A DNA stretch of 64,000 nucleotides, taken from NCBI GenBank assembly GCA_000320545.1, contig ADNK01002555.1:1-64000 (forward strand), given 5' to 3'. The position numbers and the translations under genes are program-made. The notes beneath the pieces were generated by a model. The model did no database searches, was not told the DNA's origin, and saw only the letters and a program-made list of their open reading frames with translations. Positions 1 through 64,000 of this stretch are shown here, in pieces. Source of the stretch: Bigelowiella natans CCMP2755 (lineage: Eukaryota; Protista; Cercozoa). Position 1 is the stretch's first letter; every line of letters begins with the position of its first letter.

Positions 1-5
1 ACCAG

Positions 6-170
6 GGAAAATTTTACGGAAAGAATCATTGTTCTTCTTGGATGGATATTTACGCTAGATTTGATAGTGCAACCATAAATTTGGGAGTCCTGCTGAAACC
101 ACTGTCTCCATGTCGTGTCCCATGGGTTCAAGATGTGTATAGTCAATGTCGTCATGACAAACACCAATGA
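6..170 (+). CDS. Probable terminal exon of a gene beginning upstream of the window (product unknown)
   Basis: CCAG acceptor at 2-5, then an open frame GKFYGKNHCSSWMDIYARFDSATINLGVLLKPLSPCRVPWVQDVYSQCRHDKHQ ending in TGA at 168-170. No recognisable motif. Confidence 0.4.
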   Translation, partial: GKFYGKNHCSSWMDIYARFDSATINLGVLLKPLSPCRVPWVQDVYSQCRHDKHQ

Positions 171-697
171 TACACATAATTATGGATCTACATATGTACA
201 TAGATGCATACTTTCCGATTAGTGAAATAACAATGACATTGATGTGCGGTTTTGCTTTGTCGCTACTCAGGACTTCTAGACTGGCTACTCCCTGTAGATA
301 AAATAAGAGATTATAGCTTGCTTGCCTCTTTGCATAGTATGTAGCACAGCTGGAGTGTCATCTCCATGAGCGTGTAGTACACACGTGCTGGCATAGCACT
401 GACTATAGCTGACCACACTAGCACACTGTTCTAGTGATACCTACCCATTTACAGCATATTAGCATGGTGGCTTGTATGGATGTAGCTGATGTGCTCAAAA
501 AGTTACTGTTCATCGTCTGATACAAATGCTAGAATGCATCGTTGTGGAATGTGCTTTTAGGAGAACGCAACGACCAATTTGTCCATCTAGCCATGTGAAG
601 AAAATGGTCTATGTGTGCTAGACAATACAAAGTATGTGTAGTGTGACAATGCTGCATGCATATTTTGCCGTGTAGAATGTTGCGTGATATCCTTGTG

Positions 698-728
<31 letters not shown>

Positions 729-950
729 GAGGAGGAGGAGGAGGAGGAGGAGGAGGAGGAGGAGGAGGAGGAGGGGGAGGAGGAGGGAGAGTGCAAAACC
801 AAGAACAATATAATGAAAAACCATCTTGAAAGCTATGGTGATGATGATGATGTTGATGATGACGATGATTATGGTAAATAAATAGAAAGGTAATATATGC
901 AGCTACTGTCACCATTGTCATCACCAGTATCATCATCATCATCTTATTTC

Positions 951-2883
951 TCAATCCCATAAGACGTATAAGCATCTAAAGCATAGACTATCGGCCTTTA
1001 ACCAGTCGATCAACCACTCAATAGCAAGTGGGAGAGCACGAATGGCTTTGAATCATACACATATAGCACATAATCTAGATGACCTGCAGAATGAGGATTT
1101 GCTCTAGAGAATCCTTTGGAAGCTCCTGAGAGATGATGCAGCCATATAAGAATGACGAATATTCACATTAACATAAGGCAGCATGCTCCGCATATTGAAA
1201 CACACAAAAGATAAGAGGGGGCGAGAAAGAGGAGGGGGAAAAGAGAGAGTGTGTGTGTGTGTGTGTAGTGTGCGTGTATGTAGTAACTCTGTACGAAATG
1301 CAAAAGGTAGCACAGCACCCTAGAGAGAGCTCTTGTGCAGATGACTCCGTAGTCGGTCAAAACATCATTACAGCTTCCTGATGATACACGCAGAGGTGTG
1401 CACATTTTATTAATCTTATTATGTCATACCATATTATATTATAGGCAAGAAAAAAGGAAAACCAACAAGAAAATCAATAAGTTAGAGAAGCAAACAAATA
1501 CAACTTAAACACAATCCGACTATGTGCTGTTATATTCTCATGATGAATGATTTCCACAGCAAAATCCAAAAACATGTTGAGGATGGAGCGCAATTTCATA
1601 GATTTTTACTCGAATCTAGCTGTTTTTCCACCCTTTTCTTTTCATCTTCAAACCCGTCCTTGTGAGCATCAGTTAGAACCGTCATTAAGATGCAATATAT
1701 TCGTATCCGATATGATGATTGTGTGCGTGCACTTATGATAAATTTATCGTATAGCAGTTCCAACACAGCGGGTAGAGCAGACAATATATCACCTTTGTTA
1801 GAAATGCTTTGAGAGGCTCCGATTCCTCAAAGTAACTTTTTGCAACAAAATAAATTATTAGTCATATTTAATAAAGGGAAATTACAGTTTTCGTTACTAG
1901 TTACTAGTATGATGATGCGTTTTATGATTCGTAAGGTGTATCCAAATCTACTACTCCTTCTGCTTCTATTTTATTGTTATTCTGTCACCTGTAACGCAGT
2001 AGCATACAGAGAAATCTTTTCAGGCCGAGCTGCCTATATCGATATCAAAATATTATTGAAAGTGTTTATCAGCGTGAGAACATATGCCTTTCGGGGTACA
2101 TCGTCAATGAAGTCGTTACTGATTAAGGTTTATAGCGCCACCTTTCCTCGTCGAATTTTTCGTCTTTAAAGATTCTTTTCCCAGGAATAGGAGGTATCAT
2201 TAGACCGGGGAAGGTCTTAGCCAATGATCTGGAGTGAGAAGGTACATGTGATGCATAAAATATACAGACAGATAGATACAAATCCCTCAATCACGTGCTC
2301 ACAGTGAATACATTAAAAACATAGAGGTGTATGTTTATGTGCGTGTTGTCATTCATACATAAACGAACTACGATAGTGTGCTGCAATTACGTTCTTAGCC
2401 ATAGAAAGTCCTTGTAGCGCCTCCTCACTCCCTTGGCAAATATCTGGACATCATTTGCACATGCTTTTCAATGCGCTTTCGCTTCTGATTGTGTAACTGT
2501 GTAGGTAAGTGTATTGAGCTGACCTTGCTGTCCGTGTTGGCATTAACGCTTACAGAATAAGTAACGTATCTGAAACATTGAGATTCGATATAAGAAACAT
2601 TTAGAAAGAAAGATAATACACTAAAGATTGATACAAACGCAAAGCTCGAATTGTCCGTTTTGCTTCGTCTGTACACCCACTTAACTTACTTTGTTCCCCA
2701 ATTTGTGCCCTCCAGCTTGGGGTCACAAACGCTAACATCGTCTATATATTCGATATAATATTCTCGTTATTTCGGTGTAATGTTGATCTTTTTAGTTACA
2801 ATAAGGAGGTGGGCGATTTATTCCACGTTATTCTATCACAATTAAAGTTATCGACCAATTTTCTTGTTTGGATCTTCAGCCAT
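951..2883 (-). CDS. PX-domain protein (sorting nexin-like), multi-exon; 3' end uncertain (~951-1012)
   Basis: Hand-spliced GT-AG exons from ATG 2883: MAEDPNKKIDDVSVCDPKLEGTNWGTKYVTYSVSVNANTDSKIFAKGVRRRYKDFLWLRTSLAKTFPGLMIPPIPGKRIFKDEKFDEERQLGLKRFLCMLLRYSYFEESEPLKAFLTK. Contains PX hallmarks YVTY, RRRYxDFxWL, PPxPxK and EERxxxLxxFL. Confidence 0.85.
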
Positions 2884-3721
2884 TGCGTCTACAACACAAT
2901 TTCCTCCCTGCTCGTGGGTAGATGGGGTACGAACAACCCAAGGGGGGGGGGGGCTTCGGATATTATTTTCTAGAAGAATCACTATTTTCAGCAGAATCGT
3001 TGTTACACAGTTCCCTCAGCAATTTACAATTTAGGAATACGACAACAAAAATCCATTTTAACCAGATATATTATTGGGAAATTTAAATTTATTATAAATG
3101 AACGACGTTAAAACCCAGAGGTCATCGATCTTGAAAATCGGTAATAATTGAATTAAGTATGTTTTTAATTGGCGACAATTTATATAATGAGAATTCATTA
3201 CTAACGGCATTATGCTTAGATTATATCCATAATCAGCATCTAGAATCATGTCGTTAAGTTGAATTACAGTACAAATCAAATGAATTCCTCAGGCGCCCAC
3301 GAGGCCGGATAGAAAATCGATTTTTCGTTCGAAGAATAATTGAAAATGTAATTCATTTATTCTGTAAAATATTGAGTATTATATGTCGTATACAATAAAA
3401 GCCATTCATAGTATCCTGTATTTGGCTGGATGCACACTTACATCCTGCTTATTAACAGCGATTTTACATTCGATCTCCTCCATTCAACTGCTAACGAAGC
3501 TTTCCCCACCCACACACATCAAAACATGACGCGCTTTTATCTCCCATCTCGTGAAAGCATCTCTAAGTATAAAGGTATTTTTAATAGAATTGCACCAAAC
3601 CGCTGGATTTTGACAGCTAAAAGGAATTCGTTTGCAGCGATGAGCGATTTGCATCGAATAGTCGCTTATTCCCTTCAACAAAATAAATACCTTCCCTATT
3701 CAATTTCCATACCTATTTTCC

Positions 3722-4945
3722 ATGGCGGCAGCTATACGAAGTAGATACACAACCACTGAGAGCATTGAATAAAACGCTAATGAAATATGATGTGTTGCTG
3801 GGTGAAATGCGATTGCTGTGTTCCCCGTTGACACCTTTCCTTGTTTTGCTTTCTCCTATTCTTTCATTATAACTTCATAGCACTCGCTCGCTGTGTTGTC
3901 TTTCTTCTTGTGGTCTTCTTTGTAGAGGTGATATAATCCTGCAAAGATGTGTGTTGACTTAGATACTATTCTTCATCAACTTAATGGACTAGATGTTAAC
4001 TACGATGCTTTATACATTATATTGTTGTTCTTTGGCCAGTCTCGTACTACGCAATCAAACTTAAAGCCAGTGAGGGGAGGGCTGCGAGGGTAGTAAGCAT
4101 ACAACATGCTGCAACATCACACGCCTCACGCCTCATCAGAACACGCCTTATTGCACAATCCAAACATGCAGGAGTTATTACATCCAATGTAAACAAACAA
4201 TCGACATGGAATGCACAGGAGCTGCAGAAAGCCATAGATCCCCTTTCATATTTTGTGTTTTGTAAAATGTTGCGTGTTTGTGTGTTTGTGTCCCTGCCTA
4301 CATTACCAGTGTTGTGCGACGTTCTTTCCAAAAAAACCGAAACACGAACGGCCTAAGCAGGTCCCCATACGAAGTCGCAGAGGGGGGAGAAAAAGAGAGA
4401 AGGGTAGAGGGAAAAGTACGACTAAAAGTTATCGTGAAACAAATCTGTGAGAGGGGAAGAATAAGGACAGAACATTTGGAATTGTTTTCTTCAAGTACGG
4501 TATCACTATGTGCCTACATAGGGTTAGCTCATTTTCGGCTCATTGTGTTGGTAAAACAGCCATAATTTTGAGTAAACATTACATTCTTAATCAATATGAC
4601 GATAGTAATGATGACAGTTTGGATAACTCTTCTTGATTCCTTGTTCTTTTTCCTGCTCCTTATGTTGGGATAGGCCACCAAGAGCTTTACAATCACACAG
4701 TCACATCCCAGTAATAATATTACATCGTACATGATGAAGATGATGATGATGCAAAGATACTGTTTTGTAAAATATGAGTATGCATTGTGAGGATGCGCTA
4801 TTGTGACTTGTGATAATCGCCCTGCCCATTGATCGTGTTATTCAGCATGACTTCACCGCAAACAACAACCGATTGGCGGCTGCTCTCTCTCCCAGGAAGT
4901 AATCGAGTTTTGTTGTGACTAACACAATATAATGCTCTTTTTCTG

Positions 4946-4990
<45 letters not shown>

Positions 4991-5101
4991 GGCGAGTGTG
5001 TATATTTGTTTTCATCTGAATAGTATGCATTGAAACTGGTTGTCCGTCCTCTCTCTCCAGGTTGTCTCTTTTGGCATCTGCAGGACTTATTTGCCAGCTT
5101 G

Positions 5102-5140
<39 letters not shown>

Positions 5141-5164
5141 CCGATAACTATGCGATTAGGAGAG

Positions 5165-5204
<40 letters not shown>

Positions 5205-5319
5205 TATATATAAACGCTACTTGCATATCAATCAACAATGATATCATGTTACGATTGCGTAGTAGCCTATTGTGGTGTATAGTATGGAATATGATAAACA
5301 TGCTCTTGCTCACTGTGGG

Positions 5320-5356
<37 letters not shown>

Positions 5357-6419
5357 CTTAACAGCGAGTAGTGGAGGGGGGTCAGGAGTATTCGGAGCTC
5401 TTCCAAGGTACTACATTACGTTGATTCTTTCTTTCCGTCTTTCTCTATTTCTCTCTCTCTTTTCTCATTCATTATTTCTCTTTGTACTCGCATGTTTGTG
5501 TATGTATATGTGCGTGTCGTTACGTATAGGGCACAGACATCTGTATAAGAGCTGCTGTTTATTATCCGTTCCATTGTGTACCGATATTATCCTTTGATCG
5601 TGCAACGACATAATCACCACATCAAGCTACATCGTCCATGATATAATATCAATACTATATTATATTATATATATATATATATATATACGAACACCGTTAG
5701 CGCATTAAATGGATTTGAAGACTTCGGGGCAAAGCTCTCCGCTATTCTCAACTCAACTGCCGATGCAAATACCAACGAGGAGGGAGGTCTCCGAATGAGG
5801 TTAGCATTTTGTGGTTTGTGTTTCCCTTGAGCATGTGTTCACGTACGTGCATTCTAGGCGAATGTGAGGCGCTTATACTTGTTTTATTATCTGCTCCCTC
5901 CGGTATTGATTCGAATTATTCAGATTTGGGGCAGTTATTCCAGGAGACTCGGCTGCGGAGTCAGTTTTGACGTTAGGTGGGATGATATTATGATATTATT
6001 TCTTCTTACGCAGGGATGCATTCACTTCCTACGTGATCTTCCAAGTGTTTTGTGATAGTGGGTATTGTTATGTATGTATGTAGAGGATGAAGTATAGGAT
6101 ATAGTCGTATCTCGAATACTTAACTTGGCATGTTGTAGCTGACAACACCATCTAATCATTAATTTCTCACTCTTTCCACGCAAATAACGTAATCTCCAGG
6201 AATCTACAACTTCCTCAATTACTACAACTTCGCAATCGTAGCGCGGCTGCTGCTTACGTGGTTTCCCAACCCCCCGCAGGTGTCTGTGTGTGGTGTGAAG
6301 GAGCGGGAGGGGGGGGTGATATAAATAGAAGTTGTTGGCACATTTTTCTTCTTCTTCGTCTTTTTTTAGACCGATTTTTTTGCACGTGTCGACAAGAAAT
6401 AAACAAACACATACAAATA

Positions 6420-6492
<73 letters not shown>

Positions 6493-7812
6493 CAAACCCC
6501 TTGATACAAGAAACAGAAACAACATGTGTATTATTAATTTCAGTACTTAACAAACTATCCACTACAACCAGGTGCTCGTAGGCCCTTTATCAGCAATATG
6601 TGATCCTTACTTGAATCTGTTCCGAGGAATCATTCCTCCTCTAGGTAGCAATATACAACAACATCGTGTGTTAACTCTACTACTTCTCGGGGGAGTGTAA
6701 AGAAATAAAGACTGATGATGGTGGTGAGAAGGGAGGGGAATATGTATATATCCTTCATCCCGACTAGTTGAGGAGAGGAGGGGAGATAATCTAAGACAAC
6801 GTCAGCCAACCGTGCATAGTAATCCTGGCTTTAATATTCTGTTTTTTTGGGGAGATTTATTCACGCTTGGTGTTGGGTGGTGTGTGTTTTAGGCCAACTA
6901 GACTTATCACCGATAATTTCCCTTGGTCTCCTCAACTTCATCACCGGCGCGTAAGTTACTACGTGATAGTGAATGTTAAAGCTGCACTAAAGAAGAGAGA
7001 AATTGTTGGTGGAAGTCTCTCCAATCTACCAACAACGGCCCCACACACTATGTTGTTTGTTTACGTATTATCGACGATACTTAATATTGCGCCTACAATA
7101 AAAGAAGCAGCTTCTTTCTCACACCAACTGCACATAATCACCAGCACTGCTGCTCTGCCGTGCGAGCTTCCCGCTGAGGACTCAGGAGCATCCTCTCAAA
7201 ACGCGTACGTAGAGGTGATGTTCTTTCCCTTCAAAACGATGTTAAATGAAGGTTCTAGCACATAGCGACAGAGGAGTAGGAAGGGGGATGGGAAAGTATG
7301 AGTAGTTTTATCTCTTGAACCCAATGAATCAGTGTGGTTTAGGAAGGGGGATGGGAAAGTATGAGTAGTTTTATCTCTTGAACCCAATGAATCAGTAGGA
7401 AGGGAGATGGGAAAGTATGAGTAGTTTTATCTCTTGAACCCAATGAATCAGTGTGGTTTAGGAAGGGGGATGGGAAAGTATGAGTAGTTTTATCTCTTGA
7501 ACCCTATGAATCAGTGTGGTTTAGGAAGGGGGATGGGAAAGTATGAGTAGTTTTATCTCTTGAACCCAATGAATCAGTGTGGTTTAGGAAGGGGGATGGG
7601 AAAGTATGAGTAGTTTTATCTCTTGAACCCAATGAATCAGTGTGGTTTGCCCATTAGATACGTGAGGCAATAAATGCTGATTTCTTCTCAAAATTAGTGA
7701 ATGTTTCATTCACGCATTCGATATTTCCTATTATTACAACAGGAGGGCATTAAAGTCTCGGAAGATAGCTACTAGAGTGCATGTGGAGCCAGATCAAGTC
7801 ATCTCCGACTGA
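3722..7812 (+). CDS. YLMG2: YGGT/YlmG family protein (YLMG2-like) with bipartite plastid-targeting leader; 14 exons
   Basis: Phase-consistent exons 3722-3740, 3881-3927, 4040-4089/4092, 4310-4415, 4846-4898, 5061-5101, 5365-5407, 5701-5799, 5924-5976, 6200-6279, 6572-6644, 6893-6950, 7145-7204, 7743-7812. The core IYNFLNYYNFAIVARLLLTWFPNPPQVLVGPLSAICDPYLNLFRGIIPPLGQLDLSPIISLGLLNF...ALPCELP is the YGGT signature. Confidence 0.92.
7277..7648. repeat. 63-bp minisatellite, ~6 copies, in the last YLMG intron
   Basis: Unit aggaagggggatgggaaagtatgagtagttttatctcttgaacccaatgaatcagtgtggttt repeated head-to-tail, one copy truncated to 56 bp, no unique spacers. Confidence 0.95.
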
Positions 7813-8089
7813 TTGTGTTTTCAACACGATTATAATCAAAAATGTGCAGAAGATGCTGCAAAATAAGCGTTGGATAACTAATGTTATTTTACGAACCATG
7901 CGTGAATTTTGTCAACTGTAGCCTCGGGGGATGAGGATGATGTGATTCCGCACTTAGAGCATCATCGCATGTACATCCCGTCGCACATTACTGCTAAATG
8001 AAATGAATGAGTAGTAGTCACTCGGTCGATGAACAAATTAATATAGACTAAGATTCAAGGGGAAAACGGGAACTACAGAGTCCATGCAT

Positions 8090-9300
8090 GTCTACTATGT
8101 CAGTCAAGCGGTGGGCCATTCATCATAGCATGAAACATCAAAAGATGGTGTATGGTCTTGTTTTTGTTGTTGTCATGCATGTTGCACTGCAGCAATATAT
8201 GGGTTCGTCGTGCGCATGACAGCTCAGCTAGCTCAGTGCTAGATTCGCAATGGATAACGATCGCAATGAACACTAGCAGCATGCGTAGCGCTGTCATTGT
8301 TGCGAGAATGATGTTGCATTGCATCATTTGCACGTAACGAACTGTTGCAAGTGCTTCACATGAAACAAACGCATTTCCAAATCTGCGCACAACTAGCTAG
8401 CAAAACAATACTAGAATAACCGTGCTAGCGTGAAGCACTCTAGCACTGTGCAGAGTAGCTTGACGTGCGTAAAGCTATAGCATGAACATGACAATGCTAG
8501 AATGGATGGTCGCACGTACACATCTAGATGCCTTCGATTGTGTTGCAGACTGCGCAGTGCTAGAGTGCTAGAGTGTCGTGCTTCAGCTGCATTGCTATAG
8601 ATTGTGGCCTACAAGGTCTAGAAGTTCTAGAGTTGACTTTGCATCACACTAGCAGCACAACTAGACAAGTTGTGAGCTAGCAAGCAAGCACTAAATAGTG
8701 GTATTTTGCAAGTTGCATGCATTTGCGCATGTTTGCACCGTTCACAGTATTTTTTTGCATGCGGTATAACAAAATGGACACTAGCATAGCCGAACGGGTT
8801 GCAAAAGAGAACCATTCTGCAATGGCATCAATTGGCACGGTTTTCGCGCGATAGCTAGCTAGGATCGTGGCCATGCTAGTGCGTACATGGCCGTCACGCA
8901 GCACGCCTTCATGCATCGCTAGACTATCACACCTTGCTCACACTTGCTAGCTTGTGGCGTCATCGGTTAACAATCTGCTCGTCATCGACAAATGGAATCA
9001 TCATCAGCTAGTCAGACATCACTCTAGCTAGCTAACGCTCATTTGTTAGCTTACACAGTGGCGCGTTTATGTGTGTATTGTGACTCAAAATGCACCAGCT
9101 AGCCAGCTAGCTGTCATTGTTCATCAAAATTGGATGCCAGCAGCTCGCTTGAAATAAATGCAGACGGCGAGCATTCATCTAGCTGTGTTCAACAACACAA
9201 CCAGACAACCCCTGTGTGCAACTAATAATTTAGCAAACGCTATCATCTAGATCATCTAGTTATGTGTACATGCATGATGCATGGTGATTGTAGACGTACA
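8090..9300. other. CTAG-rich, TpA-skewed compositional island between convergent gene ends
   Basis: About 31 CTAG in 8221-9260 versus about 4 expected by chance; other TA contexts are uncommon. Lies between the YLMG stop (7812, +) and the PIPK-like gene stop (9511, -). Confidence 0.85.
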
Positions 9301-9510
9301 CAACATCTTATAATTTAAATGAACACCGAATGGCGCATTTGACATGTACAACTTTGCTTTTACGTGAAGAATAATTAACTCGAAAAAAACCAAAAGATAT
9401 AACTTGATCACTGTAGTAATGATTTGTTGTATACACACTTTGTTTAATAAAACCCCAGCGCTAACACCTAATATCACCTTCTATAACTGTAAAAACTTCC
9501 AATCTTAGCG

Positions 9511-10042
9511 TTATCTTAACTTCGGAATCACAGCGTCTGCAAAAGCTTGTTTATACGTATGTGCAGCTGCGGATATACCTGAAGATGGAGTGTGAGGTAA
9601 ACAAAAGGTGAAAAATACATTCACGAGATGTTGCGAATGTTACAAAGTATTCAACGTTCTTCAATGGAGCAAATCGGCATCTTTGGTCGTTTTCAAGAAA
9701 AAGTATTACATAACAGCCTCTTATGTTACCAACACTACCGAAGCTACTCTAATAGCATTGATTTCAAAAAAAATATCCATGATTTATTAGTGATGACTAT
9801 GCTTTTTTCGTTTGTGTGAAAAGTCTTACTCATTCTCCTTCCTCTGGGCTGAGATGTGAAATACGAAGGGACCTGAAAACAACAACAACAAAAATAATAA
9901 TGTTCTTGGATAATACGGAGCAGTCACACCAAAACATAATACAGCATAGCATACACAATCATCGGATACAACTATGATGTACTACCAAACCTGCCAATGT
10001 AGTCAGAGTAAGAGAGAAAGCAATACGAATCAATGTATGTAA

Positions 10043-10084
<42 letters not shown>

Positions 10085-12718
10085 GGAAATTGATCTCATA
10101 CACTCACCATCCTCGAGGTATACTATAGCGTATACATAAGTCAATTAGAAAGGAAAAACATGATGATGTGTCTATCATCATATCATCATAGCACCGTGAT
10201 GGAGGTGCCTGTTTCGAATACATTCACAATTCCTATGAAGTAGCGTGCCTAAGAGGATGGTAATGAGTCAAATATTAGTATAAGTCACACACAAACACAC
10301 ACAAACACACACACACACACACACACACACAGCCTCAACCACACTCACACAAATGACTTGATAACCGCAATCCCCATTCCAAATAGAGAAACTCTTACCC
10401 TCGTCTGCTTTTTGTCCTTTGAATAATGACCGCTTGACAACGGCAATGGTGATGCTTCAATTCCTCCCCCCCCACCCCATGTTTTCCTTGGAAGTGACTG
10501 AACTCCACTAGACCAACGAATTGCGCAATATTCAATCACCTGCAATTAAAGCACACGGCATACTTACATTAGTTATTCGAATCAAATTTGAAGTAAATAG
10601 CGAAACACACCGAGTAATAATTCACTGTACCAATTTCATGCCGTTTGATTTAACACGTTTAGGAAATGTGCAGCAAACACATACTGATATTTGGAAGTAT
10701 TGCTACACTATTATTCAGAAAAGATACGAGGAAAAATATTTTAGACACTCCTAACGATACCGGGTACTACAAAAAAAGTAAGAAATCTCAAATTCACAAT
10801 CTTCATTGACCAGTTTGGACGCTTTCCTTGGCAGATGAAGAGCATGATGCAGTTGACGTTGTACAGCATATTTCCAACGAATGACTGTAGGCTTGTAGTA
10901 TTCTAGAGCCAATGAAGCCAAAGCACGTGTGTCCATCTTTCCCTACGAAGGAGAGCATAAATGTGAAGTGAGCAAAACTTATCACTATTGGCTTTATTTT
11001 AATGATCCTTTACGTATCGCTAGCTATTGTGCACGTATGAGTTCTTCTTCGCGTCTCTTCATTAGTGTGTGCGTGGATGTTTGCTGCGCTATGACAAATC
11101 AGGCGCTAATATCTAACTCATTCTGTAACAATTCATCTAATCCACGAAATAACAAATTGGAAAAACGATGCAACAACAACACCTTGTACTGGAAGAAGTG
11201 TCCGTCGCTATTATCGGTTTTGATCCATATTGAGGGCGTGTCTAGCTTCCGATGAGAGTGAAAGAACGTGGAAAATATCTGATAGAAAATTACAACTATT
11301 ATTATCATTCTTCTGCAAATGTAATGTAGTGTTGGATTTTGTTCTTTTCCCTCTTTTGTTAACCAACCACAACTTGTTGCTTATGAAGCCCTTTCATCAT
11401 TGTGAGGTTAGACAAAGATACTCACCCAAGAGAATATCAGCAATACATCTGAAACACTTACTACTACTTGCTATTGCTTTATTTGGCAGTAAGGATATCG
11501 CAGCACCACCTTGTTGACCATTTCTTGCTCCTTCTGCACATGCAATCGACCAAAGAACACTTTCCCCTTTATAATACCAAAGAATTAGTGAAGGAAAACA
11601 CATTCTTCTTCGAACACGACACATAACGAAGAGAATGAAAAATGTTTGTTATGTGTTCTTATGACTCATCAAAATGTGACCACAACAGCATAGGGTAGCA
11701 TTTGTGAATGATGCTGTCGTGAAAGAGGTATTTTTATAATGCATTTTGCTGTTTTCATTTCTATTTCTTCTCTCTATCCCCTCCCTGGCGACCATCACAT
11801 GCCTTCTACATGTGTGTCTGTGTGTGTGTATGTGTGTGTGTGTGTGTGTGACATGTACGCGTAGTGTGTAATTGAGACCTTAAGACATTTGGCAGCTTGG
11901 TCCAGCACCATTAACATATGTTTTTCACCGTCTAAAAAGCAAACAATGGAAATCGATATACTTAGTCTTCGTCTCTCTTCACGTCTCTATAAGTCTGTAT
12001 AAATATATGGAATATAAACGTACGATATCACTAGAATATGTATCTTAATGTGCCAATGACCATTGTCCTTCTTATCGTCAGGAACGTGGTCTCCTTCTTC
12101 TTTGCAAATAAGAGAGGCGTTGTTTCCTTTCATCACACATAGAGAAAATAACGTGTAAATGTCAACTACTATTGGTTAACCATGCTGCGAGCATATAACG
12201 GAGTTTTGGCTGCATAAATTATATTTGTGCGTTGTGTGTGCAATATTAGCAAACTATCTTACCTTTATACAATGCAATGAAGATGAGAGGCTGTGAGTCG
12301 AGTAAGAAAGAGCCGTTTAAGATGGTGACTTCTGTAACTGAACCTAGTTATTTGCATATTTGCATATGCATCGTATATGTTAAATTTATATCTATGTTAT
12401 GGATGTAGGAAAAATACCATTTCAACCTTTGGGATTTTCGCTCACTTTTCGCTCACACAATCATATATAAATACGCACAATTTCTTCCGTTCAACAGGTA
12501 ATGACAGCATGAAGTTGATTGGTCTCGAAAAATGCTAATCATATGTACATCGGCAATGTAAATATCAATTGTTGTAATTATCAAATTCCTGCTATAACAC
12601 GCACACACACACACCCACACACATGCCCATATACACCCGAATATGAGTTATATTATCACATACTTGAATTACATTATATTTATGCAATATATATTATATA
12701 TTAATTAATAAACATGTA

Positions 12719-12755
<37 letters not shown>

Positions 12756-14668
12756 GGATATAATTACATAACTACCCGGAGTTGGTTTCTCAAAAAATAT
12801 GCGAAAATCGGCTAAATTGCATATTCCCGGTATTCGGATAAGCTCATTTATATACTTCTGCAATGCCCTGTTAAAATTCATCATGCATAGCGTGTGAGTT
12901 TTGTTTACCCGTTATACATTATATGTTATTTGTTTTTCACATGTAATTCACGCAAATAAACAGGATGATTTCTTCCGGAAAGGATGCATGCATTTGTAAT
13001 TTCTTCCTGGTTATATATGTATATTTATTACTTTCGGCGAGCATGGACAAACGCCTTGTCAAATGATGACTGGAATACCTAATGGATCATCGAGATAATA
13101 GCAAATCAATTATTACAACCACCAACAACTACTGCCAAACTACAATCATATCGTCTTTGACACTTCAGCATACAACACAAAGAATAATAATATGTGGTAT
13201 TGTTCTACACATAATAATACCGTCGTTAGCCCTCTTTTCGGTGGAAGGTTTGGCAATTTCGATATGGAAATTGGTGGAGGGTGATGACTGCTGCTGTTGG
13301 TAGATGATGATGAGACAAACACTTCCCTACCGGTGCTTGAAGTAGTAACTATCCTGTTACCACCACCACTGTTATTATTGCTACTATTACCACCATTACT
13401 GCTTGTTTTGCCTGATCTTGAGCTATGTTTGCTACTAATGCCGGAGCGTGTTGTTGTTGTTGTGTTATCAGGCAGTGCTCTAGAGCCATAAACGCCAGTC
13501 GTTGTCCCCGAGGGTGCAGACGATGTGTTTGAGGAAGAGGAAGAGTATGAGGAAGAGGAGATGGATGCACGGAGACGTTTGTCAAAATGGTGGAAATCTC
13601 GATAACGTTTGTGAAGGTAATACCTACGAGAAGAGGTTCAAAACGATAAAGAATAAATTGATGGAGAGAGAAATCGAAGGAAAGAAAACACACGATGAAA
13701 ACCATACCGAGGAAACGGAAAATTAAAAAAAAGTCGTCGATAACAAGTAGAATCCTCTTCAATTATAAAGAATAAAAAATACGAAAACTTCAAAACACAT
13801 AATGATACAACTTTTTCCCAGTAAGTTCTCTAATCGTTGAATAAATGATGATCTAGTCTTTGTTTGTTTACGCACCCTTTTGATGGTTCATTAGAACTCG
13901 ATGCATCATTGCCATTGATTCCATGTTTTATGGAGGTGCTCTCAGCTTTCTTTTCTACTCCTCCCCCCCCCTTGTAGATAGTACCAGAGGGAATGACATG
14001 AATCACGTAAAATACAACATGGTGTGTGGAATCGATTACAGCTTTTTCGATTCGAATTTGTGGGTTTGCACGTTTCTCTCCCCCTCTCTTTCTCTTTGTC
14101 TTTGGCGACGATTGGATATCCTTCCGTATCTTGCTCTTTGGACTGCTACCCTCCTCCCCACCCTTTGATGATCCTCCGCTCTTGGCAGAACTGCCAGGAG
14201 GAATCTCCGAAGCTTGATAACACGTTGACGATGAACCTCCTTCTACCTGTACAATACGTCTAGCAAACAGACACAATAAACAAACACGATTGGTTGCTTT
14301 AGAAGACAGTATTCAAAGCAAAGCAGGAAAGCACAGAAAGTATACATAGTTTACATAACCTCAAAAGGAATTTGTATTGTAAACTCACAAAAACCATGCG
14401 CAACAAACCTTGAAACTGGTAATGGGGGCGTTTTAGCACCAGCGTTGGCCTTGAAAACAAGTTTACTACATCATTCTTTGGTAATGATTAAGAAGATGAG
14501 CACTGGACACAGCATCATCATCATTAGGGAGGTATGTAGAGAAAAACCATCGTATTATTGTGCAATATCTCCTATTTTGGACGTGTTTTACCGTTACTGC
14601 CTCATCCCCCCTCTCGAGGGGAATGTATAGTTGATCGACTATGTTTCGAGAATTTGAATCCTATTCCA

Positions 14669-14705
<37 letters not shown>

Positions 14706-15457
14706 CAGGGGTATATTATATGATAACAGTTAACACAAACATAAGAATACCCACTACTTGACTACACGTACACGACGATATAATTGTGTATCATAACAAA
14801 AAGTGCTCAGTTTACGCATGATCATGTGAAAATTGACAAATCATCGTCTTCATACACACACACACACACATATACCGTTGCCATACTGTGAATAACAGGA
14901 CCATCAGTTAAATCAAAGTCCGACGATAACGGGTCCAGGTCAGTCATAACAGTTGGAGAGGACAAAGGTGATGAAGAAGCCCCAGCAACCTATATATACA
15001 AACGGTAAAATACAACATGATGATAATACCAAACACACAAATATATCGATGTATCATGCATTTGTATTTAAACATACGCACACAATATATACTAAACTGT
15101 TTATTACCAATATATTTAGTTGAGGGGGTTAGTATACTCTCTATGATGATGATATTAATCTCTGCCAACAATCTAATACCTTTTGATGTCCCGCATTATC
15201 GTTATTATCATCGTTTTGTTTCTTGTTTCTTTCCTTTTCTATGGATGTGGTAAAGTAGGAAAAAATGCAAAATACGGTACATATACACGACAGTGCTTAT
15301 TGAAAGCATTCATTTTGCTCATGTTCATAATTACATAAAACCAAACTCTATGTCGATTATAAACATATTTGATCTTATATGACATTTTTCGGTCTATTTT
15401 TAAAATAGAAGGCGTTTTTCTTCAGCACAGGAGAGAAGGCATCATATATGCAGCTTT

Positions 15458-15493
<36 letters not shown>

Positions 15494-17794
15494 GCACCCA
15501 GTATTATTATCACCTGGTAGAGTTCTTTGCAAATCAGAAAAGGACCCCATAGGCCTTTCTTCTATTCCAGGAATCCAAGATCTACCACCAAACATCTGCA
15601 CCACCAAATAGTAGTTGTGTTAGTAGTAGTATTAGTTTTAGTAGTAGTAGTTATAGTTATAAGATTCAAGATTGAACACAAAACATCTGCACCAAATAGT
15701 AGCAGCTGTAGTAATAGTTGTGGTAATTATAGTTAAAAGTTTATAGATTCTTTTATGACCCGAAAGAGAAGATTTGGAGGTTTTGCAAAATCATCTAATT
15801 GATCCACGCCTGATGACGATGATGACGATTTTTAAAATGGAAGACAACATCAAAATTAATCAATAATAACTATCAATATTAACTAGTGTTTGTAGTGCGG
15901 TAAAATTCCTTAAAACTATATAGTATATGCATTTCCATTCAGCATATGATTTCCTCTTCAATCCCTTTTCCAACATACTGCACACAAGAAAAATCCCATC
16001 ACGCAATATGGATGTAGGAGAGTAATCGAAATATTATGCTTAATATCTTTAGGAGCGCCACAATCACCACCTACTATCACCACCTGCCAAGTTATTGATT
16101 GCATATGCAGCAGCATGCTGGCAATTGCGTTGAAAGTGCCTATATATTGATGATATACAGATCATGATGATGAGTTGTAAATTCATACTCGCACATACAG
16201 TAGTGGTATTATCGACTTATCGTGATAATACTAAAATTTATCCAAATGTTCTTAAATTTAAATTTTTAGTATTATCACGATAACATCATCACTCTTTATT
16301 GCACTGTTACTACTACTACTACTGGAGTGGAAAAACACGCCACTAACATGCGTCAAAAATGATGAAATGACGCTACAAAATGTGATATCATTCATCGTCG
16401 TCATCATCACAAGGTATCATCACATCTTCCAGTCTGTGATATCATTCATCATCAATACGTATGAATCATCACATCATCCAGTCTTCGTAATTGTAGTAAG
16501 TAGTCGTTGTGGTAGTAGTAGTACCTGAACTTTCCCCCATGCAGCTGTTTCATTTCCTTCATTACTTTATCCACCTTATTGCGCCATCATAATTGACAAT
16601 AACAAACAACAATATTTAAATCAATGCAAACTTCTTCAATGCTGGGTTATTAAGGGAAGAAAGTAGATTGGAAACCAGAAAGAATGCTTGATGAAAGAGA
16701 TAAACGTATACTTTATAATAAACTACTGACCCATGCATTGTGTATTTTCTTAGCTTCTTTTCTATCTTGTTCCACAGCATCTTTAGCTTTACTTTCCAAA
16801 GTCTGTACCCACCCTAGAGAGAATATTTGGTTCATATATAACTTTCATACATATATACTCTAAATTAAATCGACGTTTATCTTTGAATGTTGATAGTACA
16901 TACATATTAATAGATTTCCTATGTGCCTACTATGGTTATATGCGTGCTATTTGAGAGGGAAATGGGACAGAAATCTTGCCACCTACCTCCTACAAAGCTA
17001 AAAGGAAACATATTCGAAGGACTGCTATCTTGTTTGCCCTTCTGTTTACAAATATTACAAATACCAGAAGATGGATTATTTGAATGCTTCAAAGGAAACA
17101 GGGGGGGGGGATTTAGAAAACTAAACGGTACTAGTAGAGGATTATATTTGAATAATTCCAAAATTACTGAAAATGAGTACCTTGCTATTCTTGTTCTTAT
17201 TATCATCATCACCATCATCATCCTTGTCTCCAGCATCATCACTTCGTCGATGTTTATCTTCCTCTTCCTTCTCCTTTGCCCATCATGATTCAGAATACAT
17301 AATAACAAAAATAGCAGAGAGACTTTGTTTGCACGGATTTGAATCAATCGTTGTGGCGTGAATAAATTACAAAAATAGGATAAAGGTGGTAGTAGCAATA
17401 CTAAGTTGAACCTCTTGATGATGCTTTCTTGCTAGTTGAAGACTTTTGGCTTGTCCTGGTGATACTTCTACTTGATACCACACCTATTATTGCATAGTAG
17501 TACATAACCCAACTATACTTAAGAGTAGTTAAATGCTGTGTACATATTGTTACACGTCTCTCTTGAGTGTAAATCATACAGTATGTATTGTGTTATTGAT
17601 AATATTAAATTCGAGCACCGATTCTCCATTCGCATCAGTTTTGGTGTGAATCCAGGGTTTCTTCCCTTCGTAATAATGCCCAGTTTTCATAAAATATACC
17701 TGCAATATACATTCAAATGCTGATGGTGTTTTGTATGTAAACAACATGTCACTGTTTATTCACGGTAATTAGATACTTCTTCGTTTGCAGCAGT

Positions 17795-17831
<37 letters not shown>

Positions 17832-18232
17832 TTCACACACAAACGAGGATATACTACTTAGATGTTCATACCGTCTGTTCGTCATCATTCCAATTTGGGT
17901 TATCAAAGTCCTGTTGATATTCACGCACTGCAATGTATGGTTTTCCTACGATGTCAGCCAAACCAACAAAAGAATCGTTAGACACTGCTCACGTAGTAAT
18001 ACCTATACCTATAATAACACATGGAATGCCTACTGGAAAATACAAATCCAGAGGCAATAAGACTTGCAATTCGTTTTGAATCGAACACAATCGAGGTGGA
18101 TCATCTCCGTCTTTGGCACACAATACAAGACATCATCATCATCATCATCATCATCATTATCATCATCATCACAATACAAGACATCATCATCATCATCATC
18201 ATCATCATCATTATCATTATCACAATACAAGA

Positions 18233-18267
<35 letters not shown>

Positions 18268-19640
18268 CTATCATCATTACAATACAAGACACATCATCAT
18301 CATCATCGTCTCTTCATCCCGAAAGACGAGAATTTTGTTTTCATAGTTCTACTCATAGCACTTACACACGATGGCCACAATTAAAATACGTCCATACACA
18401 AATATATAAAGGGATGTAGTAGCTGATTAACGTGAATTGTACCTTCAAAAATTATCATATCAACGACCGTCTCGAAGAAAGCTGTTTCCCTATGAAGTTT
18501 CTCCTTCTTCTCTTTCCGTAGGACTTTACCCGACGAATCTTTGATTTCTACATCAACTTTGCGCACTTGCAAGATAGGTCTGTGACAGAGTAGATAACAG
18601 TGCCAGCAGAGATAACACTTAACGCCAACGTCTTTGAGTTTTAACCCTACTATTCTTATGTTCTCATTTTAGTACTTTTTATAAACTTACTTACTATTAC
18701 TACTACTGCTACTACTACTCCTCCTTCTACTACCTCTGGGTCTTTATCACAACGCCAGAGTGTGTTATAGGAATCTTGGCCCTTCGAACGAGAGGATGCG
18801 TGTATGCTGGGTTCTCCACTTGACTGATACCTTGATGATAATAGAAAAGTAGTAAATGAGGATGATTTACTAATACCTTGATGATAATAGAAAAGTAGTA
18901 GTAGATGATGGTGATTTATTCAGTTCTTATCGGGTAGTGGTATTAGTTTCATTGTGTCCATTGACATGCATCCATTACTACTACTTGGTTACTTTCATTT
19001 CAATTGCCTAAAATGTACAGTAATATAATGCAATTTAAATGCATGAAATGTATAGAAACATAATGCAAATGACTGTTCGTACGTAACGAAATGGGACTTT
19101 AAACAACACATCTTACTTCCAAACAAAAATACATCTTCACACAACTGCACTTACATACGCGAAGCGGAATATGAATTAAGTTTGTAGTCTATTTTCTTTT
19201 ACGGGTATTGAACCATATCTTATTTATCAATCGGAGTAGTATATGAATGGCAAAAAGAGGACGCTTGGAAAAAAAGGAAAAGAGGTAGTAATAGTAGTAG
19301 CAGTAGTAGTAGTATAAACAGTGCAACACTACTGTTATGATAGGAATATAACTACTTGTGAATATTTTTGTTTCTTCTTCCTCTTTTAGTTTTTCTTCTT
19401 CAGGCGTTGGTGGAGGCAGTGGCTGCTGACGATCAGTACCAATCTATATATTGTTTAAGCGGAGAGAGAATGGAAAACAGAGGGGGGGAAAGGAGTGGAG
19501 AACAACCATCTATGTTAAAACAAACAGATGAAGGTTAAGTAAAGGCTTGAGTTACAAAGTTATTAAGCAAATTGGTCGCATCTAAATAAATCATTACACA
19601 ACCACACACACGCTCACACGCTCACACGCACACACACACG

Positions 19641-19672
<32 letters not shown>

Positions 19673-19716
19673 CGCACACACGCACACACACACACACACA
19701 CACGCTTGGGCGTACT

Positions 19717-19756
<40 letters not shown>

Positions 19757-19830
19757 TAGAGAGAATCAATGCGCCATCATCTAATCAGCGTGCGAGAACA
19801 TTCCCTACTGAATTAGTTTTGTTTTCTCAC

Positions 19831-19868
<38 letters not shown>

Positions 19869-21164
19869 CGCTCTCTCTCTATTTGTTAATGAGAATACGT
19901 AAGTAACTAAATCTCACTTCTGAGCCAGTGCCATTTTCATTTATGTCTTCCTTAATCCCTTGTTTTCTTCCACCATTGCCTTTGTTGGTGTTATCATGAG
20001 CATCTATATCTGCATCTTTACCATCAACATCTTTCCTCTGCTGCTGGGAATTACTGGTACTATCAACGCCATTGCTACTGTCTTTTATCAATAATTGAGT
20101 TGTTTCCTTTTTCTTCCGAAGTAGCCATCCTACCCCTTCCCCTGCCTTTACTGATTTATTGCCGACTACAGAGGAGGAGTGAGAAGAAGCAGAGGGCTGA
20201 ACATCGCCATTGCTTTGCTTCTTCATGTCAGTGTTTCTTGCAGTTTTGTTGTTGTCGTTGAGCTGATCGTTTTTCTCTCCTGGATTTCCATTAATTACAG
20301 GAGGGACAATGAGCGCTTCTTGCACGGATGAGTGCAATGTCGACGATATCGGCATTGAAATTGTCATTTTACCTTGGACGACGTTAGGAAGACTTTGCAG
20401 AATCGTTTTGAGGGCAATTCCCAGAGCACGACAACGACTGGAGATCTGAAGTGTCATTAAATTGCCTCCGCGGACTCTAAATCTTATACTGTCATCTCCA
20501 ACCTGTTCAAAGATATAGAATATAAACGATACAAATATGCATCAAATAGTGTGTGACAGCATTCTTATTATCACCAACAACTATCATCATTATCATCAAA
20601 ATATATTTACAACAAATTACACATTGTTACCAGATGTGCTTTAGAGTAATGTGCTGTTTCGATATCGACTAGTGGGATTTGCTTTTCTATTCCTCCCCCC
20701 TTTTCCACAGAATGCAACCGCAAGACTCGGTAGTTTGTTAAGTATATTGAGCTAAGGCGAAATAATGAATGTAAATTAATGCCAATAGCAATTAAACAAA
20801 TAGTATGTATATTTCAAAAATTTAAAATGACTATGTAGCCTGAAAATCAGCACTGAAGATTAAGTTCTCATCTTGTGACTTGTGATAGTTTACCAAAAGA
20901 ACAAGATATATCTCCCATTACCGCAACAACTGATATCTCTCATTCTTTCTCTCAATCCTCAACGCATGTTTGAAACATGACCATGTACGCACATCATATG
21001 AAGGCGACACCGACAATAACATCCTGTTGTAGTAGTTATATATGGTAGTACATGTATGTTAAAAACGACACCCGACTTACCCTGATCTGCCCTGCTGTGT
21101 AAATCCCCAGATAATAATTTCATGTGGGTCAAGCCATGCAGCAGCCTTGTCCTTCAACAGTATT

Positions 21165-21196
<32 letters not shown>

Positions 21197-22800
21197 GTTG
21201 TCACATAATAGTTAAAACCATTCACTACTGTCTTCGTATTAACTGCCATTGTTTCATATCCTCCTTCTCATATACCCTCTTATTAATTCAAAATACATCT
21301 ACAAAATCGATAATAGCACTGTAATTATTTAAACTTCCAGCTCTCAAATCATAAAAATTATAATGACCCCTGTTTCTCTTACTATCTGTGCAATCAATCA
21401 TTATCATATTATGTGACGATATGCTCGCATGCACAAATCACCTTCAAAGCAGCAACAACATTGATATGATTTGTATCTTTGAGAGAAGAAACCGCATGTT
21501 CAAGAGAAGAAAGAATAGCTTTATGCTGTTCGTTTTGTTTAGATTCATCTGCTGTTGATGGGGGAGAGGATTGGGGTGGGGTAAGATTTCATCATAAATC
21601 TTGGTTAGAACTGACGTGACTAATAGCATGATCAAAACGTATCTGCATTGCACGTCAAACACACACACATACAGAGAGAGAGAGAGAGGGAAAGAGAGAA
21701 AGAGAGAGAGATACACAAATACACAAACACCTCATTGCTACCATTGCTGAGAGATTCTGCTCTTGCTGCTTTCGAAACCTAATGCAACAATGATACACAT
21801 TTGAGACTAGTGGGAGGAGGAATCATTTGAGACGAGTTAGAGGAGGAATGAATGCTGTGTTTATGCAGCAAAAATCATTCTCCTCATGCATCAACATCCC
21901 CCCCCCCCCCCCCCCCCCCACACACACACACATACACAAACATACAAATCCAAAGTAAGAGACCAAACCAGTTTCATAAGCTCAATTTCCTCTTCGTCTT
22001 CTTCCTCAAAATCCAGAGACTTCTCACCAACACCTTCTCCAACGCTCAGAGTTTGCCGCTCTCTATTAAAAAAGATAGTAGTAAATTTATTACGTAGGTC
22101 TCTTCATTACTAAGAAATACATTATTCTCAATATAATTGCACACACACACACACACACACACACATGTACGATATTCGCAAATATAATAAATCGCTTGAA
22201 TAACAACAATATGCCACACGAATAATAATTTGAGTACCTCGGAGCTATAACCATAGCATCTAAATTAATCTCAGCTTCCTCCTTCTTTTTCTTCTTGTTG
22301 TCCCCTTTCTCCTTCTCTTCTGTTGGTGGGGTAGCAAGTGCATGCTCCGTAGTCGATATGGCAGCAGGAGCATTGATCATTGGCGAGCCCTTTTCAAAAT
22401 CACAACAAACACACTATATTACTACCAAGTAAGAATTAAAGGATGAGTCACCAATGTGATACGTTTAAAATAATTTTTCGAATTAAAGGCAAAAATTGAG
22501 TTGTTACGTGGGAAAGACATTCGCGCATTCAATCTCCAATGATTCGCAACAATTGGCAATAATATATGATAAATAATAAAATATACACATAATATACAGT
22601 TGTTCTCCGTTATACTATCAAAACAGAAGTAGTATCATCACCTTTTCTTCTCTTTCTCCTACCTCATCAGACATGTTAATCACTAGTGCAGCAGCATGTG
22701 TTTGGCCATCATTCTGATAGAATAACAAACCGTATGTTTTTACCACCACCACTTCATAAAGGACGTCATAATAAACAGTATCAAATGTATTTCAATCTCC

Positions 22801-22842
<42 letters not shown>

Positions 22843-25391
22843 GTGGGACATGGAGAAGGGGGCAGAGAGAGGGAATAGTGGGAGCGAAGAAGTTAAATCC
22901 TCATATACCTTCTTTTCAATTGGAATTGGCATGGTACGTGAACGATGTTTATTTAGCATCTTCATATATACCTACAATGCGATAAGCTTATATCTCTTGT
23001 GCAAAATTTCTACATCGAATTTCTAGGAGCGTGCCATTACTTTCTCTCTGTCTCTCTGTATTTCTGTCTGTCTCTTTCCATGTATTTGAGGCATCATGCT
23101 CATCTGGTATTCTATTTGGTAGGTAGTTGTGATAACAAACTATAAACTACTACTACTACTACTACTACTACCGGCAATGACGCTCTCCATCGTAAGTAAG
23201 CTGCATCAGATACGAACGACACGTGCAATTCTGCACGTCCATATCTATACCAACCAAAATATTAATCATATATAAATTATGAGCATTGGTAAAGTTGATG
23301 ACGTGTTCTTAACGTTCTACTCATATATTGATAATGTCGATGATGATGATCATCATCATCATAATGATGATTTGGAACAAAATGCGCCAAAAAAACAGAA
23401 CTTTACTCATAACAACAGCCAGAATACCCACCCTGGTTTTCGAGCTGATGATGCACTTCGCGCGTGCCTGTTTCTAGGTGATTTTTTCTGTGCAGCTGCT
23501 TCTGTTTTATTGCCTGAAAACCCCTCATCCGAGTTGATAGGAGAAAGAGGAGGAGATCTAACTTCCATTTTATCTGTTTTGATACGGCTATTATCACTGG
23601 CATAAGGCTTGAGGCTAATCCTGGTGCTAGTTACTACATGCTGCTGCTGCTGCTGCTGCTTTTGATCCACAGTAGCCGTAGTTTCATTATTGTTGATGTT
23701 ATTTGGGGATACTCTACTACTGATACTAGTAGTAGTAGTAGCCTTAAGAGCTGCTGCTCTCTGTACTTTACAACTTGCATCGCTTCTTTCAATTTCAGAC
23801 GGGGGCTGTATAGGAGCTTTTAACCTTTGCTTAGACAACGGCCTCCTCCTCCTTTAATAGAGATTATGATATGTGTGATAATTCATTTTCGAAGTAAATA
23901 TCTTTGTCATATAAAATAGGATGAATTGGGAATCATGCCAAAGTAGTAGTGTTGAAATAATAGTAGGATGCAGTTGAAATATTATCACTTTCATACATAT
24001 TTTCCAACAGGATTCATCATCATCATCCACATCAATAGCAGCGTCATCGTTTAACTCCTTGATAAGCACCTTCTTGTTTGTTCGTTTTGGTCTTGATGAT
24101 GACGATCCATCTCTTCATCATTATTCGTCGCTTCATCTTCTTTTTTGTTACCATCACTACTTCGTTTGTTTGTAGTTGACTTCATGCCGCATATGTCCTC
24201 CTTTGTTCCCCCTCCCTTTCTCTCTTCCTTTCTCTTTTCTCCTGGATTGCTTTGCTTAATATCGTCAATTGACTGGTGTGCAGTTAAAAATTTCTCTAAT
24301 TCCAACACTGAAACATTAGAAACTTCATCGTTTTCCCCTTCTTTGTTGGTCAATTTATAGCTACTACTACTGCCATCATCTTCCGTATTTTTAACCTCGT
24401 TTTGCGAAGAAGGTGATTTCCCATGAGGCGCTTCAATACTTTTAGGTAATTTCATGTCGTTTTTTCCTTTTTGATCTCCGGAGAGAGAATCTAACTCCTC
24501 CGGAGACCGAGCGACAATAGATACCTTATGAAACAAGCATCAGAAAAGTGGAAATGAGGAAGTGATGACCCATTAGCTAGAGATATACCATGTGACTTAT
24601 ACCAACAAGTTCAGTACTGACATTATACATGCGTTTATTGCAACAACATTAAATCAACAGTGGTAATTCTCATTATCACAATTTTGTGGTATTTGAAACA
24701 AATATACACAAACTCGAGTTCAAGTATTCTTATGACGAAATTGTTCCTTTTTCCTCTACTAGTAGCAGGAAGTATAGTATAATACCGAGTTCTTTGTAAG
24801 ATCGTTATACGTTTGGTAGAGGGTGGGAGAGAGGGATGGAAAGTGAAGTTCTGCTTCTAGTAGCTCCAAATGAGCGTCCTTTATATCAGATGAGATGGTT
24901 CATGCATCAGTCGTAACAGATTATTCACTTTATCATATAATAAAACAACGTTTCTATGGCTAGTTTGTGCATCTACATAATACCTTTTTCCAAGATTGAT
25001 AGATGATCTTTCCATTTTCAACCTACGATGTAGCACCCAACAAAGAAGTAGAAGTAAGAAGTAGTATCTATCTACTACGTATTATTAAGACGGACTCGAG
25101 TGAGAACATCATCATCATCATAATCATCATCATCATTAGCATACCCATATTTGCGTTTGCTTCAACCCTCCTTTGGAAGTAACACGATACACCTATTATT
25201 ACCAAAAGGATTAGAGGTGGATAAAAAAAGATTATAGTCTCAAGAGACACTAAACACCACGTAAAGAGGTGGGTCCCCAATGCTGTATGCAGTAAACAAC
25301 TAATGTTGGTTGGACCCAAAAGCCTCACCTTCCCAAACCAAGTGTTACCCCGACAACAAGCATCGATCAAAATGTTGTTTCGATGCCGATA

Positions 25392-25461
<70 letters not shown>

Positions 25462-27127
25462 ATTATAATTGCTATAGTCACCATTACCTGCACTGGGGTA
25501 GAAAGGTACCACAGCTGCGGTTCTTGCGTTGAGATCTGTACTAGTCTCTGCATAGTATATCACCATATCAATGATACACAAAAGATAATATGTATATTAT
25601 TACTATTATTATTATTATTATTATTATACACGTTTTGCTTATTTTGAATATACTTTGCTACTTATCTGTCGTTGCATATAGCTACACCATAACCACTCTA
25701 TTTGTCCATTTATGTGGATGTTGAAAGGGGGGGGAGAGGGAGACTTGTTGGCAGATAAGCTAAGTAAGATGTAAGTTAATACCAGGAGCTCCTCATCACC
25801 AGACGATGTTCGTTCAGAAATGTGAGATAATAAAGGGCCTTCAAGATTACTCTTCTTCCCACCTACTGCCTTCATTGCAATTACCTCTGCATTTCCATTT
25901 GTCCCCCGCCCTGCTTCCATTGTTTTCATGCCAAACTGTAATGATAACATAGGTAGAGAAGAACGATGATAACCTCATATTTTATCAAAAAGAAAAGAAT
26001 TTCACACGTAACCTCATTTTATGTGATTGTCAATAAGAGACCGAAGAAAAAAAGGAGATAAAAACGTGCAAACAACAGCAGTCGTGGGAGAGAGGATAAA
26101 GAGGATGATTGCTAGTGGTGTTTTTACCACCACCTTATTATGCTGATCTTTAAAGGAAGAAGGGTAGTGATTGGATAGATCCAGCTCATCCTCTCCGCCA
26201 AATGCATTCCTACCATCGTAATGTAGTAGAGCAATATCGATGATGCACATATTTTATTATAATAAAAATAAAGGAACATGAGATATGATATGAGTGATTA
26301 TTCTCCATAACAACTAGTAAGTAGTAGCTTGATCAATATAATAACAGAATTACTCATTGGGAAATACATATAATAATCCCTCGCAAATGAATATATTTAA
26401 GATGGAATAGAAAAATATGTGCTATATCATACTTATCAAGTACCCCCTCTCCCTTCTATTGCTTCGATGTGCCTTTGATTCTTTGTCATTCCTAAATATT
26501 GGTGAGAATATCGAGAGAATGAAGAAAGGTATGCTGTTTCTTTGGCACATCGATAACACGTCACAAATATCGTCGTCCTGCTGCTCTTAGATAGAATATA
26601 CATATTATACACGTATTAAGGTCCTTCTTACTTTGAGTCAGCATGTCCTCGCCCATATACACCTACTCCTCCTCCTCCTCCTCCTCCATCAATGCGTCTT
26701 GACTCTTTAACCTTTTCAGCAGCTCTGAATAGAAGAGATATCATGTATTACACGCATTTAACACTTCTTCAATTTGAAGCAAAGTTAAGAAAAACATACA
26801 AATATAACGGAGGAGTATATAATATGGTGCTGCTGTTACCACAAAAAACACATTAGTGCAACACCATTCCAAAGAAACGTGTATTACTACTAATACTAGT
26901 ACCTTTGGTCAAGTTCTCTCAGTACCTCACGCAGTGGTTTAATTGGAGAGACCGATGGAGGAGAGTAGGTGGGGGGAGGGGGTGTGGCTGTAAAGTGTTC
27001 CCGTGTTGCTGTTGTTGTTGTTGCTGCTGTTGTTATTGTTGTTGTTGTTGTTGTTGTTGTTGCACTTGTTGTTATTGCAGGTTTCTGGGCAAATGTTGTT
27101 GCTGTTGTTGTTGCTGCTGCTGTTGTT

Positions 27128-27158
<31 letters not shown>

Positions 27159-27192
27159 CACTTGTTGTTATTGCAGGTTTCTGGGCAAATGT

Positions 27193-27224
<32 letters not shown>

Positions 27225-28426
27225 TTGTTGCACTTGTTGTTATTGCAGGTTTCTGGGCAAATGTTGCAGCATAAGAGAAGTTGCCTTTTTGTTTCTGATT
27301 ATGAAGAGGAGGGGGAGAAGGAGGGTAAGTTGGCTCCTCCCCTGCCTCCTCCTCCTCCTCTTTGTTCTCCATCATCTTCTCCTTTGCCTCCCCCTCCTCT
27401 TTGTTCTCCATCATCTTCTCCTTTAAGGCTGTTGTCGATTTCTCGTCATCGTAGTCGTAAATATTAGTAGTGGCTCCTTTTCTCAAAGCTCTAGTTTCAT
27501 TCCTACCACTTATCAAAACCCATTCCTCTTTATGCGAGGAAGAGCTATTTCCACTAACAGTTACTGATGTTGGTGGTGGTGATGATGATGATGATGATGA
27601 TGCTTTAATTGCTGATGTAGCTGTAGTCCTCATCCTCCCTGTAGTAGTAGCAGTAGTTGTAGTAGTAGTAGTAGTAATAGCTTTTGGCGTTGATGGTGAT
27701 GATGATGATGATGATGAAGCTTCTATTTTGGCTCTTTCATCAACGAGACTGCTAATATTCCTCCCTTTCTCTGTTGTTGCTGCTGCTGCTGCTGTGGAAA
27801 TCATCATCATCCTTCTTCGCATATTCGACTTGCCAACCATTGCGCCTGACTCCTTCTCTGATCCTTGATTTTCCTTCTTTTCTGTATTATCTCTAACGGT
27901 ATTATTGCTATCCTTCTTTCTGGGTTTAATACTATCATCATTTCCATCGTTGTAGTGTTCCTGCATGCCCCCAATTTCAACTCGATGATTATCGTTGTTA
28001 ACGAAGGAAGAAGGAGGAGAAATGGTGGTGCTAGACTTCTTCTTCTCCTTCTTCTTCTTCTCCTTCTTGTTCTTCTTTTTGACACAACTGATTTCTTCAG
28101 ATATTCCAACAAGTAACTTATACCTGAGAATGAAAAGAATAAAAAGGAAGAGAGTTTGTTCTCGCACTACTAGGAGGAAACATAGTGATAGGTCATCATA
28201 AAACATCACGTGATGAATATGTTATTGTAGTAAGTAATCATCATTATCCAGGAGGAAGAGGAGAAAGAGGAGGAGGACAAGCAATGGATGTGGTAATGTC
28301 TTCTTGTTTTATTTGAATAAATTATCAGATATTACGACCAAACACTATATGTATTATACCACCATCAAACATTCATTCATGCAATAGCAATAGCAAACAG
28401 CAGAACGATAATTAGTCGACTATCTT

Positions 28427-28461
<35 letters not shown>

Positions 28462-29879
28462 AACAACAACAACAACAACGAGCATATCACATCATATCGT
28501 ATTGTGTTATTGGTCAAACAACCCAAATATGTGATGTTTGGCGAGAAATTCGATGTCTCTCATAATCCTATCCTGAATGAAACGGTAAGTCCCTAGAAGA
28601 AGAAGAAGAAGAAGAACAAGAACAAGAACAAGAACAAGAAGAAGAAGAATATAGCAGAAAGCATAAACATCGTCTTATTTTTCAACCAAACGTGTAGGTA
28701 CAAACACAGGCAACCAATCATCAAAAGAGAAAAATAACAACACGCAATACATAAATATACAGCATGTGTATTGGTACGTAGTACTTTGTTGGTATTTACT
28801 AGTAGCAGTAGTAGCAGTAGTAGTAGTAGTAGTAGTAGTACTACTACTACCTCTAGGAAGCCATAGGCGACCCTTCATCTCACTTTCACTGAAAAGCTGT
28901 GCGTTGTTTGGTCTCCACATATCTGTGTAGTAAGTAGTAATAGTAGTAGTAGTATTGATATCATTAAGCAGCGGTACTGAAGAATAGGTATTATTACCTC
29001 ATCATCATCAATTTAATTAGAGAATCACCACTACAAACTCTCATCTTATCAAGTTCACATTTGTATTGTACCAGGAAACGAAATTAGCACGTTTTGCTTC
29101 TCCTCCTCCTTCTCTTCCTCCACGCATTCAGCAGCTTTAACTTGCCACTCATCGATTTCTCCTAATTTTGAATGATATTCGAAGATGCATAAATTTGGGA
29201 TGATAATGAGATTTAGAGCCCTCTGTACATTGTCGTTTTCATAATTGTATCCTTTACAAACATCATCAACAACAACAATAACAATAAGCAACAACAAAGC
29301 ACGTACCAGCTGCTTTCGATTCTATATCTCTGGACGATGGTAATGACAGTGAAAACAAAGTCATTTCCGGGGCTATAATAGGAGAAGAAGGAGGAGCACT
29401 GGTAGCAGTGCTGTTCTTGTTCTTCTTGCTACTTAACGCCATCTCCCCAACCAATGAATTAGGAGAAAGAGAAGAAGAGGAAGACGATAGGGAAACAACC
29501 TAATATGTGTGTGTATATGCTACTGTGTGTGTGTATGTATGTGTGTGTGTGTTTTCATGCCCATTGCACGCATCATATACGAGGAGGAAGATTGTGATTC
29601 ATCATGCCAGGTGCTACCACCTAGTAGTAGTAGTAGTAGTAGTAGCAGTAGTAGTAGTACCGGGTTGAGCATGATAACAAAATCTATTTTCCTAATTGTG
29701 CAAAGTCCTATGTAGGTTGGAAGTAGGGAGGGCGAGAAGTTGTCCTGCTCTAAATGTGCTACATAAGCTGGAAGAATAGACAGCATCCTCTTCCTAATGA
29801 CAACAACGATAGAGACGATATAGGATGGGGTTGATTATTATCAGGAAAAACCAACGATGTCTGTTGTCAGAATCTCTGA

Positions 29880-29918
<39 letters not shown>

Positions 29919-32900
29919 CGGCATAATAATAAGAATCAAAGATGTCTATCATCAGAACCTCTTCTCGTCATCATCAATAGATAGTATATACGTCATCAAT
30001 AGATAATATAAACAACATAATAATATATAATCTATCTATCCATTTTAAATTCCACCCACCCCCCACACATGCCGTACAATATTGACCTGTTAGCCTTTGG
30101 TAGTGTTTGAAACACAATCGATAGATTCTCAGGTAAAAGTAGAAATGTCGTGCTCTCTGCTGCTGATCCACTCCCAACCTTGCTCTGTGATGAATGATGA
30201 TCATGATGATGATGATGATTATGATAATGATGATCATCATCATGAAAGGAAAATTACATGAAATAGTAGTAGTAGTAGTAGTAGTAGATATATGCAAGCT
30301 TTGCATCAATACCATCAAGGGATTGTATGATGTCATAAAACGACTAAATCAATGAAAACACCAGCTGGCAACATCACCTTGAGAATATTGATATATGATT
30401 CTTCTGAGATCCCTCTCAAATAGCGGATGTAACGAAAAACATCGGGACAATACCTGCCAAATAAACACATTATTATCCCTCAATCAATCTCACAACGTGA
30501 GATATCTGTTAATAATAGGTTTTGCTAATATGTTTGTGTATGGGCATTATTACATGCATATAAGAACTAGTATCACTAGTATCATTGTAATTGTACACTT
30601 GGTAAATATAATTCATAACTAAATCAGCAGCAACAAGTAACACGTACTACTTACTCTATGAGCTGTAGCGATTTTGCACCAAACAGCACTCCCCCTAGCA
30701 AAATGCCTCCTCCTCCTCCTCCTCCTCCACCTCCTCCTCCTCCTTTTGAATGATCGCTACGAGTGTTAGTTCCTCCTGCCGTCGTCTCTTTCGAGTGAAA
30801 TCTTAAAGCTGTTTTCTTCACATGTCTAGAATAAGGGGGAGAACAAAATCAGTTGTCGTTGTTGAAGTTGTTGTTGATGTTGTTGTGGTAGATTTCAGAG
30901 AAAAGAGGAGTGTGTTGCCACTACATAGATAATAGTAGTAGCTGTCATTCTTTCATCATAATCTTATCCCATGTGATTTAAAAAAGGATTGATAGTATAT
31001 GTCCTTTATACTACATAGTAGGGGTGTTGTTTGCATCATATTTGTACTATGTATTACTGCTTCCCTCCTCGTCGTGTTTTTCCTCTTTCCCTCCCTCCCT
31101 CCCTCCCCGTAATCTTCTATCACAATTATTTCCCTCTCTCTATGTTGCTGACTGACTTATAACTCGATGGTGACAAAACCAACAACGGCTGGTCTCCTGT
31201 ATTTTCATTGTCTACTACTATATTTAATAGCAAACAAGGTAGGTATTGTTTAGTTCTTTGGTAATAATGATATGAATCGTGACGATTAACACCTATCACT
31301 GTTATTACATATCACCAAACAGGTTCGGTATGTTAAGAATAATTCATTCAGCAGCCATTGTATATCTGTATCTACTATGCACCATTGCTGCTGTTAGATG
31401 GTGGCTTTGCTATTTTTGACATGGGACTACTTGCCCCCCCCCTATTTCCTGCTGTCGTCATCCTCTTTGATTTAACTATTGTTTTATCAGCAGAAACGTT
31501 TCCAGCCTCAATATCTTTACGCTTATTCTGAACATATATCAGATGCAGAGTATAAGCTGATTAGCAGCGGCAAATCAATCAATATTAGCACAGAGTATAT
31601 CTCATCATCATGAACATGTGAAACTACTATTATATAAAATTTAAACAAAAGCTATAAGAATATACAATATCAGAGCTCAATATTGCTACTGTGCACCGCA
31701 AAGATAATAACTCTAATGAGAAATCATTCCTACCTGGTTGTTGTCATCCTTTAGCTGCTTATGATTGGCAAGATCCTTCTTCTTCTTACTCTGCTTAATA
31801 TTCTTTTCTATTTCCACTTCTGATTGCCTTTGCATCTTGTCGCGGTTGGAGATTGCATTTTTTTCTTCTAGAGGCACGACTCCCGCTGAATAGAATAAGT
31901 ACATAATTTATATAAACGAGACGATGTTTGTATGAAGTTGTAGATGCTTCGTGTTATGTATGCTAGTACACCTGTATTCTCACAATCATCGGTTAGGAAT
32001 ATATTAACATAAACTCGGCTATGTGTTTCAGATACAATTTCAAATACATTGATGTTTAACAATGAGTTGGTTTGCCTTCAAACAGTTGCAAAAAAAGTTA
32101 ATGGCAGCTTTCTTTTGTGTTTAATATTAGTACTTATTGCTGGGGCTGATCTTCCTTCCTTTGATACTCTAGGGTACACCTGAAGAAGAACATAGTGATA
32201 TAATACGATACTACTGATGGTGATGGTGGCGATGATGATGATGCGGATATACAACATGCATGTGTGTTTACGCGCTGCTGCTGCTGCTGTCTGTCAATCT
32301 ACACAAACCTTTCTTTTAGCTTTGCTACTACCGACGAGGCTCTTAAGCAGTGCTATTATTCGATTAATCGAAATCAATCATTAATGAGAAGTAGTAAAAA
32401 AAATCATGAAGACAGGTACACGATGATCTATGTTATTGGAATGAGAATTGAAGCGTCCTTGACAGAGTAAACAAAGGGAAATGGTCATAAGGATGGAACT
32501 ATTTCGGTATCATATAGCAGCATTATCTGAACCCAGAACAATATTTGTATACCCTAGTATTAGCTTCGGAGAATGCAACAATTATCAAAGGGAGGGGGTA
32601 TTCGAATGCCGCTTTTCAACGAACATAATACCACTTCTAATGAAGTCCCATAAATCTTCCAACGTGTGTGTCGATCCCCCGCTAAGGTTGTTGCCCTTTA
32701 GCGTCCCTCCCTTCAGCAGAAGATTCTTTTCATACAAATGCAGCATATTGTTTCATCAGAGAAGTGAATATCTTGATAGCAATGAAAGGAGCAGGACGAC
32801 GGGGGGGGATACCATCTTCTGAGGGCCTCGATTTTCCTATGTAGTATTTGTTTTTGCAATTGTTGCAGTGATTATCATCGTTTAAGGTACATATTTTTAG

Positions 32901-33361
32901 ATGTTTTGTGGTTATTATTGCCTACATTTTTTCCAATCATAATTAGGATAACAATATCCATAACGACGGAATCTAGAAAATTACATATAAATAGATGTAT
33001 ACTGCACAAATATACTTCTTAAATAGCAACTAGTAAGTATGTGAACTCATACAACAGCAACAACAATAGCTACCTTCACAACATAAATTCCTTTCAATTT
33101 GTAAAAGCGACAACAAAATATTTTTACATTATAATACTTCGGCCACTAATCTAAAGTTTTCAAACCTTTTGAATCGCTCCCCCACCCACCTCAATCGGGG
33201 GTGTGGACCTCTCTACTTCTTCCACCATAGCCAAAGTACGAACGGGCACCTGTTCTTTGCTGACGAAATGTATCTTCGTTTGGTGTTTTCTTTTTTGGTG
33301 AGTATTGAAACATATATCAATAGATAGATATATGTATATTTTACATGCACGCATACACATT

Positions 33362-33400
<39 letters not shown>

Positions 33401-34141
33401 TGTATCCATATTGTCCTAACTAGCTCGTTTATTCTACAACCTGCATTTCCGCTAACAGGTCACATATTGGTTGTTTTTTGCTTTTTAGATATTTTTCGGC
33501 AATCTTGCAGTATATTATGTTCAAGCGGGGTCATTTTCCCATCCTGCATTCGTGAATAGAGAACAACAAACAGGTAAAACTTTATTTACAACAAGTGTAA
33601 GAATAGTGGCTGATTATTTTTCAAAGATTTTCCGTGTATTCTTTCTACGAATCGTAGAGTATCATAAAAATTTATCTATAGACAAATTTACATGTGATTC
33701 TATACAGTCATATGCACAAAATATACGTCTGTTGAAACTGCTACTACTTCATATTCTATACAGAAATTTTAATAATCTCTGATTAGATAACACATTCAAC
33801 AACATATACTACAACGTGTTGTTATATTTTCAAAAACATCATGAAATATTAGGCATCATCGCAGCTCCATCGCCCAACGAGAAGAACAAGATAAAGCAGA
33901 TCATGATTTCAGGGCAGCAGCAGCAGCTTCCTGGACCATATTACTCACAGCAGGAAGATGTATTGTCAGAGAAGAAGAACAAAGAATTCTCTCAGGGATA
34001 CAGCAGTAGACATATTCCTCTCAAACAGGTACTGTGGTGTATTATGTTTGATCTCTAATTAAATTGAGAACTTGAAACAGAAACTCCAGAATGCCGTGTA
34101 TTCTGTAGATTACAGTTCATAAAATATTGTTAATTCTCTCT

Positions 34142-34181
<40 letters not shown>

Positions 34182-35490
34182 CGTGTGTGTCTGTTGGTGT
34201 GTGTGTGTGTGTGTATGTATGATTAGAATCACAGCCACCATTCAAAGGAGAAATCGGTTACTACTACTACAGGTGCGTGTGTTTCTATGTATCACTACTA
34301 ATATTTTATACTATTTATAATTACAACATCACTAGTATTAGATCATACTGGTTCTTATATCGTGCAAATATTTAGAACTCTGGCTTCGCTGTTATTATTA
34401 TTGTGAATAGGAGGAAACGCTGCTACTTTATCAAATATTTCTTTTCCACTAAGAATTGACGAGGTAATATCCATGCGGAAATATATAGGACCAATACTAG
34501 TAATATTACGAGTGTGAATAAATTATAAATTGTAAATTATTGCGTATTTGAATGCCAATTTGCTATTTTATAGAAATTATTCCATCATGGCGTAATACTT
34601 GTGGTAATAAAAAACAGTTGCAGCAGTAGTATTTAACTATTCTTCTTCACTTGTTGTTTTAGCTTCGAGTTCCCACCTTTCTCTTTATTCTCATCATTTT
34701 AGGTAGCATTTACCTGCAAGATAATAGCATATGTTGTAATACTGTTTATTCAATTGATCGCCTGTGATTTTCCATGTCTTCTGTTGTATTATTCTTGAAT
34801 GTCGCTCATTATTAACGGACCACATATAAAATTATGCGTGCAACAAACACAGGAAGCCTCATATTTGGCATGACCTGCGCACAGTAAGAGGCTAATTAAT
34901 AGAATTGCTAGATTACAAATGCAAGAATTACATGTCAGTACCGATAATACATAGCTGGTTCATAAGATATGCAAAAAAAAACAAAATAATTTGAAGTAAG
35001 AAGCTGGTATCGAAGATATATTCGAAACAAAACAAATTCTACCGTAAATACCTATGCATGTTGCGAATGTATTGTGTATGTGAAAAGAATAATATACACT
35101 CCTTCTATGGTAGTAGATGCGGACTTAAATTGATCCAGCCTCTGTGCAGAAAGTTATATGGCCCGAGCAGTTTAAAGGCACAGCAGGGCTCTAAATGACT
35201 TCAGAATTCCAAAGAATATGAAGATATAATACTGTGATGGGAACATTCGTCGTCCAGTAAATGCTTTGTCTAGTTAATTTTATGAATTCTTTCATGAAGC
35301 TCTGACTAAATATTTTTCATTGATCTCGGAGTGAAAGAGTGCAAAAAGGATTTCATGAGGCAAGGGTACAGCATCACAACAACACAGGCATTACAGCACT
35401 TCTTAGATACTAGCTCATATACCCGTGTAAACATATTACATGCATGAAATCATTTAGTTGCAAGCCTCTTACTACGGCTATTTCCATCAT
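9511..35490 (-). CDS. Very large multi-exon protein: degenerate PIP-kinase (PIP5K-family) domain, long low-complexity regions, PX domain; 5' end and single-gene status uncertain
   Basis: Exons 30453-28090 give EYCPDVFRYIRYLRGISEESYINILK...SIVFQTLPKANRKRMLSILPAYVAHLEQDNFSPSLLPTYIGLCTIRKIDFVIMLNP...IQDRIMRDIEFLAKHHIFGYKLLVGI, in PIPK core motif order. Exons 14050-12775 give QIRIEKAVIDSTHHVVFYVIHV...LHKRYRDFHHFDKRL...LPNLPPKRGLTTVFQSSFDKAFVHARRKALQKYINELIRIPGICNLADFRIFF (PX). The last exon ISAAAHTYKQAFADAVIPKLR ends at TAA 9511-9513. Candidate first exon at ATG 35490 is weak. Confidence 0.7.
16217..16283. repeat. Perfect 20-bp inverted repeat with 27-nt loop (intronic hairpin)
   Basis: ttatcgtgataatactaaaa (16217-16236) is the exact reverse complement of ttttagtattatcacgataa (16264-16283). 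Confidence 0.9.
18121..18310. repeat. Compound tandem repeat caatacaaga(cat)n, 4 copies, intronic
   Basis: The anchor caatacaagac recurs four times, each followed by a (CAT)n run. It generates the spurious poly-H/I/S/M/D ORFs. Confidence 0.9.
27003..27270 (-). repeat. Coding tandem repeat (TFAQKPAITTSA + poly-T/A) x3 in a large exon of the PIPK-like gene
   Basis: gcacttgttgttattgcaggtttctgggcaaatgttg occurs three times, separated by (GTT)n/(GCT)n tracts, inside ORF 26896-28209(-). Confidence 0.9.
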
Positions 35491-35699
35491 CGAGTCATAA
35501 CAAAACTCAGATGGAACTGCACATAAATACGGGTATTTTTGCCTTTTTGGTGAATTCGTGTATGTTCTCCATTCGTGCGCAATGGATGCATGCATGTGAG
35601 TGGTGGATTGAATTGAGAAGTGCGAATAGGCAAACATGAACGCTGTGTCAGCTGCTAACGCTAATGAGAACGGGCGCAAAACCAAAATCTACGGCGCGA

Positions 35700-37300
35700 T
35701 TACAAGCATAGCGTTTTAGCTGCACAGGATTAGTAGGCGCGGCCATTCGAAACTCTTCACACAAAACCTAAGAATGGCAGCTGTGATCAATCAAGCAGTG
35801 CGTGCAGCATGACGGCATGCTACTAGTACACCATCACGTGCGAGATGAATGTTTTACAATTGTTTTTGCAAGGTTCCCAATGTGCAAATCATTGAAAGAT
35901 CAACAGCTAGCTGCTTGCAAAAGATTCTCTGAGCACCCACAAAAATGTGCAAGAAATGAAGCTGCACAATGGTGACAAATGGCACATGCACAATGCAAAC
36001 AATTTGTTGACTTTGCATGCTGCACTTTGCAGTCGCATGAATGGACACCTGTTTCAATGTGTGGATTTGAACAGAGCATGTGTTCTCATCAGGTACATGT
36101 GGTGTGCATGGGTACATGTGTTCCTTGCGCGTACACGCACGTGGACATGTGTGTCCCCACAATGATTGATGATTTGACAATTTGCAGCTAGCGATGTGCA
36201 AATGATTGAATCGATCTACACACATGCACCCTCTCGCACAGCGACGTTCGGCATTCGCATCAATCTAGCAATGATTGATCAGTCATTCGCTTGAACATCA
36301 TGGTGCTTTTAGCTTCACAACAATGCAGCGCGCACAGCTGCCAAAGAGACGTTTGTTCCACCTCTGGCAAATTGATCTGCCATGTCGCAACGCAAACCTT
36401 TTAGCGTTGCTGAGTCATTTTGTCATGTCCACTGCATGAGCTGCAGCGTCGCATGTGACAACTCAACGTGATGCATCTGAATTCATGTTTGTTCAGTGAC
36501 TACCTCACGTGCTTCAAAGCCAGAATGGCACCAGGTCAGCAGGGCACGCTAGTGGACTGGGGTTCCATTGAGCAGACTGCTGTGACTTGAAGCACATGTG
36601 AGACTGGCTAGCTGGGCACATCTAGACATGCTAGCATGGCCAAAAAATCCGGCTGCGACTCAAGAGCCAAATTCTTAGCCAAGGCATTGAACGAGGTGAA
36701 GGTGATGTCGTCATGACATCATTGAATTGACGCTGTAAAATCGCGGCGCTGCGTTTGCTGGATTGAGCATTGTGAACTTGCACAAGCATTCTTGCTCTCA
36801 CAAAGACGACTTTCCAAATTCCAGACAATGCTTTGCATGCTTGCAGACAAACAAACTTGGCATCAACAATGTCATGTGCATGCAGACTTTGACTCGATTC
36901 CACGTGATTGTGCAATTGTGCAGCTAGATGACTTCTTCCGGACGGAAAGCCGTTGTGGCACGCACGTTTCAAACACAATGTAGTTCATCAAGTGCCAATG
37001 ACGGCAGGTCTTTGCATTACGCCAAAATCAGTGACCTCGATGACAAAAATGCATTTGCATTGAGCAGACACAGAGTGCAAACTGCAAACATTGCCTGCAC
37101 TAGTGCATGCTTCGGCGGCTAATCCTGCACTCAACAACAAAGTCATCAAGCGATTGGATGAGACGATGACGTGCATGATGCACTCAGACTTGTGAATTGC
37201 AAATTATTTCAGCTGCATGATCAACATCATCAGATCCAACACGAATGCAGATCATTGTGTACAATGTTAGAATTTTCCGTCATGCATGCATTTCTCACTA
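35700..37300. other. TpA-depleted, TG/CA-rich island immediately downstream of the sulfotransferase stop
   Basis: About 21 TA in 35881-37200 versus roughly 90-100 expected. No TAT or ATA; 16 of the 21 are in CTA/TAG context. Confidence 0.9.
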
Positions 37301-37339
37301 TGCAAATTGAACATGAGTTTCAGTCCTTGTAGAATTATA

Positions 37340-38433
37340 TCATCTAACACGATTAAGTAAACTTGCTATACTGGGGGTCATATAATTTCCCAGGAAGTTG
37401 TAATCATCTTTCAAAAAATCAATCATTTTCTTCAAATCTTCCTTCGCTACCTATAGTATTAATGCCAAACATTAAAGCAGTTGCAATGATATATTGTCAA
37501 CCACTTGGGCCCCTTCACTTTACATTCAATTTTACATCATAGCGAAGAAGTCTACACTTGAATTGTCATAGAATTAATGTTTTATATAGTGGGATGTGAC
37601 TTACATGTTTACTTAGGAAGTCCTGTGCATCGGTAGGGTGTGAAATCATGGCTTGACGAGGATCCAGAATGCTCCCCCTGCAGCATTGCTTCGCATGAAA
37701 CTCCCTTTAATTTTGAAAAAACATTTTTCTCCCCGAATACATTTCAAATCCATGAGATGCTGCAGCTCCAAGATCTAAATAGCGGATGAAAGGTGCGTAC
37801 CACTTCCCTATCTCCTCTACCTGCAATGGAGACATCAACAATCCAAACAATCAATATAAAGACTAAAGACATGGAAAGTAAACTTTAAGCAACACAGTAA
37901 AGCTCGAATCTCGCCGACGTAGCACAAATAGTCATATCTTTTTCAGAACTTTACCAGAAATGGAAAATTATACTGTATATAATATTATTTTCTTCACACT
38001 AACATGACTCCTTGGGATTGAGCTCATTAGGTACTCTGAATCAGCTTTTTAATTACTTAGGGTATTTTGATACAATTCTCTACTAACCTTTAACTGGTAG
38101 TCGAACGTCATCGATCGCTCACCTCTTTTCGACTTTGCTTCTCGAAAGCAGTGTTGCCTTTGTGGCAAAAAGTGACAGGGCATGTGCCGGAAAACCTGCC
38201 CTTCCGTTAAATTAAAATCCCCTCCGTCACATTGCTCGATGTAATATCCCTTTTCGTACTTTGCTATTAGCTGAGTGAGAAAGCTTCCTATACTCACGGG
38301 GGGATGTTTTTCTTCTTCCCAACGTAATCCTAGTTGTAAGCGTATTTCAACGAAGGAGGACAAATCAACATCTACGAACAGAAACACACACAAATATATC
38401 CCCCCCCCTTTCCCCCCCCCCCCCCCCCCCTTC

Positions 38434-38469
<36 letters not shown>

Positions 38470-40207
38470 AGTCTTATATTCTTAAACTCTGTTGATTGTA
38501 CCACACACCGGCAAATTTCCTCATCATATGAGAGCAGGACTTAGTGTTTATTGATTCGGATGAAGCTCCTGTGGATATATGAAGATATTTTCTTGCAATG
38601 GGATCGCAAGCACGTCCGATTTTGTCCAAGTATGCGGATACGAATCGCTCGATAGGATCCCTAGTGAATACTACACGAGGAACATTTGGGTTGTTCAAAG
38701 CCTAATTTGCATGACATTAGTGGGTATGTTTATTACTCATAGGTGAGAGAGAGAGCGAGAGCGAGAGAGTGTATCTATATATGTGTGAGTACACAATGTG
38801 GCAAATGTATGAATGTGTGTATCTAAAACTAGGGTGTAACTAGTACACATGGCTATCGCACCTTTTTCCATAATATAAGCTCTACCACAAACACTTTTCA
38901 TTTATCATTTTATTTGTATAAAAATGACTCCCAATCCTTCACGCTCACACATAAAAGTAGCATATGTGTGTGTCGAAAGAGGCTATGCTCGAGCACACAT
39001 AGAGATGGAATGGAGCACTGTAATGGTCATTTTATGTAAAAGTAAATAACATCGAAATTTGTCCTTGTGCCTTACTTCAAGAGCACTTCCCTTAAAAGGG
39101 GAAGGATTATCGTGCCTAAAGTAATTTGTTGATAAAAAGAGTAGTAGCTAAGAGGTATTAGCGGCAAGATTCTAGATGTCTAGATGGTACCGGTGTTTAT
39201 AAGTAAATGTTCAGACTAATTTGATCATGTTTGGAAGACGTACGTGATTGCGTCATACGATTCTAATTCACTTTTTAAATCTTTTATTAACGATGAAAAA
39301 TAGAAGTTCAAAATCTCGCAGTACCAGTAATGATGAGATTGAGCCGATGGCTCTAACCCTGCAGCGTAATTACTAAAAAGCGTTTTCCAAGCAGTGCTAC
39401 CCGTCTTTTCCTGATCGAGATTGACAATGACATCTCTGTGAACGTGTATTAACGCACATTGGTACAGCACATGACACATACATTATTTAGTATTTAGACG
39501 TAGATTTTGTTTCACTTCATATGACGCATACATTATTTAGTACTTAGACGTAGATTTTGTTTCAATTCCTGCATCTTTATCTGTTAAGGATTTCGTTACA
39601 TTTACCGAAATACACATAAACATCTTGGCTCCATGCTTCGATTCCCACAAAAACACATTTCCATCTTGTATGTACGGAAAGTTAAAGTGTTGAACGTCCT
39701 ACACAGTGATTAAAAATTGAGATTGGGAATTGTAACATATCTTGAAGCACACATTTGTACTCTCATAATCACATGTCTTGATACTGATAATTGTACTCTT
39801 ACAATAACATGTGATGCACATACCGACATGCTAAATTTTAAAAGCACGTATCAAAAGTTTTTGTACATGATGCACAATTTTGTAACCTTCGATGAGAAGG
39901 GTCGTTCTTCAGTAGGATGACGATCATAGCGTTGTACGTTTGGATTGAAATTACTGACATCTTTAACAAATACACCCCCGTTAGGAATTATCGTGCTTTG
40001 CCCAATCTTGTTCCGTGACGCTTCAACTGATGAAAGGGGTTGTAGAAAGAAGAATATTAATCAGCCTTTTGATTATCTACACTTTATTTCCAAATTAAAT
40101 GAAGACCATCCGTGCCCACCTTTGATGATGTTTTCTAGGAACAAAAGAGCAAAAGAGGTTATACGAGCTGTTCGCTTTCTTGTGATACTCATGACTGAAG
40201 TCTCCAT
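37340..40207 (-). CDS. Sulfotransfer_2-family (carbohydrate) sulfotransferase, multi-exon
   Basis: 5'-PSB motif CFMCISEKTGSTAWK and 3'-PB motif VVFTRDPIERFVSAYLDK. The last exon VAKEDLKKMIDFLKDDYNFLGNY...RVR ends at TGA 37340-37342. Start ATG 40207 is tentative. Confidence 0.85.
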
Positions 40208-40447
40208 TGTAGCAAAGGGAGAGGAGTTTGGGATCTGTGTTCTCTAAAAAAAGATGAATTTCGTCACACTGCTCAGAACTGATAATGACCAAATGTATTG
40301 ATCAACAGTGTGTGTCCGCAGTTATCCATTCTCTTTCTTGATGTGCTACAAAATAAATAATACAACACCAAAATCCAACGCATTTCTATACTGCGACAAT
40401 CCATTTACGTCAGGAAGATATTTCAACTGTGAGTTTTGCACTTCACA

Positions 40448-41577
40448 ATGCCAATCCCCCCATTCTATGGAAGCATTGGCAAGGACGTAAAAGGTCATAG
40501 CAACACGTTAGTTGCATTGGTGACTGATCGTAAGCATGTCGCATCTTGTGTAGGACTTTGTTCGAGAAGAATCAATGACGAAAAAGGTCACAGTAGATTG
40601 CAACAAGCTGTTTTCACTACACACGCGTATTTAGAGCTAAATGGTTTTCATGGGATTTTTCTCATTCCATTCAGATCCAGCAAAACTTTTTGGTGCGAAA
40701 GTTTTGAAGTTTTCAACCTCTAACGGAAAGGGTGCCAGCATCCAATCGTACACAGAATTGAGAGATAAAAGTGTAGTGTCGTACCTCAAGACTAAATGTA
40801 CATCAAAGAAAATTGATTCTACTTTTTCACTCACGGTAAATACAAAGTCTGAGGTTGAAATAGCTGCTTCTTCGAAAAAACTTTACGATGGGTTGAAGGC
40901 GACTCTGACTGGAAAACTGAATACCAGATGTAGTATTTTAGACTTTCAATACAAAAGTAAAATTTATGAAGATTACGGTTTTTCGGGCCAATCCAAATTT
41001 AAATATGAGCCGCATAAGAACACAATAAAAACTCAAATTAGTGGATGTATTGGGGACAAGCGTGGAATTAGCATTGGGGCGATGATTCCACTGGCCATGA
41101 ATACCAATACCATGACACTTGCAGAGGACACATTGCAGCTTGACAATCTGTCTCTTGGTGTTGAACTGAAGCTCAAAGATGCTACCTATCATCTGCTGAC
41201 GTAAATAAATTTTCCTTTCGAAATGTGTGAATCAATCTCAATCTGCGCTAAATTACAAATGCAACCGAAAGCCTAAATCGGAGATGGAGATCGGGCTTGT
41301 GAAAATGTCTTCTAACTTTGCAGTGGGAGGCAAAGTTCGCATTCCAGCTACCGAATGTGAGAAAATAAAGAGCATTCAACTCGCACTTAAACAAAAGCTA
41401 AATGATGCTACAACCATTCATGGAACCGTTGACAGCACTGGATGTATCAAAGGAACCATTTCCAAGTCCTTTGATGCTCAAAATGCGACTGCATCTCTGA
41501 CGTTCGGTGTCAATGTGACTCAAGGCTTGAAGCTAATGCAGCCAGTCGGAATGATGATTGATTTAGGTGATGTGTAG
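40448..41577 (+). CDS. VDAC: Mitochondrial porin (VDAC); unresolved frame junction at ~41200-41271
   Basis: First exon MPIPPFYGSIGKDVK (40448-40493) matches the VDAC N-terminal helix PPxYxxIGK. Alternating beta-strand pattern (DGLKATL, NLSLGVELK, TTIHGTVDSTG). Total about 290 aa, ending at TAG 41575-41577. Confidence 0.85.
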
Positions 41578-42760
41578 TTTGAGCTTTGCACTGCACAAAA
41601 GGTCCCACTAGGATCTGCTTCCAATGCCATGGATCTGTTGATGGCCAAATCCAATTTAGCAGTGCATGTGCTGTCAAACATGACACAAGCAAGCGTGCGG
41701 GCAACCTGGTTGGTCAAATTTCGTGTGAGTTAGTCTAGTAGTCTCTGCATGATGGACACAGCTAGACAGTGATGCAATGTGCGCTGCATGCACATGTTGT
41801 GTTGCATTGTCCACGATGGACACAGCAATGTGATGTGCACCACACTGCACGTTGATGGCATTGCAGCATTGACGTGATCGACACACGCTTTGGACCAGGT
41901 TATCCGTCCGTTTGAAGCCATGCAAGTGACAAGAGGTGTCGTTGAGTCGCGGTTGCAGTGAAATGTTTGACCTCATTAGAAGAAAAACTGCAATTGCAGT
42001 GGAGCACGAAACTGCCAAGATTTTGAATGCTGGCAGTTTTGTGGGAGTGCGCTGTCTCCCATTTGTTGTTGAAAACAATCCAGCAGAGCTTTGCTGAATC
42101 AATTTTTTGGTCACTTTGTCGTTCAGCTTGGCAACATGTTTGGATGGATCAACTCGAGTCCAAAATGTGTCTCGTTGCTCACACACTTGTTGCATGGTGG
42201 CTAGGTGGGCCTCAAAACGAAAACGGTTGAATTGTGCAACGACTTGATGTTCTCTTTGTCACTGAACTGGTGAACAAAATGGGAGGATGAGTTGAAAGTT
42301 GTGAAGTGGGAACCTGTGCCCATCCAACAATCCAGCTGTGCAAGTGCAACAAACAGTGCCCCCCAATCAGAGATGGAAATCGGCATCGCAAGCGTGTCGC
42401 ATGTGCAGATGTTGACTCTTGGGAGTCCGTAGTTTGGATGAACTAGTGGTTCTCCAGGTTGAACTCTAATTGAATGCCTTTTTTAGGCCAATTTGCCTAA
42501 TTTGCCAGCTGTTGTGGGGCCTACGCACATTTCCGAAACATTACTTAGAATCAAAAGGTAGCGTGTTGTTCAAAGATGTGCCTGACAACTCAGGCCACAT
42601 CACAATGCAAGATTTTTAATTTGATGTCGTAGAGGTGAAATGGCAAGCTATTGATGTCTATTGTTGCATTCATGTGATGATTCAATTTGTGCTTAAGTGT
42701 ATTGCGCACACTTCAAACGTACAAGAACGTGGTGAGGAGCGCGCAAAAACACTTTCTCAA
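41578..42760. other. TpA-depleted island immediately downstream of the VDAC stop
   Basis: Only 9 TA in 41581-42420, 8 of them TAG. Rich in TGCA, CATG and TG/CA. Confidence 0.9.
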
Positions 42761-42767
42761 CTCAAAA

Positions 42768-45700
42768 ATGTCGTGGATTCTGTCATGGAATGAGCAAGGT
42801 TTGCATGCGAACTGTAGCACGGGGTTGACTTTCTGCAGAATCAGATTCCACAAAATGGATAGCGTTAGCAGATGCAAACATATTTTTTGCCTGTTTTTAT
42901 TGGTTCTACAAAAGTGAAAAATGAAGAGTGGGTTTCTTCAATTTTGATAGATGGGTTGTGCAAATCACAAACATGAGGAAAGCTAACGATTTCATTTTAG
43001 TTTCCAAGCAAACTCCTGACGCCCTTGGTAGTTGGAAACAACTGGCGCTAAAGTTTCGTACGACATGTGGATTTACTGGATTTTCTGATGAAGATGTGTT
43101 TAGACTCGTAGTGACTAAAGGTGGTAGTTTGACTCCGCGGATTCTTGAAATATGTGTAAATAGCCGCAGAGCGAACTAAAATTCTTTCATCTTAGATGAC
43201 AAGAAGGTTGCAATAGTGAGCTCGGCCATCGAATGGTTCATGTTTTACCAAGGATATAAAGACGAACATGTAAGAATTCGGTATTATTTCTCAGTCAAGT
43301 ACGAATAAAAGACTAAATAGTTTCCTATATGGCATGAATACTTTCCCAGTAACTATGCGTAAATTATTCTCAGCATTGTAGTTGGGAATTCTAATTGCAA
43401 CGACTCTAAGGTCTGATATGTACCAAAATAATATGTATGAATATGTAATGCGCGATCCACATGACGCAGAGTAGCAAAATTTTATTTTCCTTCATTTCGT
43501 TTAAAAATAATGCTGTGCTTAATCAGGAGGATACTACTGTTGCCTCCTCAACATTTACCAATACTGATGGAATGCTGCGTTTAAGTCTTCCACAAACTCG
43601 GCTGAATACTGGGCTATTAAGAACTGAAGTAAGCGAGAAAACCAATTGCAGAACATGGAGCCAGCTGTATTAATGTATCAATACATATGTGAATATGTAT
43701 GTTATATATTATGTGTATACGTGTATGCATTTATGAATTATATGTAGCATATAATATTTGCCGTCACGGACTGAGTAATGTTATATCGACTTAAACATCG
43801 GGTCTAATAAGAGAACGTTCTGTAGGAAGTTGGAAGAAGAAACTCCAGCCAGTATGTAACCTCTGCCGTGACTGTTAGTACGGCTACTATAGAAACTGAA
43901 TCGTTTGGGAAGAATAAGGCGGATACTTTATTTTCCATGCCTCATTCACGTAGTAGTAATGCGCAAGATCTAGAAATTGTTGTGAAAAGAAAGTCAAATC
44001 AATTAGAGGAAGACTTGATCCAGGTAGTGAACATAAAAGTTGCTTTCTTCTTTTTATAACCGTATTACCACATTAAACATCCTAACATATTTTGGTCTTG
44101 AACAGAATACGAAGAATAAATTTTTGGTAATTTAGGTAGAGGAGACTAACCAGAAACAAAAGGGATCCTTCAACACTGTCTCTTTTTCCCACAACGTCAA
44201 GGCCACTACCATTATTGGCCCTCTACCTCTTCAACACGACGCTAAGAATGCTGAGATTGCTCAACGAATACCTGTTTCCTCGAAAGATGGAAAAAATCGC
44301 CATTCAGTTTATTCTCAGAACAAAATCAATTCCAGTACCTCAGAGGGATCTGGACTTAGACTGCTTTCGAACCCGGGTATCATGCACGCTCCAAGTGACA
44401 TGGCTTACCAGCTACAGAAAGAAACAACAAGATGCGAGGATGTTAAAACTAAAGGGCGGGAATATCCCATGATGTATGTAACTAAATCAAATTGATATTT
44501 TTTGAAGTACAAAGAAATAAAGTATAGTGGCATAAACGAACTGATTTTGCTGAAATTCAACATTTTATTATACGACTTTGTAAATACAGCTGAATAAAAG
44601 CCCAGTTTCAAACACAGTTTTGTTTTGTTGTTATCTGACGTAAGTAATTTTTTAAATACAATACGGATAAAGAATTTATATTTAGGTTTCTAAACATGAA
44701 TGTTTCTTTGCTTCTGTCAACCAACTTAAAATCCTACATAGAATGAACCATTTTTCTTTGCATTTTATTAAACAATGCAATATTCTTAGTAACTACTACT
44801 ATCCATACATAAAGGAACGAAATTCAAAAGCATATCAAAACCTCTAAAGAATTGTCGCAGCTTGCTTTATTGGGAACCGTGCGCTATGGAACAAGTAGTG
44901 GAATTCCCACAGAAATATATGTCAAAGATCTTTGCATCAGCACGCCAGAATTCCAAATACTACGCCACGTGACTGTAGCTCTGAAAAATGGGTAATTAAT
45001 GCTTTTATCGAATTACCTATCTCTTCCTTTATTGTTCCTATTTATGTATCTATAAATGATGCGAATGATGTTATTGGTGGTGTATTTACATAGAGAGCTC
45101 AATGCATGTCTCGGTCCCTCGGGTGCAGGGAAATCGTCATTATTCGACTTTCTAACGGGAAGGTTTAAAACTGATATCTCATATTTAATGAGAGAGAACT
45201 GTCTTCATGACTAGAATATGTGAAAGATAGTGTCTTTAAATTTTTAGTCAGATTCGATCAAAATAATGATAACATAGTCGTTACTACAACCAACCTCTAG
45301 TGATGGATTTGGTAAACAGAAATATAGAGGCTAATGTCACAAATGGGGTTGTAATTGTTAATGGAAGAGAAGTCACGCCAGAATGGTCTTACTTAATTCT
45401 AGAGAAGGAAAAATATTACTTACTCTTAAAATAGCAAAATATATTTTTGTATCATTGAATTTGTATACCACTAATCCCGACAGACTTATACATGTTCATC
45501 GTTTATATTCTACTTCTAAAAGCTACATATCACCGTTAGGAGATCCAAAAATATAGCTTATGTAGAACAGGATTCGTCACTACTTTCAACCTCCACTGTT
45601 CGAGAGGTTCATAAGAAAAATACTTATAATTAGTATCATAAGTAAACTCTTAAATCCAAATATCACACCAATTGACAAATTTGTTGAATTGAATACTGTT

Positions 45701-48700
45701 TCTATAAAGGCCTTAATGTTTGCTGCAAAAATACAAAGAGCAGATACTATTTCCGAGGATCATGTCATTCATAAGGTCTTCGACATGATATGACGATAAA
45801 ATGCTAATTAATGATATTAGTTTCGTAGACATGGCTAGTAGTGTCCTTATCCAAATTACTTAGTAGAATAATTAGCATCATTACCTTTAGTTCAGATATG
45901 GTAATTCTCCCTGATTTTGTCAATCTTTATTTTGATGCGAGAACACATATGAGTATTTCAACATGCTACTGGCTTCTTTTTCCTTAGGTCGAGGAAGCTT
46001 TACATATCCTTCAACTGGATCATCGGTAGGTTGGACATATTTTTTTCCCCATCGTATCAAGTGTTTCGCTACATATTTTGCATCATCCTCTTCAAATGCA
46101 AATGTCTTATTCTCGCGTTAGACTGCATATGGTCGTATAATCAAATTATTAAGTATTATGCCAATTATAATGAAGGCAGCATAATTTCATTGGTGGCAAT
46201 GTTGAGAACTGGTATGGAGGCATTCGGAGTCTTTCAGGTACATAAGATTTATCATACAGACTTGATATAATCGTTCGACCGCGAAATATTAATGATATTA
46301 GTAAAATAATGTTATATCGCTCGTATTGCGATTGATAAACTCCTTAAGCCTGTAAAATTGGATTGGAAAAATCGATTTATGTTATAACACAATATCAAGT
46401 TAATCTGATAACAAAGGAATATTTTATGTTAATCATTTTAGTTACATCTTAGGTGGCGAAAGACGTCGACTAGTTATTGGAGAACAACTTGTTAGGGATG
46501 CGGAAATTATCGTTCTTGATGAACCAACATCAGGTATGCACGTGGAAACTGTATTGATGATGCAAATAATGGTGAAGAGAGTGAAGGGTATCAAGGGAAT
46601 CCGCATGTGTCTCTTACTTCTCCTACTAGTTTACCAGAAGATAGCTTCCGAAAAAGCCATGATTGAAAATATCACCATGCTATAGTTGTTTATTATATAA
46701 GGATGATATTGAGAAGTGTTGTTTATGTAAAAAAATTTTAAGAAACCAAAATGTGATTACTATGCTTTTAACTGTCACTTTAACTTCTGAGTTTTTCTAA
46801 AATTCATAAAGGTGTCGATTCTGCAATTGCTTTGGAGATAACAATACTTTTGAAGGAGCTGTGCAAACGAGGCAAGACCGTTTTTGCATCTTTCCACCTT
46901 CCGTCGTCACAGATGTTTCAAAGGTTAGATATTTTTGCATTGAAATATATATGATTATTACTATTTATTATCGCTTGAAGTTGTAATACTGAAATTGATA
47001 TCAAAGGTTTGATAATCTGTGCTTAATGGCCAATGGTCAAGTAATTTACAACGAATCTCGGTATATAGGATAATATTAATTAACACGAAGGAGTAGCTTT
47101 TCGTTTTGGTATAGCATCACTTCTCAAAAATAGCATGTGTATGATTTCTTCCTATAATATATAGGTTTCTTTCGTAAATAAAAAATAATTACCAGCAATA
47201 ACTAAATCTACTCAGAAAACGAACACACATACACACACTACACAATTACATTATCATGATCACCATCATCATCATTCAAACCACATATATGCACAAGGGT
47301 ATATTATCAGGGCTGCAGCAGTAAGCTTTTTCAATTTATGCAACGAGCCATGTCCAATTGACTATAGGTATTTCTTTTTTGGGGTTCTGCAATATTTCAC
47401 TACATTATAGGTATGCAAATATGATAATCACGATATGTTTCACATTTAGCCCTGCGGACCATTATCTCCAAGTGATCTCGAATCGTGAGCGGGCAGCTAC
47501 TATATCGAAAATATTTAAGACTGAATTCCAGGGAAGAAACAAACTGAAACGGTATAGGGATCTTTGATGATAGTGAAAGTATCCATAGTATCAATTGATT
47601 TAGATTAGAGTTGTCGATAGTATACATCAATAATGCCTCATAAAAATACAGTGATGATACTAATAAAAATAAAGATATAATGCCAAGAATGTCAGAGTTT
47701 ATAATAAATATACATTAGTAAATGGCAGAAACTATAGAACAAAATCCTTTAACTAGGGTATTTTTTTATTTTTGTGCTAATTCTATAGAACAAAAGAAGC
47801 TTTTCGCTACCCGAACCTTACTGTTTCCTCATCATTTTCCACTCAATTTAGGTATAAAATATGTATTTGTTATTTTGGCATTATTCTTCTTAAAATGTTA
47901 TCACCAACTACATCACCCTGGTGTAGTTATTAAAATAAAATCAGTTACAATATGATGTATTTTTTACATTAGAAAAATCTCTTACTTCTAGCTTTGATAT
48001 GATATTTTCATGATTAATTTCAAAATTGAAATTGGTATTAATATATGTTACGTATTCTCGTAACGTCTGTCAGAATATGAAATATGTAATAACGTAGTAT
48101 TTGTAATTACGATCGGGCCTAATCAAGAAAAATATATACTATTGAATTAAGGTGTCTCTTCCTCCGGAAATCTCGCCAATGGGCACGCGATTATGTTCTC
48201 CTTGGGGCACAAATACTAAACTATGTATACTATTTTCATTTTCCTAACCTATTTATTTAGATGTCTTTTGAATAACTCCTAGTGTTACTTCTCGTGTACT
48301 TTCATTAAACGCTATTCAGATGCGTCAAAATCTTTCTCACGTAATAGAATTAATTAGGTGTTAGCTGGGCTTCTCTTTGGCATCCAGTATCGACCGTTTG
48401 TCCTTGACTCGGAAGAGATTGTAAACGGGGCGTTCCAATTTAGACGAAATTTTTTCGTGGTAGTCATCCATCTATATTAGCTACGATTATTGAATTAGAT
48501 AGAACATACATGTTGCATGAATGAATAAATTAACTTGACATAGGGTTTTGAAATCATTATCTGTCCGCTTTGAAATATATGTTGCTTCAACTACTATTTT
48601 TACATCTTTTTTTTCTTTTAATTTTAAATAAACTATAACTTCATGATACTGCAATCCAATAAGTGGAAGGGCAAGACCAGGATCAATAATTTGAAAAGTT

Positions 48701-50655
48701 GTGATTAAATCTAAACTGGGGATATCAAATTTTACCAGATTTAATGTCTGATCTAAAGTATTAACCTATTGACAATCAACTAGTTAGTGTTAATGGTCGC
48801 TGCATTCACTCCGGGGTTCACTTCAATTGCAAAATTTGAGGCTGAGAGAGGTGGAATATAATATGTTCTGCGGCGAATAAAACAACATCAATATGACTAA
48901 CGTTGCCGATATTATAAATCTATTGAAGACCTACTATCAATATTATTGCCGTCAGTAGGTATAATCATAATAATTTATCGTTATACTTGACGTTTCTGTG
49001 AAGGAGTTATATTTCCCAAAGAATTCATATCATCGCCTGGAAAACCTGTATGATAAGAATTATCATCTTAAATCACAACTATTACATATAAACTCCGCGA
49101 TTCATGTAACTAATCTTTACAATAATGAATACCAGAGCAAGTAAAAAAGACTCAAAATAGTCTGATGGTCAAATAAATAAACTATATACTGGTACAAGGT
49201 CTCTTACGTCGCGAAACTGCGAGCAAGCGATATGGATTCTTGGCACATTTCATATCTCTCACTGCATGCTCTTGGGTGTGACTTACAATAAAATGTCTTA
49301 TGGCACTTAAAAGCTAATTGGTATTTGCTACGAATAAATGACGGATTAGGTCGTTGAATCGATATCTGCAATCGTCTTTTCCATCTGCTTCTACTTTCTA
49401 TCTGGGCTGGCAAGAGACCGATATGCCGGTTGCATTTTCATTCTGGTAGTTCTAAATTCTGAATAGAGAGTCGTGAAATCAGTTCAGGAGCAATTCAATT
49501 ATATATACGATGCATAGAACAACCATTGATATTAGAGTATCCTTTTTGCGGTTTGTAGTATGGTTTGCCATATGTATAACTTGTTAAACGTACAGAAAGC
49601 AAATTTAAATGCATTTCGCGTTAACAATTCGAGGTTGACATGGAGTGTTTCTCCTATTTCTCAGATTGCGTTTATGCTCCTTAATGAGACGTTAGGTCCA
49701 TCTATCCAAAGAAATATCCGAAAATATTACTAAAATTCATATATTCACTTTCGTTATTAGCATCATTTTCTCAATCGCTCAAGCATTACATGTCATTTTT
49801 TGCTTTAAACCATTTTAACTCATTTACTAGGATTGATAGCTGCCATTGTGAGTCCGAGTTTCGCCTTAGCGATTTTGATTCATACGCCTCCAATTTTCTT
49901 GATGTTTGCTGTCGCACAACGGGGCATCGAAGGGCTAAATGTCAGTTCACTCGATATATTAAACTATCGAGAATAGCGATTGAATACTTGAGGTTCTTCG
50001 AGAGATCACAACGAAGCCATGAGCGTGAGATATAACCTAGATTGTAAGAAGTATTTATGTGAAAAATAGCTGTGCGCTTTTAAAATATAAATGATGTTTT
50101 TTTTCCCTTTGCTGTTGTAACTTCATTTTTACAACATCAATTCCCACTTTTCAAATTAATTAGGATGTCTTAATATACTTAAATCCGTTTTCTTACGCTT
50201 CCATCGCTCTTCTGGAGAACGAAGGACTCGGAGCAGGTGACAAGAATAGAAAGAAACACATAAAAATGCAAAGACATTTTTATACGGGAAAATCTCAAAT
50301 TTATTTTATTACTGAAGAAACCTATGGGCTTCGTCGTTTCGTCTTGAGATAGATGTTTGGAAGTAGTCGCCAAACCCATAAATACAAATACCATCGTTTC
50401 TTATCTTCAGTTAAATAAAACCACAAACCTGTGCAAAATAATTCACTTACTAAAGGCGTGTTCCCTACCGGAAATGGCGAAACTCGCAGTCTACTTGAGG
50501 AGCGTGAGTTCACAGATCCAGAAATTACAATGAATGGACTAGGAGTCTGGGAAAATTTTGGAGCCCTTCTCGCGATAGCTTTTGTTTTTCGAGTGTTTGC
50601 ATATTATCTTCTTCTAAGATTCCATGATGCAGGACGGGTTACGAAACAAAATTGA
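42768..50655 (+). CDS. ABCG (White-type) half ABC transporter with long N-terminal extension, >25 exons; start tentative
   Basis: Walker A GPSGAGKSS (~45112-45140), Q-loop AYVEQD, signature LSGGERRR, Walker B IIVLDEPTSGVD, H-loop SFHLP, PADHYL, then TM segments. Ends ...RVFAYYLLLRFHDAGRVTKQN TGA 50653-50655. Confidence 0.92.
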
Positions 50656-50659
50656 CATA

Positions 50660-51650
50660 TGCAATGTCGCATTGCTAGATTGGTGGGAGGAATGAGCACA
50701 TCACATTGTCATATTGAGTTGTCCATTGTCGAATTGAAAAAGGCAATGCTTATGCTAATATGATGACCCAAGCAAATGTTGACGAGTCAAAGCAGGCTTT
50801 TTGAGCAAGCAACTTTAAATACATTATTAGTGAACCAAGCTAGCAAGCCTAGTTATTATTAATGTTCTGCAACATTGTCTGCTACATCTAGACAACATCA
50901 CTTCTTGTTCCATGACGATGGCATGCTACCATGCTACCATGCTACCATGAACGGCGTTGTTGAACGTGGGTGGATGTCCAATGCCATGGCTTCATTTGTG
51001 CATTCATGTCAGTTAGAAGATGCTGCAAAGGCAAATTGCACCTTTCGAGCGGCGATCGCATCAGATGACACATGTGATGAGCGGTTGTGGTGAGAAAAAT
51101 CATGCTATTGTTGTGCATGAGCACTAGAGCGACAGCATCTGGACGCACCATTTGTCATTTCCATTGTTGCTGACAACTGTTGACCAAATGGTGAAAATGG
51201 GTGTTGTAGGGTTTCCATTTGAATGAACAATGGCATGTGAGCTAATGACTGTTCTAGTGATGCGCATGGCGCACTCTGCTATCGTGTTTGCTGCAATGAA
51301 TTTCGCAAGCAAAATTTGTGCTTAGTGAAATGCAACAATGTTTTCACTGTGAGAAATTTCAAACTGTGCTAATCTAGTAATGCAGGACCTGCTAGTGCAC
51401 ATCCTTCACCAAAGGCCATTGAATCATGACTCATCACAGATTTGATGAGTGCAATGCATGTGCTTGTGCACGTATGATGCTGTAATGATTGCAAATGCAA
51501 TGCATTTTTCTATTTTATTCATTGTTGTTGGGTTGCGTGATGTGATGCATGTCAGCCTAGTAGCTACAGTTGCATGCAATTGATGAGGAATTAACAAATT
51601 TTACTTCGTCATCAACAATTAGTGAGTGAACAAACTGCAAGCCCAAAAAA
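50660..51650. other. TpA-depleted island between convergent ABCG and AAAP gene ends
   Basis: 18 TA in 50881-51480, 16 of them in CTA/TAG context. Flanked by stops at 50655(+) and 51717(-). Confidence 0.85.
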
Positions 51651-51716
51651 ATGTTAGATATATGGATCAAAACCAAAATATTTCTACGAAATCCTTACAC
51701 ATGTGCTCTTTGTGAA

Positions 51717-52640
51717 TCAGCAAGCACCATACTGACTACACTGGATCTTTCCTTCGACACACGTGGGTACATAGAATGTGTTGTAGAAACTATCCGGATC
51801 ATCTTCTCCTCCGCAAGAATAGCTACGTGAGTGATGAAACACAAAATAGATTTTTTTTAAAAAATACATTCTGTTCCAAAAAGAGTAATTTTACAAAGGG
51901 AAAAATTACGATATATCTTAAATTTATTTTCCCTGGATGAATGAATAAATACAACAATTATAAAATGATAAAAAATGCAATATGCATAAAAATGCACCCT
52001 CCTTGCCCTGGCTGGCGTCGATCCGATCCAATGAAGAAAGAATTTTCAAAGCAAGCTCCATCGAACAATCCAGTGCCGTTTTCCTATTAGTGAGATCGCC
52101 ACAAACCCAAAAGCAGATAAAGTGGTGAAAATATGCGCATATAAGAAGTTTATGTCTTATAATATATGATATCATTTAAAATTTGTATGCATACTTTAAT
52201 GTATAAGTTTGTGTGTGAGTGAGTGAGTTATTAGTAAGTGCGTGAACAGCATAATCAAATAAAGAATGATCTTTACACTTGAATTATAACACAGTACATT
52301 ATGAACTATATACTCCATAAATAAGTGGGAAAACCTGCTCCATAATATTCTTGATGGTGAAGTAAACCCCAGCTCCACACAAAAAAATCCCCAATGTTGC
52401 ACCAAGAATATATCCTATAATTCTTACAAATCGGCGTCCGTTCCTGGCCATAAATAGCAAATTATTGACAAGATAATAAATATCTAGCTATAATAACAAC
52501 TGAAATAAACGTTATAATTAGTTTGTATTACATCTTCAAAAAGGTTAAATTCGGTAGATACATGAGACTAGATTCTTTTGTTGAAGAAAAATACACCAAT
52601 ACGTACACATATATACATTTTCCCTCTCTCTCCCTCTCTC

Positions 52641-52681
<41 letters not shown>

Positions 52682-53796
52682 CTATTTGTTTCTCTTTTTA
52701 TCTCTTTTTTATTTCCATCCAAGGAGTTTATTATCGATGAATCAAACATTCAGTCTTGATGAGAAATTTTTCAAGGTTATCAATTTTAATTTTTGTTTTT
52801 AATATTTATTACCCTCCACCATTTAGACATGATAAGATACATCTTCCTTTAGCAGTAGATAACGTTGATAAGGCACCGGATTCCATCCTATTTTCGGATA
52901 TCTCATCTCCAAAGATTTCAGTTCCACTTTCTTCATGATTTTTATTTGCCTTTTCTTCAGAAGCTAGCGGGAGCGATGAGTAGCTGTTATTAACGTTATC
53001 GCTATCCTCCATTGCATCTATTAATTATTATAGATGAATTATATGCACAATATATTAATGTGTATATATATTTATATATATATATATATATTATACACAC
53101 ATATATGTGTGTAACCCTACAATGGATTAAAATATTAAAATATCAATTTTCTGAACATACATATATCTTGCTTTTTTGTTTTATCCTGATTCATATTACA
53201 CCTTTATTCCACATATCCCACTCGAACAATTTAAAGTGAAGAACGAATGGAAGATAAAATGTTAACGCCGTTACCGATATTGCTCCTAATATAATTAATT
53301 AAAAGTTGAGGTTTTAGGTAATTTTAGGCAGATAATTTTGCAAATGCCTATCTTTTAATATATTTTTGTAATTTTTTGAAAATTTACGACCTACAAGTGA
53401 CACCATATTTTGTAGACCAAACCCAAGAAATGCCTCCGCAACCAGAGCGTAGGATGAGAGAACTGCATTGAAAGCACAATATCAACTAAACGAGGTATTT
53501 ATTAGTCGTTTAATAGCCACTCTAAAAAAATAAACTATATGCACTTAAAATGAAGTTATTTGAAACTGTAAAGTATTTCTCTAAACCTGAAAGACGAAAT
53601 ACAAATCTAAAGAGCGCAGGAGGAACACTTTTGATCCAATCGTAACTTAAGCAGAGTTAGATAATATTAATTAATGTATTTATTAAACAATTGAGTAATG
53701 CATGCTTAATTTATATTTACATGAATTTTGAGTTATTAATTGCATAAAATATAATTTTTCATACAGAAACCAATTCCAATCATACGCACACACACG

Positions 53797-53827
<31 letters not shown>

Positions 53828-54703
53828 ACAAACACACACAAACACGCAAATAACACACACGCACAGAGATACGAACGCAAACAAATATATACATACACAA
53901 GTATACACACATGTATATATATAACAACACGCATTATTAAAATTACGCGCATCTTTCAGGATTTGAGTGTCTAAGGTAGTCCGAAGGTGATACGCCTATA
54001 ATAAATTTATAAAACAAATAATTCAGTATAGTCAATTTGCCAAAAAATATCCAAAAATTTAATTGACAAATATTTCCTGTAACCAATACTAACTTTCTGT
54101 AAGAATTTTTGTATTTGTTTGACATAAAAGGTTATATTTTACATGTTCTGTTCTTATATGTCCATGCATACAAATTTTATACATTTTTTTATTTTTATAA
54201 AAATCATATAACTACCCAAACGAAGTTCGACTTTCAGAAATAAAAGAATCTGCCCGTAGGTCAATGGCAAATATCCTAACATTGCACTAAATAAAAGTAA
54301 AAAGTAATATTAAACTGATTAATATTCTAAAATATAATGCTATTGTCCACGTGATTTTTTGTTTCATATAAAATCACACGTTAACAATTCATTTTAAAAT
54401 ATCTTTATATATGTTTCTGTTTGCGAATTTGTTATGTACGTCAAAATATTACCTGGAATGATATGAAATCATTTTTGTGATAATAGATGATGTGAGTGTG
54501 TATGACATTCAATTTTTATTATTCATATTATTTAAATTTCCAAAGATCAAAATAAATACAAATCTTAATAAAGCACCAAATCTGAATTTATTATTTTAAT
54601 TTAACCTTGATATGAGGTATGCACGAACAGCGGGGCCGTCTTTAAAATTCAAAATCATATTTGCTCCTGTTTTGCATATTGTATGTAAATATGTGTGCAT
54701 AAA

Positions 54704-54746
<43 letters not shown>

Positions 54747-54897
54747 ATATCATTCAACCAATTTTTGAAATATACGTTTAATTTTAGAAAAACAATAAGT
54801 AAAATGCCATTATACTACGATTATATAAAGCATAAACTAAGCTTCTTTTTCAAAGCTTTTTTAATAGATAAGGATTTGAAAATAAGAATTTGTGTTG

Positions 54898-54938
<41 letters not shown>

Positions 54939-55306
54939 ACTCTCTCTACCTCTCTCTTTCTCTCTGTCTTCGTAAGTTTTATTGTGTATGTGTGTTGTGT
55001 ATATGTATTCCATAACATATTTGTTAAAATTTGTATATTATAACGTATAAATCAATAAATATGAATTATTGGATGACCGCTGTTGAAGACACCAAATGCC
55101 CAAAATCCCCACATTCCTACAACGGCCTATGTTAAGCAATATAATATAAATCAAAAGATTATAGCGAAGTAAAAATATGAGAAACATAAATTTATATAAC
55201 CAGATAATTAAATACAATAATATATTCAAGTAGTTATGGAAGAAGTAAAAATGCTCAGATACCAATTTACTACATATTGTATGTGCGTGTATGTTTGTGT
55301 GTATGC

Positions 55307-55355
<49 letters not shown>

Positions 55356-55667
55356 TGTGAGTTTGTGTGTGGTGCGTGTGTATTTAGCCCTATGTGTCAT
55401 TATAATCATAGTACTAAACATATATTGGAAGTGCCACAGCGTTCGCCCAATTCCGGGACCGAAACATATCAGTATCTATAAAATATAATATTATCATAGT
55501 AATAAACAAATTAGTCTTTAACAACGAGAAAGTAGACAGAGTCAGGGAGTAAGTATACCATCACATAAAAAATTTAATTTTGAACGAGTTTTTAAGTGAA
55601 ATACCTGTACGCATTTCACGAACTTCTTCTGGCATGACCTTAAAATATGCATAAAAATTAACACAGT

Positions 55668-55721
<54 letters not shown>

Positions 55722-56073
55722 AAGGGAAGAAACAATACACAAAGTGGATAATATAAAAGAAATATTGAATTGTTTATATTACCGCATGAGAACCGTATGA
55801 AAAGACAAGATTTGCTGCCGCACTCATTATACCTATATTTTCATATATACATCTCTACAAATAAAATGTCTTTTTTGTCGTTGCATAAAAATCTAATTTC
55901 AATTTCTTTTTTTCCACATCCTCTCTGTTTTTTGCTTGATTTGATCTTCATTAAATGCACTTTTACTTGTTGGAGTTTGATGATTGTAGCAGACATTGCA
56001 ATAGCTCCCAAAAGCGGATAGATAATACCTACAATGTAACATTCTAATGATATTAAATATAACGTATATGTGT

Positions 56074-56113
<40 letters not shown>

Positions 56114-56292
56114 TTTGTAAGCCCTTGTTATGTAATACATTGCATTTATGCAACGCATGTAATCTAAATTTGATATACAAAGATAGTACGTCATTATGGA
56201 GAGCCTCCAAGCTGTAAGCACCAAAGTTATTGCAGTAGCCGCTTTCATGAGAAAATCACCACTAAAGCCTGGGAGAGAATATAACGATGCAG

Positions 56293-56329
<37 letters not shown>

Positions 56330-57721
56330 TTGTGTGTATGTGTTTAACTTGTGTACTATTATAGGAGCATTATCATTAACGCTTCGTCGAAATTCTGTGC
56401 TTTTGGGTGTGTGCACCATTAGTGCATATATTATTGCAATATTAATATGATACTACGCAATAGGACGCAGGTAGAGGGAGGTTAAAGGGGATGGGTTGAT
56501 GGGGGAGGGTTGGCAAATATTGGCACTTGGGATTTGAAGGAAAATAGCATATGGAATGATGTTTATGATTATCCATTGCCTGAATAGAAATGACATCAAT
56601 TATCAAATATTACAAAATACGAAATAGTAGAAATAAATATTTTTTGCTTACATGTATTATTTACATTTGACTGTGCTGCTATTTTTGCTATTATCATTCA
56701 AGAATATAATCTATTGATTTCTATTCTTTTTCAATCAACCATTGACAGAGAGAGGAATTTGGAAAAGCTTGTTGCCAAAGCGATCCTGAACCTTGTACCT
56801 AATTATCATTATTTTGAGGCATGCACAACACAACAGCCATTTAGATAGTATCGTAGAAAGGAGAAAACCAAACTAGTATAGAAAAAGAGAATGAGAGAGT
56901 GAGCATGAGAGGTAAAAAAGTTAGGGGAGGCTAAAAACACATAAAATAATAAATCGCAGATATGTATATAATATAATATGGCATTTACTCGTACTATAAA
57001 TATGTATATGATACAATAATATGGCATTTACTTGTACTATCCCTGTCAGCATGAATGATACGGTTTGGAGAATTTGCATCAGGATGTATCCGTTTGATCC
57101 AAATGCTTCTTCTGCAACCTGACGAAGGGAGTGAATGCAACTAATTATCTATTTTTTAAGATGTAAATTAATTGAATTTATATTTGCATGTGTGTGTTCG
57201 TAAATATGAGATATGTCCCATAAGACGAATAATACCAAAGGCCATGTATGTAGCTTCTTTCTTACACAAATATCAACCTAAACAAACAGAATATTTATCA
57301 AAAATGATGATTCTATCTTTCTCTCTCTCTCTCTCCCTCTCATCTACACAAAAACAAAAACACACTAAACATGAATATCTCATAAACATCCTGTATATTC
57401 CATTCTAATGCCTAAGATTTTATTTTACATATTAAATAAAACGTAGTTAATGTTTAAGATTCACAATTTCCATTTTAAGTAACGTGTGAATGAATTCTCT
57501 CGGTATGTGAGTGTGCGATTTGTTATTATTGTACTAGCAGATGGCCACTAATCCAGCTTCCAATGGATAACGTGGCGAGAGCTGGATTTCCAATATACAA
57601 AGCAAATGAAACACATCCTTTAGAAATTTTTAGTCCACATAACAAGTGATGCAAATGATGTATGAAGTTTGTCAAAGAGGACGTACAAGTATTTATGATC
57701 AGTGTACGAACATTTTATCAC

Positions 57722-57761
<40 letters not shown>

Positions 57762-58015
57762 AAAGCTATATGTGAAACGCCATCTAAAGTGTATGTTCAC
57801 AGTTTTCATCTGTACTGTTGTGTATTGATCAATGTGTGCAGAAAGCTGATATTACTACTGCTTCAACTACTACCTATAGGACCATATGCCAAACCCATTA
57901 TTACAACTGCTTCTACTACTACTACTACCTATAGGACCATATGTCCAACCCATTTGTCCCATGGCGTAGGGTACTTGTGTTGCCTGAGATATGTAATAAA
58001 TAAACGTATACATAT

Positions 58016-58062
<47 letters not shown>

Positions 58063-58801
58063 CACACTCACACACACACACACACACACACACACATGCA
58101 CACACATACACACACATACACACATACACATGCACGCACGCACGCATACATGCACATACACACGCACACAATGTGAGCGACAATACTCTTGATACGCACA
58201 CAATGTGAGCAACAATACTCTTGATACGCACACAATGTGAGCAACAATACTCTTGATACGCAAATAATGTGAGCAACAATACTCTGGATACGTAGTATAA
58301 AGAAAGGCAATTGGTAGAAATTAATCTCGTGTTTGGTTTTCTGTTGGACTTGAAAATGATATGCACGTTGTTTATATCAATATTCCCCATTGTGCCAAAT
58401 AAATTATCATATGTTAGGATAAATCCTCGCATACCCCAAACATGTAAAAGAAGACCTGAAAACACAAAAAATTATTCCAACATTAACAAACCATCCAATA
58501 GCAAAGTTCTCTCAGCTAAGTCTGCTCAGTAGAATGATGATTCAAATGACATAGTAGAAGTCACACAGAACACTCACAAGCCAGAAATGAGCTCACTCAC
58601 ATTGAAAGCAGCTTGAGAGGCTGTGCACTTCTGCAGGGTGGAATGATCTATCCTTACACCATCTTTCTCCATTCCTTGTTTTTCCTCCTACATGATGGAT
58701 CAATGATGATGACACATGTAAAACATAACAAAGAATGCAATAGGCGTCGCTATCAAATGCTCCTTTCTTTCCTTGTTACTTACATCCATGGATCCTGGCA
58801 T
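51717..58801 (-). CDS. AAAP (Aa_trans) family amino-acid transporter, multi-exon
   Basis: Spliced exons give AAFNVFFYMFGATQVPYAMGQMGWTYGP, SWISGHLL, VAEEAFG, CQWQWII...LQIPSF, NLVFSYGSHAVMPEEVREM, GFWAFG, SLVGAISVTALTFYLP, last TM GYILGATLGIFLCGAGVYFTIKNI. Stop TGA 51717-51719; start ATG 58801 tentative. Confidence 0.88.
58166..58293. repeat. 32-bp minisatellite x4 in an AAAP intron
   Basis: Unit acacaatgtgagcaacaatactcttgatacgc at 58166, 58198, 58230 and 58262 (last copy diverged). Confidence 0.92.
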
Positions 58802-59217
58802 TGAATCAGATAATACTATTCCCTCCTGTGGGCAAACAGAGGTTGGGATGTGAGCCGAGCCTCGGAGAGACAAGGCACCGACCAAGATTTATTAAGCCAC
58901 AAATCCTAAAAATATCTGAACTAAATTTTTACGAATCCCAATGATTTTGTGTTTGCGACAACCTCTTCATTCAAATTAATCTAGTAATTTTATTTAATAT
59001 CTGAAAATCATTTCGCATCATTGTTCTCATTCTCTTTCACAACCACTGTGCTGGCGTTGAACCCCCGCACCCCAAGAAGCACACAACCATGACAAAGAGA
59101 ATGCAGAAGATACTCCTTAGATGACCCTTCATTTAAGAAACCAAACCGGCACAAGCTTGCATGTTTGAGATCTAGGACTACTCGGCCAAAATGGAACCAA
59201 AAAATTGTGGCCGAGCA

Positions 59218-59543
59218 TGTAGCGCGTACCACTACGCGGGCACAAGTCACGTGCGACAACAAAGGGGTTGTCGCGGATATAGAATATAGATAACGTAGAT
59301 ATTAATACAGCATAGGCACGTGGGTTCCGGCGGGACTCATGGCAGCACACCGGAAGTGTGCTGCCCCACGTGCGGCGGCATTCGCGAAAGCTTCGCGAAT
59401 GATTACGCAGTGCACGATTTAATAAAAATATAATCTTTAATAAAAATAAACACAACTCTTCAAAAGGAAGCAAACGTGCCTTTCCCCCCCCCTGCCTACT
59501 TGTGCACGTAGCGCCTCGGCCTGTGAACACCTTACGCGCAACA
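59218..59543 (+). repeat. 5' LTR (326 bp, predicted)
   Basis: Begins TGTAGCGCGTA and ends TACGCGCAACA (10/11 terminal inverted repeat, TG...CA). TATA-like tract at ~59278-59308 and AATAAA motifs at ~59421-59449. The second LTR is not in the window, so the boundaries are unconfirmed. Confidence 0.75.
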
Positions 59544-59548
59544 ACCTT

Positions 59549-59566
59549 TGGCTTCCACACACGGGA
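59549..59566 (+). promoter_or_regulatory. Putative primer-binding site (tRNA-Glu/Asp-like 3' end complement)
   Basis: TGGCTTCCACACACGGGA lies 5 nt after the LTR end; its reverse complement ...CCCGTGTGTGGAAG-CCA resembles a tRNA 3' end. tRNA identity is inferred. Confidence 0.55.
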
Positions 59567-59582
59567 AACGATTTGACTAACA

Positions 59583-62500
59583 ATGTCACAGCAGCTAGAA
59601 GAACAGCAGGACTTTGGCTCGCAGGCCGTGCAAGGGCACGAGCAGAAACAGGAAAGGAAGGGCGATACGGACGCTAAGGAAGGAGGAGGAACACCTCCAC
59701 AGGCACCGCCGGGACCAGCACCCGGGATTAAGAAAGCAGATGCAGCAGCAGAGGCACTGGAGAACTTCTACGAGGCGGACGACGAGGACGTGGCCGCCGA
59801 AAGCAAGAAGGTCGTAATGGCATTACGAGCCTTGCGACCCAGGGCGAGCAACTACGCCAAACTGAAAGTATCGATAGAATACAAGTATCAGACACATGAT
59901 GTTTGGGCAGCTATCATGCAGGACATCATGGATTACGAAGCAGACTTACCTCCAGAGTGGGCAGCTTTGTTTAGGAACGACGGGGGTCTGGGCGCCTCGC
60001 GGGGGACGACCCAGAGCACCGTCAAGCAGCAGCAGCCGGTACAGCGGAACACCCAGTTCATGTCTGTTAAAACAGCACCGGTTATGATAACGAAATACAA
60101 CGGGAAAAGAGGTGAGGCAAGGAGGTGGTGGAAGAACGCTAGGAGTATACTCTGCGACTTTACCCCTAACCCCACCGAAAACGACAAGCTCAAATGGCTA
60201 GCTATAATAAAGCAAGCCATGGACCTTTACGAGACGGGCAGGACCCGGATCAGGCAGCTAGAGAAAATACACACTACAGTTAGTGGGCTACGAGACGTTG
60301 AGGCGATAATGAAGGCTTTTGTAAATGAACAGGATGCTAACTCCCTACCCCAGGCTATTAGAAAATACAGAGCAATGATGCAGCATGAGAGAGAACCTGT
60401 TAGAGACTTTGCCACGCGCTTCCAGGATATGATCGACGAACTACATGATTTTAATTACAACACAGGTGATGATCAGGCAAGGTTTGAAGAGTTCAAGTTA
60501 AAGATAAAGGAATCCACTTACGTTACGGAGAAAGGCTACACCACGATGGAGGCAGCAGTGCAGGCTATATCCCTACGCGAGCAGGAGCAGGACCGCAAGT
60601 TTACCAGCCCTAAGGTACCTGGCATAGGAAACATTAACGCTATTAAGCCGCAGCGAGACTGGTACAAGGACAGGGAAGGTAACCGACGTTGCGGATACTG
60701 CTCACGTAAAGGGAAACACACCGCTAAAGACTGCAGAGACAGGAAAGAAGGACGACCCAGGATGACGATCAGGCAGCTCAACGAACACTACGAGAAGTTA
60801 AAGAGAAAGAAAGGCAGAGGACAAGGATATAACAACAGCAAATGGCAAGGCAGCAACAACGGGAAGAACAATAAATATAAGAACAAAAAGCAGAACAGTA
60901 TCAATGCTATACAGCAGCAGATAAACGGAATATTAGATCACCTTAAGCAGGCGCCGACGAAGACAGCAGTACCAGCAACGCAGGACCAAGACAAGCCCAT
61001 GACCCTAGACGACATAAAGAACTTAGGAGTATGCAACATTAATGACGAAGACGCTAACAGGACTATCAAAGTTGCTATGACCAAGGTTAAAGTTAAAGAC
61101 AGCTACGGAGACTACAAGAAACTACCTGCCCTTTGGGATAGTGGCAGCATGCCGAAGTCCTTCATAAGCCTAAGCACAGTAAGAAGGTTAGGACTATTGG
61201 ATCAAGTGACTAAGAAAGAACGTAAATATGCTCAAGCAGACGGAAGCTCTTCCATGAAGACCGTCGGTGAGCTAATGCTAAAGCTACAGATACCTGGCAG
61301 CGACGCGGAGACCCAAATCAAGACCCGAGTAGCCATGACTTTATCCATGGAACTACTCCTCGGACAGGATGCCCTAGAAAAATTAGGGGGGATCATATCA
61401 TTCTACAATCACAAGATATACTTTGCTAAGTTGCCAAAGAAGTCAGGCAGGACCATCAGCCAGAACATGATACGGCTTGACGAGTGGACCTCTGAGTCAA
61501 GCGTTAATGCGTTAGAGTTTATGGACCTAGCGGACAACAAGCTACCTACACCTACCGAGCTACGGAAGAAGAACCCCGGCAAGACCATCCGACAGATAAC
61601 GGAGCTACTGGACAAGACCCCCCCAGCTGATGATTGGGATATCGACAAAGGCAAAAAGTACATTAATAAAATATTAAACGAGAAGTACTCTGACATCACC
61701 AAGCCGACGACGAAGCCCTCCAGCAAGCTTACCCCAGTAAAGATCGAGCTAAAGAAGGGATACGAAGAGTGCATCATCAATGACCCAGAACATAGGCGAC
61801 CGGAAGCGGACTGGGAAAAGATAGAGTGGCAGATCAATGAATGGGCAAAGGAAGGGAAGATAGAGCCAAGCAACTCACCATGGAACGTGAGACATGTGCT
61901 AGCTAAGAAACCTACTTACCCTTTCTTCCGCCTGGCGCACAACTTCATCCGCCACAACCGAGTAATAAAGAGGATCCAGACACCTACACCAAGGATAGAT
62001 GACGTTATTGAACACGTCATAGGATACAAATACTACTCTTCCCTAGATAAAAATGAATCATACATGCAGACACCCATCCACAAAACCTCCCGCCCCATTA
62101 CCGCGTTCTCCAGCAGGCACAGGAAGTGGCACTTCGTCGTATTCCCTTACGGCCTAAGCATATCAGGGGATGCGTTCAGTAGTCAGAACTACAGGGCATA
62201 CACACATGATGGGATGGCGTCTGTGTTGTGGGTGTTTGTGTTTGTGTATGTGGATGATGACATAATATGTACCAACACAGTCGTCGCTCAGATCTTCCTC
62301 CTGGAAAATATATTTATTAGGTTTGCACACTTCGGTTTTACTATTAGACTGCAGAAGTGTACATTCCTAGCTACAAGAATCAAGTGGTGTGGATATTACC
62401 TGGAGCAAGGCCGCATCACCCCAAACCCCGAGAAAGTAGCAGCACTACAGCAAGCCCCTAAACCTAAGAATGCAAAGGAGTTAAAGTCATTCTTGCAGAC

Positions 62501-64000
62501 TGCAGCTTGGATACTACGTAGGTTCTCCCCTACCTACGCTAGGACTGCAGCTGCTTTTACTACTGCTTACCGGAAGGAGAACTCTGTAGGCCTCAGCTTC
62601 GCTAAGGTGTGGGCCAAGGCTGGCCTTGATGCCCACTTCGATAACCTAATAAAGTTATGCAGCAACACCCTATTGAATGCTAAGCTAGACACTACTAGAC
62701 CAGCTACCCTATGGACAGACTGGTCTAAGCTAGGTATGGCTGCTGTACTTACCCAAGACCAGCAGATCATACGGGTGTGGGGCAGGGCCTGCACAGCAGC
62801 TGAGGCCAAGTACAGCCCTACAAAAGGAGAGTATAAAGCCATGACTGAGGCGCAGAGGAAACTAAGATACTACCTGCTGTCGGTGCCCAGCTTCACCTTA
62901 ATGACTGACCACAAGCCCCTCCTAGGCATCGACCGCAAGCTCGAAGCGCCTAACGATGAGTATGCAGCTATGAGGGCGGACACGGAAGAGTTTAGGGACA
63001 AGAGGACAGTGGTCTACGCACCAGGAGACAAGCAGCTTGCTGACTATTTCAGCAGGCTGTTCGAAAAGAAAGTCCCTACCCAGGTCACCCCTATGGTTAA
63101 CGCGATTACCTTCGAGGACGGCGACTTCCTGCCTGAGCCAGAGGAGCTCCAGCACCTTCAAGAACACCTGGATAAATACAAACACAAGCATGAGGTACTT
63201 AGTGATAGGATATATGTATACACTAATAATGTTAGGCGTACCTACGTGCCACGGCGGACCAGGGGAGCCCTTCTCTTTACCGCCCATGGACCTGCACACG
63301 TAGGAGAAAACCATATCACTGCTCTACTCTACCATTACTACTGGCCCTACAAGCTAAAAGAGATAAGGACATACCTGCGTGGCTGCAGGTGCTCCAGCTT
63401 GAAGGCGGCAGGCGTCGCCACCAAGGAGTCCAGCAAGAGCCGTGCATCTAAGAAAATCAAAGCAAGGAACTTCTTAGATATCGTGCAAATTGATGTTTAT
63501 AAGTACGATGGCTATCACTACCTTACCTTCGTTGATGTGGCCACTGGAAAGTGCTGGGTTAAAAAGATTATCAAGGTCAACGTTGCTAAGAAGAACAAAG
63601 GCTTATATAAGCAGAGGCTTACTAACTGCTACCGTACCTGGGAGTCTGAGCTCCAGGCTATCCCTGATGAAGTTAGCATAAACAAGATACCAAAGAAGTT
63701 ACATGTGGATAATGAGACCTCTCTTCTACAGCTACCACACCCTAATATTGATGCCTCACCTGTATACTATGCCCAGTCCAACTCCAAGGTAGAGCGACTC
63801 CACCGCACCTTGGCCAACCTAAGCAGGATAAATAGCACCACACCAGACAAGATACAAGGGTTAGTAAACGACACCTTCACGTCTGGGGGAGGTATCAAGG
63901 ATAAGGAGAGGGAAGAAGGCGACGACAACGACGACGATACCGAGAGCGAAGACGAGAAGGTCCCGTACGATGGCCGAGTTCTAAAGGAAGGACAGTATGT
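59583..64000 (+). CDS. Gag-Pol polyprotein, one uninterrupted frame of >1470 aa open to the window end (absent from the ORF track because it has no stop)
   Basis: ATG 59583. Zn knuckle CGYCSRKGKHTAKDC (60690-60734); protease ALWDSGS; RT SLDKNESYMQ, TAF, PYGL, YVDD (62247-62258); RNase H TDWS, TDHKPL, ADYFSR; integrase HGPAH...CRC, QID, HVDN, QSNSKVER. All motifs are in the same frame. Confidence 0.95.
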   Translation, partial: MSQQLEEQQDFGSQAVQGHEQKQERKGDTDAKEGGGTPPQAPPGPAPGIKKADAAAEALENFYEADDEDVAAESKKVVMALRALRPRASNYAKLKVSIEYKYQTHDVWAAIMQDIMDYEADLPPEWAALFRNDGGLGASRGTTQSTVKQQQPVQRNTQFMSVKTAPVMITKYNGKRGEARRWWKNARSILCDFTPNPTENDKLKWLAIIKQAMDLYETGRTRIRQLEKIHTTVSGLRDVEAIMKAFVNEQDANSLPQAIRKYRAMMQHEREPVRDFATRFQDMIDELHDFNYNTGDDQARFEEFKLKIKESTYVTEKGYTTMEAAVQAISLREQEQDRKFTSPKVPGIGNINAIKPQRDWYKDREGNRRCGYCSRKGKHTAKDCRDRKEGRPRMTIRQLNEHYEKLKRKKGRGQGYNNSKWQGSNNGKNNKYKNKKQNSINAIQQQINGILDHLKQAPTKTAVPATQDQDKPMTLDDIKNLGVCNINDEDANRTIKVAMTKVKVKDSYGDYKKLPALWDSGSMPKSFISLSTVRRLGLLDQVTKKERKYAQADGSSSMKTVGELMLKLQIPGSDAETQIKTRVAMTLSMELLLGQDALEKLGGIISFYNHKIYFAKLPKKSGRTISQNMIRLDEWTSESSVNALEFMDLADNKLPTPTELRKKNPGKTIRQITELLDKTPPADDWDIDKGKKYINKILNEKYSDITKPTTKPSSKLTPVKIELKKGYEECIINDPEHRRPEADWEKIEWQINEWAKEGKIEPSNSPWNVRHVLAKKPTYPFFRLAHNFIRHNRVIKRIQTPTPRIDDVIEHVIGYKYYSSLDKNESYMQTPIHKTSRPITAFSSRHRKWHFVVFPYGLSISGDAFSSQNYRAYTHDGMASVLWVFVFVYVDDDIICTNTVVAQIFLLENIFIRFAHFGFTIRLQKCTFLATRIKWCGYYLEQGRITPNPEKVAALQQAPKPKNAKELKSFLQTAAWILRRFSPTYARTAAAFTTAYRKENSVGLSFAKVWAKAGLDAHFDNLIKLCSNTLLNAKLDTTRPATLWTDWSKLGMAAVLTQDQQIIRVWGRACTAAEAKYSPTKGEYKAMTEAQRKLRYYLLSVPSFTLMTDHKPLLGIDRKLEAPNDEYAAMRADTEEFRDKRTVVYAPGDKQLADYFSRLFEKKVPTQVTPMVNAITFEDGDFLPEPEELQHLQEHLDKYKHKHEVLSDRIYVYTNNVRRTYVPRRTRGALLFTAHGPAHVGENHITALLYHYYWPYKLKEIRTYLRGCRCSSLKAAGVATKESSKSRASKKIKARNFLDIVQIDVYKYDGYHYLTFVDVATGKCWVKKIIKVNVAKKNKGLYKQRLTNCYRTWESELQAIPDEVSINKIPKKLHVDNETSLLQLPHPNIDASPVYYAQSNSKVERLHRTLANLSRINSTTPDKIQGLVNDTFTSGGGIKDKEREEGDDNDDDTESEDEKVPYDGRVLKEGQY

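Follow-up and report, generated by a model that had tools for sequence, protein, structure and literature searches.

A window of Bigelowiella natans DNA (the whole 64,000-nucleotide stretch analysed here) contains islands of about 1–1.5 kb near gene 3′ ends in which TpA is scarce and TG and CA are abundant. Two questions arise: (i) what process removed TpA from these islands; and (ii) why its traces lie at gene ends. A preliminary description proposed a DNA-modification or mutation system acting in terminator chromatin. TpA>TpG/CpA hypermutation has already been demonstrated in B. natans by mutation accumulation, and interpreted as a defence against foreign DNA (Mettrop et al., bioRxiv 10.64898/2026.01.13.699255, hereafter the preprint).

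Eroded spacers in the window

The window as a whole has a TpA observed/expected ratio of 0.88. The ratio drops to 0.30 at 35700–37300, 0.29 at 41578–42760 and 0.48 at 50660–51650 (0.34 in the core of this last island), with TG+CA at 1.84, 1.73 and 1.83, respectively. Counting only TA that is neither preceded by C nor followed by G, the three islands hold 10, 6 and 15 sites where 71, 53 and 52 are expected, and 8090–9300 holds 23 where 55 are expected; the Poisson P values for these deficits (1e-19 to 8e-7) are nominal only, because the regions were picked post hoc. The moderate deficit at 8090–9300 is accompanied by a plain ratio as high as 0.83 only because 31 CTAG lie inside. The islands 35700–37300 and 41578–42760 lie beyond both cut-offs of the preprint (TpA 0.43, CpA+TpG 1.52), and the core of 50660–51650, at 0.34, lies beyond the one for TpA; 8090–9300 and a fifth zone, 240–690, do not pass the one for TpA. 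In that fifth zone TG/CA is raised and TpA falls short of expectation without reaching significance (15 vs 22.5, P = 0.06). Among the five islands first described, three thus show strong depletion, one moderate depletion and one none of significance. Most of the TA left in the deep islands has a C or a G next to it, and AA/TT is not depleted there (observed/expected approximately 0.9–1.35). As had been stated, TA is normal in the divergent spacer 2884–3721, used as a control (74 TA; conversion index 0.64), and in 46261–46440 (24 TA).

The islands were thought to share no sequence. All five in fact contain the same 8-bp insertion, in which a 4-base target is duplicated around CTAG (hereafter the scar), and two contain pieces of repeats. 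The weak zone has three scars, and the control spacer has none. The spacer 8090–9300 (index 0.24; 11 perfect scars) is unique sequence without a recognisable repeat, as is 50660–51650, and lies between a plus gene and a minus gene that face each other in an ab initio model only. The deeply eroded spacer 35700–37300 (index 0.10; five perfect scars) includes a dispersed repeat of approximately 100 bp (36057–36161) with at least 40 genomic copies at 79–91% identity; on contig C2540, one copy sits within an inverted-repeat element whose TpA has been erased. The genes flanking this spacer are convergent; the plus side is ab initio only, and the minus side has in addition one sulfotransferase exon (38561–38698, minus strand; Pfam PF03567, Sulfotransfer_2, E 1e-7) of a gene that points towards the island. 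The head-to-tail spacer 41578–42900 (index 0.11; three perfect scars) follows a two-exon, VDAC-like porin gene (40641–41577, plus strand) with a homology-supported stop at 41575–41577. One porin exon matches a JGI Bigna1 protein of scaffold 69 at 100% identity, which identifies the window as B. natans DNA. The drop in TpA begins at approximately 41100, within the porin coding region, and two pieces of the island (41958–42078 and 42138–42195) have a copy on contig C3214.

At 50660–51650 both flanking gene ends are confirmed by RNA. One belongs to an ABC-transporter gene on the plus strand, whose 3′ part (46453–50900) has 14 introns in RNA, a stop at 50652–50654 and a poly(A) site at 50900, and which we take to be of the ABCG type from a reading of its sequence rather than a database match. 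The other is the 3′ end of a convergent minus gene (51585–51998), seen in RNA with a CT..AC joint at 51822–51998. The 3′ UTR of the transporter gene (50655–50900) is partly eroded, with 93 vulnerable TA sites per kb and two scars, and the core between the two mRNA ends (50901–51584) has 31 such sites per kb, one scar and low-level RNA over most of its length. The genes are intron-rich; searching Pfam with the window's long ORFs yielded no match. No strain differences were seen in the RNA runs.

The CTAG scar and its position

Scars account for 25 of the 61 CTAG in the islands and for 1 of 111 elsewhere in the window. In a set of 1271 CTAG, 247 have a four-base duplication, compared with 23 for three bases and 13 for five, and a duplicated 12-mer occurs 1064 times genome-wide, compared with 13 for one non-duplicated control. 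These counts describe a fixed-length duplication around a constant core, as in a footprint. Targets follow a palindromic preference (C/A-W-W-G/T), and by a rough estimate there may be 20,000–60,000 copies in the genome. The preliminary description held that TA is spared in CTA and TAG contexts; such sparing is part of the picture, but the CTAG excess arises largely from the scars, which create CTAG, with A followed by G being in addition a poorer substrate. Methyl-C deamination was set aside as a source of CTAG: CCAG/CTGG is no more than modestly low, and scars account for much of the excess.

Excision of Tc1/mariner-type elements leaves a footprint in which the target duplication flanks a few constant bases. 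The scar is similar in its duplication around constant bases and its palindromic target preference; it differs in its variable 4-bp target, in its constant CTAG and in having accumulated to tens of thousands of copies at gene 3′ ends. A TA-centred cut of the EndoV type was rejected, since TA does not lie at the centre of the duplicated targets. A parent element family with CTAG ends was not found in the approximately 0.35 Mb of B. natans DNA sampled. That sample has two short inverted repeats that are bounded by CTAG and carry 4-bp duplications; the one searched is single-copy. A 105-bp CTAG-bounded palindrome was rejected as the parent, having no dispersed copies, and so was the C2540 inverted-repeat element, whose family boundary is elsewhere, with TAG...CTA ends and a 5-bp duplication by our own reading. 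Literature searches returned no paper describing the scar, nothing relevant on CTAG footprints, and nothing relevant on a B. natans methylome.

The position of scars and erosion was measured on independent DNA (also within the approximately 0.35 Mb), with junctions called by our own gene finder. Because this finder fuses tandem genes and misses introns (it recovers 9 of 14 RNA introns), only strand switches were used; an earlier self-trained finder, which fragmented genes, was abandoned. Scars are found at 14 of 15 convergent and 2 of 16 divergent junctions (P = 7e-6), a contrast that is unchanged when scars are collapsed and genes re-predicted. Ras genes have scars downstream in 16 of 18 cases and upstream in 2 of 15. 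Deep TpA loss, on the other hand, occurs at 3 of 15 convergent junctions and, in agreement with the absence first described for divergent promoters, at none of 16 divergent spacers, whose index is 0.43–0.56. An index of 0.25 or below is seen in 7 of 21 scar clusters, and among 15 Ras 3′ zones 6 show no erosion, with an intron-like index of at least 0.50. The scar, not deep TpA loss, is thus the general mark of gene 3′ ends, and deep loss is limited to roughly one fifth to one third of 3′ zones. The rule that every gene end has an island does not extend beyond the window.

Erosion and scars nevertheless occur together. In 200 kb, eight of nine TpA-erased segments have scars within 300 bp (chance approximately 0.29 each); the remaining one is located within a long exon. 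Among the segments are a LINE of 6 kb and an inverted-repeat element of 4 kb, and erosion is most complete on transposons, the LINE having an index of 0.00. The number of scars does not correlate significantly with how far erosion has gone (Spearman −0.25, P = 0.18). A young LTR retrotransposon in the window (59218–64000, plus strand; LTR 59218–59543, open gag-pol frame from 59583) is uneroded, with an index of 0.51, and insertion alone is therefore not the trigger for the mutator.

The mutator and its possible routes to gene ends

The islands are very probably ordinary spacer and 3′ UTR DNA rewritten by the TpA-specific A:T>G:C mutator of this species, as judged from the matching signature. 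In the two viral regions of the preprint data, 230 of 231 mutations are A:T>G:C, nearly all on TpA, and by our own count of Table S2 the A is followed by G in 23 of the 231 (P = 3e-5 against 20%), a disfavoured context that matches those surviving in the islands. The preprint proposes an adenosine deaminase as the enzyme and describes 124 clusters of TpA-poor windows genome-wide; it examines clusters of at least 3 kb, finds hypermutation on viral inserts with the strongest erosion on a silent one, and its text does not mention gene ends, termination, UTR, CTAG, footprint or downstream. The islands, by contrast, are not foreign DNA: they cover 1–1.5 kb of host spacer, together with the 3′ UTR of one gene and the end of a coding exon of another, with repeat fragments in two only. 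Candidate TA>TG/CA changes at such loci are few and not polarised (4 of the 7 transitions that separate two repeat copies, 23 of 52 in imperfect scars, and a single Tyr/His pair in the porin). Fungal repeat-induced point mutation changes C to T, creating TpA, requires duplicated sequence and acts in meiosis. It is likewise local, dinucleotide-specific and tied to repeats, and may leak into flanks, but its chemistry is opposite to that of the islands, two of which are single-copy.

Ongoing hypermutation at 3′ zones, as a constitutive system would imply, is not evident in the published mutation lines. Outside the two viral regions there are 9 TpA mutations, compared with approximately 6800 expected in 3′ zones at the viral rate (assuming 10,000 zones of 40 sites each, and for laboratory conditions only), and host gene-end spacers are not detectably mutating in these lines. 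Most 3′ ends are moreover mildly eroded or uneroded, and transposons are the most eroded. Of the terminator system first proposed, TA>TG/CA mutation biased to 3′ zones over promoters is retained, and its constitutive action is not supported.

As to position, we somewhat favour the view that mobile elements use 3′ spacers as landing zones and episodically attract the mutator there. The 3′ zones hold piled scars, repeat fragments and whole transposons, and on this explanation islands sit at gene ends because mobile elements land there. An inserted element would draw the mutator to the spacer, the mutator would spread over approximately 1–1.5 kb of host flank, fading in adjacent coding exons and UTRs, and excision or deletion of the element would leave a scar in an eroded spacer. 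Erosion triggered in this way would be episodic and patchy. In favour of this view, new indels in the mutation lines are mostly intergenic (17 of 21, P = 7e-6); against it, none of the 21 is a CTAG scar, no parent element with CTAG ends was found in the DNA sampled, two of the four main islands lack a recognisable repeat, the young LTR element is uneroded, and scar number does not track erosion. Insertion preferences at gene ends vary among elements: in nine data sets, Mu and P favour starts, Ds and Pb both ends, and Mb, mildly, termination sites (PMC7337890).

Another possibility, which we regard as rather unlikely, is that the same mutator is brought in directly, at a rate that is low or depends on conditions, by read-through RNA, R-loops or silent chromatin past poly(A) sites, which would separately attract the enzyme that makes the scars. 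This amounts to the terminator idea of the preliminary description with the known mutator as its agent. It is consistent with the eroded core between two mRNA ends at 50660–51650 and its low-level RNA, with erosion that starts inside the porin coding region, with two islands that lack repeats, and with the loose coupling of scars and erosion; in addition, almost every convergent junction has elevated TG+CA (P = 6.5e-6), and convergent junctions reach a lower TpA minimum (P = 0.02). Against it are the 6 uneroded Ras 3′ zones, the erosion index of Ras 3′ zones, which is not significantly different from that of divergent gaps (P = 0.19), the mutation lines without an ongoing signal, and the finding that erosion is most complete on transposons and, in the data of the preprint, on a viral insert that is silent.

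It is more doubtful still that insertion and mutation are random in non-coding DNA, and are purged from introns and promoters and kept in 3′ spacers. The genome is gene-dense and its introns and divergent gaps are short, so that an insertion or silencing in them would frequently do harm; however, long divergent spacers are clean too (38900–40600, index 0.50 and no scars; C2540 84648–85989, no scars), and new indels in the bottlenecked mutation lines are already biased to intergenic DNA (17 of 21).

A heritable modified base at terminator TpA (base J, hydroxymethyluracil or methyladenine) that mutates, or polymerase eta repair targeting WA, is very improbable. TpA is symmetric, and thymine-linked base J marks termination regions in kinetoplastids, including convergent ones, as the islands do (PMC4150806, PMC7055916). 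Base J is a present-day mark at all such sites, whereas the islands are a patchy mutation footprint, and it requires JBP enzymes, none of which was convincingly found in B. natans: an exon-by-exon TET/JBP search, an insensitive method, gave one sub-threshold match (23.5 bits against a cut-off of 34.9, E 0.0014). The WA>WG bias suggested earlier is a poor fit because AA/TT is kept, and the known mutator accounts for the signature without a terminator mark. Finally, it is least probable of all that the islands are decayed elements that were TA-poor from the start, despite the repeat fragments in two of them: erosion extends into one 3′ UTR and into a coding exon that is conserved, and the loss shows the context bias of the measured mutations.

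Implications for B. natans

The TpA mutational process is already known in B. natans (2026), and the position bias at gene ends looks to be the new, apparently unreported part. The preprint leaves the target choice of the mutator open; host footprints at 3′ ends, never at divergent promoters in our sample, coincide with scars and narrow that choice to element-triggered and termination-triggered routes. It is conceivable, if tentative, that the TpA editor and a CTAG-leaving integrase or transposase are both steered beyond poly(A) sites by termination or read-through signals, in which case host spacers would be rewritten as a by-product of surveillance where invaders land. The scar is an abundant, position-specific mark with no known maker, and a naturally occurring DNA adenine editor specific to TA would interest enzymologists.

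TpA loss in the islands of the window

The window comes from the nuclear genome of the chlorarachniophyte Bigelowiella natans (assembly of 91.4 Mb in 3736 contigs); the first exon of its porin gene matches JGI protein Bigna1 80291, scaffold 69, with 100% identity. In its four main TpA-poor islands pooled (8090-9300, 35700-37300, 41578-42760 and 50660-51650), with the rest of the window as reference and both strands counted, there are 352 TA vs 881 expected, 1084 CA/TG vs 689, 216 TGCA vs 54, and 110 CTAG vs 19. The observed/expected ratio of TpA is 0.30 at 35700-37300, 0.29 at 41578-42760 and 0.48 at 50660-51650; it is as high as 0.83 at 8090-9300 because of 31 CTAG there, and unprotected TA in that island number 23 vs 55 expected. 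For the island at 240-690, TpA loss was not significant. The conversion index (vulnerable TA divided by the sum of TA and its TG/CA products) is 0.10, 0.11, 0.18, 0.24 and 0.39 across the five islands; in 379 introns it is 0.54, and in divergent gaps 0.50.

RNA aligned to 46450-52400 reveals 14 introns of a plus-strand gene and its poly(A) site at 50900; the convergent minus-strand gene ends near 51585-51624 (in one run, 51369). The 3′ UTR of the plus-strand gene is partly eroded, with 93 vulnerable sites per kb, and the core between both mRNA ends has 31 per kb and low-level RNA over most of its length. The island at 41578-42760 directly adjoins the porin stop codon at a head-to-tail junction, with erosion starting about 400 bases within the gene, while the junctions at 8090-9300 and 35700-37300 are convergent by an ab initio gene model, one minus-strand gene having Pfam support. 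In addition, about six 58-bp tandem units can be read within a plus-strand gene (7260-7650), and 9500-33230 (minus strand) comprises some 24 kb of exons and microsatellite-rich introns, free of scars (see below) and islands, belonging to one very long gene or several.

CTAG scars and gene 3′ ends

An exact 4-base direct duplication flanks 25 of 61 CTAG in the islands vs 1 of 111 elsewhere in the window. The islands, at first described as lacking any common sequence, therefore do share an element, an 8-bp scar, and much of their surplus of CTAG was inserted, not spared. Repeat fragments are present in two islands as well; two others are unique sequence. Across all DNA analysed (about 0.35 Mb), 247 of 1271 CTAG are flanked by duplications, length four alone being clearly enriched, and the duplicated targets favour C/A-W-W-G/T. 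Genome-wide, one scar 12-mer has 1064 copies vs 13 for a non-duplicated control.

Independent DNA consisted of 200 kb of C2540, another contig of the same genome, and 30 Ras loci. Junction types were called with a self-made gene finder that fuses tandem genes, and head-to-tail junctions are therefore barely covered; domain searches on spliced gene models used one exon at a time. Of 15 convergent junctions, 14 have scars, compared with 2 of the 16 divergent ones (P=7e-6; 2.2 vs 0.07 scars per kb), a contrast that is the same after scars are collapsed and genes re-predicted. They lie within 1.2 kb downstream of the stop in 16 of 18 Ras genes, and within 1.5 kb upstream of the start in 2 of 15.

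TpA loss is much patchier than the scars. The preliminary description placed an island at every gene end, which holds in the window, where no established end was found to lack one, but not elsewhere: loss is deep at 3 of the 15 convergent junctions and at none of the 16 divergent ones. Of 21 scar clusters, 7 have a conversion index of at most 0.25. Values for Ras 3′ zones span 0.24 to 0.58 (at most 0.35 in 7 of 15, at least 0.50 in 6 of 15), and taken together these zones are not significantly different from divergent gaps (P=0.19). TG+CA is elevated at almost all convergent junctions (P=6.5e-6).

Relation to a known TpA mutator

A new terminator modification system had been proposed. The feature is real, but such a system is not supported, and the mutator has been described previously: in mutation accumulation lines of B. 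natans, two viral inserts mutate about 1000 times faster, almost exclusively by TpA>TpG/CpA and in some lines only; the genome also holds 124 clusters of TpA-poor windows, and the agent is proposed to be an adenosine deaminase defending against foreign DNA (Mettrop et al., bioRxiv 10.64898/2026.01.13.699255). The islands display this signature and its context rule. By our count in Table S2 of that preprint, G follows the mutated adenine in only 23 of 231 cases; because the mutator disfavours A followed by G, TA with a neighbouring C or G is better preserved in the islands. The text of the preprint mentions neither terminators, UTRs, CTAG nor footprints, and within the reach of our search neither the 3′-end bias nor the association with CTAG scars appears to have been reported.

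Outside the two viral regions, the published lines show 9 TpA mutations, mostly in or near virus-like ORFs, vs about 6800 expected on the assumption that there are some 10,000 3′ zones, each having 40 vulnerable sites, and that every site mutates as fast as those in the viral insert. Gene 3′ zones are not constitutive targets of the mutator under the conditions of those lines. One de novo TpA mutation, scaffold_69:214684 (Table S2), lies on the window's scaffold without a nearby viral ORF.

Transposons and a proposed origin of erosion

Erosion coincides with scars and transposons. In C2540, scars lie within 300 bases of 8 of 9 erased segments, and the two most fully erased, a 6-kb LINE and an inverted-repeat element of 4 kb, are situated within or next to scar clusters. 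The former (157900-164200), LINE-like with endonuclease and reverse transcriptase, has an index of 0.00, with 7 TA left in 5.5 kb. The latter (186575-190660) has long inverted repeats, relatives on about 15 further contigs, apparent TAG...CTA ends with a 5-bp duplication, and a CTAG scar at its right end; its five open frames had no Pfam match.

We suggest that gene 3′ spacers serve as landing zones, where an inserted element would attract the TpA mutator, erosion would extend into the flank, and the element would later depart. By one route, an element whose termini are CTAG, or CTA and TAG, could leave the scar if its overhangs anneal upon excision. A search for the parent element found none. 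Short inverted repeats bounded by CTAG and enclosed in 4-bp duplications (L037:2761-2865, on an additional DNA piece, and C2540:121895-122021) are possible intermediates of scar formation; no dispersed copies of the former were found.

Two results count against this landing-zone reading: scar number does not correlate significantly with erosion (P=0.18), and a young LTR retrotransposon in the window is untouched. Direct recruitment of the mutator by read-through or termination chromatin is a serious rival, though we consider it rather unlikely; survivor bias is a lesser one and improbable. Base J and polymerase eta, both mentioned in the preliminary description, fit poorly.

The retrotransposon (59218-64000, plus strand), whose TpA is uneroded, encodes protease, reverse transcriptase, RNase H and an integrase zinc finger in an open frame of 1472 codons that reaches the window's end. 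Immediately to its left, 58500-59217 is mildly eroded and has one scar (58977). Its 326-bp LTR, with inverted ends, has at least 40 genomic copies at 99-100% identity (684 candidates). In the best 40 of these, a ranking by score that introduces bias, 2-10 bases upstream of the LTR start also match, a hint of preferred targets with CA or GCA at their end (window 59214-59217). A de novo 'small insertion' in the preprint (scaffold_8:334281) is identical to the final 12 bases of this LTR (59532-59543), and many further new indels and complex changes in Table S2 end in ACA. Judging by these sequence matches, such indels may be miscalled new LTR insertions, which would mean that retrotransposition is active in the preprint's lines.
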